Below the pieces are notes generated by a model that did not search any database, was not told the DNA's origin, and saw nothing but the letters and a program-made list of their open reading frames with translations. From contig SVHG01000006.1 in NCBI GenBank assembly GCA_015055965.1, positions 57,234 through 121,233 on the forward strand: a stretch of 64,000 nt of DNA, in the 5' to 3' direction. This document shows positions 1 to 64,000 of the stretch, in pieces (the stretch's first letter is position 1; every line of letters starts with the position of its first letter). Both the position numbers and the translations under genes were made by a program. This stretch comes from Clostridiales bacterium. Lineage in GTDB: Bacteria > Bacillota > Clostridia > Christensenellales > Borkfalkiaceae.

Positions 1-844
1 ATATTGCAAATTGTTCTTCTTCAAAAATCTCACTTTTTTGTTCAAAGGCATCATCATCAATTTCTTTAAAAGAAATCTTTTCATCTTTATATTTTTCTTC
101 ATATTCTTCGCCAAATATTACAGACATTTTTGCCTTTGCACCTATTAAAAGAGCAAGCATTTCTTTTAACTGAGGGGAAGTTGCATTAAAGAGTTTCACT
201 ATCGCCTTCTTTTTATCATTTAATCCCTTGCGTTCCATTGCTAAACTTCTAAATTCTTCAGCTTTTTCAACCAAGAGATATAAATCATCCATCTCTATTT
301 CTTCAACTGCATTGTTATAGTTTTCAAACAATTTTTTAATATCTCTTATACCGTTAACGTCTTCACCCTCGAATAAAAAATGTCCACGATACTTAATGAT
401 ATGATGTAACGCTAAATAGTAATGGCGCAAATCTGCCCTTTCACCACAGCATAACCTTTGACGCAAATGAAAAATGGTAGGATATTCCCTATAAAAATCA
501 ATATCGGTATAGTCTTTTTCGTTAAATAAAGAAAATTGACTACTCAATCTTTCATCTTTATCCTCTTCAAAAAAACCGCTATTGTTTAGACGAATAAAAA
601 ATAATTCATCTTCCATAAAAGGAGCAAATATTCCCTGTAAAAATTCTACGCGCTGTCTTCTGCGCTGCAATCTTCTTCTAGCTGTTCTTTTTATTCTGCG
701 TTCAGATGCATCTTTTGCTTCATCAAACAAACGAACAGCCCATAAGTCTTTGCCTTTTGCACGAAGTAAATTGTAATTCTCATCCGTGCAAGCCATTCCA
801 ACGGATTCCGTTCCTATATCCATGCCTAAATAAAATTTTTTCAT
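1..844 (-). CDS. cas9: Cas9 (type II CRISPR endonuclease), N-terminal ~281 aa; the ORF runs off the left edge
   Basis: Absent from the ORF track because the window edge truncates it. My reverse-complement translation from ATG 844-842 (RBS AGAGG upstream) reads MKKFYLGMDIGTESVGMACTDENYNLLRAKGKDLWAVRLFDEAKDASERRIKRTARRRLQRRRQRVEFLQGIF...FHLRQRL...HYYLALHHIIKYRGHFLFEGED and stays open to nt 1. It shows the RuvC-I DIGTxSVG motif, the Arg-rich bridge helix and the YLALHHIxKxRGHF motif. Confidence 0.9.
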   Translation of the reverse strand, partial: MKKFYLGMDIGTESVGMACTDENYNLLRAKGKDLWAVRLFDEAKDASERRIKRTARRRLQRRRQRVEFLQGIFAPFMEDELFFIRLNNSGFFEEDKDERLSSQFSLFNEKDYTDIDFYREYPTIFHLRQRLCCGERADLRHYYLALHHIIKYRGHFLFEGEDVNGIRDIKKLFENYNNAVEEIEMDDLYLLVEKAEEFRSLAMERKGLNDKKKAIVKLFNATSPQLKEMLALLIGAKAKMSVIFGEEYEEKYKDEKISFKEIDDDAFEQKSEIFEEEQFAI

Positions 845-861
845 TTTTTTTACCTCTTTTA

Positions 862-890
862 TTGACAAGTAGTTTCTTTTGTGCTATACT
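862..890 (+). promoter_or_regulatory. sigma-A type promoter, divergent from cas9
   Basis: TTGACA (862-867), 17-nt spacer, TATACT (885-890). Confidence 0.65.
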
Positions 891-896
891 GATGCT

Positions 897-982
897 ACAG
901 AATAAACAAGACGAGTTCAAATAAAAATTTATTCTAACCACTTGTTCGCATTGGCGACGCGCTCTCTTCGGAGAGCTTTTTT
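897..982 (+). ncRNA. candidate tracrRNA (~86 nt)
   Basis: Starts ~7 nt after the -10 box. Ends in an intrinsic terminator, GCGCTCTC-TTCG-GAGAGC (959-976), followed by TTTTTT (977-982). It has no ORF and is transcribed divergently just upstream of cas9, the usual tracrRNA position. The segment CGAGTTCAAATAA resembles the AAGTTAAAATAA nexus region of known tracrRNAs. The anti-repeat cannot be confirmed because the CRISPR array is off-window. Confidence 0.55.
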
Positions 983-1100
983 CTTGTCAATTTTTTGCAA
1001 ATGTTAACTCGTTTAAGTATAACATATAAAAGTAATTTTGTAAATAGCAAAATTAAAATTTCATGTTTTTTTCAATCAAAAACAATTATTTTGAAAAAAT

Positions 1101-1167
1101 AAAAAACACTTTTTAGGTACGTGCTTATTTTATAAAATAATAAGCGTTCCTTTAAAGTGTTTTTTTA
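1101..1167. terminator. nested hairpin, probable bidirectional terminator 3' of the GNAT pair
   Basis: AACACTTT (1105-1112) pairs with AAAGTGTT (1154-1161). An inner stem is GCTTATT (1123-1129) / AATAAGC (1139-1145). An A-run lies on the left and a T-run on the right. Confidence 0.5.
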
Positions 1168-1261
1168 TTTTTTGTTTAATATTGTTAAAAAAGATATTTT
1201 GCACACTTAATATGTACCTTTTGTGCTTTTTGGTTTTTTGTGTACCTATAAGGTGTTGATT

Positions 1262-1807
1262 TTAGTCGAAAACAGTTTTTTCTTTGGTTAAATCGAATTC
1301 GTAAAGGCAAAAGGTGGGAATATGCTCAAAATTGCGGGATAAATCCTTATTGCCGGCATAAGAAAAGCCTAAGGATTCGTAAAGTCTTCTTGCGGGATAG
1401 TTATCAGGAACAACGTCTATGCGAACGGCCTTGTAACCAAGCTCTTTGGCAAGATTTTTAGCAAAATTTACCATTTCAGTTGCATAACCCTTTCCGTAAA
1501 AGGAATAATGTACCGCTAAAGTGTGAATAATTAAATATTCACCCTCTTTTAAATTCTGCTTCCATTCCCCAACTGAATAATCGCCTGCAGGATCTTCGTT
1601 AAATACGAACGCGCCCGCAACGAAAGGGCCTATATAACCTATAAACTGCTCCCCCTTTTGAATTCTTTGCCTTATGCTTTCTTCGCAAGGGTAAACGCCC
1701 TTTTCCCAACGGGGATAGTTGACGTTTTCGTATAAATAATCTACTACCTGATCGTAAAATTTAGTTAAAGCAGGCAAATCTGCCATTTCACTTTTTCTTA
1801 TATACAT
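1262..1807 (-). CDS. GNAT family N-acetyltransferase
   Basis: ORF track 1262-1843. I place the start at the internal ATG 1807 (MYIRKSEMADL), which has an AGAGG RBS and avoids overlap with the upstream gene. The acetyl-CoA-binding motif A region is YGKGYATEMVNFAKNLAKELGYKAVRIDV...ARRLYESLGF. Confidence 0.85.
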   Translation of the reverse strand: MYIRKSEMADLPALTKFYDQVVDYLYENVNYPRWEKGVYPCEESIRQRIQKGEQFIGYIGPFVAGAFVFNEDPAGDYSVGEWKQNLKEGEYLIIHTLAVHYSFYGKGYATEMVNFAKNLAKELGYKAVRIDVVPDNYPARRLYESLGFSYAGNKDLSRNFEHIPTFCLYEFDLTKEKTVFD

Positions 1808-1812
1808 TACGG

Positions 1813-2283
1813 CTAAACCTCTTTTTTCATAACGTAATCGCAATTAACCAAGCCCCTTCCAAGGGGAATAATTTCTTCCTTAACAACGGTAAATCCATTT
1901 TTTAAATAACAGCTTATCGCAACCGAATTATTCCTATTAACGTTAAGCGTAAGCGCCTTTTTGCGCTCTGCAATTAATTTATTGAACACCCTTGAAGCAA
2001 TACCCTGCCCGCGGTTTTCGGGGTAAATATACAGCTTATCTATATACACGCTATCCTCGTTCTCAACTATAACGAGCAAGCCATTACCGCCCACGCTAAA
2101 ATATTCGTAGCCCTTTGAAAGGTAATAATTAATTGCTTCTAGCGAAAAGTATTTATCAAGCAAAAGCTCCACCTGCTCCGTTGGCAAAAAGGAATAGGTA
2201 TCAAGCCAAATGGGGCGCATTACTTGGTAAAGTCCCTTAAATTCTTGCTGGGTTAACTTGGTTAAAATAAGCTCATCTAACAT
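1813..2283 (-). CDS. GNAT family N-acetyltransferase (second, tandem)
   Basis: ORF track 1813-2349. The likely start is ATG 2283 (MLDELILTKL). Motif: RGQGIASRVFNKLIAERKKALTLNVNRNNSVAISCYLKNGF. Confidence 0.8.
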   Translation of the reverse strand: MLDELILTKLTQQEFKGLYQVMRPIWLDTYSFLPTEQVELLLDKYFSLEAINYYLSKGYEYFSVGGNGLLVIVENEDSVYIDKLYIYPENRGQGIASRVFNKLIAERKKALTLNVNRNNSVAISCYLKNGFTVVKEEIIPLGRGLVNCDYVMKKEV

Positions 2284-2494
2284 GTTTTTTCCTACCGTTA
2301 AAAATAGTTTAGCATAACTTTTTTTTGCTGTCAAGCAAGCAAAAGGCAAGATATTTAAACTTTAAAAAAGAAGCGTTTTATCCTTCTCCTTATTTAAAAC
2401 ACACCCTTTATTAAAAACTTGTAAAGTATTTGTGAAGCGACTGTGAAAGCACAATGAAAAGTGCATTTTACCTATTTTTAGCGTGCTTTTTGCT

Positions 2495-2523
2495 TTGACA
2501 ATTGCATTTATTAAGTATATAAT
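2495..2523 (+). promoter_or_regulatory. consensus sigma-A promoter for the vanZ-like pair
   Basis: TTGACA (2495-2500), 17 nt, TATAAT (2518-2523). The implied transcription start (~2530) lies downstream of the TTG at 2527, which supports ATG 2560 as the true start codon. Confidence 0.7.
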
Positions 2524-2559
2524 AACTTGGAAATATATGGAAGAAGGAAAAAATTAACA

Positions 2560-3141
2560 ATGCAGCCACTAACGCATAATAGAAAAGATAGAATTTTTAA
2601 AGTTCTGCTTTACCTTTCGTTTTTTGCTTTTGTAGTTCTTCTTATTTGGGGAATTTACTTTAAAGCAAATCAATATTCCTCGGTGATTAAAAACTATAAA
2701 AGAAATTTACACAGAGATCTTTGGGGAAGATTTACCTATAATTTAATACCCTTTGATAAGCTTGCAAAAACACCCAAAAGCGTTATTAAGGATTTCATTT
2801 TAAACACGATTGCCTTTTTACCCTTTGGTATTTACCTACCCTTGCTTAATAAAAAGCATTCACTTTTTAAAGGCGCTTTATTTTGCTTTTGCTTTTCGCT
2901 TTGCTTTGAAGTTGCGCAGCTTTTTACCCGCGTTGGCTCTTTTTCCAGCAACGATTTAATAGCAAACACCCTTGGTTATTTTCTTGGTATTTTAACGTTT
3001 AATTTAACGAAAAGCAAGCTTTCTAAAAGACTAATTGCAGTTGCAAACGCAATAATTATTATCGCAGTCCTTCCATTTTTGGTTTACGAGTTTTCAGATA
3101 CCTTTTCACACCTTTCGGTATATTTATATAAAACGCTATGA
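2560..3141 (+). CDS. VanZ-like family membrane protein
   Basis: ORF track 2527-3141; the first in-frame ATG is at 2560. It is multi-pass hydrophobic. VanZ-type motifs: FLPFGIYLPLL and FEVAQLFTRVGSFSSNDLIANTLGYFLG. Confidence 0.8.
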   Translation: MQPLTHNRKDRIFKVLLYLSFFAFVVLLIWGIYFKANQYSSVIKNYKRNLHRDLWGRFTYNLIPFDKLAKTPKSVIKDFILNTIAFLPFGIYLPLLNKKHSLFKGALFCFCFSLCFEVAQLFTRVGSFSSNDLIANTLGYFLGILTFNLTKSKLSKRLIAVANAIIIIAVLPFLVYEFSDTFSHLSVYLYKTL

Positions 3142-3752
3142 GAGCATTAAGAAGCTATTTAAAAAGCCCAACGGTATTCCGCATTTTAACGGTTTTGGCA
3201 TTTGTTTGCTTCGTTATTTTGCTAAATTGGATTATAATATTTAAAATTAGTAGCGAGCTAATCCTAACGGACTCCTTTTACGGAATGGTGAATAAACCCT
3301 TTAAAGAAAGATTTATGCTTGGCGCTATACCGTTTGTATTCAGCAAAGACTCGTCAAATTCTCTAGTAGACTTTTTATTGAATATAATCATCTTTATTCC
3401 CTTTGGTATTTTATTCCCCACCCTAACCAAAAAGCGCACCTTCTTTAGGTTTTTGCTTGTTTCCTTTTTAATCTCGCTTACCTTCGAGATATTTCAGCTA
3501 ATTACACTTTGGGGGCATTTTGACGTAGACGATTTAATATCAAACACCCTTGGTTTTATAGTTGGCTACCTATTTTACCTTTTTATTTTAAGGGATATGA
3601 AAAAATCAACGGTAACCGCGCTATATACCCTTGCAATCGTTATAGCAATCCCCTTTTGCACTTACGCGATTATATCGGTATTTAACAGATGGGAGATATA
3701 CGACTCTCTTTTACGTCAGCTACCCGCCTATTATTCAAGGCTATTCAACTAA
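3138..3752 (+). CDS. VanZ-like family membrane protein (tandem paralogue)
   Basis: Its ATGA start overlaps the stop of the previous gene. Motifs: FIPFGILFPTL and FEIFQLITLWGHFDVDDLISNTLGFIVG. Confidence 0.85.
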   Translation: MRALRSYLKSPTVFRILTVLAFVCFVILLNWIIIFKISSELILTDSFYGMVNKPFKERFMLGAIPFVFSKDSSNSLVDFLLNIIIFIPFGILFPTLTKKRTFFRFLLVSFLISLTFEIFQLITLWGHFDVDDLISNTLGFIVGYLFYLFILRDMKKSTVTALYTLAIVIAIPFCTYAIISVFNRWEIYDSLLRQLPAYYSRLFN

Positions 3753-3807
3753 AGCAATCGTTTAAAAAAATCAACCGTTGCTTACAATATCGTTTTAACT
3801 AAAAATC

Positions 3808-3837
3808 AAAACCGCTATATTACGTAGCGGTTTTTTA
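3808..3837 (+). terminator. intrinsic terminator after the vanZ-like pair
   Basis: ACCGCTA (3811-3817), loop, TAGCGGT (3825-3831), then a T-run. Confidence 0.7.
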
Positions 3838-3852
3838 TATTAGCTTACAAAC

Positions 3853-3895
3853 AAAAAGCGCTCTTATCTGCTTTTTATCGGCAAGAGCGCTTTTA
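3853..3895 (-). terminator. intrinsic (bidirectional) terminator 3' of the lipoprotein gene
   Basis: GCGCTCTT (3858-3865) pairs with AAGAGCGC (3883-3890). It is flanked by an A-run and a T-run. Confidence 0.7.
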
Positions 3896-3918
3896 TTTTT
3901 TGTTATTAAGTTTACAAA

Positions 3919-5289
3919 TTATTTACTTGCGTATTCTTCAAAAATTTGAGTAAAATCAACCTCTCCAACTACGTAATAGCATTTATTTCCAAACAAGAAA
4001 TGCTTGGGTGATAAAAGCTTTATTTCAAAACCGTTTTCTAAAATGAAGTTATAGCCGAAATCAACTATGGGAACGTTTGAGCTTTCCACCCCTATAAACA
4101 CTATTTCGCCCAAAATATTAGAGTATTCTTTAACCTTTTCGCCCGCAATATAAAGAGTGCTAACATTTTTATAGGTTACAAATCCGTAACATTCTTCATA
4201 TTCGGTAAGCTGTGGAATTCTTTGGCTTACCTCGTAATATTTACCGCCGGTGTAAATAAAGCCGTTGCTTTGCGTTAGGCTAAATTCGCCTTGATTGGTG
4301 TATATAGTTAACGTTGAGCCACCACCGCCGTAAACGGAGGTTTCCGTAAGGGGCGCGTCTTGCATGAATAAGAGCTGTAAATAATCAATTACCGCTTGTA
4401 TATCGTTAGCACCTTTACTTACCTTAACACTGTTAAACGAGCCGGGCGCTACGCCGTAATAACCGCTTTCTACCTTAACGGAAGATATTTCACACTCTTC
4501 TAAAGTGGTTTGCCAATCGAATAACTCGCTTGAATGGTATTGCCGTATTGGCTTAAAAATTAAGGTTACGTCCTCGTAAAACCACATATCCAACTCGTAT
4601 TCCCACTCGTCAAGCCCGCTTTCCGTTTCTATTGGGGGCAATACCCGCGTAATACCGGAATATAGCAATCCGTTTTCTAAATAGAATCCAAGATCCGCAT
4701 CCATAATAATCGTAGAATGCAGCACTATCGTTTGACCGGGACAAAACACGATTTTACCGTTGCTTGGTAAATCGGTTAATCGATTAGAGTTATCTATAAC
4801 CGTTAAGGTAAAAGTGCCCGTAGGGGGCTGAGCCTCTCCGCCTATCCAAGTAAAGTAAAAGGCTTGTGATTTAGTTACTTTAAAGCCAATATAAAAATCA
4901 TTTCTGCTTGCCGGTAAAGACACTTGCAAGGTGGAATAAAACCCCTCAAAGGTATAATATCCGCCTGAATCGTTAGGTATTCTTGCGGTAACCTCTTTAT
5001 ATATTTTATCATATTCCTCTTTAGTTATAACGTGTCCTATTTTAAATTCATATACAAAAGTATATCGTGGCGTTGCAGAGCTTTCCGCCAAATGACCGCT
5101 ACCATCTTCTTCTACGTATTTAAAGGTTAAAACGGCTAATTGCGACAGGTCTTGGTCTATCCATTCCTCTGCCGACCCGCTTTCCGTTAAGGAATTTTCC
5201 GGAAGGGCTGAGTTATTAGAGTCCTTACATCCAACGAATAGCCCCAAAGAAAAAATTATGGCAAATATTAAACAAATTATTTTTTTCAT
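3919..5289 (-). CDS. putative lipoprotein, function unknown
   Basis: 456 aa. The signal peptide has a lipobox: MKKIICLIFAIIFSLGLFVGC|KDS. It is the last gene of the ECF sigma operon. Confidence 0.8.
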   Translation of the reverse strand: MKKIICLIFAIIFSLGLFVGCKDSNNSALPENSLTESGSAEEWIDQDLSQLAVLTFKYVEEDGSGHLAESSATPRYTFVYEFKIGHVITKEEYDKIYKEVTARIPNDSGGYYTFEGFYSTLQVSLPASRNDFYIGFKVTKSQAFYFTWIGGEAQPPTGTFTLTVIDNSNRLTDLPSNGKIVFCPGQTIVLHSTIIMDADLGFYLENGLLYSGITRVLPPIETESGLDEWEYELDMWFYEDVTLIFKPIRQYHSSELFDWQTTLEECEISSVKVESGYYGVAPGSFNSVKVSKGANDIQAVIDYLQLLFMQDAPLTETSVYGGGGSTLTIYTNQGEFSLTQSNGFIYTGGKYYEVSQRIPQLTEYEECYGFVTYKNVSTLYIAGEKVKEYSNILGEIVFIGVESSNVPIVDFGYNFILENGFEIKLLSPKHFLFGNKCYYVVGEVDFTQIFEEYASK

Positions 5290-5350
5290 TTTTACCTCCT
5301 AAATAAAAGTTAAGAGTTTGCTTTATAACTAAGCTGAATTTTTATTTATC

Positions 5351-7606
5351 TTAGCCTATAGGTTGATTATCTAACAAAAAGTAGCTTTCGCCCTGCCAAG
5401 TTAAACTAAACGAGCCGTTATCCTCTAAAAGGGTAAGAGTTACGTGTTGGTCACCGTAATAGCTCTTTATAACGTATTGATTATCCTTAACGGAAAGCAG
5501 ATAACAAAACAGGAATCCGCTTTGATTAAAGCAAATCTTGCCTTGATTAGTTATTTCTATAGTCTTACCGCTTTGGCTCAAATAGCTACCCACGAAGCCC
5601 GCCCCGTTAAAAGGCTCTTCGTTAAGCAAATAGCTTGCTTCGCCCATTTTTATCTCTTTTTGCGTTCTGTTAAGCTCAATATTAAATTTTGAGCCACCGT
5701 CACTTGAGCAAAGCATGGTTACTACATTAGTTAAGCCGTCGTATTTGCTAAACACAACGCTTCCGCTATCACTTAGGAAATAGTCGTTATAAGCCTCGTA
5801 ATAATAGCTTTCCGTAGAGGTTTTTCCCGCGCACCAAGCGTTCTTTATAACAAAATAATTACCTAAATCGCCGTAGATAACGTCGTCTATATCAATCATT
5901 TTTATAGTCCAAACGGTAACGTTATCAAAGGTTGTATCTTCATAAATAGGCTCGCCGTTATATCCCTTAATTTGAAATACGCTTATATTAATAGGCTGCA
6001 CGATAGAGGCGCTAAGGGATTCGCCCTTATTAACCACGTAGCGGTAAACGCCGTAAGATCTATTCATTGTAACTATTGCCTGCTTTTCGCTATTATACCG
6101 GCGAAGCCTTTTGATAAAGGCGTCGTTTCCGTCGCAAACGTCAATTACGTCTAATGCGTGGCGATAATAAAATCTTTCCATATCAGCGCCTATTCTAAGC
6201 AAGGTATCAGCGCCGTCCGATTGCGCAGTGTATTCCTTTTTGGTAGAGCTAGAGCCAATATAAAGCCCGCCTTCTTTTACGGTTAAAAATATCTCACCAT
6301 TACTATCGTAAAACACACCGCAATATTCTCTACCGTTAGCTTGCTCGCTAGCACCAACGAATAGCGTGGTATCTTTTGTAAAAGCTGTATTTTCATCAAC
6401 CGCTTCCTTTTTTTGCTCGTCCTTCCATAATCCGCCGTAGGCTTGTTTTAGGTATTCAACCGTACCCTTAGAAAGCTTACCGTTTTTTGCAACGTAATAT
6501 CTGCCGTCGCCAAAGCTATCGCCTTTAAGATTAATTAAGTAATCGTTTAAGCCAAGCTTAAAGCAGGTAAAATTAGGATCGTCTGCGCTGCCTATAAAGG
6601 TTAAAGTGCCGTTAATCGCGTTATAGAGGGCTTTTTGAGAATGCCAAGCATCCCCGATTACTATTTGCCCGTTATCTATTTGCTTAGTTATTCTACCTTC
6701 TAAAATCACCTCTGAATAGTAAGAAGTAATGAAATTTTGCGTTATTGCAAAGGCTAAATAGGTGGGCGCGTTTAAGAGCTCGTCTTGCGTAAAAGCGTAA
6801 AGCCCGTCTAAATATAAATTACTTAAATCCTGCACTAAAACGGTACAGCTTGAGTTGAATTTTTGGTTGGTGTTTAAAACCACGTTAAGGCTATAAACCC
6901 CCTCGCTTACAAGAAAGCCGTCCGGTTGTTTTATAGAATATTCGGTGGGCTTACCCTCTTTTTTTACCGTAAGCGATTGATTTTCTTTACTTATTTCGCC
7001 ACTAAAATCTTCGCCAACGACATCCTTGCTTATTAGCACCTTGCGAACGGTTATATCCTCTTTTGCAATTTCTTCGCCAACGAAATAGACGCTTCTACCC
7101 AAATCCACCTCTATTCCGCAAAGATAATCATCCGTTACCTTAACGGTGTATTCCGTTTTAATTTTATTGTTAGATTTTAGACTAACCACTATCGGGTATT
7201 CGCCTGCTACCCCCTCTTTAAAGGCAGAATAGTCAATTTCTATTTCATCCTGCAAGCACTCTTCCAAGCTTCCGTTTTTAAACTGCTTTTGAACGGATAT
7301 ACCGCTTGCAATAAAGCTGCCGTTAAGCTGATATTCAACGATTAAATCGTTTAAGTTACTAATTACTATTTTTTCAACGCCATCTCCCTTTATAAAGAAT
7401 AATGAAAGGGGAATAATTAACGCTATTATAGCAATAAAGGTAAGCGCGTAAGCTAAGCTTTTGCGCCAAATGGAAATTTTAAAGGCTTGCTTTGAGCCAT
7501 TAGCGCCTAAATCCACCCCGCTTTTGTTTATTATTCTTTCAAAGGAAGTATTATCTTCAATTTTTTCGTATACGGCGTTTAAAAGATTTTTTTCACTTTT
7601 TTTCAT
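5351..7606 (-). CDS. putative anti-sigma factor: single-pass membrane protein with a large extracytoplasmic domain
   Basis: 751 aa. Its ATG abuts the sigma-factor stop codon. A short cytoplasmic N-terminus is followed by one TM segment (SLAYALTFIAIIALIIPLSLFFI). The anti-sigma role is inferred from position only. Confidence 0.6.
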   Translation of the reverse strand: MKKSEKNLLNAVYEKIEDNTSFERIINKSGVDLGANGSKQAFKISIWRKSLAYALTFIAIIALIIPLSLFFIKGDGVEKIVISNLNDLIVEYQLNGSFIASGISVQKQFKNGSLEECLQDEIEIDYSAFKEGVAGEYPIVVSLKSNNKIKTEYTVKVTDDYLCGIEVDLGRSVYFVGEEIAKEDITVRKVLISKDVVGEDFSGEISKENQSLTVKKEGKPTEYSIKQPDGFLVSEGVYSLNVVLNTNQKFNSSCTVLVQDLSNLYLDGLYAFTQDELLNAPTYLAFAITQNFITSYYSEVILEGRITKQIDNGQIVIGDAWHSQKALYNAINGTLTFIGSADDPNFTCFKLGLNDYLINLKGDSFGDGRYYVAKNGKLSKGTVEYLKQAYGGLWKDEQKKEAVDENTAFTKDTTLFVGASEQANGREYCGVFYDSNGEIFLTVKEGGLYIGSSSTKKEYTAQSDGADTLLRIGADMERFYYRHALDVIDVCDGNDAFIKRLRRYNSEKQAIVTMNRSYGVYRYVVNKGESLSASIVQPINISVFQIKGYNGEPIYEDTTFDNVTVWTIKMIDIDDVIYGDLGNYFVIKNAWCAGKTSTESYYYEAYNDYFLSDSGSVVFSKYDGLTNVVTMLCSSDGGSKFNIELNRTQKEIKMGEASYLLNEEPFNGAGFVGSYLSQSGKTIEITNQGKICFNQSGFLFCYLLSVKDNQYVIKSYYGDQHVTLTLLEDNGSFSLTWQGESYFLLDNQPIG

Positions 7607-8143
7607 TTACTTTTCCATCCGTATTTTTAATTTTTTTAACGCGCGGTAATATTTACTTTTTACCGTTTTTACGTTTTGCTCTTTTTTCAAGGCTATTTCT
7701 TCAAAGTTAAAGCCTTCCGTTACGTGAAGTAAAATTATATCTACGTCCTCGTTGGGTAAGATTTCTTGCATTAGCTTAACCATACGGTTAAACGCATCAT
7801 GCGAGCAAACGCTCTCTTCCACAGATAAACCGCCACAAGCAACGTTAACACCCCTATCAAGCTCTACGGTAGGCCGTTTAGCCTGCCTTCTAAGCATATC
7901 TAAGCAATTATGCTTTGCGGAAACGGATAAATATCCCTTTAAGTTACTGCCCACCCCTAATGGGTTTTTGAATAGCTCTATAAAGGTTTCTTCAACTGCG
8001 TCGTTTATATCAAATTCGCTTTTTAAAAATTTTGAACAAACGAAAAATACCAGCGGTTTATATTTATTATAGATATAACGAAAGACTTCCTCCTTACCTT
8101 TGTTTAAGCGTATTGCCTTGAAGAGCTTCTTTTCATCAGTCAT
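7607..8143 (-). CDS. RNA polymerase sigma-70 family (ECF-type) sigma factor
   Basis: 178 aa. Region 2-like: FRYIYNKYKPLVFFVCSKFLKSEFDINDAVEETFIELF. Region 4 HTH: EDVDIILLHVTEGFNFEEIALKKEQNVKTVKSKYYRALKKLK. Confidence 0.85.
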   Translation of the reverse strand: MTDEKKLFKAIRLNKGKEEVFRYIYNKYKPLVFFVCSKFLKSEFDINDAVEETFIELFKNPLGVGSNLKGYLSVSAKHNCLDMLRRQAKRPTVELDRGVNVACGGLSVEESVCSHDAFNRMVKLMQEILPNEDVDIILLHVTEGFNFEEIALKKEQNVKTVKSKYYRALKKLKIRMEK

Positions 8144-8246
8144 AAAGGGCCCCTTTATTTTTTCTCTTCACATACAAGGCGAAAAAAAATTCAAAAAAGT
8201 TTCAAATCTAAAAAAATTTTTCAAAAATTTATCTTTTAAAACACAA

Positions 8247-8280
8247 AATGCCCAGATAATCGACTTATAGGGGCATTTTT
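8247..8280 (-). terminator. intrinsic terminator 3' of the NYN gene
   Basis: ATGCCC (8248-8253) pairs with GGGCAT (8270-8275). The minus strand has a U-rich tail. The loop carries the dispersed motif GATAATCGACTTATAG. Confidence 0.6.
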
Positions 8281-8301
8281 GTATTTTTTCATATTTTATT
8301 G

Positions 8302-9141
8302 TCAGCCGTTTTTAGGGCGTTTTTTGTGTTGTTTTTTATTATCTTTATTTTCTGCCTTTTTAGGCGCGCGCTTAACCTGCTTGGACTTACTCTTTTTCAC
8401 AGTATCTTCTTGGGGAGCAGCAGGAATTAAGAACATAGTAGTTCCGTCTTGCGCGGTGCGAATATCGTAATTGCCAAGCATGGGTTGAATTTTAAACATT
8501 AGCTCCTTTAAGGATTTGCAGTTATAGTTGCGTGGAATAAAGTCCGAAAACTTGTTTTTCATTTCGGTTGCAATACGCGCAAACAGCGCCCAACCGTCCT
8601 CTTCTATAAGCTTATCTATAACCTCCTTTAGGGCGCTAAGTCTATCGTACTCGATAACGAACTGATGCTTATCCTTCTTCTTTTCAGGAGTGGGCTTGGT
8701 ATCCTTATTCGCTTCGCTATCTAAATAAATAAATTCAGAAAAGGCGTTTACGAATGCTTGTGCGGTTTGCTTTAATCCAAGACCGATAACCGTTTTTTCG
8801 CGCTCACGAAGAACTTGAACTAATCTTGTGAAATCACTATCTGAAGAAGCCAAACAGAACACGTCTATATCGCGTTCAAAAAGCACCATCATAGCGTTTA
8901 TAATAAGTGAAATATCCCCTGAATTTTTGCCCTTAACGGCAGAAAACTGCTGTTCAGCAAGCAAGGAATGGCGGTTTACAACCTCTTTCCACGCCTGAAC
9001 GTTAACGCTAGACCAATCTGCAAAAACTCTGCGAATGATAACGTCGCCGTAATTTGCAGCTTCTGCAAACAAACGGTCTGCAAAGCGGGCGGATATATTT
9101 TCTGCATCTATAAAAACTGCTACCTTTTTATTTTCTTTCAT
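8302..9141 (-). CDS. NYN (LabA-like PIN-fold) domain protein with a C-terminal OST-HTH/LOTUS-like domain and a Lys-rich tail
   Basis: 279 aa. NYN signature: KVAVFIDAENIS...FADWSS...SGDISLIINAMMVLFERDIDVFCLASSDSDFTRLVQVLRE..KTVIGLG. OST-HTH-like: LKEVIDKLIEEDGWALFARIATEMKNKFSDFIPRNYNCKSLKELM. Tail: KKSKSKQVKRAPKKAENKDNKKQHKKRPKNG. Confidence 0.8.
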   Translation of the reverse strand: MKENKKVAVFIDAENISARFADRLFAEAANYGDVIIRRVFADWSSVNVQAWKEVVNRHSLLAEQQFSAVKGKNSGDISLIINAMMVLFERDIDVFCLASSDSDFTRLVQVLREREKTVIGLGLKQTAQAFVNAFSEFIYLDSEANKDTKPTPEKKKDKHQFVIEYDRLSALKEVIDKLIEEDGWALFARIATEMKNKFSDFIPRNYNCKSLKELMFKIQPMLGNYDIRTAQDGTTMFLIPAAPQEDTVKKSKSKQVKRAPKKAENKDNKKQHKKRPKNG

Positions 9142-9212
9142 TTATATAAATCCTTTATAATTATGACTTTTGGTTGTTATTTTTAAATAACGTATTCTTT
9201 TTTTATTAACCT

Positions 9213-9905
9213 TTAACCGTCTATTCCGCGAAGAGCGCAATTAATATTAAGTCCTTTAATAAAAGAGCAAAGCTCCTTCATTTCCACCTCTGAATAAGCG
9301 GAATAGCCCTCTTTTATAACCTTGTGGGAATGCTTGTATTGCTGTAAAAAATATCGCTTACAACCCTTTATAAGGCTTGCAATTTCTTCAAAGTCCTGCT
9401 TGGAATGCAACTGCTTAACGACGGTGGTTCTAAACTCATAATCCACCTTATTTTGAGCAATAAGAAAGGCTATACTTTTTAAAACGTTATCTACGTTTAC
9501 CATTCCACCGCAAGCGATATTATAGCCGTTAGGACTTGATTTAACGTCCATCGCAACGTAATCGCATAAGCCTTCGTTTACGATAGCAACTAATTTGTTA
9601 TGCATACTGCCGTTGGTATCAAGCTTAATTAAAAAACCAAGCTTTCTTATTTTTTGCATAAACTCAACTATATCCGGCTGTAAAAGTGGTTCTCCACCGG
9701 TAATACAAACCCCATCTAGCTTGCCCTTACGGCTAGCTAAAAATTCAAAAAGCTCCTCTTCGCTAACCCCTTCCGTTTTATTATACACCACGTCTGAATT
9801 ATGGCAAAATGGGCAACGGAAATTACACCCCGCCGTAAAAACGGTACAAGCGGTGTGCTCCGGATAATCTAATAAAGTTAATTTTTGCAATCCTGCAATT
9901 TTCAT
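9213..9905 (-). CDS. nrdG: radical SAM activating enzyme, anaerobic ribonucleotide reductase activase (NrdG)-like
   Basis: 230 aa. MKIAGLQKLTLLDYPEHTACTVFTAGCNFRCPFCHNSD carries the CxxxCxxC cluster motif, and ITGGEPLLQ is also present. No nrdD gene is adjacent in this window. Confidence 0.7.
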   Translation of the reverse strand: MKIAGLQKLTLLDYPEHTACTVFTAGCNFRCPFCHNSDVVYNKTEGVSEEELFEFLASRKGKLDGVCITGGEPLLQPDIVEFMQKIRKLGFLIKLDTNGSMHNKLVAIVNEGLCDYVAMDVKSSPNGYNIACGGMVNVDNVLKSIAFLIAQNKVDYEFRTTVVKQLHSKQDFEEIASLIKGCKRYFLQQYKHSHKVIKEGYSAYSEVEMKELCSFIKGLNINCALRGIDG

Positions 9906-10008
9906 ATTTAACCCAACGATTTATAAAAACAATCTTTCCTTATTATAATATAATCTAATTAAAAGACTTATAACTATTATCAAATAACCAATAAAAGCCT
10001 GTAACAAA

Positions 10009-10038
10009 AACGCACTCTTCTTATAGGAAGAATGCGTT
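10009..10038 (-). terminator. intrinsic terminator 3' of 10063-11112
   Basis: Minus-strand RNA: AACGCAUUCUUC, loop, GAAGAGUGCGUU (12 bp including one G-U pair), then UUUUGUU. Confidence 0.65.
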
Positions 10039-10062
10039 TACTTCATCTTTTGTAAAGCTAAA

Positions 10063-11112
10063 TTATTCAGCATCACTGCTTACGTCAACGTCGGTATCAA
10101 CGTCCCCTTCGGGAAGATCTTTTGCAGCTAAAGACTCTTCGATAAGAGCCATAGCGTCAACGATAAAGGGTTTTCTTCTTTCTAACATACCGTGTTGTTC
10201 AGCGCATTGGTCAATAAGAATTTTAGCGTACTTAACTGCTCTACCAGACTTAATACGAAGCATAGTGGGAACGGTTACGTAGGTCTTCTTATCAGACATA
10301 TCCTTACAGTGGAACTTAGGATCGGTAGTATTGATATCCATATTTAAGTAAAGCTTTAAGGTCTTACCGGCAAGGCCAAGCTTAACGAATTGGAATCTAC
10401 CTTGGTTAATACTATCAAACTTTCTTGAAATTCTTGATTTAAGCTTTCTGAAGCGAAGAGCGTAGTTCTTAAGCTCGTCATATCTATCCTGAAGAATTTC
10501 AGAAGCATCACGCATTTTTTCTGCAAAGCAACGGCTTCTTACAGCGGGAGCTTTGGGAGCTTCCTCTACTGCAGGCTCAACGGGAACAACTTCTTGAGCG
10601 GGCTCTTCAACGGGAGCGGGTTCTTCTGCAGGAGCTTCCGTAGCGATAAGAACGATAGTGTTATCGGGTTCTTGAGCGGGTTCAACGAATTCCGTAGCAG
10701 CAACCTCTTCTGCAGGTTCTTCTACAGGAGCGGGTTCTTCTGCGGGAGCAGGAACTTCCTTAACAACAACCTCCTTAACAGAGTTTGCAAGTAAGTCAAT
10801 AATAGCATCACACTTGCCAACAACTTCGCTAAGTAAGGTAATCATACCGCTATCCGTTTGAACGATGGGCGCAATGGGGGTAGTTTCTACAACAACCTTA
10901 ATGGGTTCCATCTTGATAGGAGCAGGCTCTGCTGCAACAACGGGTTCTTGAGCGGGAGCAGGTTCAGCCACAACGGGCTCTACAACCTGCATTGGAGCAG
11001 GTGTGGGAACGTAAACGGGCTTACCGTTTTTATCAACCATTACCTCTTCTACGCGAGCGAAATATCTCTTTCCGCCACTACTCTTACCATCGTTAGATAA
11101 CCAGATTTTCAT
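10063..11112 (-). CDS. hypothetical protein with a Pro/Glu/Ala/Val-rich low-complexity centre and a basic C-terminal domain
   Basis: 349 aa. Internal repeats are PAPAEEPAPVEEPAEEV and APAEEPAPVEEPAQEV. The basic C-terminal ~150 aa includes RFRKLKSRISRKFDSINQGRFQFVKLGLAGKTLKLYL. I do not recognise the family. Confidence 0.7.
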   Translation of the reverse strand: MKIWLSNDGKSSGGKRYFARVEEVMVDKNGKPVYVPTPAPMQVVEPVVAEPAPAQEPVVAAEPAPIKMEPIKVVVETTPIAPIVQTDSGMITLLSEVVGKCDAIIDLLANSVKEVVVKEVPAPAEEPAPVEEPAEEVAATEFVEPAQEPDNTIVLIATEAPAEEPAPVEEPAQEVVPVEPAVEEAPKAPAVRSRCFAEKMRDASEILQDRYDELKNYALRFRKLKSRISRKFDSINQGRFQFVKLGLAGKTLKLYLNMDINTTDPKFHCKDMSDKKTYVTVPTMLRIKSGRAVKYAKILIDQCAEQHGMLERRKPFIVDAMALIEESLAAKDLPEGDVDTDVDVSSDAE

Positions 11113-11270
11113 AATCTACCTCTCACGGACAAATTTGCGACCTTAATCGTTCAGGCAAAGGGTATAAAATACCCCTACGCATATCCTTCTGCTAATATTA
11201 TATAATATATTTTAATAATAATCAAGTGTTAAACGAAAATTTTTTTGATTTTTTTAAAAAATTTCTTACT

Positions 11271-11352
11271 TTATCCACAAAAATATCCCTGTCGAAGTCG
11301 GTTATCAACATTTTTAGAGTTTTTTTATTAAATTTTTGGCAGTTTATCCACA
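11271..11352 (+). promoter_or_regulatory. cluster of three co-oriented DnaA-box-like 9-mers
   Basis: TTATCCACA at 11271-11279 and 11344-11352 match the consensus exactly. TTATCAACA at 11302-11310 has one mismatch. All lie in a 440-bp AT-rich intergenic region. Confidence 0.45.
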
Positions 11353-11499
11353 AAACCAAGAAAACCGACCTATTCAAAGACTTTTTAATTGTTTAACTTT
11401 TTTTAGCCCTTATTAAGCCCTCGTTATTAAATTATTTTAAACGCGCCCCATATATGCTTAACCCTATTAAAAAGACTAATAAGTTAAGGTGTAAAAAAT

Positions 11500-11530
11500 A
11501 AAAAAAGCGCAACGGTTTAATCGCTGCGCC
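11500..11530 (-). terminator. intrinsic terminator 3' of the 11553 lipoprotein gene
   Basis: Minus-strand RNA: GCGCAGCG, loop, CGUUGCGC, then a U-run. Confidence 0.65.
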
Positions 11531-11552
11531 TATTTTTATTAAATATTAACTA

Positions 11553-13037
11553 TTATTCTTCGTCCTTAAAGTTTTCTTCAAGGTAGGTTTCAATAGCTTC
11601 CTTAGTTGCTTCAGACTTAAAGCTGATGCTATGACCTAAGTTAACGTTGATTTGTTCTTCGCTAACTTCCCTGATTTCTGCAATTTGTTCTTCGGTTAAA
11701 GCGCCGTTAGCAGCGATATCAGAAGCGAATACTAAAGCAGTATAGGGTTCTGCACTGTAAACAGAGAAGAAGTATCCGTTAAGAACTTCAGGGGTATACC
11801 AAGCAGAATCTGCAAGAAGAGTAACGGTTGCGGGCTCTACCTTATTGCTGGGGGTAGTTAATAAAGCGTTAACGTCTACTCTGTAATAGTAGTTAGAAGA
11901 ATCGGTTAAGTATACGAAACCGTCTTGCCAGAACTTAACGGTGTAAGTGATTAATTCCTTACCGTAACCGATAAGCTTTCTACCTTCGGGAAGAGTGGTA
12001 TCGGTATAGTTGTATTCAACTAAGCCGTAAGTCTTATCTAAGTAAACGATACTGGTTAAACTTCTGTACCAAGAGTTTGTGCTAAAGATAGTAGCAGCAG
12101 ACTTAGAACCGTTATTTAAAAGAACTAAAGCTTCGCCTTGGTTGCTTTCTACGTTAGCAGAGCTTATGCCGGACTTAACAAGACCGTAGTAGTTGGTAAC
12201 GGTGGTAACTGAAGTATCAACGTAAACAACGCTTAAGAATAGGTTTTCTGCAGTTTCCTTAATAAGAGCGATCTTAGCGCCGGAAATACCAAAGTTCTTA
12301 CCGTTTAAAAGCATTTCCTTAGTACCGTCTAAATTAACGCGCCATAATTCGTTAAACGCTTCGTCCTTATCTAATTCTTCGTCGTGAGCGGTAACGGTGT
12401 AATAAACGTATTCAGATGCACCGTCAGCAAAAAGAACTGATTCTACCTTTTGAGTTTCTACGATAACTTCTTTAGTTTTAGCGCTGATAATCTTAATAAC
12501 GCTTTCGCTATCTTCGTTAACGGTTTTTAAAACAAGGTAAACTTCGCCGTTAGATTCAACGAAACGGTATTGAGTGGTGTTATCTTCAACGGTGGTGATG
12601 ATAACTGAAGTCTTACCGTCTAAAGAAGTTCTGGTGAAGCAAAGCTTGCTATTTTCAATTTCGCCCGCTTTATTCTTAGCGGTAGAAGGAGTTGCATAGT
12701 AAACTTCGTTACCGAAAATATAAAAGCCTGAAGTCTTATCGCCTGCAACAAAAAGTGAAGGAATAACGATTTCGGGATTTTCATAAAGCTTATCTGCTTT
12801 AACTCTTGCTAAAGCGCCCATTTCTACCTTACCGTAGGTATTATCTGAGGTGTGGGTTTCTACGCCGTTAATAAAGTAAATATAGTCACCCTTTTGAACA
12901 ACGAAACCACCGTTTGAAGATACTTCACCTTCAAAGCCGGAAAGCTTGTTTTCGTAACCGGTTGAATCGCCACAGCCTGCAAATACAGCAGTTAAGCAGG
13001 TTAAAACTGCAACGAGTAAGATAATGATTTTTTTCAT
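11553..13037 (-). CDS. putative lipoprotein, beta-propeller-like (DUF5050-like YY repeats)
   Basis: ORF track 11553-13070. The likely start is ATG 13037, with an AGGAG RBS. Lipobox: MKKIIILLVAVLTCLTAVFAGC|GDS. Recurrent strand motifs: GDYIYFING, GNEVYYAT, EYVYYTV, SNYYYRVD. Confidence 0.8.
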   Translation of the reverse strand: MKKIIILLVAVLTCLTAVFAGCGDSTGYENKLSGFEGEVSSNGGFVVQKGDYIYFINGVETHTSDNTYGKVEMGALARVKADKLYENPEIVIPSLFVAGDKTSGFYIFGNEVYYATPSTAKNKAGEIENSKLCFTRTSLDGKTSVIITTVEDNTTQYRFVESNGEVYLVLKTVNEDSESVIKIISAKTKEVIVETQKVESVLFADGASEYVYYTVTAHDEELDKDEAFNELWRVNLDGTKEMLLNGKNFGISGAKIALIKETAENLFLSVVYVDTSVTTVTNYYGLVKSGISSANVESNQGEALVLLNNGSKSAATIFSTNSWYRSLTSIVYLDKTYGLVEYNYTDTTLPEGRKLIGYGKELITYTVKFWQDGFVYLTDSSNYYYRVDVNALLTTPSNKVEPATVTLLADSAWYTPEVLNGYFFSVYSAEPYTALVFASDIAANGALTEEQIAEIREVSEEQINVNLGHSISFKSEATKEAIETYLEENFKDEE

Positions 13038-13243
13038 TTCTATTGCTCCTTTATTGTGCGGAAAAATCATCTTGCGATTCTATCCGCAATTATATACTCG
13101 TATATTATATAACAAATAAAGAAAATAATCAAACATTTTTAGCAAAAAAATTCTATATTCTTAAAAATATTAATATAAATATATTAAACCTTTTACACTT
13201 AAAGGCGTTTTACTACCCTATTTTACCATGCAAGGAGGTATTT

Positions 13244-13609
13244 ATGGAAAATAAAGGCATTTGGGATTTAATAACTAAGCTAAGCGCACCGTTAAAGGAT
13301 AAAACCGCAACCGAAGAAAAGGCTAACGACGCTAATAGTCCACAAGAAAACTCTACCGAAGAAGAACAATCCTTTTTGTTAAGCGGTAGCCACCTAAAAA
13401 GCTATAACCCATTTGCTTCCCCACTTATTAAAAAACCGCAAATATCCTCCGCCAGAGCAGAGCGACCGCCACGCTCCGTTATTGATTTGCGTTCTAGTAA
13501 AAATTTAGCAAACGGCAAAGCTAAGGATAAAACTCACAATATTATAGAGCTTATTAACAGGCATAATTATTATTCCCACAAGATAACCAAAAAACCGCCT
13601 AACGGCTGA
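13244..13609 (+). CDS. small hypothetical protein (121 aa)
   Basis: An internal ATG at 13244 is preceded by AAGGAGG. The upstream part of the 13043-13609 ORF is AT-rich, promoter-like sequence. A terminator follows. No recognisable domain. Confidence 0.5.
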   Translation: MENKGIWDLITKLSAPLKDKTATEEKANDANSPQENSTEEEQSFLLSGSHLKSYNPFASPLIKKPQISSARAERPPRSVIDLRSSKNLANGKAKDKTHNIIELINRHNYYSHKITKKPPNG

Positions 13610-13693
13610 TAATTGCGCTATAGCTCGGTTTTTAATAATCTTAATTTTGTTAAGCTTCCCCTAAAAAAATAATAAAAAGCATATAAAACTCAA

Positions 13694-13735
13694 GCGAGCA
13701 ACAGGTATTTTAAATACGCGTTGCTCGCTTTGTTT
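13694..13735 (+). terminator. intrinsic terminator
   Basis: GCGAGCAAC (13694-13702) pairs with GTTGCTCGC (13720-13728), followed by TTTGTTT. The right arm belongs to the duplicated cassette tail (see the repeat features). Confidence 0.6.
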
Positions 13736-14010
13736 CGTTAAATATTAAATGTTTTGTTACGAATTTGGAACGGGATTGCCTGCATCATCATAATGCCATT
13801 CGTTTGCATAATATACTTTTGCATTTTCAACGGCAAAATCATCCGCCCAGCCATCAGGCTTGCTTTCCGCTTCACAATAGACTATCGTATCAGTAAAGGC
13901 CTCTAAACCAATCATCTGCACACTGCTTGGAATTACTATTTGTTTTAAATTTTTACACCCTTGAAATGCTTTAGCTCCTATTTCCTTCAATCCATCATTT
14001 AAAGAAATAT
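13717..14010 (-). repeat. direct repeat copy A (3' end of the LRR gene plus ~40 nt of 3' tail)
   Basis: Aligns with 14878-15171 at a constant offset of 1161 nt. The first ~150 nt are near-identical, including the non-coding GTTGCTCGCTTTGTTTCGTTAAATATTAAATGTTTTGTTAC. Confidence 0.8.
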
Positions 14011-14686
14011 CTTCAAGAGTTTTGTGTTTTGAAAAAGTTAACATTCCAATTCTTTGCAGATCTGAACCACACACTATTTTCTTAATTGCTAAATTAGTAA
14101 ACACACTACCAGTAAGAGCTTTAATCTCATTAGGTAAAGCAAGTTCTCCCTCTCGCGTAATAACCTCTTTAGAAATCCATAACAATACATTACCTTTTTC
14201 TGAAATCGAAAAATAGTCGCTAATACTATTTATCCCAAACAAAAAATACGGCAATCCAATATCGGCACAAACATAATCTTCAAAATGATAATAACTTTTT
14301 AAAAAATCAGCCCCAGCATATTGAATAAAGGCATTTAATTCGCCTTTATAAATAATTATATAATAATTATCTTTCTCTTCTGATACCACTAAAACAATCT
14401 CTTCAAACTCTGGCAGATTTTTATAATATGCCTTACAATCATCATATTCATCTGCTGAAAGAGTGTCCTTGTTTAAAAAAACAAATTTATAACTTTCGCC
14501 AAAACTTACGTTTTTTAACCTATTTAATGAAATCCTATCTCGAAGATAATTTTCTTCCATTTCTGTTCCACTTTTGTTAAACCAACTGCAAGACGGATAA
14601 CTTATTATTAGAACAAATGCCAATATAATTACTGCTATAACAGATACAACTACGAGCAATACCTTTCTTTTCCCTCTTCTCAACAT
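13757..14686 (-). CDS. membrane-anchored leucine-rich-repeat (BspA-type) protein; candidate immunity protein
   Basis: ORF track 13757-14707. The likely start is ATG 14686, after an AAAGGAG RBS. N-terminal TM: KVLLVVVSVIAVIILAFVLIISY. LRR: LEDISLNDGLKEIGAKAFQGCKNLKQIVIPSSVQMIGLEAFTDT. The immunity role is inferred from position only. Confidence 0.75.
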   Translation of the reverse strand: MLRRGKRKVLLVVVSVIAVIILAFVLIISYPSCSWFNKSGTEMEENYLRDRISLNRLKNVSFGESYKFVFLNKDTLSADEYDDCKAYYKNLPEFEEIVLVVSEEKDNYYIIIYKGELNAFIQYAGADFLKSYYHFEDYVCADIGLPYFLFGINSISDYFSISEKGNVLLWISKEVITREGELALPNEIKALTGSVFTNLAIKKIVCGSDLQRIGMLTFSKHKTLEDISLNDGLKEIGAKAFQGCKNLKQIVIPSSVQMIGLEAFTDTIVYCEAESKPDGWADDFAVENAKVYYANEWHYDDAGNPVPNS

Positions 14687-14700
14687 TATATAATCTCCTT

Positions 14701-14880
14701 TTACCATACAGGATCAAATAATAACTTCAACACCCAATCTTCTTGACATGCGCGCGCCAATCCTAAAGATCCACCACCGTGACCTAGCCCATTCATAAGC
14801 CAATGCATATTATTTAAATTTGAAACATATAACGAATCGTTATCAGAACTTAAAATTGCCTCATTTAGATCTTGTTGCGC
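14701..14880 (-). pseudogene. remnant of a polymorphic-toxin C-terminal tail (~60 codons, no start)
   Basis: My translation ends ...NGLGHGGGSLGLARACQEDWVLKLLFDPVW*. This aligns with the end of the 15911-17737 ORF (...CNYGFGGGAFKLAYANKNDWDVQSLLFKPYW*). The same ATGGTAA-type junction joins it to the downstream LRR gene. Confidence 0.6.
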
Positions 14881-15171
14881 GTTGCTCGCTTTGTTTCGTT
14901 AAATATTAAATGTTTTGTTACAAATTTGGAACGGGATTGCCTGCATCATCATAATGCCATTCGTTTGCATAATATACTTTAGCATTTTCAACAGCAAAAT
15001 CATCCTCCCAGCCATCAGGCTTGCTTGCCGCTTCACAAAATACCATTGTATCCGTAAACGCGTACGCACCAATTATTTCCACACTTTTAGGAATCACTAT
15101 TTGTTTTAAATTTTTACACCCTTGAAATGCTTGTGCTGCTATACTAACTAAACCGTCATTTAAAGAAATAT
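14878..15171 (-). repeat. direct repeat copy B
   Basis: See copy A. Copy B lacks the left arm of the terminator hairpin, so the duplication boundary is at ~14877. Confidence 0.8.
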
Positions 15172-15895
15172 TTTCTAAACTCGAATGATAAAATGTTATT
15201 TGCCCTATCCTAATCATATTGGGCGAGCACTTTACATGCTTTATTTTAGATGACTTGTAAAATGGCGCGCTGGATATATGTGTCACCTCTAATGGAATTT
15301 CAAATATACCATTTTGATAACATTCCTCCTTAAAACCTATCAAAACTTTCCCGCCCATAGTTGTTGCGATACCTTCCTCATTATAAGATATATCTCCTAA
15401 TAGGAAATATGCACACTCGTCATCCAACACGCAATAATCTTCATATTTAACATAATGAGATTTATTGCAAAAATCATGCATTTTTAATAAATTTATAACA
15501 TCACCCTTAAAAACAATAAATGTATATTTATGTTTTTGGACTAAGCCTCCATTATTTTTATCAATAACAATAGATTTATCATCAAGCTCAAATATACAAA
15601 CTTCTTCATAATCAGGCAATTGGTAATACTCTTTACTAGCATTATATTGTTTTTTTGAAAGAGATTTTTTACTTAAAAAAATCAATTCGCCCTTATTTTC
15701 TTGGCCAAATAAGGATTCGAATCCTTTATCGAAATATTCTTTATCTGACAAATATTCCTTTTCCATTTGAGTTCCACTTTTACCAAATCGGCTGCAAGAC
15801 TGATAAGTTATTATCCCAACCAAAGTTAATATAATTGTTGCTATAATAGATACAGCTATAAGTAAAATCTTTCTTTTTCTTCTCCACTTAAACAT
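14918..15895 (-). CDS. membrane-anchored LRR (BspA-type) protein, paralogue of 13757-14686; candidate immunity protein
   Basis: 325 aa. N-terminal TM: ILLIAVSIIATIILTLVGIITY. The C-terminal ~90 aa are near-identical to the paralogue (...FQGCKNLKQIVIP.SV..IG..AFTDT.V.CEA.SKPDGW.DDFAVENAKVYYANEWHYDDAGNPVPN). The gene lies 15 nt downstream of the RHS-tip ORF. Confidence 0.8.
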   Translation of the reverse strand: MFKWRRKRKILLIAVSIIATIILTLVGIITYQSCSRFGKSGTQMEKEYLSDKEYFDKGFESLFGQENKGELIFLSKKSLSKKQYNASKEYYQLPDYEEVCIFELDDKSIVIDKNNGGLVQKHKYTFIVFKGDVINLLKMHDFCNKSHYVKYEDYCVLDDECAYFLLGDISYNEEGIATTMGGKVLIGFKEECYQNGIFEIPLEVTHISSAPFYKSSKIKHVKCSPNMIRIGQITFYHSSLENISLNDGLVSIAAQAFQGCKNLKQIVIPKSVEIIGAYAFTDTMVFCEAASKPDGWEDDFAVENAKVYYANEWHYDDAGNPVPNL

Positions 15896-15910
15896 TTTAT
15901 AATCTCCTTT

Positions 15911-17737
15911 TTACCAATATGGTTTAAATAATAACGATTGTACATCCCAATCATTTTTATTAGCATATGCTAATTTAAATGCTCCACCGCCGAAACCATA
16001 ATTACATCCTGATCCAACCACAGCATTAGAAATACTAGTTGCACCCTCCGCCAAACTTTGAATAAACTCCTTTTTTACCTCAATTTGATACGACTCTTCT
16101 GCGTTATTAAGATTTGAGGAATCCGTATTTTCACCGTTTAGAGTAGATTGCTCCTCTTTCACAAAAAACTCAGATACTGAAGTCCACGCATCTACAAAAA
16201 ATCCACTTACTGAATCCCATGCATTTGTAGCATATTCTTTAATCGAGCCCCATGTGTTTACAAAAAAGTTTCGTGTTGAATTGTAACCTCTTTCTAATCC
16301 TGTTGTAATTATATTTTTTAAGGAATTGTAGTCAGATATTAGGGAGTTCTTAATATTCTTAATACCTTTATCGATAGTATGTAATACTTTCTTTGCTGCA
16401 GGAATTATGTCTTCCTCTACATGTTTAACTATTACAATAGCTGCAACGATTGCACACACGGCTATGACTCCAGCAACAATAATTGCCCAGGTTGGGAAAT
16501 TACCATTTTCATCAGCATACATAACAGGGTTGTTATTACAGTAAGAATAAAGGTTAACACCGTTAAAGGAGTTTACATCCATATAAGTGATAGCATCCAT
16601 AGAAATAAATCTACCGATAACAGGTGCATAATATCTACTTTTTAGGTAATAAAAGCCTGTTTCTTCATCATAGAAGTAGCCTTTAAACATAAAGGGGTTA
16701 TGGATAACGTCTAAAGATTCACAGCCTTGAGTGATGGTTTGTGTGGGAACACCCCATGCATCATAATTGTATTTTACCACATAATCACCCTCACTGTCAA
16801 ATATTCCGGTAATATTTCCTAATATATCCCTATGATAGAAATATACCCCATTAGAAGTGTTTACCCCCACTAATTTACCACCAACATCATAAATAACGCC
16901 TTTAAACTTCATAACTCCACGAATTAATGATTTATTTTGAATCCACCCAACTTTATCGGCAAAGTTTTTGCCAAAAATTTTTGATAAAACCCTATGGCTT
17001 TTTAGACCATCGTAATAAGCAGTTCCAGATAATTTTGCAACTTCTTTATAAGTGACTCCCTTCCCTATAGTTAATCCTTTTGAAGCATAATTTGCAACTC
17101 TAATAACTCTAAAAAGAGATTGCCCTAATGCAAAAATTCCTCCTGTTAATGCTCCATTGGCGGCACCTTCTACAAATCCTTCCCAAAAATTTTCACCATT
17201 AATTGTATTAACAACACCTTGCGTTAAACCACCTAAAACTATACTAGAACCCATTTGAATAAACATTGGAGCAAGTGCTCCGCCTGTAAAAGCCGTTAAT
17301 AATAGAGCAGCTGTAAATGCACCCCCACCAATTAACCATTTTGCCCATTCAGGCATATTACCACTTGGGTCGGTGTACATTATTGGGTTGTTTAAGCAGT
17401 AAGCGTATAGGTTTAAGCCACCGATAGTTTCGGGGTCTAGGTATTCATAAGAGTCTGGGCTGATAAAGCGACCAATTGTGGGATCATACCAACGAGTTTG
17501 TAAATGGTACATTTGAAGCGCTTCACACCAGTAATAGCCACGGTATCTAAACGGGTTTAGATTGCCAATTGAGAAATCCTCATCCGTTCCTTCTAACGGG
17601 AAATTTTCTACCTCGCAATTACCCCACGCATCATATTTATAGCTTGCAACGCGGGTGCTACCATAATATATATCTGTAATATCGCCAAATAGGTTTTTAC
17701 TTATTGATATATTAACATAATCAAAACCTTTTGTCAA
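15911..17737 (-). pseudogene. 5'-truncated chimeric RHS/YD-repeat toxin tip: two RHS core ends, each followed by a different C-terminal domain, fused in frame
   Basis: 608 codons. The frame opens immediately after the upstream gene's terminator and has only a TTG start, with no RBS. There are two copies of the RHS core-end signature: NPFRYRGYYW..LQTRWYDPTIGRFISPD...LNLYAYCLNNPIMYTDPSGN (aa 61-127) and NPFMFKGYFYDEETGFYYLKSRYYAPVIGRFISMD...VNLYSYCNNNPVMYADENGN (aa 347-413). Each is followed by a Gly/Ala-rich hydrophobic or TM-containing tail. It could still be expressed, so 'pseudogene/orphan cassette' is an inference. Confidence 0.7.
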
Positions 17738-17748
17738 TATACGGTAAA

Positions 17749-17783
17749 GAAAAAGGCGGTGGCCATATAAAAAGCCCCGCCTG
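17749..17783 (-). terminator. intrinsic terminator 3' of the cytidylate-kinase-like gene
   Basis: Minus-strand RNA: AGGCGGGGC, loop, GCCACCGCCU (one bulge), then UUUUUCUUU. Confidence 0.65.
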
Positions 17784-17804
17784 TTAACTTATTAAACTAT
17801 TTTA

Positions 17805-18398
17805 TTAACCAAGCTTATTGTAAGCGGAAACGATTAGCTCCACACAAGAATCTATGCCAAGAACACCGCTATCTAAGCAAAGGTGGTAGTTGTTAACGTC
17901 ACCCCAAGCGGTATCCGTGTAATATTGATAATATGCCTTACGGCGTTTATCTTTATCCTTTAAACGGCGTTCCGTGGGCTGTTCCGTTTCGCCGTATACG
18001 TTTACGATACGCTCCATTCTTTTTTGCATATCTGCGTGAATAAACACCTTTAAGCATTGCGCTTTATCCCTTAAAATAACGTCTGCACAGCGACCTACTA
18101 TAACGCAATCGCCCTTTGAAGCAAGCTCCGTTATAATTCTTTCTTGCTCTATCCACAATCTATCCTGTAAGGAAAGTCCGTTTGCATAGCCTGCGGAAAG
18201 GGCGTTAAAAAATCTGCTGCCGGTGTTAGCATATTCCCCTTTTTCGCGAATAAATTCTTCACAAAAGCCTGATTCTTTTGCTATTTTATCTATAATTTCT
18301 TGATCGTAGCAAGCAATTCCAAGCTTTTCCGCCACCCTTTTTGCTATAGTTCTGCCACCGCTACCAAATTCACGGCTTACGGTAATGATTTTGCTCAT
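17805..18398 (-). CDS. cytidylate kinase-like family protein
   Basis: 197 aa. MSKIITVSREFGSGGRTIAKRVAEKLGIACYDQEIIDKIA has a P-loop-like GSGG and is typical of the cytidylate-kinase-like family. RBS is AAGGAGG. Confidence 0.75.
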   Translation of the reverse strand: MSKIITVSREFGSGGRTIAKRVAEKLGIACYDQEIIDKIAKESGFCEEFIREKGEYANTGSRFFNALSAGYANGLSLQDRLWIEQERIITELASKGDCVIVGRCADVILRDKAQCLKVFIHADMQKRMERIVNVYGETEQPTERRLKDKDKRRKAYYQYYTDTAWGDVNNYHLCLDSGVLGIDSCVELIVSAYNKLG

Positions 18399-18416
18399 AT
18401 TAAAACCTCCTTAAGG

Positions 18417-19895
18417 TTATTTTACAACTGAAATATAATTACTTTCGCCTTCCCCGCCAATGATTTTGCAACCCTTTTTCTTGGCGTATTCTACGTGCCC
18501 TATGATTTCATCCGTAATGACTTCACCGGGGGCAAGCAAGGGAATTCCCGGCGGATAACAGGTTACGTATTCACCGCTAATTCTACCCTTGGCGCTCGTT
18601 ATACTTATTTTTTCCTTGGGATAATAAAAGGCATCCCTTGGCGGAATTTTTACGATTGGCTTAATATATTCGTAAACGTAGGCGGGCTTTTCTTCCCTAG
18701 AATACTTTTTAGATATATCGTTAAGAGCATCCACTAGCTTAGCGCAATAATCAAAGCCGTCGCCAATAGCCGGGATTGCCAAAATATTACTTATATCGCC
18801 AAATTCAAGCTGTATATTATATTCTTTTCTTAGTAAATTATACACTTCTATACCCGTTAAACCCGTTTTATAGGTGTTAACGGCAAGCTTAGTGCTATCA
18901 AAGGCGAAAACCGCCTTATTTACAACTGTATTTTGCGCGGTTAGCGGAGTAAACCCGGGAATTTCCTTTATTGCGTTTACCGCGTTATTTACCCTTTGTT
19001 TAACCCTTTCTATTAACTTGTTACCTTCAAGCGCAAGCGTTTTTCTTGCTATATCTAAGGAAGCAAGCAGTAAATAGGAAGCACTTGTTGTCATGGTTAA
19101 ATTGATTATGCTTCTAACGTATTCCTTATCTACCCCAGCCCCTATTAAAAGAACAGAGCTTTGAGTTAAAGAACCGCCCGTTTTGTGAATGCTAACGGCA
19201 GAATAATCTGCCCCTGCGCTCATTGCGGAAGCGGGCAAGCCGTTACCAAAATAAAAATACGTTCCGTGAGCTTCATCCACAAGCACCTGCATATTGCGCT
19301 TATGCGCAAGCTCTACTATTTTCTTTAAAGAAGAACAAACGCCGTAATAGGTGGGGTTATTTATTAAAATAGCCCTTGCTTCGTTATTGCTTTCTATTGC
19401 GGATATTATATCTTCTTCGCTAACGCCAAGCGGAATACCAAATTCTTCATGCACGCCGGGATCTACGTAAACGGGAATACCGCCTGCTAAAATAACTGCG
19501 TTTATTACGCTAAGATGCACGTTCCTTGGCAAAATTATTCTTTCGCCCGGCTTAATAGCGCTCATTACCATAGCCTGCACGGCAGAGGTAGTGCCGTTAA
19601 CCATAAAGAAGGCGTGCTTTGCCCCAAAGGCTTCCGCAGCAAGCTCTTCCGCTTCCTTTATAACGCCCGTGGGGGAGGTAAGGTTATCTATTTCCGGCCT
19701 AGAGTTTTTATCTAATGCGACTGCCCTTTCCCCAAAATACTCACTTAACGGGGTAAAAACCCCTTTATGCCCGGGTACGTCAAGCGCAATACGGTTTAAT
19801 TTGCATTCTTCAACCAGCGCGGTTGCTATTGGCGTTTGTGCTTGGCGGGTTTTATTTAGTTGTTTTATCGGAGTAGAAGTCAATCCAATATTCAT
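18417..19895 (-). CDS. PLP-dependent Orn/Lys/Arg decarboxylase family protein
   Basis: ORF track 18417-19916 begins at a TTG; the first in-frame ATG is at 19895. The PLP-lysine motif is SIHKTGGSLTQSS. Fold-type I features: FFMVNGTTSAVQAMV and VDEAHG. Confidence 0.8.
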   Translation of the reverse strand: MNIGLTSTPIKQLNKTRQAQTPIATALVEECKLNRIALDVPGHKGVFTPLSEYFGERAVALDKNSRPEIDNLTSPTGVIKEAEELAAEAFGAKHAFFMVNGTTSAVQAMVMSAIKPGERIILPRNVHLSVINAVILAGGIPVYVDPGVHEEFGIPLGVSEEDIISAIESNNEARAILINNPTYYGVCSSLKKIVELAHKRNMQVLVDEAHGTYFYFGNGLPASAMSAGADYSAVSIHKTGGSLTQSSVLLIGAGVDKEYVRSIINLTMTTSASYLLLASLDIARKTLALEGNKLIERVKQRVNNAVNAIKEIPGFTPLTAQNTVVNKAVFAFDSTKLAVNTYKTGLTGIEVYNLLRKEYNIQLEFGDISNILAIPAIGDGFDYCAKLVDALNDISKKYSREEKPAYVYEYIKPIVKIPPRDAFYYPKEKISITSAKGRISGEYVTCYPPGIPLLAPGEVITDEIIGHVEYAKKKGCKIIGGEGESNYISVVK

Positions 19896-20340
19896 ACATC
19901 TTTTTTGCCCCTTCAAAGCAACCTTCGTAATTTTTTAAATCACTCCACGCGTTATCCGTAAAGCCCTCGCACTCTATAGCGCAAAGCCCGGAAAACATAT
20001 CAAAATAGAAGGGAAATGCCACGCATAAAGTGGGTTTATCCTTGTTTATACTGCACATTCCGTTAATGAACGCCTTACAAGTTCCGTCCTCTTCTAAAGC
20101 CATTTTATAGTATTCCTTTTTCATGGCCTCTGAATACCCGCGTTCTACAAAATGAAGCAGACCTGCGTTATAAAAACGCTCGTAATCCTCGTTAGTTAAA
20201 ACTATTTCTTCAAACGGTCTGTTATCTATACTGCCAAGCTCGTTAGTTATTCCACCAAAGGGCCCGCAGCAGCTATGATCACATTCGCTCATTTTACAGC
20301 AAAAATTTATTTTACCGTCCTTAATTTTCACCTTAGACAT
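19852..20340 (-). CDS. YkgJ-family Cys-cluster (CxxCxxCC-type) protein
   Basis: 162 aa. FCCKMSECDHSCCGPF...GMCSINKDKPTLCVAFPF. Its ATG lies 3 nt after the stop codon of the TIR-domain gene. Confidence 0.7.
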   Translation of the reverse strand: MSKVKIKDGKINFCCKMSECDHSCCGPFGGITNELGSIDNRPFEEIVLTNEDYERFYNAGLLHFVERGYSEAMKKEYYKMALEEDGTCKAFINGMCSINKDKPTLCVAFPFYFDMFSGLCAIECEGFTDNAWSDLKNYEGCFEGAKKMYEYWIDFYSDKTTK

Positions 20341-20343
20341 CTA

Positions 20344-23013
20344 TTAGTCCTCTTTTTCGCCCATAAATTTATCGTAGCTAATAAGCAACGGCTCTACCAT
20401 CCACGAACAGTTTTCGCCCACCGTTTTGTAGTTAGGTAAGCAATAATACTCGTCTACTGCAAGCTTTTTAGAAGAAAGTATGTAGTTAGAGGTTTTGTTC
20501 GCCCTACCCTTGCCCCTAATGATTTCATAGCCTATTACAGTTATGTTATCACGCTTAATCCTGGTTTCCCTAACGGATGCAAGCATGGGGAATATGCAGT
20601 AAGATATATCAACGTTTTCTGCGTTAAAATATTCGTCTACACTTTCGCTTTCCTGCCATTCGTAATTCTTGCCGTACTTTAAGAAGCAGAAGAAGTTCTT
20701 AATTTGTAATCTTACAGGCTCGTTTTGAACAAGCTCGTTGCTTACTGCAAGCTCTCCGCTGGCTTCCTTAAATTCCTTCACGTTGTTTAAAAGATTTTCC
20801 ATAATCTTTTCCTTTTCGTGAATTCTTCTGTACGTTTTAGGCGCTATTATATTGTGATATTTGGTTATTCTTAGCTTTTGTGTTTCGTCGTAAGCAGAAT
20901 CCGTCCACATTTCGTCTACGAAGTCGGCAATATTCTCGTTTTCCAAGTCTACTGCAAGAATAAAGTGGTTTCTTCTGTCTTTATCTTCCTTGCTATCGCC
21001 GGGGAAACGGTTTAACGCTTCCTTATGCGCCGTTAATAGCTCGTATTCCACGCTTTCACGCAGTACGGAGGACTTACTAACGAACATTACTACCATTACG
21101 GTATTCTTATCTGTAATTGCGGAGTGTACCCGTTCCATCCAACCGTCGCTTGAATCAATAGAAGAGGTATCGAAGAATACGTTTATACCGCGCTCTTTAT
21201 AATATTCTGCAAAGCGGGTTATCTTGCAGTCGGGCTCTTTATTATCGTCACGGCAGTAGCTTATGAACATACCCGGCTTATCACCGCTTTCTATGATAGA
21301 ATTGGGGTTAGAAGATCTGTTAAACATCTCTTGATTTTCTTCCCTTAATTCTAATATTTTCTTTTTAAAGCCAGTAAGCTTGGTTAAATCACAAATACAT
21401 TCTCTGCCGATAAGCTTTGCTATAACCTCGTTACCGCTTGATCTTTCTACTATGGAATGAAAGGCGTTAAATAAATATTCTACACCTTTTTCGGGTAAAT
21501 ATTCCTTCTTTAACTGCGCAACGTCCTTATAATACTTTTCTGCGTTAAAATCTACGCGGTTTTTAAGTAACGCGCCGTAGAATGAGCAAAGTAATGATAA
21601 AAGTGAGCTTAAATCCTCTTCCATAGAGGTTGCAGGATTGGTGAACATATCGTAAAAATCGTCTATAGAAAGAATTTCTTCTGCATCTGCAACGATTTTA
21701 TTATTTCTAATACCTGCAGTATAAAGTAAGCAAATGGTTCTTTGCTCTGCCTTTATTTCGTTTGCTCTTAAAATGAACGCCATACTGTTCATTTGAACTA
21801 TCTTTTTAAGCTTTAAAATATGCCCTTCTATCTTTTCCTTGCAAATAGCAAGCCTTTCTTCACAATCCTGTTCGCTTATGATACCGCTCTTAACAAAGCT
21901 CTTCATCATAATTTTGAACATTTTTTCGCTACTTTGCGCGCTATCGCTACCTTCGCCTGCGTGCATTAAGCAGTATACCGTTTTAAAAATACCCTGAGTT
22001 ATAAATAACTCGTAAATAAACATCTTTACCTGTGAAGGATAAAAGGTCTTATTTTCCGGAACTACACCCTCTAGGCTTGTTCCCTTAAACATACCCTTAA
22101 GCTGCTTACTAACGTCTGAAGTGGCGCGTTGGGGGGTATCTAAATCCAGCGCCTTTAACAAGCTGGAATCTGTAATATCCGCAAGCTTTTTAATAAATGC
22201 AAAGTCACACCAATAGGTATCTTCAAGCCATTGAATTTTTATGCCTAAAGAACGGCAAATCATAATTAGATTTTCGTCGTCGTAAATCTTACCCGTTTCC
22301 CTGCTTCTTCTTCCGTTTTTATCCGCGCTGTTTATCTTGGTATAATAAAAGTGTAACTCGCCGTCACGCTCGCCCTTGGTAACGGTGGTTAAAAGGTAAC
22401 AGTTTTCGGTTACCTTGCGTGATAAACAGTCGTCGTCTAGCTCGGGATTAAATTCGTAAAAGGCAAAATACGGAGCGTATTTACATTCCACCCTGTGCTT
22501 GCCGGTATCTATGATTAAATTACCGCTCTTAGCGTCAAATTCCGTTTGACTAAGAAGGGGTAATGCAGCTAATAGCTCTTTAAATTTTGCAAAGCTTACG
22601 GGCGAAGCCTTCATAACCGATCTGGAATTTATCTTAAGATAAGCATCCCTTAAACCGCCGATTATATTTGATATTTCGCCCCTTACAAGCTCTTCGCTAC
22701 CAATAGACGCGCAAAGGGTTATAAAAGAGAATATACGCTCGTCGTCGCCAATGCTCTTTCCTTCCGTCCAAAGCTTAGAAATAGCATCCGCCACCCCGCC
22801 GTATTCCTTTAATTCCTTAACCTCTACTCCCTTTTTTTGCGCCACGCCAATAACGTACGCCTGAACTAAGGCAGAGTAAAATAAACACACCTCGTGCGCG
22901 GTTTTAGGTAACATATCGCTCATAAGAACGATTCTTCTGTTGTAAGCGTTGCCAAATAACCTTTCGCCAACCGATTGAGTTATTAGCTTTTCGTTTATCA
23001 ATTTATTAAACAT
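20344..23013 (-). CDS. 889-aa protein with an internal TIR-like domain (about aa 582-700; nt ~20930-21275); remainder unrecognised
   Basis: The segment PGMFISYCRDDNKEPDCKITRFAEYYKERGINVFFDTSSIDSSDGWMERVHSAITDKNTVMVVMFVSKSSVLRESVEYELLTAHKE follows the bacterial TIR pattern. That pattern is hFISYxxxD at the start, then G-h-x-VFxD, then I-x-x-G/W, then hhVhhS..S..S, and finally a conserved Glu-containing helix. No P-loop or other known motif is seen in the ~580-aa N-terminal or ~190-aa C-terminal regions. Confidence 0.6.
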   Translation of the reverse strand: MFNKLINEKLITQSVGERLFGNAYNRRIVLMSDMLPKTAHEVCLFYSALVQAYVIGVAQKKGVEVKELKEYGGVADAISKLWTEGKSIGDDERIFSFITLCASIGSEELVRGEISNIIGGLRDAYLKINSRSVMKASPVSFAKFKELLAALPLLSQTEFDAKSGNLIIDTGKHRVECKYAPYFAFYEFNPELDDDCLSRKVTENCYLLTTVTKGERDGELHFYYTKINSADKNGRRSRETGKIYDDENLIMICRSLGIKIQWLEDTYWCDFAFIKKLADITDSSLLKALDLDTPQRATSDVSKQLKGMFKGTSLEGVVPENKTFYPSQVKMFIYELFITQGIFKTVYCLMHAGEGSDSAQSSEKMFKIMMKSFVKSGIISEQDCEERLAICKEKIEGHILKLKKIVQMNSMAFILRANEIKAEQRTICLLYTAGIRNNKIVADAEEILSIDDFYDMFTNPATSMEEDLSSLLSLLCSFYGALLKNRVDFNAEKYYKDVAQLKKEYLPEKGVEYLFNAFHSIVERSSGNEVIAKLIGRECICDLTKLTGFKKKILELREENQEMFNRSSNPNSIIESGDKPGMFISYCRDDNKEPDCKITRFAEYYKERGINVFFDTSSIDSSDGWMERVHSAITDKNTVMVVMFVSKSSVLRESVEYELLTAHKEALNRFPGDSKEDKDRRNHFILAVDLENENIADFVDEMWTDSAYDETQKLRITKYHNIIAPKTYRRIHEKEKIMENLLNNVKEFKEASGELAVSNELVQNEPVRLQIKNFFCFLKYGKNYEWQESESVDEYFNAENVDISYCIFPMLASVRETRIKRDNITVIGYEIIRGKGRANKTSNYILSSKKLAVDEYYCLPNYKTVGENCSWMVEPLLISYDKFMGEKED

Positions 23014-23074
23014 AATACTTCCCGTTTTAGTCTTTGGTATTTACTCAAAAACCTGCTTTTAAATCTCTTTGTTA

Positions 23075-23210
23075 ATGAATTGAATTACCTTATTCTTTTT
23101 ATGCTCCACGGAGCAATTCATGACGGAACGTCAATTCACGCGCGTTAGCGCAATTCATGCCATCGGCAATTCATTGTTGAAAAATCGTGTAATTTACACG
23201 CGTTTTCAAC
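23075..23210 (-). repeat. array of four abutting 'GC-rich mini-hairpin + AATTCA[T/C]' units, plus a flanking long hairpin and an inverted copy of the 7-mer
   Basis: Plus-strand units: GCTCCACGGAGC-AATTCAT (23103-23121), GACGGAACGTC-AATTCAC (23122-23139), GCGCGTTAGCGC-AATTCAT (23140-23158), GCCATCGGC-AATTCAT (23159-23174). The four stems differ in sequence but each is self-complementary. A long hairpin pairs GTTGAAAA (23176-23183) with TTTTCAAC (23203-23210), with an inner stem CGTGT/ACACG. The inverted ATGAATTGAATT lies at 23075-23086. Confidence 0.75.
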
Positions 23211-23215
23211 TTATA

Positions 23216-24481
23216 TTAAGTATTTTCTATAAGTCTTTTTGCAAGCTCTAAGTAAATTCCGTATGCCTTAGAAGCGTCTTCGGGCATAGTTTTTACGTCT
23301 GCGTATAGGTCGGATATCCTTCTTACCTCATCTGAAAGCTCGTGCGCATCCTTAACCCCTAATATTTGTTCACGCCATTTGAATAAGCCAACCTCGTGAA
23401 CGCTCTTTTCTACCTTACAGAAATATCCATCCGTAACGTGAGCGAAGTCCTTTGCAATTTTAGAAATTTCTGCAAAGCTTGCCTTTTGAAGCTCTTTGGT
23501 TTGTTCGCTTTCTTCAGGAACTGCGGTGGGAAGAATAATAACCATTTTCTTATTATCGTCACTCTTATATTCCTTCTTTTCTGCAAGCTGAGCTTCGTAG
23601 GTTACAAGCTGTAATCTAGTGCCGTTAATAAACTGTTGAGAAGGTCTCATACAGCAAACGATAACGTCTGACGTTTTATGTAATGCGTTTGCAGAGCTTT
23701 GCACGCCCGCACCGCTATCAAATAATATTGCGCCGTATTCCCTTTTTTCACATTCGCCAACAAGCTGCATAATTGCAAAAACGGAAGTGTTTGCAACCAA
23801 CTGCTCTCCACTATAAGAAACGTCTACCCCTAAGAACTTAACCGTTCCTTCTTCTTTTCCGAAGAAGCGTGAAACGTCCATAAAGCTATAGGCGGGTAAA
23901 AAGTCGGTAATAGCCTTGCGCTTTGAAGAAAGCTTTTCTTCTAAAGAAAGCTCGCTTTTTTCTATTTTATCAAGCGCGGTTAAAAGTCTGCCTAACGCGC
24001 TTATATACTTTTCTACGATTTCAAGATCTTGACCTTCAACGCAGGCGGTGTTTTCCATATAACGGCTACACTCATCCGCTATTTTTTGCAATATCTTTTG
24101 TTCCGTTAAGGGAAGCTCTAAATCGCCGAAAATCGCTTGAATATCTACCTGCTTAAAATGGGGAGATAAAGCCTTAATTACCGCGTTTAGATTTCTTTCA
24201 TCCCCGTAAGTTGCGCCGAAAACGCTTTCGTTTCTGCTTAAATATTCACCGCTGTTTATAATTTTGCAGGTGTGAATGCTCTTGGGGAATAAATCGGTAA
24301 ACTTATCTTGCGCGTTAAAAAAGTAGGTAAGACCGGCGCTTTCTAAGTCCGCATCAACAAGCAATAACGGCTTTTGGGGATTAGAGCCCAATTCATCTAT
24401 AAGATGCTTTGCCGTGTTTAGTAAGGTGGTCGTTCTACCTGAACCGCCCTTATATGAATAAAAAGTATAACATGCAGTCAT
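23216..24481 (-). CDS. ParA/MinD-like (SIMIBI-class) P-loop ATPase with a variant Walker A (KGGSGRTT) and a large insertion
   Basis: 421 aa. The N-terminus FYSYKGGSGRTTTLLNTAKHL...LLVDADLESAG resembles the deviant Walker A KGGxGK[ST], but Arg replaces the second Lys (nt 24428-24451). A Walker-B-like AILFDSGAG follows ~240 aa later, after a helical insertion. Confidence 0.7.
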   Translation of the reverse strand: MTACYTFYSYKGGSGRTTTLLNTAKHLIDELGSNPQKPLLLVDADLESAGLTYFFNAQDKFTDLFPKSIHTCKIINSGEYLSRNESVFGATYGDERNLNAVIKALSPHFKQVDIQAIFGDLELPLTEQKILQKIADECSRYMENTACVEGQDLEIVEKYISALGRLLTALDKIEKSELSLEEKLSSKRKAITDFLPAYSFMDVSRFFGKEEGTVKFLGVDVSYSGEQLVANTSVFAIMQLVGECEKREYGAILFDSGAGVQSSANALHKTSDVIVCCMRPSQQFINGTRLQLVTYEAQLAEKKEYKSDDNKKMVIILPTAVPEESEQTKELQKASFAEISKIAKDFAHVTDGYFCKVEKSVHEVGLFKWREQILGVKDAHELSDEVRRISDLYADVKTMPEDASKAYGIYLELAKRLIENT

Positions 24482-24503
24482 TTTTCTTCTTCCGCCTTAG
24501 TTA

Positions 24504-26654
24504 TTATTTCTGTTGGTTAAGTAATTCCTTAAGTACGCTGTATAAATTGATTAAGTAGTTAGAATCGTTTCTGGAAATATCGGTTACGAACGCGTTGAAT
24601 AGGTTGGGGAATCTTGCTTCAAAGCTTTCCATCTTTTCAATAGCGCCTTCGGTATATCTGCGGAAGGTTCTATCGTCTTCAACGGTAAATAATTCGTTGC
24701 CGTCCTTCGCCTTTTCGCCAGCCAAGAAGCCCTGCTTTGCAATAGTTGCGCGGTTTGCGCAGTTTTGCATAGCCATAAAGAATCTAAGCAATTCGTAAGC
24801 AAGCTTTTCCTTTTCGCTTTCCCCGTTTGCGCTGGGAATATCAGTTTTAACGAATGCTGCAACCTCGCCAAGCTTTGCGCAAATAGTTCCCATATCGCAA
24901 GATGCGCTTGAACCGCTTACTCCTTCTAAACGCTTTTCTACCGCGCTGTTAATAAGCGCTTCTATATCGTTATTTTTCTTACCGCCAAGCTCTTTTTCTA
25001 CGCAAGCCTGAACGGTTTTTCCCATGCTTTCTGCGGTTAAAACCTTCTTTAACGCGCTTTCTATACGCTTATCAACTAGGTTTGCGATATATTCTTCTAT
25101 CATTCCGCCACCCGCTTGAGTGGTTGCGCCCTCTGCTTCCTCTTGCTTTTCGTACTTACAAACGTAATCGTAAGAGTCGATTATAGCTTCTATAGCGCGC
25201 TCTGTGATAAGTAGGTTGTAGTTTTCGGTATCCCATAGGTTGGTTACGCAAGCGGGGTTTCCGCTATCAACGTATCTATCCCCCATAATCTTATCAAACA
25301 TATCGTCTACAACCTTATCGGGCTGACCGGATACGTAATAGCAATACTGAACGTTTACGCGAAGCGCCATGGGTACTAACGCAGGCTCTTTAATATCCAC
25401 CTTAGCGCCTGCAACCTGTTGCATAATTTCGTGATCGTCGCCGTATTCCCATTCAATTTCAAATTCAGAGTTGCCAATCCAGAATGCGTAACGCGTTCTT
25501 GATGCGTTCATGTAGCTGGTTCTTGCAGAGTGAATTGCCTGAGCAACGTATTCACGGCAGAAGTTAACTGCGTTTTTACCGTTTTCATCTATGAAATAGT
25601 AATACAAGTCGTCTACGGGAAGCTTCATATCGCTCTTTGCACCGCCAACGCCGTAATGCTTTTTAAGCGCCTCAAATTCCTCTTCGTTGTTAACGATACT
25701 TTCGTAACGTAAGTCCGCAGCGCCGTCAATTAGCATATCTATCAAATAGTAGGTATGGTATAGGTTGAAGTAGTTGTATTCTTGCTCTGAATTGTTTTTC
25801 TTCTTTCCAATGTATAAAATTTCCTTTTCTGCATCAGTAAGGCTTTGGCAGGTTGCTAGCTTGGGAAGAAGGGGTAAACAGTTTTTAATAAGCCAATCTT
25901 GAACCTTTGCTCTTGCTTGGTTAACGGCTTCAACAACGTCTTCAAATCCACCCTTATCGTTAAGGTAATCAATAAACTTATCGTCACGGCCACCGCCTAA
26001 AAGTTCAGCGTCGTTATTCTTTTCTACCTCGTCTATTTCGCCTAACGCATAGTTAAAGAAATCCGCAAGAGCGGCGTTAACTGCGTAAGTGAAGTATAAA
26101 GACCCGCGTGAAGGATTGCCGGCGTCTGCTCTAAAGCCCCAAGTGCCGTCCTCTCTTTGCCCCTTTAGTAATTTTAGAAGGGTATCTGCGCCGATATGTA
26201 ATAATCTATCCCTAACCTCTTCCGTTAAAGAAAGCACACCCTTTCTTTGAGCGTAACGGGCTAATATACATGAAGAAGAAACCCACGTCATAACGTCGGT
26301 ATAGCCGTATTCGCCAAAAAGACCTTTGGTTACCTCCGCTCTCTTATAAGGGGTAATAGAATAGCCTTCTTTTTCTACCATGTTTAGCATGGTGGTAATC
26401 ATTTTGTTTACCTTTTGGTTGATATCTGCCTTTTCGCTATCTGGGAAAATGCTCTTGTTATCGCCAAAAACAACCAATAACAGTAATGCGGAAGCAACCC
26501 CGATAGACTGGGGAATTAAGCCTTCGCTCATCATGTGGTTTTTATCAACGAATTTTTCGCCGCACTTAGACCATTCTTCAAATAGCGCCGTTTTCGTTGA
26601 TGACGCTGCTTCTAATACGGTTGATAGGTTAAGAATGTGTGAACGCATATCCAT
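24504..26654 (-). CDS. 716-aa hypothetical protein; possible alpha/alpha-toroid (prenyltransferase / terpene-cyclase-like) repeat
   Basis: First gene of the cluster, with RBS CAGGAG. The only motif I recognise is KGQREDGTWGFRAD (nt ~26110-26175), which resembles the QxxDGGWG repeat of squalene-cyclase/prenyltransferase folds. The fold assignment is weak. Confidence 0.75.
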   Translation of the reverse strand: MDMRSHILNLSTVLEAASSTKTALFEEWSKCGEKFVDKNHMMSEGLIPQSIGVASALLLLVVFGDNKSIFPDSEKADINQKVNKMITTMLNMVEKEGYSITPYKRAEVTKGLFGEYGYTDVMTWVSSSCILARYAQRKGVLSLTEEVRDRLLHIGADTLLKLLKGQREDGTWGFRADAGNPSRGSLYFTYAVNAALADFFNYALGEIDEVEKNNDAELLGGGRDDKFIDYLNDKGGFEDVVEAVNQARAKVQDWLIKNCLPLLPKLATCQSLTDAEKEILYIGKKKNNSEQEYNYFNLYHTYYLIDMLIDGAADLRYESIVNNEEEFEALKKHYGVGGAKSDMKLPVDDLYYYFIDENGKNAVNFCREYVAQAIHSARTSYMNASRTRYAFWIGNSEFEIEWEYGDDHEIMQQVAGAKVDIKEPALVPMALRVNVQYCYYVSGQPDKVVDDMFDKIMGDRYVDSGNPACVTNLWDTENYNLLITERAIEAIIDSYDYVCKYEKQEEAEGATTQAGGGMIEEYIANLVDKRIESALKKVLTAESMGKTVQACVEKELGGKKNNDIEALINSAVEKRLEGVSGSSASCDMGTICAKLGEVAAFVKTDIPSANGESEKEKLAYELLRFFMAMQNCANRATIAKQGFLAGEKAKDGNELFTVEDDRTFRRYTEGAIEKMESFEARFPNLFNAFVTDISRNDSNYLINLYSVLKELLNQQK

Positions 26655-26964
26655 TTTACTGCTCCTGTTTTTGGCTTTTGCCTTTTTTATTTTTTTGGCT
26701 ACTACGCCATTATATAAATATAATATTATTTATTATATACTATAAGTAGAGTAAAGTCAAGTGCAAAAATTATTTTATTACAAGAAGTTTAAAAACAGTA
26801 GTTTTTAAATGACCGCCCCCCGTTTTTCTGCAATTACTTGCAAAGTTGGGCTATACGGCGGTTATTCGCTTTTTGGGGCTGTTTTTGCTTAAAAAATAGG
26901 GTTTTTGCTATAAAATGAGCAAAAAATAGGGCTATAACGCGATTATCGGCACTTTAAAATTTAA

Positions 26965-27004
26965 CAAAATAAAAATTCGAGCAGTAAAACGCCACCCGAA
27001 TTTT
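26965..27004 (-). terminator. intrinsic terminator 3' of the third vanZ-like gene
   Basis: AAAATTCG (26972-26979) pairs with CGAATTTT (26997-27004). The minus-strand RNA has a U-rich tail. Confidence 0.55.
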
Positions 27005-27052
27005 CTTTTAATATATTCTTTTTATTTGTTATAAGACCGTTATTATAAGCTT

Positions 27053-27634
27053 TTATTTTGTGATAATAGCAATATAAATATCTATATTAGAAGCAAAGTT
27101 AAAGAATAAATAAGCAAAAATAGTAAGAGCAAGGATTAAAAATATAATAAGTAGCACGTTATAAATTTTATACCTTTCGCCCCTTGTTACTATTAAGTAA
27201 ATAACCGCACCTAACGCACCGCCAAGAGTATTTAAGATTAAATCGTTTAGCATAAACGAGCCTATTACGCTACTTAGCTGAAAAAGCTCTATTATTAAAG
27301 AGAATAAAAAGCTAACTATAAATGCCTTTAACAGCCTTTTACTTTGGAATAAGCCAGCCGTAAAAATACCAAATGGAATAAACACGGCAAGGTTTAAAAA
27401 ATCTAAAAGAAGAGTTTTTTTAATTACCCCTATTTGCGCTTCTATCTTATAAAACTCAATTAGCTTTAATCCCCTAACGAGCCTTTGCTTTAAGCTCATA
27501 GTGGATAAGAAGTTATAATTAGCTATTAAATCCTTAGGCATAATCGCCTTTAGTGCTATACCCCAAATAAGTAGTAACGCAAACAATGCAAAAGATGCCT
27601 TTATTAAATAATTAAAGATTTTTTTACTATTCAT
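27053..27634 (-). CDS. VanZ-like family membrane protein (third copy in the window)
   Basis: 193 aa. Motifs: FIPFGIFTAGLF and IELFQLSSVIGSFMLNDLILNTLGGALG. Confidence 0.85.
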   Translation of the reverse strand: MNSKKIFNYLIKASFALFALLLIWGIALKAIMPKDLIANYNFLSTMSLKQRLVRGLKLIEFYKIEAQIGVIKKTLLLDFLNLAVFIPFGIFTAGLFQSKRLLKAFIVSFLFSLIIELFQLSSVIGSFMLNDLILNTLGGALGAVIYLIVTRGERYKIYNVLLIIFLILALTIFAYLFFNFASNIDIYIAIITK

Positions 27635-27711
27635 ATATTTATTACCTTTTTATAATTATATATTTATTATAATCCTTTACAGTTATTAAATCAACCACTA
27701 TAAGCATATTT

Positions 27712-29176
27712 GGTACTGTCAAGCATTTTTCGCAAAATTGAAACTGATAAAACAGAAATAATTTGAAATTGCCTAAGGCGAGGCGTTCAGCCTCGTTAGT
27801 TGCTCACAAGCATTTCGGGGCGGCGGTGTCAAGGACAGCGCAGCTGCTCGTTCTTATCCTTGACTCCGCCCGCACGAAATGCTATGCTACTTGCTCCGTT
27901 TCGTACAGATATTTCATGCACAAATATCTTTTCGTTCCCCAATCTTTTCCCGATACGTATCGCAGTCTCGCACATACCAGCATCAACGCCGATTTCCCGT
28001 CCGGAAAAGCTCCCACCACTCGCGTCCGTCTCCGTATCTCACGGTTCATTCGCTCTATCACGTTATTCGTACGTATTTTCAGCCAATGTTGCGTGGGAAA
28101 TTCCATATACGTCAGCGTCTCTTCTATCGATTCTTCTACCTTTTTCGCCGCTTCCTTTAACCTCATGCCTTTCAGCGCCTCTACCACGTCCTTTGCCTTC
28201 TTTCTCGCCGATTCTTTGCTCTCCTGCGCGTGGATCGCTTTCAGCATCCGCGTTACTTCACGCATCCTGTTTCTCGGCGTTACCGACATTACGTTCCGAT
28301 AGAAATGTACCGTACACCGTTGATATTTCGCTTGCGGATATACTTCCTGTACGGCGTTATTCATTCCAAGACATTTATCTCCTACAATCAACCGTACCCC
28401 TTCTAATCCCCGTCCTTTCAGCCATTTCAGAAAGTTTCTCCAACTTTCTGCGTCTTCTTTCATTCCTTCCGCCGCGCCGATTACTTCCCGATAGCCTTCT
28501 TCGTCTACTCCGATAGCCACCAGCACGCTTACGTTTTCATACTCTCCGCCCCAGTTTCGTTTCAGACAAATCCCGTCTACGTATACGTACGGATATCGAC
28601 CCGTAAGCTTTCTGTTTCGCCATTCTTCTATATGTACGTAGGCTTTTTGATTCAAGTCGCTGATCGTAGAAGCCGAAACCCGACTTCCCCAAAGCGCTTC
28701 GGATATGTCTTCTACCCGCCGTACCGATACCCCTGCCAGATACATTTCGATTAAAGCTTCTTCCACCGAACTTTCTCTACGCTTATACCGTTCGATGATT
28801 GCCGTTTCAAAGGGGATTCCTTTGAGCTTCGGCACTTCTAATTTCACCTCGCCCGACGTGGTCGTTAATTTTCGGGCGTAGTGTCCGCTGCGGTAACCCT
28901 GACGGGTTTCGTTGCGTTCGTATTTCGCCGCACCCGTCAATTCGTCGGCTTCTTTGTCTAATAGTTCGTTTAACGTCTCTTCTACGCTTTTTCTTACCAA
29001 TTCTTTCAATTCCGACTTGACAGCCGCCTCGTTTAGTTGTATAATTTTATCAGACATGTTGCAATACTCCTTTGAATGTTGTTTTTTTTTGCTTATTCCA
29101 TTCTATCAGAGTTTTGCTTACATGTCTATTTTTTTGTATGCCTTTCTTCATTTTGCGAAATTTATTATACCTTATC
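27712..29176 (-). mobile_element. intact IS256-family insertion sequence (1,465 bp) with an 8-bp target-site duplication
   Basis: Imperfect 27-bp terminal inverted repeats: GGTACTGTCAAGCATTTTTCGCAAAAT at 27712-27738 against the reverse complement of 29150-29176, GATAAGGTATAATAAATTTCGCAAAAT. They match at 18 of 27 positions, and the inner 11 bp are identical. The direct repeat GCATATTT flanks both ends (27704-27711 and 29177-29184). The element looks visibly more GC-rich than the surrounding DNA. Confidence 0.8.
27882..29057 (-). CDS. IS256 family (Mutator-type) transposase
   Basis: 391 aa. Typical IS256 transposase blocks: YPYVYVDGICLKRNWGGEYENVSVLVAIGVDEEGYREVIG...ESWRNFLKWLKGRGLEGVRLIVGDKCLGMNNAVQEVYPQAKYQRCTVHFYRNV...EMYLAGVS. 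Confidence 0.9.
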   Translation of the reverse strand: MSDKIIQLNEAAVKSELKELVRKSVEETLNELLDKEADELTGAAKYERNETRQGYRSGHYARKLTTTSGEVKLEVPKLKGIPFETAIIERYKRRESSVEEALIEMYLAGVSVRRVEDISEALWGSRVSASTISDLNQKAYVHIEEWRNRKLTGRYPYVYVDGICLKRNWGGEYENVSVLVAIGVDEEGYREVIGAAEGMKEDAESWRNFLKWLKGRGLEGVRLIVGDKCLGMNNAVQEVYPQAKYQRCTVHFYRNVMSVTPRNRMREVTRMLKAIHAQESKESARKKAKDVVEALKGMRLKEAAKKVEESIEETLTYMEFPTQHWLKIRTNNVIERMNREIRRRTRVVGAFPDGKSALMLVCARLRYVSGKDWGTKRYLCMKYLYETEQVA

Positions 29177-29249
29177 GCATATTTCTTAAATAAAGGAATT
29201 TTTGTTATTGTAAACTTCTAAATTTACTTATTACAATAATAAAAAAGTA

Positions 29250-29281
29250 TAAAAAAACTCGACTATTTTTTATAGCCGAGT
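29250..29281 (-). terminator. intrinsic terminator of the rpsF-ssb-rpsR operon
   Basis: Minus-strand RNA: ACUCGGCUAU, AAAAA loop, AUAGUCGAGU (10 bp including one G-U pair), then UUUUUUU. Confidence 0.75.
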
Positions 29282-29301
29282 TATTTTTATTTTTTTGTTG
29301 A

Positions 29302-29595
29302 TTATTCACCTTTGAAGGGAAGTAATGCAACGATTCTTGCTCTTTTAACAGCTTCTGCAAGCATTCTTTGGTGCTTAGCGCATACGCCGGTCATACGTCT
29401 GGGGAGCATTTTACCCTTTTCGGTAACGTATTTTCTTAATTTGCCAACTTCTTTATAATCAATAGAGGTTGCTTTTTCAACACAGAATTGGCAAACTTTT
29501 TTCTTGTTTACTCTTTTGAAAGGCTTTTTTGCAGATGCTACGGGAGCAGAAGCTTCGGTAGCAGGAGCAGCCGTGTTTACGGTGTTTTCTTCCAT
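29302..29595 (-). CDS. rpsR: 30S ribosomal protein S18
   Basis: 97 aa. [63 protein letters not shown] is a canonical S18 core. The N-terminal extension is Ala-rich. Confidence 0.95.
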
Positions 29596-29741
29596 TTTTA
29601 TTTCTCCTTATGATATTCTTTGTTTTCGCGTTTACGCGATTTTTTTACGCTTTTTAAGCGCCGTGTTTTGCTTTTTTAGAGCATAAAATGCCTACCCCGC
29701 CCTTTTTACGCGAGGTAATAGGCTTAATGAAGGTTTGTTAA

Positions 29742-30158
29742 TTAGAAGGGAAGCTGATCGTCGTCTGCCATAACCTCTAACTCGGGTTTCTTTGAACCGG
29801 AGCTTATGGGACGGGGTTCTTCTTCCTGACCTTCCCCTGAACCTTTTGAGGATAGGAATTCCACTTCGTTTGCCACGATATCCGTTACCGTGCGCTTATT
29901 ACCGTCTTTATCTTCATAAGTACGGTTTTGTAAGCTACCCACGATTGCAACCTTGCTACCCTTTTTAAGGTATCTTCCGCAATTTTCTGCCTGAGTTCTC
30001 CAAACGGTGATATTAAAGAAGTCTGTTTGGCGTTCGCCGTCACTGCTAGAGTAATTGCGATTTACAGCAATTGAAAAACGGCAAAGAGCAATACCGCTAG
30101 GGGTTTCGGAAAGCTCGGGATCACGTGTTAAATTACCAATAAGATATACTTTATTCAT
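29742..30158 (-). CDS. ssb: single-stranded DNA-binding protein
   Basis: 138 aa. OB-fold N-terminus MNKVYLIGNLTRDPELSETPSGIALCRFSIAVNR, a Gly/Glu-rich linker, and an acidic tip DDDQLPF. Confidence 0.95.
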   Translation of the reverse strand: MNKVYLIGNLTRDPELSETPSGIALCRFSIAVNRNYSSSDGERQTDFFNITVWRTQAENCGRYLKKGSKVAIVGSLQNRTYEDKDGNKRTVTDIVANEVEFLSSKGSGEGQEEEPRPISSGSKKPELEVMADDDQLPF

Positions 30159-30206
30159 CTTTATTCCTCTGTTGTTTTTTCTTGTTTAATAACCTTTAGC
30201 TAATTA

Positions 30207-30491
30207 TTAAGCTCTTTTGGTTACCATTTGTCTTAACATACCTTCGGTGATGCCTGCAACACGGGTGATTTCCGCGATAACGCTGGTTTCACATTCGAAC
30301 GTCATAAGAACGTAGTAGCCTTCGGTTTGGTAGTTGATAGCGTAAGCGAGCTTCTTAACACCCCACTTATCAATACCTTCAACCTTTCCGCCTGCTTCAG
30401 TTACGATTCCTTCAAACTTAGCAATAATTGCATCCCTAGCTTCGTCTTCAAGCTTGGTTGAAAGAATGTAAAGCATTTCGTACTTCGTCAT
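30207..30491 (-). CDS. rpsF: 30S ribosomal protein S6
   Basis: 94 aa. MTKYEMLYILSTKLEDEARDAIIAKFEGIVTEAGGKVEGIDKWGVKKLAYAINYQTEGYYVLMTFE. Confidence 0.95.
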   Translation of the reverse strand: MTKYEMLYILSTKLEDEARDAIIAKFEGIVTEAGGKVEGIDKWGVKKLAYAINYQTEGYYVLMTFECETSVIAEITRVAGITEGMLRQMVTKRA

Positions 30492-30647
30492 GATTTTTTT
30501 ACCTCCTGGTCTTAATCGGCTTGCGTTTTCATCGTTTTATATTCCTCGCAAGCAAGGTTTGCCTTTCGGCATATAATTAAAAGCTTAACGCCTTAATTAT
30601 TAGAGTAACGGGTTACCCCGCCCTCGGCTCGCTACGAGCCGAAGGCA
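30492..30647 (-). promoter_or_regulatory. structured rpsF 5' leader (possible S6:S18 autoregulatory leader)
   Basis: The ~150-nt UTR contains strong hairpins on the minus strand: GCCUUCGGCUC, loop, GAGCCGAGGGC; GCCGAAAGGC; and GCUUGCG, loop, CGCAAGC next to the RBS. The functional assignment comes from knowledge of Firmicutes rpsF leaders and is not verified here. Confidence 0.4.
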
Positions 30648-30676
30648 AGTATAACACTTTTAGTTTGTTTTGTCAA
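30648..30676 (-). promoter_or_regulatory. sigma-A promoter of rpsF-ssb-rpsR
   Basis: Minus strand: TTGACA (30676-30671), 17 nt, TATACT (30653-30648). The -35 box lies only ~28 nt downstream of the giant ORF's stop codon. Confidence 0.7.
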
Positions 30677-30704
30677 CTGTTTTAACGCTTAGTTTATAAT
30701 CTGC

Positions 30705-33700
30705 TTAGGGAAGAACGGGAGCGCTATCAATTAGACCGAATACGATATCGAAGAAGTCAGCCATTGTGATTTGTTCCCAAGTCTTCTTTTCGCTATCAGC
30801 TTTACCGAAGTTATAAAGTTCAGTAATCTTAGCCTTTCTAGCGTCGGTTAAATCAGTTTCTTTTACTATGCCGATTTGAACTAATACGTCAAGTGATGCA
30901 TCCTTAGATAGCTTCTTTTCAAACTCAGTTGAAAGTGAGGTTAAGGTTAACGCGTTGTATTCAGCTTCAGTAAATACCTTGAATACGTCACAGTCGTCGT
31001 ATCCAATGAAGGTGCTTAACTTAACGTCAGTCTTAATCTTAGCACGTAAGTCGGTGCTAAAGTCAGCATCTAAGTCCTTAATCTTGTAATCAACAAGTAT
31101 CTTAACGATATCGTCGGTTACTTCTTCGCCAGCATCGTATAAGCCGTCCGCATCAGTATCGGTGTACCAAGTGCCCGTTAACTGATCTTTCTTGTAGCCC
31201 ATTACTTCACCAATGTATAGCTCGTCGATTGCACTGCTTAACTGGCCAATCTTCTTGTCTTCAAGTAGTTCAAGTAGAGATCCGTCGGTTACTTCAATTA
31301 CGTCGCCTAAAGTGAATTCATTAACAATGCCACCAAAGTCATTCTTAACCTCGCTTAAGGTGTAATCGCAAAGCTTACCAAGTAGTCCGGTTACAAGAGT
31401 AGTACCGTCATACCAGCCGTCTGCGCCTTCGGTGTATCTGAAGATGTCACCAATCTTAAGCGCTTCAACCTTATCCATGATAGTACCGATTCCGTCGCCG
31501 TGGGTAATATCCTTAACAAGTATTCCGGCAAGAGCGTTAGTTAATTTATCAGCAGGCTTAGCTAGGTCAACGATTAAGAATGCATATCCGTTTTCATCAA
31601 GAACTACTTCGTTTAATCCGTCCTTAGTCTTGAAGCTGTAATATACGTCTTCGCTACCACTGTATGAAACTCTTGCTAAGTGCATTAGCTCGCCAAGAGT
31701 GATTTCTTCAACCACGCTGATTATATCTAACGTTCCTTCTATTAGCTCGTGAGCGTCAAGAGAAGAAATACGTTGTGTTAATGTATCAACTTGAGTATAT
31801 GCGTTAATTACGCCTACACCCTCTACGTAAACGTCTTGCTTGCTGAACCATACGCAAGATGCATCGTGAACGTGACCGTCTACTAGGTTGCCTTCACAGG
31901 TGTAGCCAAGTAGCTCGCCCATATAGAAGCCGTCCATTAATGCGTCGTAATCGATATTCTTATTGATTACGTTAGCAAGCTTCATTTCGTAAATAACTTG
32001 TTTTACGTGATCCTTGATGCCGTAACCAAATTCTATCTTTTCGCCCTTGTTGGTCCAAACCTTATTAACTTCGTCGTATACGTTATAACCGTCTAATAGC
32101 TCGCCAACACGCATATCGCCAAGAACAGCGGTTAATAAGTATTCCTTACCTTGAGCCTTAGTATTGATTATGAAGTCGTATGCGCTTATGTTACATACGG
32201 TTGCAATTAGTTTAGCGTAAGCTTCGGTTGATAGCCACTTACCGGTTGCTTCATCATAAATTGCATTGTAAGTAGCAACTTGACCGGCTTTTTCTGCGCG
32301 ATTGTTAAGAGCTATTAACGCTTCGCCAACGATATCACCCATCGTTAAGTGGCTAATTGCATCAATTACTAATAACTTAATTCCGCCTAAACCGCCGTCG
32401 ATAGCAGCCTTAACGTCACCAACCGTGTAGTTTAGAGTTACTTCAAGTAGTTTTTCGAATGAACCTTCGAAATCCCACTTTCCGTTTTCTAGCTTAGTTG
32501 AGGTAATGTTTACACCTAACTGATCAGCTAAGGGGTGAACGCCTGACTGTAATCTGCCAAGCATATCAGCAAATACGATATCGCCTACTCTTAATTGTTC
32601 AACTAGGCTTAATGCGTATCCCTTTAGGTCATCCTTGTTATCAAGAATATCCTTTAAGCTTACGTTTAGAATAATATCCATTACGCTAACCATGCTGTTT
32701 ACCATAGTCCACTCTTCGTATGACTTCTTGGTTAAGGGTGCTTCGCCGGGTAGGATACCTTCTGCCTTAGCTTGGATATCGCTAGTTACGGTTAACAAGT
32801 TACCAAGAGTTACGTGAGTGAATATCTTATTACCAAAATCGTAACCGGTAGCTACTAAATCAATAGCTCTTTCATTAAATACTTCGTTCATTAAGCTATT
32901 AACGATGCCATCTCTTGAGTAAATACCGTCGTTTACAGTGTAACCTAAGTTATCAGCAAGAACGTCGCCTACGGTTGCATCAGCTACTACCTTGTTAACA
33001 AGACTTACTAATAGGTCGTTTGCTGCGAAGTATAGAACTGCGCCAACACCTACGCCAGCCGCGATTGCGAAAGGTCTGTAGTTTTCGGGTGTTGCTGCCC
33101 AAACGTCTGCTGCGTTGAATTTAATTGAACCAAGAGTTCCGCTTAGACCTGCGTGAAGTAGACTGTATACGAAATCAATCATGCTATGAGCAAAGATTTC
33201 ATCAGTAACAGAGTGTACTGCAGTAATTACTCTATCTACGTCAAGACCTAAAGTTCCAGCCTTAATATTTCTGAAGTTAATATCTTGATATAGGTTGATA
33301 AGCTCTGCGAATACTGCGTCTATTATTCTATGTTGTACCACGTGATCTAAGGTATTCCATACGTCGATTATAATATCAGATACCTTGCTGTCACCGTTTA
33401 AGGTTATACCGTTTAGAGGACCGGTAATTAAGCTGTTTGTTAATCTTACTATATCTCTTACTAAGCACTCGTCTAGGCTGGGAAGAGCGGTTACAACTAC
33501 GTTTGCAGTTGAATCTAGTAGATCGTTTACGTTAATTGCTAACGTGCCTTCTAATACTCTACCAATGATTACGCCTTCGTATAGACGGCCAAGCTCAGTA
33601 AATACGCTATCTATAACGTCGTGTCTTACGATATGGTCTAAGATTGCCTTACCGTTGATTAACGCGTCGGTTATTAGCTGTTCAGCGTGGAGATATACGT

Positions 33701-36700
33701 CTCTTAATTCGCCACCAATGCCGAATTTTGCAATTCTTGCAATATCGGTAACGAAGCATTCGTGTCCTACAAAGGCAATTGCTACCTCTGCAAGATAATC
33801 TACAACGTCATCAAATTCAAGACCTAAAGTACCTTCTACGATTTCATACTTAATATGAGTATCGCCGTATAGCTCAATTAGTCCTTCAATTACAACGTCT
33901 GCCTTTTGGCTAGGTCTGTACTTAGTTACTACAGCGTCTACCATGCCAAGAACGTTTTCTACGCTCATCTTATGATAGTATGCAGCCTTGAAGTCAAATC
34001 CAAGAGTTAACGCGTCTGCTACCTTCGTTCTGAAGATTGCGCTTGCTAATTCATTTTCTTCGCCTTCGAATAAGTAAGTTCCGATTTCGTATCCTAAGCG
34101 GTGCGCTAAGAAGTCGCCAAGTAATGCGTCTTCACCAAGTACGCGTTTAACAATCTTAACTAGTAAGGGGTTAGCTAATACGTACATATGAGCGCCAACG
34201 TCTACAGCTGCGATTATTGCTAAAGGTCTTAGATCTTCAGGAACTGCCGCCCATGCTGCTGATACGTTGAATACGATTGAACGTAACTGACCGTCCATGC
34301 CTTCGTGCGCTACGTTGAAGATAGCTTCAATAACGTCGTGAGTTATGAATAGTTTAGTTATATTGTGTACAGTAGTAATTACGTCGTCTACGTATAGGTC
34401 AAGTAAATCTTCCTTAACGTTTCCTACGTATACCTCTGCAAGTAGGGTTGAAAGCTCGTCGATTGCTGCTGCAAATCTGGTTGACTTAATATAGTCGGTA
34501 GCGATTGCCTTTGCAAGCTGTAAGGTTACGCCTACGCTTGCGTTTGCTTCAAGAGCAATATGAGCTAAGTTGCCTGCTAATACGTAAGTTAATAACGCTG
34601 CGCTTTCGTTAATTAATTCTACGTGTGCGCTTAACGCGTTGATGCTTACAAGTACCCTTGCAGCTGCGCCGATTACGTCGTCAACTAAGAAGGCGGGGAT
34701 TACGTTAATTACGTTAGCCGCAATAGTTTCACCGTATAAGCCCTTAACCTCTTCGCAGAATACGTTAACCGTTTCGCTTTCACGATAGAATGCGGTAAAT
34801 ACTGCGTTTGCGTCGTCTACTAGGTCTTTAACTAGTGCTTGTCCGTCTAATCTAATAGCTCTTAACTCGCCTGCTAGTACGCCTTCTAATAGATTTGCAA
34901 CTGAAATTATCTTAGCTTCGTGTGCAGCAATTGCATCTATGCTTGCTACTATTCTTCCGGCTGCGCCGATTACGTCGTCAACTAAGAAGCCGGGGATTAC
35001 GTTAATTACGTTAGCCGCAATAGTTTCACCGTATAGTGCCTTTGCTTCATCACAAATTAAGTTTGCAGTTAAGCTTTCGCCTACGAATGCGGTGTAAATA
35101 GCGTTTGCATCGTCGATTAAGTCTTTAACCAGTACGCTGCCGTCTAATCTAATAGTTCTTAATTCGCCGTCTAATGCGTCTACTAATAAGTCTTCAATTG
35201 CTACTATCTTAGCTTCGTGTGCCTTTAATGCTTCTACACTTGCTACTACGTTTGCAATTGAGTTAATTACGTCGTCTACCTTGAAGCCAAGTATTGCATT
35301 GAAGATATCCTTAGTTAAGGTTTCGCCGTATAATTTAGCAATTTCTACAAACATTGCTTCAATAGTATCACTTTCTGTGAAGTGACGTACTACTTCGTAC
35401 GTTTCATTTACTAAATCTGCTACCTTTTGTGTTCCGTCCATTCTAGTTTCGGGAAGCTTGCCTTCTACTATAATTTCCAGAACGTCTGCTATATCACTTA
35501 TTAATTCTGCTTGTTCTGATAGTATTACGCCCGTTACGTTTGCTACTGATCTGATTACTTCATCAATTTCAATTGCTAACGTGCCTTCTACTATACCAAG
35601 TACGGTTACGCCGTCGTATAACTTATTAATTTCATTGAAGATTGCTTCGCTTGCGTCGCTAATGTAATAGTTGCCGATAATTGCTTCTACTAATCTTGCA
35701 GTTTCGCTTACCTTTGCTTTTTCTTCAAATACGGGAGCGGTAATAGTTTCAGCTACTAAGTATTGTACTAACGCTGCGCTATCACTAATGATTCCTTCGT
35801 GTGCCTTTAACGCTTCTACGGCTACAAGTACGTTTACAATTGAGTTAATTGCATCGTCAACTTCAATTGCTAACGTGCCTTCTACGAAGGTATTTACGGT
35901 TACGCCTTCGTATAGCTTAGTTAGCTCTGCAAATACTGCTTTAACTATTGCATTTTCGCCAACCATATGGTCTACGATTGCCTTAACGTTAGCTAAAGCT
36001 ACGGAAATTTGTTGTTCGCCGTGATATCCTACGTTAGCTAGCTCGTTACCAATTGAATCGGTTAGAAGCTGAGCAATATCTCTTACTAAGCATTCGTTTT
36101 CTACGCCAACGATTGCTACTACTACGTCTGCTAAGTAATTAATTACGTCGTCTATTTCAAGCGCTAGGGTTGTTTCTACGATTTCGTCTACGATATGAGT
36201 TTGACCGTAAAGCTCAATTAAGCCTTCTATAGCGGCATCTGCAATTTCGTTTGCTGCGTACTTAGTTACAACCGCATCTGCTATTCCAAGAATATTTTCA
36301 ACGGTTAGTAATTCATAGTATGCTGCCTTGAAGTCATAGCCAAGAGTTAAAGCATCTGCTACCTTAGTGTTGAAGATTGCGCTTGCTAACGCATTTTCTT
36401 CGCCTTCAAATAGGTAGGTTTCAGCTTCGTATCCTAGAGGCTCTGCTATATAATCGCCAAGAATTGCATCTTCGCCAAGTGCCATCTTAGCAAGCTCTAC
36501 TAACGCGGGGTTAGCTAGTACGTACATATGAACTAGTACGTCTGCAAGAGCAATTACTACGATAGGTCTTAAATCTTCAGGAATTGCTTCCCAAGCAGCT
36601 AACGCGTTAAAGGTTAGGTTGCCTAAAGCACCGTCTAATCCTTCGTGAGCTACGTTGAAGATTACGTCTACTATATCGTTTTCTACGAATACGTTTACTA

Positions 36701-39700
36701 TATTGTGTGCAGTGTCTAAAGTAACGTCTACGTCAAGCGCAAGAGTATCTTGGCCGATAGTTACGATATAAACCTCTGCAAATAGGGTTGAAAGTTCGTC
36801 AAATACTGCTTCTAACTGTTCAGATTCAACGTAGTCACTTACGATTGCCTTAACTAGTTCAAGCGTCTTGCCTACCGTTGCTTGTGATTCAAAGCCGATA
36901 GAACCAATCTTGCCTGCTACTAAGTAAGTTAGTAGGTCGCCAACGTGTTTAGCGTTAGCTTCTAGTTCGTTGAACGCAGTTACTACTACGCTTTCTACTG
37001 AACGAATTAGATCGTCCATAACGATTGCTAAAGTACCTTCCGCAATACCTATTAAGGTTACGCCGTCGTATAGCTCGATTACTTCTGCAAAGGCTACGTC
37101 TACAACGTCGTTTTCTACGCCGAAGCTATCTACGATTGCCTTAACGTCTACAAGCACTACGGATACTAGCTGTTCAAGTACGAATACGGGTTCAGCAATA
37201 GTTCCGTCTACTAAGTCCTTTGCTAATGTTGCAAACGCATCAACGATTGCTGCGTTACCTGTTACAGGCTCTTCATCTGCTAAAGCAACAACGCTTGCTT
37301 CATTACCCGCAACGAATATCTTAACAATACTTGCAACGGTATCGATTACGTTATCAAGAGTTAAACCAAGAGTTCCGTTAACGATATCAAGTAATAATAC
37401 GCCGTCGTATAGCTTAGATAGCTCGTTAAATACTGCGTCTACTTCAACGTATGCTAAGTAATCCATAGCGATTAATTTAGCAAGATCTAACGTTCCGCTT
37501 ACGGTTGCGCTTTCTTCAAATACGGGAGCGGTAATAGTTCCGGCTACTAAGTACTTAGCTAGTTCTTCTACGTGTTGTACCTTATGTTCGTTACCTACTA
37601 AAGCTACTTCAACAACGTCTGCTACGGAAGCAATTAGATCGTCCATAGTAATTGCTAAAGTGCCTTCTACGATAGCGTTTAAGGTTACGCCGTCGTATAA
37701 CTCGGTAAGCTCTGCAAATACTGCGGTTACAACGCCGTTATCCACAAAGTGATCTACGATTGCCTTAACGTCTGCTATAACTACTGCAACCTCTTTATCA
37801 CCGTGGTAGCCGATTAATCTTAATTCACCGCCGATTACGTCGTTGATAAGCTTAGCTACGTCTCTTACTATACATTCGTTTTCTTCACCAAGTGCAACTA
37901 CTACTACGTTTGCAATTGAGTTGATTACGTCTGCTAGTTGAATTGATAAAGTACCTTCTACAATAGTGATTAAGGTTACGCCGTCGTATAGACCAATTAA
38001 TTCTTCAAATACTGCGTTAACTATTGCATTTTCTGCTACTAAGTGATCTACGATTGCCTTAACGTCTACTATGAGTCCGCTTACTGATTGTTCACCGTGG
38101 TAGCCTAATTCCTTTATTGTGCCACCGATCGCGTCGGTTAGAAGCTTAGCAATATCTCTTACTATGCATTCGTTTTCTTCGCCAACGATTGCTACTGCTA
38201 CGTCTGCTAAGTAATTAGTTACGTCGTCTATTTCTAAAGCTAAGGTTGCTTCTACGATTTCATCAATAATATGAGTTTGACCGTATAGCTCAATTAAGCC
38301 TTCGATTGCAACGTCTGCTATTTCGTTTGCTGCATACTTGGTTACAACCGCGTCTGCTATTCCAAGAATATTTTCTACGGTTAGTAATGCGTAGTATGCT
38401 GCTTCAAAGTCGAAGTCGTCGTTTGCAATATCAACAAGCTTGGTGTTAAATACTGCGCTTGCTAACGCGTTTTCTTCGCCTTCGAATAAGTAAGTGTCCT
38501 TAGTGTATCCTAAGGGTTCTGCTAAGTAGTCGCCAATAACGGCGTCTTCACCAAGTAACTGACCAACTAAATCTACTAAAGTATCGTTTGCAGCTACGTA
38601 TAGAACGCCTACGGTAGTTGCTAATACTACAACCGTAACTATTTGAGCTGCTTGAGGCATGGTTTCAAAGGCTGCTAAAGGATCAAATCCTAAGTTGCCT
38701 AAAGTGCCGTATAAGCCGGCGTGTGCTACTGCGTAAATAGTATCTAATACTTCGTTGGTAACGAATACGTTGGTTATGTTGTTAACGGTATCTATTACGT
38801 CGTCAATATCAAGCGCAAGAGTATCTTCGCCAATATTAACGATTACTACTTCTGCAAATAAAGCTGAAAGCTCGTCAAATACCGCTTCAAGCTCTTCAGA
38901 TTCTACGTAGTCGCTTACGATTTCCTTAACTAGATCAAGAGCTCCACCTACCGTTGCAGCCTCATCTAATGCAGGAGCGCCGATAGAGCCGGTTACTAAG
39001 TACTTAACTAATTCTTCTGAGTGTTGTACCTTTGCTTCGTGACCGGGGATAACTGCTTCTAATACGTCTGCTACTGATCCGGTTAAATCATCCATAGCAA
39101 TTGCTAACGAGTAGTCTACTATATCTCTTACTAGTACGCCTTCGTATAGACCGATTAGTTCTTCAAATACAGCGTCTACTACCGCGTTATCTTGTACGAA
39201 GTTACCTACGATTGCTTCTACGTCTTCTAATAAGGTGCTTACGTAAGCATCGTCGTGATAGCCTAATCTATTTAAGTTAGTTCCGAACGCATCTGCTATT
39301 AATTTAGCAATATCGTTTACAAGCTTAGCTTCTGCAGGAATTGCAGTTGCTACTACTGCTGCTACTGAATATACTAACGCGTCGAAATCAAGACTCGTTG
39401 TGTGAGCTACTACGTCTTTTAGTAGTACGCCTTCGTATAACTTAGCAAGTTCTTCAAACGCTACGCTTACTACGTCGTTAATTACGAAGTTTTCTACTAT
39501 TTTACGTGTGATTGCTAATAAATCGGTTACTAAAGCTAAATCGTTGAATACGGGTTCGCTAATAGTACCAAAGACTAATTCCTTAACTAATGCAGCTACG
39601 TCGTTTACAAGAATTTCTGCCGTGGGAATAGCTACGCCTAATACTCTTGCAGTTGAATCAACTAAATCGTGAATTTCAATTGCTAAAGTTCCTTCTACTA

Positions 39701-42700
39701 TAGCGTTTAATACAACGCCTTCGTATAGACCGATTAATTCTGCAAATACAGCGTCTACTACTGCATTTTCTACGCCGAAGCTATCTACGATTGCCTTAAC
39801 GTCTGCAAGTACTACGGTTACTAACTGTACGTCGTTGAATAAGGGAGCGCTTACAGTTCCGTCTACTAGGTCTTTAGCTAGTTGAGCTACTGCGTTAACG
39901 GTTGCCGTTTGTTCTACTGCAAATGCGTTTACGATATTTGCAAGGGTATCAATTACGTTATCAACGGGTAGATCAACGGTTGCTTGAACTACGTCAAGTA
40001 CTAGTACGCCTTCGTATAGCTTAGCTAATTCGTTAAAGATCGTTTCTACTTCTACGAATGCTGCGTAGTCAAGAACGATAGTCTTAACAAGACCAAGAGC
40101 TCCGTCTACCGTTGCGCTTTCTTCAAATGCAGGAGCGCCGATAGTTCCGGCTACTAAATACTTAACTAATTCTTCTACGTGTTGTACGTTATGTGCGTTA
40201 GCGGGAATACCTGCTTCAACAACGTCTGCTACGGAAGCGATTAGATCGTCCATAGTGATTGCTAAAGTACCTTCTGCAATCTTTTCTAGGATCACGCCTT
40301 CGTATAACTCGATAAGCTCTGCAAATACTGCGTCTACTACTGCGTTTTCTACGCCGAAGCTATCTACGATTGCTTCTACGTCTGCAATTAGCTCGCTTAC
40401 TAATACGTTACCGTTATAACCAATCTTGCTTACCGTACCGCCAACAGCGTCTACCACTAATTCAGCTACTGCGTTAACGGTTGCTGCGTTTTCAGGTAGC
40501 GCTACTGCAAGCACGCTTGCTACTGCCTTAACGGTTGCGTCAAAGTCTAAAGCTACGGTTGCGTTAACGAATTCGTCTACTATTACGCCTTCGTATAATC
40601 CGCTTACCTGTGCAAACGCTTCGTTTACTACTGCATTTTCTACGCCAAAGCTATCTACGATTGCCTTTACGTCTGCTAGGATTACGGTGATTAACTGTTC
40701 GCCGTGATATCCTATCTTTTCTATCTTACCGCCAAGAACGTCTTTTGCTAGAGCTGCAAATGCGTTAATCTTTTCTTCTTCGCCAAGTCCTGCAATTAGA
40801 ACGTTTGCAACAGAAGTGATTACTGCATCTACCTCTAAGCCTAAGGTGGTCTCGCCAATTAGGTTAATAGCGCTATCGCCGTATAATCCGCTTAGTTCGC
40901 TAATTACTGCATTTAATACTGCATTTTCGCCAACGAGATGTTGGATAATGTACTTAAGATCGCTTAGGATTAGGCTTACTGACTGTTCGCCGTTATAACC
41001 TGCTTTTTCTACCCTACCGTCGAACAGATCGGTTAGAAGCTTAGCGATATCTGATACTAGACATTGATCTTCCGTGAAGATTGTCTTTGCAACGCCTTCG
41101 CCTGCAGCAATTACAGCGTCAATATTTAACGCTAGAGTGCCTTCTACGATAGCGTTTAAGGTTACGCCTTCGTATAACTTAATAAGCTCTGCAAATACTG
41201 CGTCTACTATTGCGTTTTCTACGTCTAAGCTATCTACGATTGCCTTTACGTCTGCTAGAATTAAGCCAACTTCGTGATCACCGTGGAAACCAATTAATCT
41301 TAATTCGCCGCCTAATACGTCTTTCACTAGGGTTGCTGCTGCGTAAACGGTATCTGCGTGGGGCTTTAACGCGTCAACGCTTGCTACAACGTTTGCAATT
41401 GCATCAACTGATTTATCAAAGTCAAATCCGGGAATTACGCTGAAGATTTGGTAGGTTAAGGTGTCGCCGTACATAGCTGCTATTTCATCAAATGCAACCG
41501 CTACAGCTTCGTATTTTACAAAATAGGTTACAACTTCCTTGGTTGCTATAACTAAGTCTGCTACCTTTTGGCTACCGTCTAATCTTAATTCGCCAAGAGC
41601 GCCGTCTAGCATGATTACTAGTACGTCTGCTATATCTGCAATTAGGGCTTCCTCTTCAGGTAAGAATACGTTAACTACTGCTGCTACTGATGCGATTACG
41701 TCGTCAATTTCAATAGCTAAAGTACCTTCTACGATAGTTGCTACCGTTACGCCTTCGTATAGCTTAATAAGCTCTGCAAAGATTACTTCGCTTGCATCAC
41801 TAATATAATAGTGGCTTAAAATTTCTTCTACGTCTGCTAGAAGTACGGGAACTAATTGTTCACCGTGGAATCCTAGTTCGCCTAAGTCAATACCGAATGC
41901 ATCTGCTAATAGCTTAGCAACGTCTCTAATAACGCATTCATCTTCGGGGAATGCAACTACTAATACGTTTGCGATTGAGTTAACTAGTACGTCAAATTCA
42001 ATAGCTAAAGTACCTTCTACGATAGTTGCTACCGTTACGCCGTCATATAGAGCGGTTAACTCTTCAAATACTGCGTTAACTATTGCATTTTCTGCTACTA
42101 AGTGATCTACGATTGCCTTTACGTCTGCTAGAAGCACGCTAATTAACGCGCCACTGTGGTAGCCTACGTTTGCTAGCTCGTTACCGAATGCGTCGGTTAG
42201 AAGCTTAGCGCTATCTCTTACTATGCATCCGTTTTCTACGCCAACGATTGCTGATGCTACGTCTGCTAAGTAATTAACTACGTCGTCTAATTCTAAAGCT
42301 AAGGTTGCTTCTACGATTTCATCAATAATATGAGTTTGACCGTATAGCTCAATTAAGCCTTCGATTGCAACGTCTGCTATTTCGTTTGCTGCATACTTGG
42401 TTACAACCGCGTCTGCTATTCCAAGAATATTTTCTACGGTTAGTAATGCGTAGTATGCTGCTTCAAAGTCGAAGTCGTCGTTTGCAATATCAACAAGCTT
42501 AGTGTTAAAGATTGCGCTAGCTAACGCGTTTTCTTCGCCTTCAAATAAGTAAGTGTCCTTAGTGTATCCCATGGGTTCTGCGATATAATCGCCAAGAACG
42601 GCGTCTTCACCAAGGAATTGACCAACTAAATCTACTAAAGTATCGTTTGCTGCAAAGTATAGAACGGCTACGGTAGTTGCTAACGCTGCAATCGTTACGA

Positions 42701-45700
42701 TTTGCGCGGTTTGAGGCATTTCTTCGTAAGCAGCTAAAGCGTCAAATCCTAAGTTGCCTAAAGTGCCGTATAAACCAGCGTGAGCTACTGCGTAAATGGT
42801 ATCTAATACTTCGTTGGTAACGAATACGTTGGTTATGTTGTTAACGGTATCTATTACGTCGTCTACGTCTAATTCAAGAACGTCTTCTGCAATATTTGCA
42901 ATAGTTACGTTTTCGAATAGAGCTGCCAGCTCGTTAAATACTGCGTCTACTTCTACGAATGCTGCGTAATCAAGAACTACGTCCTTAGCTAATAATAGAG
43001 CTTCGCCAACGGTTGCGGTTTCTTCTAATACGGGAGCGCCTACCGTGCCTGCTACTACATACTTAACTAATTCTTCTACGTGTTGTACGTTATGTGCGTT
43101 AGCGGGAATAACTGCTTCAACAACGTCTGCTACGGAAGCGATTAGATCATCCATAGCGATTGCTAAAGTGCCTTCTGCAATCTTTTCTAGGATCACGCCT
43201 TCGTATAGAGCAATTAGTTCTTCAAATACAACGTCTACTATTGCGTTTTCTACGCCGAAGCTATCTACGATTGCCTTTACGTCTGCAATTAGCTCGCTTA
43301 CTAATACGTTACCGTTATAACCAATCTTGCTTACCGTACCGCCAACAGCGTCTACCACTAATTCAGCTACTGCGTTAACGGTTGCTGCGTTTTCAGGTAG
43401 CGCTACTGCAAGCACGCTTGCTACTGCCTTAACGGTTGCGTCAAAGTCTAAAGCTACGGTTGCGTTAACGAATTCGTCTACTATTACGCCTTCGTATAAT
43501 CCGCTTACTTGAGCAAACGCTTCGTCCACGATTGCATTTTCTACGCCAAAGCTATCTACGATTGCCTTTACGTCTGCTAGGATTACGGTGATTAATTGTT
43601 CGCCGTGATATCCTATCTTTTCTATCTTACCGCCAAGAACATCTTTTGCTAGAGCTGCAAATGCGTTAATCTTTTCTTCTTCGCCAAGTCCTACAATTAG
43701 AACGTTTGCAACAGAAGTGATTACTGCATCTACCTCTAAGCCTAAGGTGGTCTTGCCAATTAGGTTAATAGCGCTATCGCCGTATAATCCGCTTAGTTCG
43801 CTAATTACTGCATTTAATACCGCATTTTCGCCAACGATATGTTTAATAATGCACTTAAGGTCGCTTAGGATTACGCTTACTGACTGTTCGCCGTTATAAC
43901 CTGCTTTTTCTACCCTTCCGTCGAATAGATCGGTTAGAAGCTTAGCTATATCTGATACTAGACATTGATCTTCCGTGAAGATTGCCTTTGCAACGCCTTC
44001 GCCTGCTGCGATTACAGCGTCAATATTTAACGCTAAAGTGCCTTCTACGATACCTTCTAAGGTTACACCGTCGTATAGAGTAATTAGTTCTGCAAATACA
44101 GCGTCTACTACCGCGTTTTCTACGCCGAAGCTATCTACGATTGCTTCTACGTCTGCAAGTACAACAGTTACTAGTTGCTCTCCGTTGAATACGGGTGCGC
44201 TTACAGGACCGTCTACTAAGTCTTTAGCTAGTTGAGCTACAGCATTAACGGTTTCTTCGTTTTCAGGTAGTGCTACTGCAAGTACGCTTGCTACTGAATC
44301 GATAACGTCGTCGATTTCAAGAGCTAAGGTTTCATCAGCAATTGCTACTAACTCTACGCCTTCATAAAGCTCAATTAGTTCTGCAAATACTGCATCTACT
44401 ACCGCGTTATCTACGAAGTTACCTACGATTGCTTCTACGTCTGCAATTAGCGTGCTTACTAATGCGTTGCCGTGGATACCGAAGGTCTTAATTTGTACGC
44501 CGAATACGTCGGTTAGAAGTTTTGCAATATCTTCAAATAGTTCTGCTTGAGCAGGTACTGCTACTGCAAGTACGCTTGCTACTGAGTTGATAATATCGTC
44601 AACGTATAGGTTCTTAGTGCCTTCTACGATAGCGTTAAGAGCTACGCCTTCGTATAGTACGGTTAACTCTTCAAATACAGCGTCTACTACCGCGTTATCT
44701 ACGAAGTTATCTAAGATTGCCTTTACGTCTGTTAATACTACGGGTACTAACTGAACGTCGTTGAATAAGGGAGCACTTACAGTTCCGCTGATTAGATCTA
44801 CTAATAGCTGTTCTATATCTCTAATTAATTCTTCCTGTTCAGGTAGTGCTGCCGCAAATACGTTTGCTTCCACGCTGATTACCTTAGACATTTCTATTGC
44901 TAACGAGTAGTCTACGAAATCTCTTACTAATACGCCTTCGTATAAAGCGATTAGTTCTTCAAATATAGTATCTACTACTGCGTTTTCTACTACGAATCTG
45001 TCTAAGATTGCCTTTACGTCTCTTAATAAGGTGCTTACGTAAGTATCGTCGTGGTATCCTAATCTATCTAAGTTAGTTCCGAACGCATCTGCTATTAATT
45101 TAGCAATATCGTTTACAAGCTTAGCTTCTGCAGGAATTGCAGTTGCTACTACTGCTGCTACTGAATATACTAATGCGTCGAAATCAAGACTTGTTGTGTG
45201 AGCTACTACGTCTTTTAGTAGTACGCCTTCGTATAGCTTGTTAAGCTCTTCAAACGCTACGGTTACCGCATCGTGAATTACGAAGTTTTCTACTACGTTA
45301 TAGATAATATCTAATAATTCGGTCACGTACGCGAGGTCGTTGAAGATGGGCTCGCCAATAGTACCGTAAACTAGCTCTTTAATTAAATCTGCAGAATCGG
45401 TTACAAGAATTTCAGCCGTGGGAGCTGCTACGATTAATACTCTTGCAACTGCATCAACTAAATCGTGGATTTCAATTGCTAAAGTTCCGTCTGCAATATC
45501 TTTTAGCATTACGCCGTCGTAAAGAGCAATTAACTCGTTAAAGATTGCATCAACTACTGCGCTTTCTACGAAGTTATCTAAGATTGCCTTAACGTCTGCA
45601 AGTACGTATGCAACGTATTGAGTATCGTTAAATAAGGGAGCTTTGATAGTTCCGTCTACTAGGTCAGCTACAAGTTGAGATGCTTCTCTAATAACTGATT

Positions 45701-48700
45701 CATATTCGGGGAATGCAACTACTAATACGTTTGCAACTGCATCAACTAAATCGTGAATTTCAATTGCTAAAGTTCCGTCTGCAATTCCGCCTAAGGTTAC
45801 GGCCTCGTATAGCTTAGCAAGCTCTGCAAATACAGCGTCTACTACTGCGTTTTCTACGCCAAAGCTATCTACGATTGCCTTAACGTCTGCAAGAACTACG
45901 GTTACTAACTGTACGTCGTTGAATAAGGGAGCGCTTACAGTTCCGTCTACTAGGTCTTTTGCTAGTTGAGCTACTGCGTTAACGGTTGCCGTTTGTTCTA
46001 CTGCAAATACGTTTACGATATTTGCAAGGGTATCAATTACGTTATCAACGGGTAGATCAAGAGTTGCTTGAACTACGTCAAGTACTAGTACGCCTTCGTA
46101 TAGCTTAGCTAATTCGTTAAATACTGCTTCTACTTCTACGAATGCTGCGTAGTCAAGAACGATAGTCTTAACAAGACCAAGAGCTCCATCTACCGTTGCA
46201 CTTTCTTCAAATGCAGGAGCGCCGATAGTTCCGGCTACTAAATACTTAACTAATTCTTCTACGTGTTGTACGTTGTGTTCGTTACCTACTAGAACTACTT
46301 CAACAACGTCTGCTACGGAAGCAATTAGATCGTCCATAGCAATTGCTAAAGTGCCTTCTGCAACAGCGTTTAGAGTTACGCCTTCGTATAACTCAATTAG
46401 TTCGTTAAATACAGCGTCTACTACTGCGTTTTCAACGTCTAAGCTATCTACGACTGCCTTAACGTCTGCAAGTACTACGGTTACTAATTGATCGCCGTGA
46501 ATACCAATTAATCTTAATTCGCCACCTAATACGTCTTTTACTAGGGTTGCTACTGCGTAAACGGTATCTGCATGGGGCTTTAACGCGTCTATACTTGCAA
46601 CTACTCTTGCAAATGAATCAGCAGATTCGTCAAAGTCAAATCCGGGGATTGCGCTGAAGATTTGGTAGGTTAAGGTGTCGCCGTACATATGAGCAATTTC
46701 TCTAAAGATTGCTAATACGGTGTCACTTTCCGTGAAGTGGTATACTACGTCGTAAGTAGCGTTAACTAAATCTGCTACCTTTTGGCTACCGTCTAATCTT
46801 AATTCGCCAAGAGCGCCGTCTAGCATAATTACTAGTATGTCTGCTATATCTGCAATTAGAGCTTCTTCTTCAGGTAAGAATACGTTAACTACTGCTACTA
46901 CTGATGCGATTACGTCGTCAATTTCAATAGCTAAAGTACCTTCTACTATACCTTCTAAGGTTACGCCTTCGTATAGCTTAATAAGCTCTGCAAATACAAC
47001 TTCGCTTGCATCACTAATATAATAGTGGCTTAAAATTTCTTCTACGTCTGCAAGTACTACGGTTACTAATTGTTTACCGTGATATCCTAGCTCGCCTAAG
47101 TTAATACCCAATAGGTCTGCTAATAACTTAGCAACGTCTCTAATAACGCATTCATCTTCGGGGAATGCTACTGCTAATACGTTTGCAATTGAGTTAACTA
47201 ACGCGTCAAATTCAATAGCTAAAGTACCTTCTACGATAGTTGCTACCGTTACGTCTTCGTATAGAGTAATTAATTCAACGAAAATTGCGTTTACTACGTC
47301 GTTGTTTACGAAGTGAGCCAAGATTCCCTTAACGTCTGCTAGAAGTACGCTAATTAACGCGCCACTGTGGTAGCCTACGTTTGCTAGCTCGTTACCGAAT
47401 GCGTCGGTTAGAAGCATAGCGATATCTCTTACTAAGCATTCGTTTTCTACGCCAACGATTGCTGATGCTACGTCTGCTAAGTAATTAACTACGTCGTCTA
47501 ATTCTAAAGCTAAGGTTGCTTCTACGATTTCATCAATAATATGAGTTTGACCGTATAGCTCAATTAAGCCTTCGATTGCAACGTCTGCTATTTCGTTTGC
47601 TGCATACTTGGTTACAACCGCGTCTGCTATTCCAAGAATATTTTCTACGGTTAGTAATGCGTAGTATGCTGCTTCAAAGTCGAAGTCGTCGTTTGCAATA
47701 TCAACAAGCTTAGTGTTAAAGATTGCGCTAGCTAACGCGTTTTCTTCGCCTTCAAATAAGTAAGTGTCCTTAGTGTATCCCATGGGTTCTGCGATATAAT
47801 CGCCAAGAACGGCGTCTTCACCAAGGAATTGACCAACTAAATCTACTAAAGTATCGTTTGCTGCAAAGTATAGAACGGCTACGGTAGTTGCTAATGCAGC
47901 TATTACGTAAGGTTGAACCTCTGCAGGAAGCTCTTCGTAAGCAGCTAAAGGATCAAATCCTAAGTTGCCTAAAGTGCCGTATAAGCCGGCGTGAGCTACT
48001 GCGTAAATGGTATCTAATACTTCGTGAGTAACGAATACGTTAGTTATATTATTGATAGAGTCGATTACCTCATCAACGTCTAAATCAAGGGTTGCTTGAA
48101 CAACGTCCTTAACCATAGCGCCTTCGTATAGCTTGTTAAGCTCTGCAAAGATTACTTCGCTTGCGTCACTTACGTAGTAGTTGCCAATAATTGCTTCTAC
48201 GTCTGCAAGTACTACGGTAATTAGCTGTTCGCCGTTGAATACGGGTGCGCCTAAAGTTCCGTCTACTAAATCGTCTACTAGCTTAGCAATTTGATCTACC
48301 AGTGCTTCTTCAGGTAAGAATACCTTAACAACGTTTACTACTGAAGAAATTACTTCTTCTACCGGTAAATCAAGAGTTTCTTGAACAACGTTAACGACTA
48401 ACGCGCCTTCGTATAGCTTGTTAAGCTCTGCAAATACTGCTTCGCTTGCATCACTAATATAGTGCTTACTAATAATTGCTTCAACGTCCGCAAGAATGGT
48501 AGTTACAAGAACGCTTTCATCAATAATGGGCGCGCTTATAGTACCGTCTAATAAGTCGGTTAGAAGTTTTTCTATATCGTCTATATTAATAATGTTACGG
48601 CCAACAACGTAAGACGCTGCCTCAATTACGTCATCAACGGGTAAATCAAGAGTTGCTTTAACAAACTCTTCTAAGGTTACGCCTTCGTATAAATCCTTAA

Positions 48701-51700
48701 GAGCGGTGCAAACGTCAGTTATTAACTTAATTTCGCCTACGTATAGGTCAATTAGAGTTTCTACGTCTTCAATTACTACGGGTACTAACTGCTTGTAGTC
48801 TACAACGGGGTTGGTAACCGTGCCTTCTAATAAGTCAATTAGAAGCTTAGCTATAGCGTCTATATCTATAAAGTTGTAACCTACAACGTACGCAATTGCG
48901 CTAATTACTTCGTCTACGTCTAAGTCGTAGCTTGCTTGAACGAATTCGTTAAGAGTTACGCCTTCGTATAGGTCTTTTAATACGTAGCAAATATCAGTTA
49001 TTAAAGTAATTTCGCCTGCTAAAGTATCTATAATAGCTTCAGTATCTTCAATTACTACGCTTACTAGCTGTTCGCCGTTGAATACGGGTGCGCTTATAGT
49101 ACCGTCTACTAAATCGTCTACTAGCTTAGCAATTTGATCTACCAGTGCTTCTTCAGGCATAAATACCTTAACGATAGCAACGGTTGATGCAATTACTTCT
49201 TCTACGGGTAGGTCAAGGGTTGCTTGAACAACGTCCTTAACCATTACGCCTTCGTATAGCTTAATAAGCTCGTCAAATACTACTTCGCTTGCTTCACTTA
49301 CGTAGTAGTTGCCGATAATTGCTTCTACGTCTTCAAGTACTACGGTTACTAGCTGTTCGCCGTTGAATACGGGTGCGCTTACAGTACCGTCTACTAAATC
49401 GTCTACTAGCTTAGCAATTTGATCTACCAGTGCTTCTTCAGGTAAGAATACCTTAACAACGTTTACTACTGAAGAAATTACTTCTTCTACCGGTAAATCA
49501 AGAGTTTCTTGAACAACGTTAACGACTAACGCGCCTTCGTATAGCTTAATAAGCTCTGCAAAGATTACGTCAATAAGCTTGTTATCCTCTACGTATTTGT
49601 CAACGATAACCTTAACGTCTGCAAGAATGGTAGTTACAAGAGCGCTTTCATCAATAATGGGCGCGCTTATAGTACCGTCTAATAAGTCGGTTAGAAGCTT
49701 TTCTATATCGTCTATATCAATGAAGTTATAGCCTACAACGTAAGATACTGCCTTAATTACGTTATCAATGGGTAAATCAAGAGTTGCTGAAGCAAACTCT
49801 GCAAGAGTTACGCCTTGGTATAGGTCTTTTAATACGTAACAAATATCGGTTATTAACTGAATATCTTCTACGTATAAGTCTAATATTGCTTCTACGTCTT
49901 CAACTACTACGGGTACTAGCTGATCCATATATACGTAAGGAGCGCTAATAGAGCCTTCTAATAAATCGGTTAGAAGCTTAGCAATAGTATCTACGTCCAT
50001 TAGGTTGTAGCCTACTACGTATGCAACTGCGTTAATTACGTTATCAACGGGTAAATCAAGAGTTGCTGAAGCGAAGTTGGCTAGAGTTACGCCTTCGTAT
50101 AGATCTTTTAATACCTTGCAAATATCGGTTATTAGAAGTATTTCGCCTGCTACGGTATCAATAATTGCTTCTACGTCTTCAACTACTACGGGTACTAACT
50201 GTTCGCCGTTAAATACGGGAGCGCCTAAAGTACCGTCTACTAAGTCGTCTACTAGCTTAGCAATTTGATCTACTAATACTTCTTCAGGTAAGAATACCTT
50301 AACAACGTTTACAACTGAAGAAATTACTTCTTCTACGGGTAGGTCAAGAGTTGCTTGAACAGCATCCTTAACCATAGCGCCTTCGTATAGCTTAATAAGC
50401 TCTGCAAATACAACGTCGCTTACATCACTTATATAATAATTGTAAAGAATTGCCTTAACGTCTTCTATTACAACGGTAATTAACTGTTCGCCGTTGAATA
50501 CGGGTGCGCCTAAAGTACCGTCTACTAAGTCGTCTACTAGCTTAGCAATTTGGTCTACTAATACTTCTTCAGGTAAGAATACCTTAACAACGTTTACAAC
50601 TGAAGAAATTACTTCTTCTACGGGTAGGTCAAGAGTTGCTTGAACAGCATCCTTAACCATAGCGCCTTCGTATAGCTTAATAAGCTCTGCAAATACAACG
50701 TCGCTTACATCACTTATATAATAATTGTAAAGAATTGCCTTAACGTCTTCTATTACAACGGTAATTAACTGTTGACCTTGAAGACCGGGAGCATTTAATC
50801 TTCCATCTAGTAAATCCATAACAAGCTTAGCAGCTTGATCTACTACAGGTTCGTCGGGGAATATTTCGTTAATTACGTTTGCAGCTGCAACCACAACGTC
50901 ATCAATAAAGAATCCGGGAATTGCAGTTAAGAATTCTCTAGTTAATGCGTCGCCGTATAAGCCTGCGATTTCTTCAAAGATTACTTTTACAAACTCTTCT
51001 TCAGTAAAGTGAGCTACTACGTCGTACGCTGCCATTACTAGGTCAGCCATCTTACGAGTACCGTGTAATCTTACTTCGCCAAGAGTTCCTTCTAATATAA
51101 TTTCTAGAACTTCTTCGATATCGTTAACTAAAACAGCGTGCTTCTTTAACGCGTCAACGCTTTCTACTACGTTTGCAGTTGCTGTTATAACGTCGTTAAC
51201 GTCAAAATCGGGAATTGCGGTTAAGAATTCTCTAGTTAATGCGTCGCCGTATAAGCCTGCGATTTCTTCAAAGATTACTTTTACAAACTCTTCTTCAGTA
51301 AAGTGAGCTACTACGTCGTACGCTGCCATTACTAGGTCAGCCATCTTACGAGTACCGTGTAATCTTACTTCGCCAAGAGTTCCTTCTAACATAATTTCTA
51401 GAACTTCAGCTATATCGTAAACTAATTCTGAACGATCTCTTATTGCCTTAACGCTTACTAGTACGTTCGTAATTGAATTGATTACGTCGTTTACGTCAAA
51501 GTCAAGTATTGCCGTGAAGATATTCTTAGCAATGGTATCGCCGTATAAGCCCTTTAGTTCTTCAAAGAATACATTTAGAGTTTCGCTATCATAGAAGAAT
51601 GCGTCTGCTAATAAATCTGCATCGTCTATTAATTCGCATACGGGAACTGAACCGTCTAATCTGATGGTTCTTAAAGTTCCGTCTAGCACATCCTCTAAGG

Positions 51701-54700
51701 TTGCTGCTACTGCATTAATCTTATCACTATGTTCTCTTATTGCTTTAATACTTGCTAGTACCTTTGCTAATGAATCAATAACGCTATCTACGTAGAAATC
51801 TAAGGTTGCGTCTACTACGTTCATAGCAACGGCATCGCCGTATAATCCTGCTAATTCTTCAAACGCTACTCTCATAGCTTCACTTTCGGTTATTAGTTTT
51901 ACAACGTCGTAAGTTGCAAGTATTAAATCTGCTATCTTCGCGTTGCCGTTTAGGTGTGCGTCAGCTAGAGTACCTCTATGCATTATTGCAATTACGTTTG
52001 CTACACCCTTGATTATTCCAGCTACCTTTTCGTCTTCTACTGCAGCTGCTCCTACGTTACCCATTGCGCGAATTACTTGAGCTACGGGGAAGTCGGGGAT
52101 TGCAGATAGGAATTCTCTGCTTAACGCATCGCCGTATAGAGCTGCTAACTCTTCCATTCCTACGTTTACTGCATCTATAGTTACAAAGTAGTTTAATATT
52201 TCTTTTGCTCTTAATATTAAGCCAGCCATCTTAGTTACGCCGTTTAATGAAACGTTTGCTAACGTTCCTTTTAGCATATCCTTAAGAAGAGCTTCTATTT
52301 CTGCAATTACTACTACGTCTTCAGGGAATGCAACGACTGCTACGTTTGCTAATGCAGTTATAACGTCGTCAATTAAGAAGTTGGGGATTACGTTAAAGAT
52401 GTCTTTAGTTAAGGTTTCACCGTATATCTTTGCGATTTCATCAAAGATAGCTAATACTGCCGCGTTATCCACAAAGTGATCAACCACGTCCTTAGTTGCT
52501 AGAACTAAGTCTGCCACCTTTTGATGTCCGTCTAATCTTACCTCAACAAGCGCGCCTTCGTGCATTATGGTTATAACGCCAGCGATACTGTTTACAAGCT
52601 CAGCATCCTCGGGTAATACTAATGCTACTACTACCTTTGCCATTGCAAATACCACGTCATCAATAGAGAATCCGGGAATAACACTGAATATATCTTTGGT
52701 TATAGTATCGCCATAAATAGCTGCTAATTCATCAAATGCAACCGCTACAGCCTCGTGTTTTACAAAGTAAGTTGCTACCTCCTTGGTTGCTAGAACTAAA
52801 TCTGCAACTAATTGACTTCCGTCTAATCTAATAGTTCTTAGCGTTCCGTCTAACATTATTATTAGAACGTCTGCTATTTCGTGAACTACTACCGCATCTT
52901 TCTTTAACGCTTTAACACTTGCTACTACGTTTGCAATTGAATTAATTACGTCGTCTACTAAGAAGTCAGGTATTGCCGTGAAGATATGCTTAGCAATAGT
53001 ATCGCCGTATAAGCCCTTTACTTCTTCAAAGAATACGTTTAGAGTTTCGCTATCATAGAAGAATGCGTCTGATAATAGATTTGCGTCGTCTATTAATTCG
53101 CATACGGGAACTGAACCGTCTAATCTGATGGTTCTTAAAGTTCCGTCTAGCATATCCTTTAAGGTTACTGCTACTGCGTTAATCTTATCGCTATGCTTTC
53201 TTATTGCTTTAACACTTGCTACTACGTTTGCAATTGAATTAATTACGTCGTCTACTAAGAAGTCAGGTATTGCCGTGAAGATATTCTTAGCAATAGTATC
53301 GCCGTATAAGCCCTTTACTTCTTCAAAGAATAGGTTTAAAGTTTCGCTATCGTAGAAGAATACGTCTGATAATAGATTTGCGTCGTCTATTAATTCGCTT
53401 ACAGGAACTGAACCGTCTAATCTAATAGTTCTTAAAGTTCCGTCTAGCATATCCTTTAAGGTTACCGCTACTGCGTTAATCTTATCGCTATGCTTTCTTA
53501 TTGCTTTAACACTTGCTACTACGTTTGCAATTGAATTAATTACGTCGTCTACTAAGAAGTCAGGTATTGCCGTGAAGATATGCTTAGCAATAGTATCGCC
53601 GTATAAGCCCTTTACTTCTTCAAAGAATACGTTTAGAGTTTCGCTATCATAGAAGAATGCGTCTGATAATAGATTTGCGTCGTCTATTAATTCGCATACG
53701 GGAACTGAACCGTCTAATCTGATGGTTCTTAAAGTTCCGTCTAGCATATCCTTTAAGGTTACTGCTACTGCGTTAATCTTGTCTTCATATTTTTCTAATC
53801 TAGCAATGCTTACTAGAATTCTTGCAGCAGAATCAATTAAATCATCTACTAAGAAGCCAGGAATTGCCTTGAAGATATCCTTGGTTAAGGTGTCGCCGTA
53901 CATGTTAGCGATTTCTTCAAAGATAATTCTGGGGGTATCGCCGAATGTAAAATGCGTTACTATATCGTAGGTTTCATTTACTAGATCTGCTACCTTTTGG
54001 CTACCGTCTAATCTAACGGTTCTTAAAGTGCCTTCTAGCATAATTACCAGAACGTCTTCGATATCGTTAATGAAAACAGAGTATTTCTTTATTGCGTCAA
54101 CACTTTCTGCTACGTTTGCAATTGCAGCTATAACGTCGTTAACGTCAAATTCAGGAATTGCCTTGAAAATATCTTTACTTAAAGTATCGCCGTATAAGAT
54201 TACTAACTGATCGAGAGCAGTATTTAAAGTAACGTTAGTGAAGTATAGGTTAATAATGGCTTTGGTGCTTAGAATTAAAGAAGCTACTTTTACGTAACCT
54301 GATAATTCGGGCTTACCAAGAGTTCCGTGAAGCATATCCTTAAGAAGAGCTTCTAACTCTACGACTAATTCAACCTCTTCAATACCGGTTGCTAAGATAA
54401 CGTTAGCAAGAGAGGTGATTACCGCGTCAATATCAAACTCGGGAATTGCCTTAAAGATATCCTTGGTTAAGGTGTCGCCGTATAAAGCAGCGATTTCTTC
54501 AAATGCAACCGCCACTACTTCGTTTACGGTAGCGGATGCTCTATCCTTAATAATATAATTAATTATATCATAAGTTTCTAATACTAAATCTCTTACTAAT
54601 TGATAGCCGTCTAGGTGAGCAGTTTCTAAAGTGCCGGCGTGCATAACTACTAGAACGTCTGCAATTTCGTGGATTAAAGTAGCTTCATCCTTAATAGCAA

Positions 54701-57700
54701 CCGCTAATACGTTTGCTAGCATTCTAATAACTGCGTCTATATCAAGATTTAGCGTGCCTTTTGCTATATCAACTACCAATACGTCGCCGTAAAGAGCAGT
54801 AAGCTCTGCAAATATTGCATCAACAAGCTCGTTATCTTCTACGTATTCGTCAACTATAGCTTTAATATCAGCAAGAAGCTGTGCAACGGTGCAATCCTTG
54901 AAGAATTCGGGCGCGTTTAAAGTACCGCCAAAGGTGTCTTTTGCAAGAGCTGCCACTTTGCCAATCATTTCTTCGTATTCTTCGCCGATTATTGCTAAAA
55001 CAAGGTCTGCAACGGCATCTATAACGTTTGCAACAAGCTCGTCCCCGTGGTAGCCGATAAAGTTCAATCTACCGCCAAATACCATCTTAACCAGCTCTGC
55101 AGCTTCCGTAATTATCTCTTGGTACTGTTCGTTAGTGATAAATGCGTTTGCAACCTCTGCAACGTAATCAATAACGCTATCTAATTCAAGATTTAAGGTT
55201 GCTTCTACGATTTCATCCACAACGTGGGTTTGACCGTATAGCTCTACTAAACCGTCAATAACGACGTCTACTCTTTCGTCGCCTAAATGCTTGGTTAAAG
55301 CAGCGTCTGCAATACCAAGAATATTTTCAACGGTTAATAGATCGTAATATGCGGCTTCAAAGTCAAAGTCGTCGTTAACGATATCAACAACCTTGGTTCT
55401 GAAGATTGCGCTCGCTAAGGCGTTTTCTTTACCTTCAAATAGGTAAGTATCTTCGGTAAATCCTAAGGGCTCTGCTAAGTAATCACCCACTAAAGCGTCT
55501 TCGCCAAGAATTTGCGCAACCGCCTCTACAAGGGTGTCGTTTGCAACGAAGTATAATACTCCGCCGAGTACAGCGCCTGCAGCTATTACGTAGGGTTGAT
55601 ATTCTTCAGGAATTGCATCCCAAATAACCTCACCGTCTACGGTTAGGTCGTTAAGAGTTCCTTCAAATGCTTCGTGAGCAACTTCATAAATTTCATCAAG
55701 GATTTCTGAATCATCTACGAATAGATCGGTTATAGAATTAACAACGTCTATAATTTCGTCTACGTCAAGCTCTAAAATATCCTCTTCTATATTGCCAATG
55801 GTTACGTCTTCTAATAAGTCAGCAACCTCTTCAACAACGTCAACAACGTCTTGGTCAACACCAAGCTCGTCAATAATTACTGCAACGTTTTCTAAGATTT
55901 CGCCAATGGTAGCATCCTCGTAAACAAGCTCGGGATCGCTAATGCTTCCATCTACAACCAGATCAACGATATTAGAAACGGCATCAAGAATTTCAGCGTA
56001 TTCGTCATCCGTTACAACGTTAACGATATCTACTACGCTGTTTACGATATCAGAGATTTCTAAATCGCTTAGACCTTCTTCGATATTGCCAAGCTCAACG
56101 TCGCCAAGTAAATCTGCAACGATACCCGCAATTTCGGTAACCGTGCCGTCCTCGTCTAATTCAAGAACGTCTACGATATCTATTACTTCGTTAATGATTT
56201 CACCAATAGTGGTTTCTTCATAAACAAGCTCGGGATCGCCAACGCTTCCACCTACTACTAGGTCTACTAAATCGGTTACTTCTTCTAATAAATCAGAGTA
56301 TTCGTCATCCGTTACAACGTTAACGATATCTACTACGCTGTCTACGATATCAGAGATTTCTAAATCGCTTAGACCTTCTTCGATATTACCAAGCTCAACG
56401 TCGCCAAGTAAATCTGCAACGATACCTGCAATTTCGGTAACAGTTCCGTCCTCGTCTAATTCAAGAACGTCTACGATATCTATTACTTCGTTAATGATTT
56501 CGCCAATGGTAGTTTCTTCGTAAACAAGCTCGGGATCGCTAATGCTTCCGCCTACTACTAGGTCTACTAAATCGGTTACCTCTTCTAATAGATCAGCGTA
56601 TTCGTCATCAGTTACAACGTTAACGATATCTACTACGCTGTCTACGATATCAGAGATTTCTAAATCGCTTAGACCTTCTTCGATATTACCAAGCTCAACG
56701 TCGCCAAGTAAATCTGCAACGATACCTGCAATTTCGGTAACCGTGCCGTCCTCGTCTAATTCAAGAACGTCTACGATATCCATTACTTCGTCAATGATTT
56801 CACCAATAGTGGTTTCTTCATAAACAAGCTCGGGATCGCCAATGCTTCCGCCTACTACTAGGTCTACTAAATCGGTTACCTCTTCTAATAAATCAGCGTA
56901 TTCGTCATCCGTTACAACGTTAACGATATCTACTACGCTGTCTACGATATCAGAGATTTCTAAATCGCTTAGACCTTCTTCGATATTACCAAGCTCAATG
57001 TCGCCAAGTAAATCTGCAACGATATCTAAGATTTCGGTAACAGTTCCGTCCTCGTCAACACCAAGTTCGTCAACGATTACGGCAACGCTTTCTAAAATAT
57101 CGCCGATAGTTGCGTCTTCATAGTTAAATTCGGGGTTGCCGATAGTTCCATCTACGAATTCCTTAACTAAATCAGCTATTTCTTCAACTGCGTCTGCGTA
57201 TTCGTCTTCCGTTGCGATATTAACGATTTCACTAGCGGTATCAACTAGGTCGTGAATCTTAATATCGGTAATACCTTCTTCAAGCTCGCTTAAAGTGATA
57301 TCTTCAAGTAGCTCTTGAACAACGTCTATAATTTCGTTTACGGCAGGATCTACGTCAACTGCTTCGTTTAAAATATTTTGAGCGTGTTCAACGATTTCAT
57401 CAAGAGTAATTAAATCGTTAAATATAACGTCGCCAAGCTCGCCGTAGAATAGGTCTGAAGCTAAATCTTCTAAAGCGTCAACTAAATCCTCGTATTCGCC
57501 GTCGGTTAAGATATCAACGATATCGCCAACTGCTTCAACTAATTCACTAACCGTTTTTTCTTGAATTCCTTCAACTGCTTCGTCTACGGGAATACCCTTT
57601 AAGAATTCTTCAATTCTATCAATAATGGGGTTAGCGTAAGTATCGTCCAGCACTTCAAAGGGAAGCGCGTTAATAACCTCTTGAACGTCGTTAATTAGTT

Positions 57701-60700
57701 CGTCTAAGGTGTAAGAATCAAAGGTGATTTCTACGTTTTCTATTCTACCGCCCAGAATTTCGTGAAGAATCTCTTCTAATTCTTCTAAAGCATCACCAAG
57801 CTCTGAATCGCCGTAAAGCTCGTCTACCTTATTAGCAATATTGAATAGCGAGTCAATAACTTTGTCTACGAAAAGCTTCTTAGTGGTTTCAACGAAATCT
57901 TCAAGCTCTGAATCGCCGTATAAACTGGTAAATTCATCTAAAACGGTATCAATAAGCTCGGTTGCGTCGCCTAAAGCGTCTGCAACGATTTCGGTGTTAA
58001 TAATATCCTTTAAGTCGCCTATTAATTTGTCTAGGGCAAGAGCTTCATTAACGTCAAGCTCAACCATCTTACTACCTGTAAATAAATCGGTAAGAAGCTG
58101 TTCAACGGCGTCAATAAGCTCGTGTGCCTTGGCGGGTTCGTCTTCGTAATCGTACCAAGCCTTGGCAACTACCGCTAAGCTTGCGATTACGTTATCCATT
58201 TCAAATTCTTTTATGTAATCAAGAGCTTCATTAACAAGCTTTTCTTCGCCGAATAGATTTCTTATTTCGGTTAAAGCGGCGTTAACGGTGTCTATAATTT
58301 GTTCGGTCAAATTCTTAGATACCAGTTCGGTATTAAAGATAGTTTGAACAACGTCTATAACCTCTGCAACCTTAACACCCTTGTTAACCTGGACGTTATT
58401 TAACGTTCCGTCAAACATTGCCTTTAGAACTACTTCTAATACTGCTAACGCTTCAATAATATCTTCGTTGCCATCTCTTAAGCCCATATCGTCTAAAACA
58501 AAGAAGGTAACGTTGAATATTGAGGTAATCGTTGCGTCAACGCCAAAATCGCCGATTGCGCTAAAGATGTTAGCGGCAATTTCTTCTGCTTTATAGTGAT
58601 TTTTAGCTTCTTCGCATATCTTTAGAAGAATACCGGTATCTACCCTACGGATAATAGCGGGGTTAACTAAAATTTCCTCTAAGTCTTCAATTAAGGTATG
58701 AACTAAAACTCTACCGTCTAAACGGATGCCAAGCTCGTAGCCTGCTTCTAAGCTACCTTCTAAAACAGTTCCTGCAAGCATATCGCAGGTAAGAGCTTCA
58801 ACTGAAGCAAGGAATGCTAAAAGATTTTTAGAATCTCTGTTTCCCTCCATTTCAGCAACGGCAAATTCTACGGTGTTAAAGAAGGCTTCAATAACCGCTT
58901 CAACCTGAGTTTCGGTAAGCTTATCGAAGATGTGTTTAGCAATAGTTTCTTCGCCGTAAATAGCCTTAATTTCGTCAAGCGCTTTAGCAACTATGTCACG
59001 GTTAATAAAGTCACCGGTTACGGCATCCCAATTTAAAATATCGGTAAATATTGCCTTAGTAACGGTATCTAATTTTGCAATAACTGCATCTAGCTTTACC
59101 CAAACGGAATTATTATTTAGAAGCTCCTTAACGTCCTCTATTAAGGTAGCAACTAAAACTCTGCCGTCTAAGGTGGGTTGTTCCTTTAAACCACCGCGAA
59201 GCATATCGCAAGCTATCTTTTCTAAATCGTTAATAAGCTTTTCTTTATCGGAAGAAGAGTTATCGGTAAGTCTTAAAGCAAAGGTAGTAAGGTCTGCTAC
59301 AATGCTTACGTAAACGTCTATTTCCTTAGTTAGTAGCTTTTCGCCACCGTTTAATAAGTCTTGAACGATTAGTAAAACGGAGGTATTTAAAAGCTCGGTA
59401 GTACCGCTTTCGGTATTTCCGTCCCAAACGAATAAATCGCCGTCGTCCTCAAATTCGCTGTAGTCCATATCTAAAACGATAAGAACTAGTTGGAGTAAAT
59501 CGCCCACTCTAATATCCATGATTTCAGGATAGGTATCAACGGGTGAATCTTCATTTAAAACGGTTTCTAAAACGTCTGCAATCTTAAGGTTTAGTAAGTT
59601 AGACCAAGAGTCGGAAAGAGGTCTTTCACTTACGCCTTCCTTATAGTATTCGTTGGTAACTTCGTTATATTCAAAGCCAAGAGCCATGCAGAATATATCG
59701 CCAACGGTAAGGGTGGGGAATAAATCTCTAAATATTTCTTCAGGCGCAACGTCGCCTTCTACGAATGAAAGTGCAAGGTCAAATATATTATTAAATGAGA
59801 AGTCTAAAACTAGAGTTAAGTATTCGTTGTCACAAATCCAAGCGCCGGTTTCAGCGTCCTTTTCGTAACCTAGAATATCGCCTAAAGAAACGTTACCGAG
59901 GGCATTTCTGAACGCTTCAACGATTTCATCAATACTTTCTGCAGAATATTCGTCTAAAATTAAATCTGCAACGCATAAATCGAACAAGCCGTCCACTAAG
60001 GGGTTGTTCGTCTTTTCAAGATTAAATAATTCACCTAAGGTAGTTTCGCCAAGCTCTTCCTTTAAGCTATCCTTTAAAGCAGAAAGGAAAAGCGCGCCGT
60101 CAAACTCTTCGCCTTGGCCGGCAAGAAGCTTACCAACGTTAAGTCCGCCTAAAACTTGTAAAATTACGCTATCTTCGGTACTTAAACCAACGGCTTCAAA
60201 TACGTACGCAAGATCTACGTCACCGAATAGGGATTGGATTTTAACTAGAATAGCATCGTCACTTAATAAAGTTCCAATATCCATTCCTGCAATAACCTGT
60301 AGCATATCGCTAGCAGGCTCGCCGTCCTTTTCCCAAATACCGTTGCCGTCTTCATCCGTTAAGCCTAAGATATAGCCAACCTTAACGTTTGATAAAACGC
60401 CAAGAACAGCAAGCGTGTTAAAGCTATAACCGCCCTCTTCGGTGGGAACGATTAAATCAGCTAACGTTGCGCCGTTTAAGAACTTTAAGAATGAGCCGTA
60501 TTCAGAAGAAATGCTGTTTCCGCTACCGTCTACGGTATCCAATAAATCGTAAAGGATATCCTCTAAAGGCATTTTAGCGATAGAAGAAAGTGAGCCCTCC
60601 ATAAGCTCTGCCATAACGTCGTCTGCGAAATTCTTACTGTTGAATAAAACGGAAATAACCTCAAGTGAAACGTTACCCAATAATCTGATTATGGGAAGAG

Positions 60701-61367
60701 CTTGAGCCTTTTCGCTTTCTTCGTTAAGCACGTATGTATATTCGTGTAATACGGGATCGTAAACGGAGGTAAAGTATCCGGGTAAGAAAGCGCCTAGCTT
60801 TAAGGGCTTAATCGCTCTGATAAGACCTAAAGCGTCAACTCCTTCACCTTCTTTAGTAATAAGCTCTAATAGGGTGTAATCGCCCAATCTTTCCTGAGCT
60901 TCCCTTGAAAGGATCATGTCAAGATCCTTACCTCCGAACACGGCGGGAAGGAAGTTGTAAAGAGCCCTTACTCTAATGCTGCCTAAAAGCGCGTCAAATC
61001 CGTCCGATATATTGAAAAGAGAAATACCAAGTAAGGCTTCCCAATTTTCACCTTCGGTATCAACGTTTTCTACGCCTAAACCTGCAAGCAGTTTTTCAAG
61101 GTCTAATCCATATTCGCCCTGTAAGCGGTCAAGCGTGTAAGCATTAGGATCTTCCAATGCCTTCGTTAACAGCATTACCAGGTCTTCTATGGACTGGTCA
61201 CGAAGGTCATTCAAGCCGTCGTCAGGCTTGCTAACCATCGATAGGGGTTTGAGGTTTTTATAAGACCAAAATAGGCCGCCAACTATAGAGCCGACTACGG
61301 CCGCAATGGTAAAAACCACACCGAGTACAAATGCCAGTACTCTTCTTAAAAAGCTTCTCATCAACAT
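30705..61367 (-). CDS. giant (10,220 aa) acidic repeat protein with an N-terminal membrane anchor; family unrecognised
   Basis: An uninterrupted 30,663-nt frame. An AAGGAG RBS precedes ATG 61367. The N-terminus MLMRSFLRRVLAFVLGVVFTIAAVVGSIVGGLFW looks like a signal-anchor. The centre is built from ~96-100-aa units with the recurring pattern VVDAVFAELI.LYEGV.L..IVEGTLAIEIDDVI.SVA.VL.VA.PE.E..V.DIAKLL.DL..G.L....Y.G.QLV.VVLADVKAIVD. By eye it is rich in V/A/D/E/L/I, poor in R/W/C, and D+E clearly outnumber K+R. Confidence 0.9.
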   Translation of the reverse strand: MLMRSFLRRVLAFVLGVVFTIAAVVGSIVGGLFWSYKNLKPLSMVSKPDDGLNDLRDQSIEDLVMLLTKALEDPNAYTLDRLQGEYGLDLEKLLAGLGVENVDTEGENWEALLGISLFNISDGFDALLGSIRVRALYNFLPAVFGGKDLDMILSREAQERLGDYTLLELITKEGEGVDALGLIRAIKPLKLGAFLPGYFTSVYDPVLHEYTYVLNEESEKAQALPIIRLLGNVSLEVISVLFNSKNFADDVMAELMEGSLSSIAKMPLEDILYDLLDTVDGSGNSISSEYGSFLKFLNGATLADLIVPTEEGGYSFNTLAVLGVLSNVKVGYILGLTDEDGNGIWEKDGEPASDMLQVIAGMDIGTLLSDDAILVKIQSLFGDVDLAYVFEAVGLSTEDSVILQVLGGLNVGKLLAGQGEEFDGALFLSALKDSLKEELGETTLGELFNLEKTNNPLVDGLFDLCVADLILDEYSAESIDEIVEAFRNALGNVSLGDILGYEKDAETGAWICDNEYLTLVLDFSFNNIFDLALSFVEGDVAPEEIFRDLFPTLTVGDIFCMALGFEYNEVTNEYYKEGVSERPLSDSWSNLLNLKIADVLETVLNEDSPVDTYPEIMDIRVGDLLQLVLIVLDMDYSEFEDDGDLFVWDGNTESGTTELLNTSVLLIVQDLLNGGEKLLTKEIDVYVSIVADLTTFALRLTDNSSSDKEKLINDLEKIACDMLRGGLKEQPTLDGRVLVATLIEDVKELLNNNSVWVKLDAVIAKLDTVTKAIFTDILNWDAVTGDFINRDIVAKALDEIKAIYGEETIAKHIFDKLTETQVEAVIEAFFNTVEFAVAEMEGNRDSKNLLAFLASVEALTCDMLAGTVLEGSLEAGYELGIRLDGRVLVHTLIEDLEEILVNPAIIRRVDTGILLKICEEAKNHYKAEEIAANIFSAIGDFGVDATITSIFNVTFFVLDDMGLRDGNEDIIEALAVLEVVLKAMFDGTLNNVQVNKGVKVAEVIDVVQTIFNTELVSKNLTEQIIDTVNAALTEIRNLFGEEKLVNEALDYIKEFEMDNVIASLAVVAKAWYDYEDEPAKAHELIDAVEQLLTDLFTGSKMVELDVNEALALDKLIGDLKDIINTEIVADALGDATELIDTVLDEFTSLYGDSELEDFVETTKKLFVDKVIDSLFNIANKVDELYGDSELGDALEELEEILHEILGGRIENVEITFDSYTLDELINDVQEVINALPFEVLDDTYANPIIDRIEEFLKGIPVDEAVEGIQEKTVSELVEAVGDIVDILTDGEYEDLVDALEDLASDLFYGELGDVIFNDLITLDEIVEHAQNILNEAVDVDPAVNEIIDVVQELLEDITLSELEEGITDIKIHDLVDTASEIVNIATEDEYADAVEEIADLVKEFVDGTIGNPEFNYEDATIGDILESVAVIVDELGVDEDGTVTEILDIVADLLGDIELGNIEEGLSDLEISDIVDSVVDIVNVVTDDEYADLLEEVTDLVDLVVGGSIGDPELVYEETTIGEIIDEVMDIVDVLELDEDGTVTEIAGIVADLLGDVELGNIEEGLSDLEISDIVDSVVDIVNVVTDDEYADLLEEVTDLVDLVVGGSISDPELVYEETTIGEIINEVIDIVDVLELDEDGTVTEIAGIVADLLGDVELGNIEEGLSDLEISDIVDSVVDIVNVVTDDEYSDLLEEVTDLVDLVVGGSVGDPELVYEETTIGEIINEVIDIVDVLELDEDGTVTEIAGIVADLLGDVELGNIEEGLSDLEISDIVNSVVDIVNVVTDDEYAEILDAVSNIVDLVVDGSISDPELVYEDATIGEILENVAVIIDELGVDQDVVDVVEEVADLLEDVTIGNIEEDILELDVDEIIDVVNSITDLFVDDSEILDEIYEVAHEAFEGTLNDLTVDGEVIWDAIPEEYQPYVIAAGAVLGGVLYFVANDTLVEAVAQILGEDALVGDYLAEPLGFTEDTYLFEGKENALASAIFRTKVVDIVNDDFDFEAAYYDLLTVENILGIADAALTKHLGDERVDVVIDGLVELYGQTHVVDEIVEATLNLELDSVIDYVAEVANAFITNEQYQEIITEAAELVKMVFGGRLNFIGYHGDELVANVIDAVADLVLAIIGEEYEEMIGKVAALAKDTFGGTLNAPEFFKDCTVAQLLADIKAIVDEYVEDNELVDAIFAELTALYGDVLVVDIAKGTLNLDIDAVIRMLANVLAVAIKDEATLIHEIADVLVVMHAGTLETAHLDGYQLVRDLVLETYDIINYIIKDRASATVNEVVAVAFEEIAALYGDTLTKDIFKAIPEFDIDAVITSLANVILATGIEEVELVVELEALLKDMLHGTLGKPELSGYVKVASLILSTKAIINLYFTNVTLNTALDQLVILYGDTLSKDIFKAIPEFDVNDVIAAIANVAESVDAIKKYSVFINDIEDVLVIMLEGTLRTVRLDGSQKVADLVNETYDIVTHFTFGDTPRIIFEEIANMYGDTLTKDIFKAIPGFLVDDLIDSAARILVSIARLEKYEDKINAVAVTLKDMLDGTLRTIRLDGSVPVCELIDDANLLSDAFFYDSETLNVFFEEVKGLYGDTIAKHIFTAIPDFLVDDVINSIANVVASVKAIRKHSDKINAVAVTLKDMLDGTLRTIRLDGSVPVSELIDDANLLSDVFFYDSETLNLFFEEVKGLYGDTIAKNIFTAIPDFLVDDVINSIANVVASVKAIRKHSDKINAVAVTLKDMLDGTLRTIRLDGSVPVCELIDDANLLSDAFFYDSETLNVFFEEVKGLYGDTIAKHIFTAIPDFLVDDVINSIANVVASVKALKKDAVVVHEIADVLIIMLDGTLRTIRLDGSQLVADLVLATKEVATYFVKHEAVAVAFDELAAIYGDTITKDIFSVIPGFSIDDVVFAMAKVVVALVLPEDAELVNSIAGVITIMHEGALVEVRLDGHQKVADLVLATKDVVDHFVDNAAVLAIFDEIAKIYGETLTKDIFNVIPNFLIDDVITALANVAVVAFPEDVVVIAEIEALLKDMLKGTLANVSLNGVTKMAGLILRAKEILNYFVTIDAVNVGMEELAALYGDALSREFLSAIPDFPVAQVIRAMGNVGAAAVEDEKVAGIIKGVANVIAIMHRGTLADAHLNGNAKIADLILATYDVVKLITESEAMRVAFEELAGLYGDAVAMNVVDATLDFYVDSVIDSLAKVLASIKAIREHSDKINAVAATLEDVLDGTLRTIRLDGSVPVCELIDDADLLADAFFYDSETLNVFFEELKGLYGDTIAKNIFTAILDFDVNDVINSITNVLVSVKAIRDRSELVYDIAEVLEIMLEGTLGEVRLHGTRKMADLVMAAYDVVAHFTEEEFVKVIFEEIAGLYGDALTREFLTAIPDFDVNDVITATANVVESVDALKKHAVLVNDIEEVLEIILEGTLGEVRLHGTRKMADLVMAAYDVVAHFTEEEFVKVIFEEIAGLYGDALTREFLTAIPGFFIDDVVVAAANVINEIFPDEPVVDQAAKLVMDLLDGRLNAPGLQGQQLITVVIEDVKAILYNYYISDVSDVVFAELIKLYEGAMVKDAVQATLDLPVEEVISSVVNVVKVFLPEEVLVDQIAKLVDDLVDGTLGAPVFNGEQLITVVIEDVKAILYNYYISDVSDVVFAELIKLYEGAMVKDAVQATLDLPVEEVISSVVNVVKVFLPEEVLVDQIAKLVDDLVDGTLGAPVFNGEQLVPVVVEDVEAIIDTVAGEILLITDICKVLKDLYEGVTLANFASATLDLPVDNVINAVAYVVGYNLMDVDTIAKLLTDLLEGSISAPYVYMDQLVPVVVEDVEAILDLYVEDIQLITDICYVLKDLYQGVTLAEFASATLDLPIDNVIKAVSYVVGYNFIDIDDIEKLLTDLLDGTISAPIIDESALVTTILADVKVIVDKYVEDNKLIDVIFAELIKLYEGALVVNVVQETLDLPVEEVISSVVNVVKVFLPEEALVDQIAKLVDDLVDGTVSAPVFNGEQLVTVVLEDVEAIIGNYYVSEASEVVFDELIKLYEGVMVKDVVQATLDLPVEEVIASTVAIVKVFMPEEALVDQIAKLVDDLVDGTISAPVFNGEQLVSVVIEDTEAIIDTLAGEITLITDICYVLKDLYEGVTLNEFVQASYDLDVDEVISAIAYVVGYNFIDIDAIAKLLIDLLEGTVTNPVVDYKQLVPVVIEDVETLIDLYVGEIKLITDVCTALKDLYEGVTLEEFVKATLDLPVDDVIEAASYVVGRNIINIDDIEKLLTDLLDGTISAPIIDESVLVTTILADVEAIISKHYISDASEAVFAELNKLYEGALVVNVVQETLDLPVEEVISSVVNVVKVFLPEEALVDQIAKLVDDLVDGTLGAPVFNGEQLITVVLADVEAIIGNYYVSDASEVIFAELNKLYEGAMVKDVVQATLDLDVDEVIDSINNITNVFVTHEVLDTIYAVAHAGLYGTLGNLGFDPLAAYEELPAEVQPYVIAALATTVAVLYFAANDTLVDLVGQFLGEDAVLGDYIAEPMGYTKDTYLFEGEENALASAIFNTKLVDIANDDFDFEAAYYALLTVENILGIADAVVTKYAANEIADVAIEGLIELYGQTHIIDEIVEATLALELDDVVNYLADVASAIVGVENECLVRDIAMLLTDAFGNELANVGYHSGALISVLLADVKGILAHFVNNDVVNAIFVELITLYEDVTVATIVEGTLAIEFDALVNSIANVLAVAFPEDECVIRDVAKLLADLLGINLGELGYHGKQLVTVVLADVEEILSHYYISDASEVVFAELIKLYEGVTLEGIVEGTLAIEIDDVIASVVAVVNVFLPEEEALIADIADILVIMLDGALGELRLDGSQKVADLVNATYDVVYHFTESDTVLAIFREIAHMYGDTLTYQIFSAIPGFDFDESADSFARVVASIDALKPHADTVYAVATLVKDVLGGELRLIGIHGDQLVTVVLADVKAVVDSLDVENAVVDAVFNELIELYEGVTLNAVAEGTLAIAMDDLIASVADVVEVVLVGNEHNVQHVEELVKYLVAGTIGAPAFEESATVDGALGLVKTIVLDYAAFVEVEAVFNELAKLYEGVLVLDVVQATLDLPVDNVIDTLANIVNVFAVEQTATVNAVAQLAKDLVDGTVSAPLFNDVQLVTVVLADVKAIVDSFGVENAVVDAVFAELAKLYEAVTLGGIADGTLAIEIHDLVDAVANVLVVAFPEYESVIREASQLVADLVDGTIKAPLFNDTQYVAYVLADVKAILDNFVESAVVDAIFNELIALYDGVMLKDIADGTLAIEIHDLVDAVARVLIVAAPTAEILVTDSADLIKELVYGTIGEPIFNDLAYVTELLDIIYNVVENFVIHDAVTVAFEELNKLYEGVLLKDVVAHTTSLDFDALVYSVAAVVATAIPAEAKLVNDIAKLIADAFGTNLDRLGYHDDTYVSTLLRDVKAILDRFVVENAVVDTIFEELIALYEGVLVRDFVDYSLAIEMSKVISVEANVFAAALPEQEELIRDIEQLLVDLISGTVSAPLFNDVQLVPVVLTDVKAILDNFVDNAVVDAVFEELTVLYEGVALNAIVEGTKNLYVDDIINSVASVLAVAVPAQAELFEDIAKLLTDVFGVQIKTFGIHGNALVSTLIADVEAIVGNFVDNAVVDAVFAELIELYEGVELVAIADETLALEIDDVIDSVASVLAVALPENEETVNAVAQLAKDLVDGPVSAPVFNGEQLVTVVLADVEAIVDSFGVENAVVDAVFAELITLYDGVTLEGIVEGTLALNIDAVIAAGEGVAKAIFTEDQCLVSDIAKLLTDLFDGRVEKAGYNGEQSVSVILSDLKCIIKHIVGENAVLNAVISELSGLYGDSAINLIGKTTLGLEVDAVITSVANVLIVGLGEEEKINAFAALAKDVLGGKIEKIGYHGEQLITVILADVKAIVDSFGVENAIVDEAFAQVSGLYEGVIVDEFVNATVALDFDATVKAVASVLAVALPENAATVNAVAELVVDAVGGTVSKIGYNGNVLVSELIADVKAIVDSFGVENAIVDVVFEELIALYEGVILEKIAEGTLAIAMDDLIASVADVVEAVIPANAHNVQHVEELVKYVVAGTVGAPVLEETATVGEALLLAKDVVLDYAAFVEVDAVFNELAALFENVTIANIAEDVLELDVDDVIDTVNNITNVFVTNEVLDTIYAVAHAGLYGTLGNLGFDALAAYEEMPQTAQIVTIAALATTVAVLYFAANDTLVDLVGQFLGEDAVLGDYIAEPMGYTKDTYLFEGEENALASAIFNTKLVDIANDDFDFEAAYYALLTVENILGIADAVVTKYAANEIADVAIEGLIELYGQTHIIDEIVEATLALELDDVVNYLADVASAIVGVENGCIVRDSAKLLTDAFGNELANVGYHSGALISVLLADVKAIVDHLVAENAIVNAVFEELTALYDGVTVATIVEGTLAIEFDVLVNSIANVLVVAFPEDECVIRDVAKLLADAFGIDLGELGFHGEQLVPVLLADVEEILSHYYISDASEVIFAELIKLYEGVTVATIVEGTLAIEIDDVIASVAAVVNVFLPEEEALIADIADVLVIMLDGALGELRLDGSQKVADLVIATKEVVTYFVKYEAVAVAFDEIAAMYGDTLTYQIFSVIPGFDFDKSVDAIANVVASVDALKPHADTVYAAATLVKDVLGGELRLIGFHGDHEVGLILADVKAIVDSLDVENAIVDAVFAELIKLYEGVTLNAIVEGTLALNIDAVIAAGEGVAKTIFTEDQCLVSDIAKLLTDLFDGRVEKAGYNGEQSVSLILSDLKYIIQHLVGENAVLNAVISELSGLYGDSAINLIGETTLGLEVDAVITSVANVLIAGLGEEEKINAFAALAKDVLGGKIEKIGYHGEQLITVILADVKAIVDSFGVENAVVNEAFAQVSGLYEGVIVDEFVNATVALDFDATVKAVASVLAVALPENAATVNAVAELVVDAVGGTVSKIGYNGNVLVSELIADVEAIVDSFGVENAVVDAVFAELIELYEGVILEKIAEGTLAITMDDLIASVADVVEAGIPANAHNVQHVEELVKYLVAGTIGAPAFEESATVDGALGLVKTIVLDYAAFVEVETIFNELAKLYEGVLVLDVVQATVDLPVDNVIDTLANIVNAFAVEQTATVNAVAQLAKDLVDGTVSAPLFNDVQLVTVVLADVKAIVDSFGVENAVVDAVFAELIGLYEGVVLNAIVEGTLAIEIHDLVDSTARVLGVAIPTAEILVNDVAALVKELVFGTISEPVFNDLALVTDLLAITRKIVENFVINDVVSVAFEELAKLYEGVLLKDVVAHTTSLDFDALVYSVAAVVATAIPAEAKLVNDIAKLIADAFGTNLNRLGYHDDAYVSTLLEDVEAIVGNFVQDNAVVDAVFEELIGLYEGVLVRDIVDYSLAIAMDDLTGSVADVLEAVIPGHEAKVQHSEELVKYLVTGSIGAPALDEAATVGGALDLVKEIVSDYVESEELEAVFDELSALFAEVVIVNIGEDTLALDIDDVIDTVNNITNVFVTNEVLDTIYAVAHAGLYGTLGNLGFDPLAAFETMPQAAQIVTVVVLATTVGVLYVAANDTLVDLVGQLLGEDAVIGDYLAEPLGYTKDTYLFEGEENALASAVFNTKLVDIANDDFDFEAAYYALLTVENILGIADAVVTKYAANEIADVAIEGLIELYGQTHIIDEIVEATLALEIDDVTNYLADVAVAIVGEENECIVRDIAKLLTDAIGGTIKELGYHGEQSVSGLIVDVKAIVDHLVAENAIVNAVFEELIGLYDGVTLITIVEGTLSIQLADVINSIANVVVVALGEENECIVRDVAKLINDVIGGELRLIGYHGDKEVAVVIADVKAIVDHFVDNGVVTAVFAELTELYDGVTLNAIVEGTLAITMDDLIASVADVVEVALVGNEHKVQHVEELAKYLVAGTITAPVFEESATVSGTLDLAKLIAMDYLAYVEVDAVFNELSKLYDGVLLLDIVNGTLGLTLDNVIDTVASIVKIFVAGNEASVVALADEEPVTGNAAIVDAFATLAKDLVDGTIAEPVFVLEQLVSVVLVDVKAIVDSFGVENDVVDVAFAEVIELYDGVTLIGIAEGTLAIVMDDLIRSVESVVVTAFNELEANAKHVGDLLTYLVAGKIGSIGFESQATVGKTLELVKAIVSDYVESEQLEAVFDELSTLFAEVYIVTIGQDTLALDVDVTLDTAHNIVNVFVENDIVDVIFNVAHEGLDGALGNLTFNALAAWEAIPEDLRPIVVIALADVLVHMYVLANPALVELAKMALGEDAILGDYIAEPLGYEAETYLFEGEENALASAIFNTKVADALTLGYDFKAAYYELLTVENILGIADAVVTKYAANEIADAAIEGLIELYGQTHIVDEIVETTLALEIDDVINYLADVVVAIVGVENECLVRDIAQLLTDSIGNELANVGYHGEQQISVALANVKAIVDHMVGENAIVKAVFAELTKLYEGVTVNTFVEGTLAIEVDDAINSIVNVLVAVEALKAHEGIISDSAALVQYLVAETITAPVFEEKAKVSETARLVEAIIGNYYISDASEAIFNEINKLYDGVTVLGIVEGTLAIEIDEVIRSVANVTGVILSEQAELISDIADVLEIIVEGKLPETRMDGTQKVADLVNETYEVVRHFTESDTIEAMFVEIAKLYGETLTKDIFNAILGFKVDDVINSIANVVASVEALKAHEAKIVAIEDLLVDALDGELRTIRLDGSVLVKDLIDDANAIYTAFVGESLTANLICDEAKALYGETIAANVINVIPGFLVDDVIGAAGRIVASIDAIAAHEAKIISVANLLEGVLAGELRAIRLDGQALVKDLVDDANAVFTAFYRESETVNVFCEEVKGLYGETIAANVINVIPAFLVDDVIGAAARVLVSINALSAHVELINESAALLTYVLAGNLAHIALEANASVGVTLQLAKAIATDYIKSTRFAAAIDELSTLLAEVYVGNVKEDLLDLYVDDVITTVHNITKLFITHDVIEAIFNVAHEGMDGQLRSIVFNVSAAWAAVPEDLRPLAIIAAVDVGAHMYVLANPLLVKIVKRVLGEDALLGDFLAHRLGYEIGTYLFEGEENELASAIFRTKVADALTLGFDFKAAYYHKMSVENVLGMVDAVVTKYRPSQKADVVIEGLIELYGDTHIKYEIVEGTLGLEFDDVVDYLAEVAIAFVGHECFVTDIARIAKFGIGGELRDVYLHAEQLITDALINGKAILDHIVRHDVIDSVFTELGRLYEGVIIGRVLEGTLAINVNDLLDSTANVVVTALPSLDECLVRDIVRLTNSLITGPLNGITLNGDSKVSDIIIDVWNTLDHVVQHRIIDAVFAELINLYQDINFRNIKAGTLGLDVDRVITAVHSVTDEIFAHSMIDFVYSLLHAGLSGTLGSIKFNAADVWAATPENYRPFAIAAGVGVGAVLYFAANDLLVSLVNKVVADATVGDVLADNLGYTVNDGIYSRDGIVNSLMNEVFNERAIDLVATGYDFGNKIFTHVTLGNLLTVTSDIQAKAEGILPGEAPLTKKSYEEWTMVNSMVSVMDIILNVSLKDILDNKDDLKGYALSLVEQLRVGDIVFADMLGRLQSGVHPLADQLGVNITSTKLENGKWDFEGSFEKLLEVTLNYTVGDVKAAIDGGLGGIKLLVIDAISHLTMGDIVGEALIALNNRAEKAGQVATYNAIYDEATGKWLSTEAYAKLIATVCNISAYDFIINTKAQGKEYLLTAVLGDMRVGELLDGYNVYDEVNKVWTNKGEKIEFGYGIKDHVKQVIYEMKLANVINKNIDYDALMDGFYMGELLGYTCEGNLVDGHVHDASCVWFSKQDVYVEGVGVINAYTQVDTLTQRISSLDAHELIEGTLDIISVVEEITLGELMHLARVSYSGSEDVYYSFKTKDGLNEVVLDENGYAFLIVDLAKPADKLTNALAGILVKDITHGDGIGTIMDKVEALKIGDIFRYTEGADGWYDGTTLVTGLLGKLCDYTLSEVKNDFGGIVNEFTLGDVIEVTDGSLLELLEDKKIGQLSSAIDELYIGEVMGYKKDQLTGTWYTDTDADGLYDAGEEVTDDIVKILVDYKIKDLDADFSTDLRAKIKTDVKLSTFIGYDDCDVFKVFTEAEYNALTLTSLSTEFEKKLSKDASLDVLVQIGIVKETDLTDARKAKITELYNFGKADSEKKTWEQITMADFFDIVFGLIDSAPVLP
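38061..38811 (-). repeat. dispersed repeat (punctuation module, copy 4), slightly more diverged
   Basis: Encodes ...DTYLFEGEENALASAVFNTKLVDIANDDFDFEAAYYALLTVENILGIADAVVTKYAANEIADVAIEGLIELYGQTHIIDEIVEATLALEIDDV.... Confidence 0.75.
40150..41160 (-). repeat. dispersed ~1-kb near-identical repeat, copy B
   Basis: See 43051-44061. Confidence 0.8.
42120..42870 (-). repeat. dispersed ~750-nt near-identical repeat (punctuation module, copy 3)
   Basis: See 47331-48081. It also aligns with 38061-38811 at an offset of 4,059 nt. Confidence 0.8.
43051..44061 (-). repeat. dispersed ~1-kb near-identical repeat, copy A
   Basis: Aligns with 40150-41160 at an offset of 2,901 nt. The antisense track ORFs at 43327 and 40426 begin with the same 61 aa, and those at 43717 and 40816 are near-identical. 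Confidence 0.8.
47331..48081 (-). repeat. dispersed ~750-nt near-identical repeat (punctuation module, copy 2)
   Basis: Aligns with 42120-42870 at a constant offset of 5,211 nt (1,737 codons). Example: GCCAACGATTGCTGATGCTACGTCTGCTAAGTAATTAACTACGTCGTCTAATTCTAAAGC occurs in both. Confidence 0.8.
50230..50810 (-). repeat. 2 tandem near-identical 288-nt units inside the giant ORF
   Basis: The protein segment ITVVIEDVKAILYNYYISDVSDVVFAELIKLYEGAMVKDAVQATLDLPVEEVISSVVNVVKVFLPEEVLVDQIAKLVDDLVDGTLGAPVFNGEQL occurs twice without change. Confidence 0.8.
50930..51420 (-). repeat. 2 tandem near-identical 294-nt units inside the giant ORF
   Basis: The string GTTAATGCGTCGCCGTATAAGCCTGCGATTTCTTCAAAGATTAC... 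occurs at 50941 and at 51235. The protein segment HGTRKMADLVMAAYDVVAHFTEEEFVKVIFEEIAGLYGDALTREFLTAIP occurs twice. Confidence 0.8.
52920..53830 (-). repeat. 3 tandem near-identical 297-nt (99-aa) units inside the giant ORF
   Basis: The unit AIPDFLVDDVINSIANVVASVKAIRKHSDKINAVAVTLKDMLDGTLRTIRLDGSVPVCELIDDANLLSDAFFYDSETLNVFFEEVKGLYGDTIAKHIFT occurs three times. The antisense ORFs at 53128 and 53722 are 594 nt (2 x 297) apart. Confidence 0.85.
55900..57150 (-). repeat. about 4 tandem near-identical 300-nt (100-aa) units inside the giant ORF
   Basis: The protein unit ELDEDGTVTEIAGIVADLLGDVELGNIEEGLSDLEISDIVDSVVDIVNVVTDDEYADLLEEVTDLVDLVVGGSIGDPELVYEETTIGEIINEVIDIVDVL repeats with 1-3 substitutions. 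The antisense track ORFs at 55942, 56542 and 56842 recur at multiples of 300 nt. Confidence 0.85.
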
Positions 61368-61454
61368 GTTGTCATCTCCTTAGTGTTTTTGGCTGTTTTA
61401 CACCTCTTTTTTTAAAAAAGGGCATAATACGGCCTTTTCTAATGACTAAGTAAT

Positions 61455-61483
61455 ATTATAACATCACTAAGGGAAAGTGTCAA
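61455..61483 (-). promoter_or_regulatory. perfect consensus sigma-A promoter upstream of the giant ORF
   Basis: Minus strand: TTGACA (61483-61478), exactly 17 nt, TATAAT (61460-61455). It lies ~90 nt upstream of ATG 61367. Confidence 0.75.
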
Positions 61484-61905
61484 TAGTAATTGTTAAAAAA
61501 ATATAAATATTTTTAATTTTTCTCAAAATTTTCACACAGTAAAGCACGCGCCCTCGCCCTTTTACTTTTTTAGGGATAAAAAGGGGCAAAAAAGTGTTTT
61601 TTATTAAAATAAACCCTAAAATTGTTTTACAAAAACAGAAGAGTTTCTTGTTCGGGCGGTAGAGTCCCGCTCTTCTTGCCAAAATTAAATAAAATATTTT
61701 TCGTTTTGCTAAAAATTTTGCTATTTTACTCCCCAATATGGCGATAATCGCGCTATAGAGCCACTTTTTAAATCCTTTAAGAGTTAAAAATAGCTATAAA
61801 TTACCAAATTTTGACATTTTTGGCTAAAAGCGGTTGCTTTTTTTATCTTTCTAAGGTATAATTTAAAAAGAGCGAGCGTTTTTTTCGCTTCATTGGGGAG
61901 AGTTT

Positions 61906-62775
61906 ATGATTGATTTTATTGTCAACGGTAAAGCCGGATACGCAAGATCTTGGCTAAAAACAAAAAGAAAAATAACCGAAATTTTGGAAAGTAAAGGGAT
62001 TGAATACCGCTTCCATTTTACGGAATACGCAAAGCATGCAACAAAAATCGCTAAAGATCTTTGCGAACAAGGCGCTACTGATATAGTCGCTATTGGCGGT
62101 GACGGAACGGTAAACGAGGTTCTTAACGGTTTAGCGGTAGAAAAGGTAAACTTCGGCATTATTCCCCACGGTAGCGGAAACGACTTCGTAGATAGCGTAT
62201 CAATCCCCCACAAGGTTGCAGACGCCTTAAACGTTATTCTAAACGAAAGCCCCAAGCCCACCGACTTTTTGGTTTGTGACGGCGTTCGCGGTTTAAATAT
62301 TATAGGCACGGGAATAGACGTTGAAATTTTACAGCGTTGCGAAAATAATAAAATATTTAAAGGCAAACTAAAATATTTCATTTCGCTAATAATAAGTCTT
62401 ATTAAATTTAGATTTTACGATTTTAAATTAAAGAAAGAAGATGGCTACCACGATAAAAGCGCCATGATTATTTGTTGCTGTAACGGAAGGAACTTTGGCG
62501 GTGGAATCCCAATTTGCCCCATTGCCGTTGCAGACGATAACAAAATGGAGTTTATTTTGGTTAACAAAATGAATAAGGCTAAAATGGTTGGCTACTTAAT
62601 TAAGCTTATGCAGGGCAAGCTTTTAGAGCAAACCTTTTGCGAGCACGTAACCCAAGACGAGGTTGAGGCCATTTTTGATCACCCCGTAACCATAGAAATA
62701 GACGGCGAGCTTTATAACGACTTAAAGTTTGATATACATATTGAAAAGGGCGCTTTAAAGCTTTACAGACCTTAA
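61906..62775 (+). CDS. diacylglycerol/lipid kinase family protein (YegS/DagK/BmrU type)
   Basis: 289 aa. Motifs: IVNGKAG, VAIGGDGTVNEVLNGL and GIIPHGSGNDF. A TTGCTT-17-TATAAT promoter lies at ~61,835-61,865. Confidence 0.85.
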   Translation: MIDFIVNGKAGYARSWLKTKRKITEILESKGIEYRFHFTEYAKHATKIAKDLCEQGATDIVAIGGDGTVNEVLNGLAVEKVNFGIIPHGSGNDFVDSVSIPHKVADALNVILNESPKPTDFLVCDGVRGLNIIGTGIDVEILQRCENNKIFKGKLKYFISLIISLIKFRFYDFKLKKEDGYHDKSAMIICCCNGRNFGGGIPICPIAVADDNKMEFILVNKMNKAKMVGYLIKLMQGKLLEQTFCEHVTQDEVEAIFDHPVTIEIDGELYNDLKFDIHIEKGALKLYRP

Positions 62776-62791
62776 ATTGAATAAAGCAAAA

Positions 62792-62816
62792 GGAAGGCAA
62801 ACGGCCTTCCTTTTTT
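62792..62816 (+). terminator. intrinsic terminator after the lipid kinase gene
   Basis: GGAAGGC, loop AAACG, GCCTTCC, then TTTTTT. Confidence 0.75.
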
Positions 62817-63016
62817 GTTTTTTGCTAAATTTTTAAAAAACTATGCCTTTACTGCAATTACTTTATTAAAACGAACGAAAATCATGGCAATTTTAATATA
62901 TTTTTAACACAAAAACCCCGCTATAAGTCGATTATCGGCACTTTCGCATTTTTTACAACCTAATTTCAACACCCAAAATAAACCCAAATTTACAATAAAA
63001 AATTTAATTTTAACAC

Positions 63017-63052
63017 AAAAACCCCGCCGTTTTTATGCCCGGCGGGGTTTAT
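63017..63052 (-). terminator. intrinsic (bidirectional) terminator 3' of the surface protein gene
   Basis: CCCCGCCG (63022-63029) pairs with CGGCGGGG (63040-63047). It is flanked by A-runs and T-runs. Confidence 0.75.
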
Positions 63053-63071
63053 TTTTATTATTTACCCTGTT

Positions 63072-64000
63072 TTAGTTTTCTTTTGACTTTTTAACAACCG
63101 TAAATAGAGCTACTGCTAATCCTAAGCTACCTAATAAAGAACCGCTTAAGCTTGAGCTACAGCCTTGAGCCTTAGGTCTTTCTGAAGTGCTATCTTGATT
63201 TGAAGATGAAGAGCTATCCTGAGTACCTAAAACGGGAATAGTTTCACTAACCTCATCACCGCAATGACGGCAGGTTTTAACTTTTAAACCTTCTTCCGTT
63301 TCGGTTGCGGGCTCAACAACTACCCAATCACCGTAAGAGTGCTTACAGGGCTCGTTTTCACCGCCGCCTTCATTACCGCCACCTTGGTTTCCACTATTAG
63401 AAAACTCCATAATCCAAGCGTTCTTAAGCTGCGCGCCGTTATAGTTTCCTACAACCGTTAATAGCTTAACGGTATCGCCTGCAACGGGGGTGTTTTCCAT
63501 TTCACCAAAGCGCTTATCACCGTCTGCGCTGAAAGAGCCGTATACTAAAATGGTGTTGCCCTGTTCGTCCTTTATAGTCATATTACCGTAATAAGTATCC
63601 TTTACTTCCACGATAACGCCTTCTACGTAGTATTTAACAGGGGTTACGGTGTTATGAGTTAACGCCGCGCCCATTTCTAATGCTTGACTAATAGTAATAG
63701 TTTCAGCTTCTACGGGAGGAGTTACCTCACCGCCACCTTGGTTTCCGCCTTCACCGGGGGTTATTTCAATAATCCAAGCGTTCTTAAGCTGTGCGCCGTT
63801 AAAGTTTCCTACAACCGTTAATAGCTTAACGGTATCGCCAACCTTGGGTTGAACGGATAAAGAATCAAATCTGGTTTCTCCGTCTGCGCTCCAAGTGCCG
63901 TAAACTAAAATGCTTGAACCGCTTTCATCTTTAATACACATATTACCGTATTGAGTATTAGTTATTTCCGTAACAACACCGCTTACGTAATATTGAACGT
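63072..64000 (-). CDS. secreted/surface repeat protein (OB-fold-like repeats), C-terminal part; the ORF continues past the right edge
   Basis: The track starts at M 63941, but my translation of 63942-63998 (VQYYVSGVVTEITNTQYGN) matches the internal repeat VKYYVEGVIVEVKDTYYGNMTIKDEQGNTILVYG...GDTVKLLTVVGNYNGAQLKNAWI. At least three repeat copies are therefore present. The C-terminus carries a CxH...CRHC Cys motif, a Ser-rich linker and a hydrophobic anchor GSLLGSLGLAVALFTVVKKSKEN. Confidence 0.75.
   Translation of the reverse strand, partial: VQYYVSGVVTEITNTQYGNMCIKDESGSSILVYGTWSADGETRFDSLSVQPKVGDTVKLLTVVGNFNGAQLKNAWIIEITPGEGGNQGGGEVTPPVEAETITISQALEMGAALTHNTVTPVKYYVEGVIVEVKDTYYGNMTIKDEQGNTILVYGSFSADGDKRFGEMENTPVAGDTVKLLTVVGNYNGAQLKNAWIMEFSNSGNQGGGNEGGGENEPCKHSYGDWVVVEPATETEEGLKVKTCRHCGDEVSETIPVLGTQDSSSSSNQDSTSERPKAQGCSSSLSGSLLGSLGLAVALFTVVKKSKEN

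Follow-up and report, generated by a model that had tools for sequence, protein, structure and literature searches.

The window, a 64,000-nucleotide stretch of contig SVHG01000006.1 from a Clostridiales bacterium, contains a giant gene occupying 1.5% of the 2-Mb genome. The deduced protein is comprised, in order, of an N-terminal membrane anchor, a head of ~650 residues, ~88 repeats and a tail of ~690 residues, with modules interrupting the repeats. The features of the locus are as follows.

30705..61367, minus strand: giant open reading frame, uninterrupted, 10,220 aa, pI ~4.05, GRAVY +0.48
61260..61340, minus strand: N-terminal signal-anchor transmembrane helix, aa 10-36, 27 uncharged residues, preceded by RSFLRR
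59322..61259, minus strand: N-terminal non-repeat domain (head), aa 37-682, with 'h-x-h-G-D/E-h-h ... G-Y' units in the motif map
33063..59321, minus strand: tandem array of helical repeats (~88 units of ~96 aa), aa 683-9435, broken up by modules (iterated profile search, 91 hits)
55170..55772, minus strand: module 1, aa 1866-2066, apolar helix at 55542-55595
47487..48086, minus strand: module 2, aa 4428-4627, apolar helix at 47859-47912, modeled with AlphaFold2
42276..42875, minus strand: module 3, aa 6165-6364, apolar helix at 42648-42701
38217..38816, minus strand: module 4, aa 7518-7717, apolar helix at 38589-38642
36141..36740, minus strand: module 5, aa 8210-8409, helix at 36513-36566 with Asp and His at i and i+4
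33801..34400, minus strand: module 6, aa 8990-9189, helix at 34173-34226 with Asp and His at i and i+4
32766..33248, minus strand: module 7, terminal type, degenerate, aa 9374-9534, apolar helix at 33021-33074
30708..32765, minus strand: C-terminal non-repeat domain (tail), aa 9535-10220, with G-D/E ... G-Y units in the motif map as in the head

The N-terminal anchor helix has a Kyte-Doolittle average of 2.66 with rough sums of -1.6 (Hessa) and -6.4 (Wimley-White), and is retained in all complete homologues. The head is 30-34% identical to that of all full-length homologues across ~600 aa, every full-length relative has a C-terminus homologous to the tail, and head and tail also resemble each other. 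The ordinary rod repeat was modeled by AlphaFold2 as four helices and one short beta hairpin. Ordinary repeats already hold apolar runs of 16 residues and whole segments have GRAVY values of +0.5 to +0.7, results indicating that strong hydrophobicity is the norm in this soluble-type rod. Scans of head, module, rod and tail against Pfam and NCBIfam, covering 3,232 aa of the protein, returned no hit above the cut-off. Precomputed Pfam labels on homologues (BD_b_sandwich, GAF_NLP) were rejected as spurious sums of 30-aa fragments over the repeats.

The initial annotation had described seven modules of ~170 aa, each with an uncharged hydrophobic segment, dividing the protein into super-repeats of shrinking length. 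The seven copies were recovered where it had placed them, both by BLASTP and by a six-frame search of the assembled genome, and a profile of the insert described below picked out seven segments at 101-137 bits, with the eighth-best hit at 6.7 bits. The LFEG(E/K)EN cores were located at nt 55422-55442, 47739-47759, 42528-42548, 38469-38489, 36393-36413 and 34053-34073. The size of the module was corrected to ~200 aa, comprising a rod repeat plus an insert of ~95 aa. A stretch of 18 residues devoid of D, E, K, R, H, N and Q is present in modules 1-4 and 7, the exceptions being modules 5 and 6; the annotation had read an Asp or a His in these two copies, and each carries both, four residues apart. 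The start-to-start spacings of 2561, 1737, 1353, 692, 779 and 384 aa agree with those reported, although the decrease is not monotonic (692 then 779). Module 7 forms the junction between the repeat array and the C-terminal domain.

The repeat profile matched the modules on both sides of the insert, at positions 1-57 and 41-93, identifying each module as one 96-aa rod repeat split by the insert. The insert consists of an uncharged helix of 17-18 residues rich in Gly, Ala, Val, Ile and Thr, a tight turn at an invariant Tyr-x-x-x-Asn, an amphipathic helix of 11 residues, and one beta-hairpin 'LGD...GY' unit of the same type as in the head and tail domains. AlphaFold2 predicted for the insert a helix, a three-residue break and a helix. 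In each of two models built from shallow alignments (17 and 27 rows), pLDDT fell below 50 nowhere but in the apolar helix (44-52), with values of 80-92 for the remainder of the insert; burial of the helix was judged from these pLDDT values. A Foldseek search of both models against the PDB gave no significant fold match (best E 2.5 and 5.0). Comparison of 20 modules from three genera revealed that the Tyr and Asn of the turn are invariant in all 20, that helix position -4 is Gly in 14 and position -7 is Ala or Gly in 16, and that apolar residues interchange elsewhere. The helix is apolar on all faces, rich in Gly and variable outside this one conserved stripe of small residues, and terminates in an aromatic pair followed by Asn or Asp, like the protein's own N-terminal transmembrane helix (...GGxxYYAYKN). 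The insert profile also weakly matched the head and tail units (6.7-18 bits, E 4e-4 at aa 432-476).

Several candidate explanations for the apolar helix were rejected. Homology to the N-terminal anchor was not sustained, since hhalign paired GGxxYYAYKN with GxxLYFxAND but at an E value of 0.064 and a probability of 0.9%. Derivation from the ordinary-repeat helix ending in LYE was likewise unsupported (hhalign E 0.13, in a different register). A Met residue that could serve as an internal translation start precedes helices 3 and 4 alone, by six residues, and lacks conservation, and the residues after the YF, where a signal-peptidase site would fall, are not conserved as small across genera.

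The inserts of modules 1 and 2 are 77% identical versus 26-43% for the flanking repeats at similar synonymous divergence, and different codons are used at 40% of the identical residues, a combination that indicates selection and not recent copying. The module is the best-conserved part of the giant gene, and purifying selection acts on it more strongly than on the rod. Modules are carried within larger segmental duplications. Identity is 94% between modules 2 and 3 and 76-84% between the repeats that follow them. Only 0-12% of identical residues use different codons among modules 2-4, which by this measure are recent copies or have been gene-converted.

The module was found in 32 clusters among 1.84 billion proteins, all of which are large proteins of the giant-protein family or short fragments. 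A word-indexed protein search retrieved only 9 proteins, and a scan of JGI metagenomes detected no further modules. Matches were obtained in 13 of 16 genomes of the same genus and in 12 of 16 of a second genus. The family is comprised of giant proteins of Christensenellaceae-like gut Clostridia encoded by a syntenic chromosomal gene always located between thioredoxin and rpsF-ssb; among the neighbor genes only these are conserved, with no conserved protease, sortase or secretion gene. The annotation had held that homologues lacking the module would refute its proposal; every relative found carries it. The number of modules in complete N-anchored orthologues is 1, 2, 3, 4 or 7; their heads (E 1e-59 to 1e-80) and tails (E 1e-7 to 1e-28) are homologous, and in most complete relatives one terminal module copy adjoins the tail. 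Of 17 adjacent pairs across the family, 14 show a decrease in spacing towards the C-terminal end. The apolar run is 17-18 residues long in 51 of 71 distinct helices (range 13-21), and is only 13-15 residues in the smallest members (P0031, P0032 and P0036). Two further helices are cut to 8-9 apolar residues by Asp or His.

Integration into the membrane calls for ~19 or more residues and an apparent free energy close to or below zero. Hydrophobicity was evaluated with Hessa and Wimley-White scales as plain sums without positional weighting, and these values are therefore rough. The Hessa sums of module helices were +1 to +5 kcal/mol versus -0.1 to -1.6 for true N-terminal anchors, and the Wimley-White octanol sums were -0.1 to -6.2. 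Kyte-Doolittle averages ranged from 1.2 to 2.2 and were at or above the classical threshold of 1.6 for most. When the 10,220 residues were ranked by lowest rough Hessa sum, five module segments occupied ranks 2, 3, 4, 6 and 7 after the N-terminal anchor; rank 5 was a segment of the N-domain, module 5 ranked ~15th and module 6 was outside the top 25. The flanks of the apolar helices are acidic on both sides and alike at every copy, with 0-1 Lys or Arg within 15 residues. Neither an alternating positive-inside bias nor an odd/even grouping was detected among the seven copies, and the composition of the inter-module segments does not alternate.

The segments had initially been read either as buried core helices or as transmembrane helices that carry the chain across the membrane up to eight times; neither reading is cleanly upheld and alternating multi-pass topology is disfavored. 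In that topology, to which we give very little credence, the N-terminal anchor and seven module helices would cross the membrane eight times with loops of 370 to 2,500 aa on alternate sides. The high Hessa ranking of five of the seven segments, Kyte-Doolittle averages of at least 1.6 and Wimley-White sums <0 for most, and AlphaFold2 confidence as low as that for unpartnered transmembrane helices are consistent with such spanning. However, orthologues that share homologous heads and tails differ in the parity of their hydrophobic segments (2, 3, 4, 5 or 8), and with the module counts given above the tail would flip sides between species. Furthermore, the nearly identical modules 2 and 3 would need opposite orientations, and the closely similar repeats that follow them would occupy different compartments. 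Uniform flanks without positive-inside bias, the lack of odd/even or compositional alternation, the 13-15-residue helices of small members and the positive Hessa sums also oppose spanning, as do the Asp and His within helices 5 and 6, which had already been raised against a transmembrane role for those copies.

Two other proposals concern the helices. The apolar helices may enter the cytoplasmic membrane from outside with no alternation, either as monotopic elements or packed on N-terminal anchor helices of the same or neighboring chains, with 1-7 sites fastening the rod to the cell surface in arches of defined length; we view this as doubtful, yet deserving of some weight. It is supported by a composition and terminus resembling the protein's own anchor, with hhalign pairing exactly these stretches, by the apolar character of every face beside one small-residue stripe, by the unplaced helix in AlphaFold2, by the negative Wimley-White sums, by the narrow spread in apolar length and by the shrinking of spacing towards the C-terminus. 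Against it, the anchor resemblance is not significant, a straight 17-residue helix with charged residues at each end cannot return to the side from which it entered, a polar turn such as the invariant Asn/Asp cannot lie buried at the tip of a re-entrant loop, and the smallest members have only 13-15 apolar residues. A version in which the module helices are membrane-embedded, by non-canonical insertion or by bundling with N-terminal anchors, and pin a megadalton chain in genetically set arches that shrink towards the C-terminus is unlikely; we know of no arch-type envelope architecture of this kind in any bacterium. The second proposal, which concerns origin and fits either embedded or non-spanning helices, is that the super-repeats descend from separate N-anchored proteins and the internal helices are fossil signal anchors kept for a secondary structural role. 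The N-terminal anchor and the modules share a Gly-rich apolar helix, an aromatic pair with (K/A)N and an 'LGD' unit ~16-22 residues later, and the weak matches of the insert profile to head and tail units are in agreement. We nonetheless consider such descent quite improbable, since profile-profile comparison was not significant, the insert lies within a rod repeat and not at a repeat boundary, and no family member has segments as separate genes.

The reading that we favor, with about an even chance of being correct, is that the modules are non-spanning hydrophobic nodes subdividing an N-anchored extracellular helical-repeat rod. The chain beyond the N-terminal anchor would remain entirely on one side of the membrane, the outside as predicted by the positive-inside rule, with no alternate spanning by the apolar helices. 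Each apolar helix would be sequestered by protein contacts, packing on its amphipathic partner helix and also on the split repeat, another module or another chain, and the nodes may provide junctions, hinges or sites of self-association that determine how long the rod segments are. Several findings count against these non-spanning nodes. The helix is not confidently placed by AlphaFold2, and low pLDDT is usual for helices whose partner, a membrane or another chain, is absent from the model; for the buried core helix initially proposed, this lack of confident packing is weak negative evidence and that reading is not cleanly upheld. The helix is also apolar on all faces, Gly-rich, variable off one stripe and anchor-like at its end, a pattern with an aromatic/Asn terminus that is more typical of lipid-exposed helices. 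Finally, the Wimley-White sums are negative and the Kyte-Doolittle averages mostly reach the threshold.

Few bacterial gene products are as poorly understood as giant single-chain surface proteins, for which transmembrane predictions are known to mislead. Ebh, the giant staphylococcal surface protein of ~1.1 MDa, is likewise a megadalton single-chain Firmicute surface protein with one membrane anchor, and contains a long array of all-alpha repeats of the FIVAR/GA/DUF1542 type. The two differ in that the anchor of Ebh is C-terminal and that of the protein described here N-terminal, and a module with an apolar helix that recurs along the chain is not known from Ebh. No sequence or family relation is apparent, with no Pfam, NCBIfam or PDB match obtained here and no FIVAR/GA/DUF1542-type domains found by Pfam in the parts of the protein scanned and three whole homologues. 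Phage tape-measure proteins, which are long and mostly helical with a few transmembrane-like apolar segments that are protein-sequestered in the assembled state, offer a further likeness; the giant protein differs from them in size, sequence and context, being encoded by a core chromosomal gene that lies beside rpsF-ssb and is not surrounded by phage genes. In Omnitrophota, giant proteins ('Archaeovorins') exceeding 10,000 aa have many internal segments predicted as transmembrane, predictions that the authors call unreliable (bioRxiv 10.1101/2023.11.21.568195). Those proteins carry SecA-DEAD, peptidase and carbohydrate-active domains. None of these domains was found in the 3,232 aa scanned here or in three whole homologues, and the hydrophobic segments of the present protein, unlike those of the Omnitrophota giants, constitute one conserved repeated module. 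The description of the topology as unprecedented was thus overstated, given this report of giant bacterial proteins with many predicted transmembrane helices. If the helices are membrane-embedded, the protein would define a new way of organizing the cell envelope. Widespread uncultured gut Clostridia carry this family as a conserved, syntenic core gene whose product matches no known family or fold, and the parity of module counts across its orthologues provides a worked test of a predicted multi-pass topology. The hydrophobic module, in 1-7 copies, is its one strongly conserved internal element, a 200-aa piece that gives an experimental handle.

The giant protein is encoded by a single unbroken ORF of 10,220 codons in the window (30705-61367, minus strand). 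The N-terminal sequence MLMRSFLRR is followed by a 27-residue uncharged stretch with by far the highest hydrophobicity in the whole protein. Since two Arg precede this stretch, the established positive-inside rule makes it a predicted N-in signal anchor. Iterated profile searching revealed ∼88 tandem repeats of ∼96 aa spanning aa 683-9435. The head (650 aa) and the tail (690 aa) on either side of them match one another in BLAST and, as revealed by a motif map, are both rich in short 'h-x-h-G-D/E-h-h ... G-Y' units. The regions of the gene and its neighbours are as follows.

Features of the giant gene and its surroundings
59322-61259, minus strand, head domain with short 'h-x-h-G-D/E-h-h...G-Y...W/Y' units
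33063-59321, minus strand, rod repeat array delimited by iterated profile search
30708-32765, minus strand, tail domain with the same short units as the head
29742-30158, ssb, downstream neighbour of the giant gene
61368-62775, thioredoxin side of the giant gene, upstream neighbours

A YegS/diacylglycerol-kinase-like gene (61906-62775) lies near the giant gene and is also nearby in the homologue genomes G160 and G021. A Mutator/IS256-family transposase gene is located just downstream of ssb (27882-29057; Pfam PF00872, E 5e-108) and is adjoined by a gene for a VanZ-like membrane protein (27053-27634).

The giant protein is acidic (pI ∼4.05), with a GRAVY of +0.48 for the whole chain and of +0.5 to +0.7 for the rod segments, and its ordinary rod repeats contain 17% Asp/Glu and only 4-6% Lys/Arg. 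It is unusually hydrophobic for a non-membrane protein, the rod repeats being far above usual soluble proteins, and apolar runs of 16 residues are already present in ordinary repeats.

The initial annotation described a module recurring seven times along this protein. The seven copies were confirmed by BLASTP, by a six-frame genome search and by an insert-only profile that gave seven matches at 101-137 bits and nothing else above 6.7 bits, and the LFEG(E/K)EN cores were located where they had been reported. The count is that of the assembly, in which 300-nt stretches of modules 2-4 are 96% identical. Successive modules, numbered from the N-terminus, are 2561, 1737, 1353, 692, 779 and 384 aa apart; the shrinkage of the super-repeats noted previously is not monotonic, with one step that rises from 692 to 779 aa. 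Family-wide, 14 of 17 adjacent pairs show a decrease in the distance between modules toward the C-terminus (the giant protein, genomes G142, G160, G021 and G178, and homologous proteins P0001, P0010, P0011, P0015 and P0016), a trend rather than a statistical test because the proteins are kin; the exceptions are in G160, in G021 and at the one step in the giant protein. The 18-residue stretch without charged or strongly polar residues that had been ascribed to each copy is present in copies 1-4 and 7. The helices of modules 5 (36513-36566) and 6 (34173-34226) are each interrupted by an Asp and a His exactly four residues apart (i, i+4) on one helical face, which suggests a paired, mutually neutralising substitution rather than decay. 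In modules 3 and 4 a Met stands six residues ahead of the apolar helix (MPQTAQIVT... and MPQAAQIVT...; 42648-42719 and 38589-38660), resembling an N-terminal signal anchor; neither the other copies nor the homologues conserve this Met.

The rod-repeat profile matched the module twice, on either side of an unmatched stretch of ∼95 aa (profile positions 1-57 ahead of it, 41-93 behind it), indicating that the module is a single rod repeat split by an insert. AlphaFold2 was run on a 381-aa construct comprising a module and one flanking repeat on each side (17 alignment rows) and on a 209-aa module (27 alignment rows). Both runs gave the same insert secondary structure.

Elements of the insert in the AlphaFold2 models, in order
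Element 1, apolar helix
Element 2, three-residue break at the conserved (A/V)-A-N
Element 3, 11-residue amphipathic helix, DTLVDLVGQFL
Element 4, loop, short beta hairpin (TYLFEGEEN), then further helices

The hairpin part of the insert, 'LGDYIAEPLGY..D.Y', has the same pattern as the head and tail units, with one such unit per module insert, and the insert profile matches those units weakly.

In 20 modules from three genera the turn Tyr and Asn are invariant (20/20), Gly is found at -4 in 14 and Ala/Gly at -7 in 16, while other positions of the apolar helix vary freely among V/A/T/I/G/L. Conservation of the module relative to ordinary repeats, a comparison proposed for homologues in the initial annotation, was evaluated within the giant protein with modules 1 and 2. 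The insert is 77% and the C-terminal half-repeat 69% identical versus 26% and 43% for the flanking repeats; these parts of the module are much better conserved than neighbouring repeats. For modules 1 and 2, 40% of the identical insert residues are on different codons, a share equal to that in the flanks, showing that the amino-acid identity is maintained by selection. For modules 2-4 the value is 0-12%, and these are recent copies or gene-converted.

The module was matched in 13 of 16 genomes of the same genus, 12 of 16 of a second genus and 1 of 3 of a third, with no match in the 20 other genera of the family that were sampled. The relatives are gut MAGs (human, sheep and goat) recorded as Christensenellaceae or uncultured Clostridia. 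A profile search of all 1.84 billion representative proteins found the module in only 32 clusters, every one consisting of large members of the family or of short fragments, and no relationship of the family was found in Pfam, NCBIfam or PDB. All genomes checked (loci L030-L044), the present one among them, have thioredoxin upstream of the gene and rpsF-ssb downstream of it. The constant synteny and narrow distribution indicate that it is a lineage-specific core gene rather than a mobile element. Near-identical strain variants of one homologue from ENA metagenome assemblies (P0005-P0009; 2,744, 2,959, 3,179 and 3,513 aa) differ in the number of ordinary repeats, yet contain two modules in each; the range of lengths reflects either genuine polymorphism in repeat number or collapse of the assembly.

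Two roles had been offered for the apolar helices, buried core helices or TM helices crossing the membrane up to eight times. Kyte-Doolittle means over 19 residues were 1.58-2.08 for six of the seven copies and 1.2-2.2 in relatives, against a classical threshold of 1.6; however, 50 windows of the giant protein exceed 1.6, and simple TM scans are therefore meaningless on it. Wimley-White octanol sums were -0.1 to -6.2 versus -5.5 to -8.4 for the true N-terminal anchors, and unweighted Hessa sums were +1 to +5 versus -0.1 to -1.6. Since the scales disagree, the module helices are at best marginal as TM segments, and comparative logic is more decisive on topology. Complete N-anchored members carry 1, 2, 3, 4 or 7 modules between homologous heads (30-34% identity, E 1e-59 to 1e-80) and homologous tails (E 1e-7 to 1e-28), the head resembling the tail, so that with alternating passes one tail domain would lie on the inner side of the membrane in certain species and on the outer side in the rest. 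Modules 2 and 3, which are 94% identical, would need opposite orientations, and the 76-84% identical repeats following them would occupy opposite compartments. The flanks are alike at all copies, acidic on both sides with no Lys/Arg within 15 residues in the giant protein; the copies cluster as {2,3,4}, {5,6} and {1,7} with no odd/even split; and the segments between modules are uniform in composition. The smallest members, with 1,737-1,846 aa and one module, have an uncharged run of just 13-15 residues between Lys and Glu. These results make an alternating multi-pass topology very improbable.

Burial in a core was not borne out by structure prediction either. The apolar helix was the single stretch below pLDDT 50 in both models (44-52), against 80-92 for the remaining insert and 73-80 for the first, hydrophobic helix in ordinary repeats; these values come from shallow alignments and express model confidence, not burial. 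Every face of the helix is apolar, it is Gly-rich and its conservation is limited to one stripe; this is more suggestive of a helix that packs along a single side, with the other sides toward something fluid or external. The reading we favour, at about even odds, is that the modules serve an extracellular rod as conserved hydrophobic nodes, in which the apolar helix would pair as a hairpin with the following amphipathic helix and its remaining apolar surface would be shielded by the split repeat, other modules or other chains. The main competing explanation, that the nodes touch the membrane and fasten the rod to it at intervals, with no alternation of passes, is in agreement with the anchor-like composition of the helix and the family-wide shrinkage of segments toward the C-terminus (14/17 pairs in kin proteins), and is judged rather unlikely. 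The helix also resembles the C-terminal half of the TM anchor of the giant protein (GxxLYFxAND and GGxxYYAYKN, respectively), and hhalign gives exactly this alignment, but with an E of 0.064 and a probability of 0.9%; an origin of the inserts as N-terminal anchors left over from an ancient fusion is at most a minor possibility and is unsupported.

The giant protein works like the giant helical-repeat surface proteins known from Firmicutes, for example Ebh. The ∼1.1 MDa Ebh is anchored to the membrane at the C-terminus (PMC4856396), whereas the anchor of the giant protein is at the opposite end; this difference and the lack of shared domains rule out membership in the Ebh-type proteins. Numerous TM helices have been predicted in giant Omnitrophota proteins, with a warning from the authors that such predictions are unreliable (bioRxiv 10.1101/2023.11.21.568195); thus, many hydrophobic segments in a giant protein have a precedent, and 'unprecedented', as the initial annotation called the topology, is overstated. 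What is new in this family is that the hydrophobic segments are carried by a single conserved and selected module.
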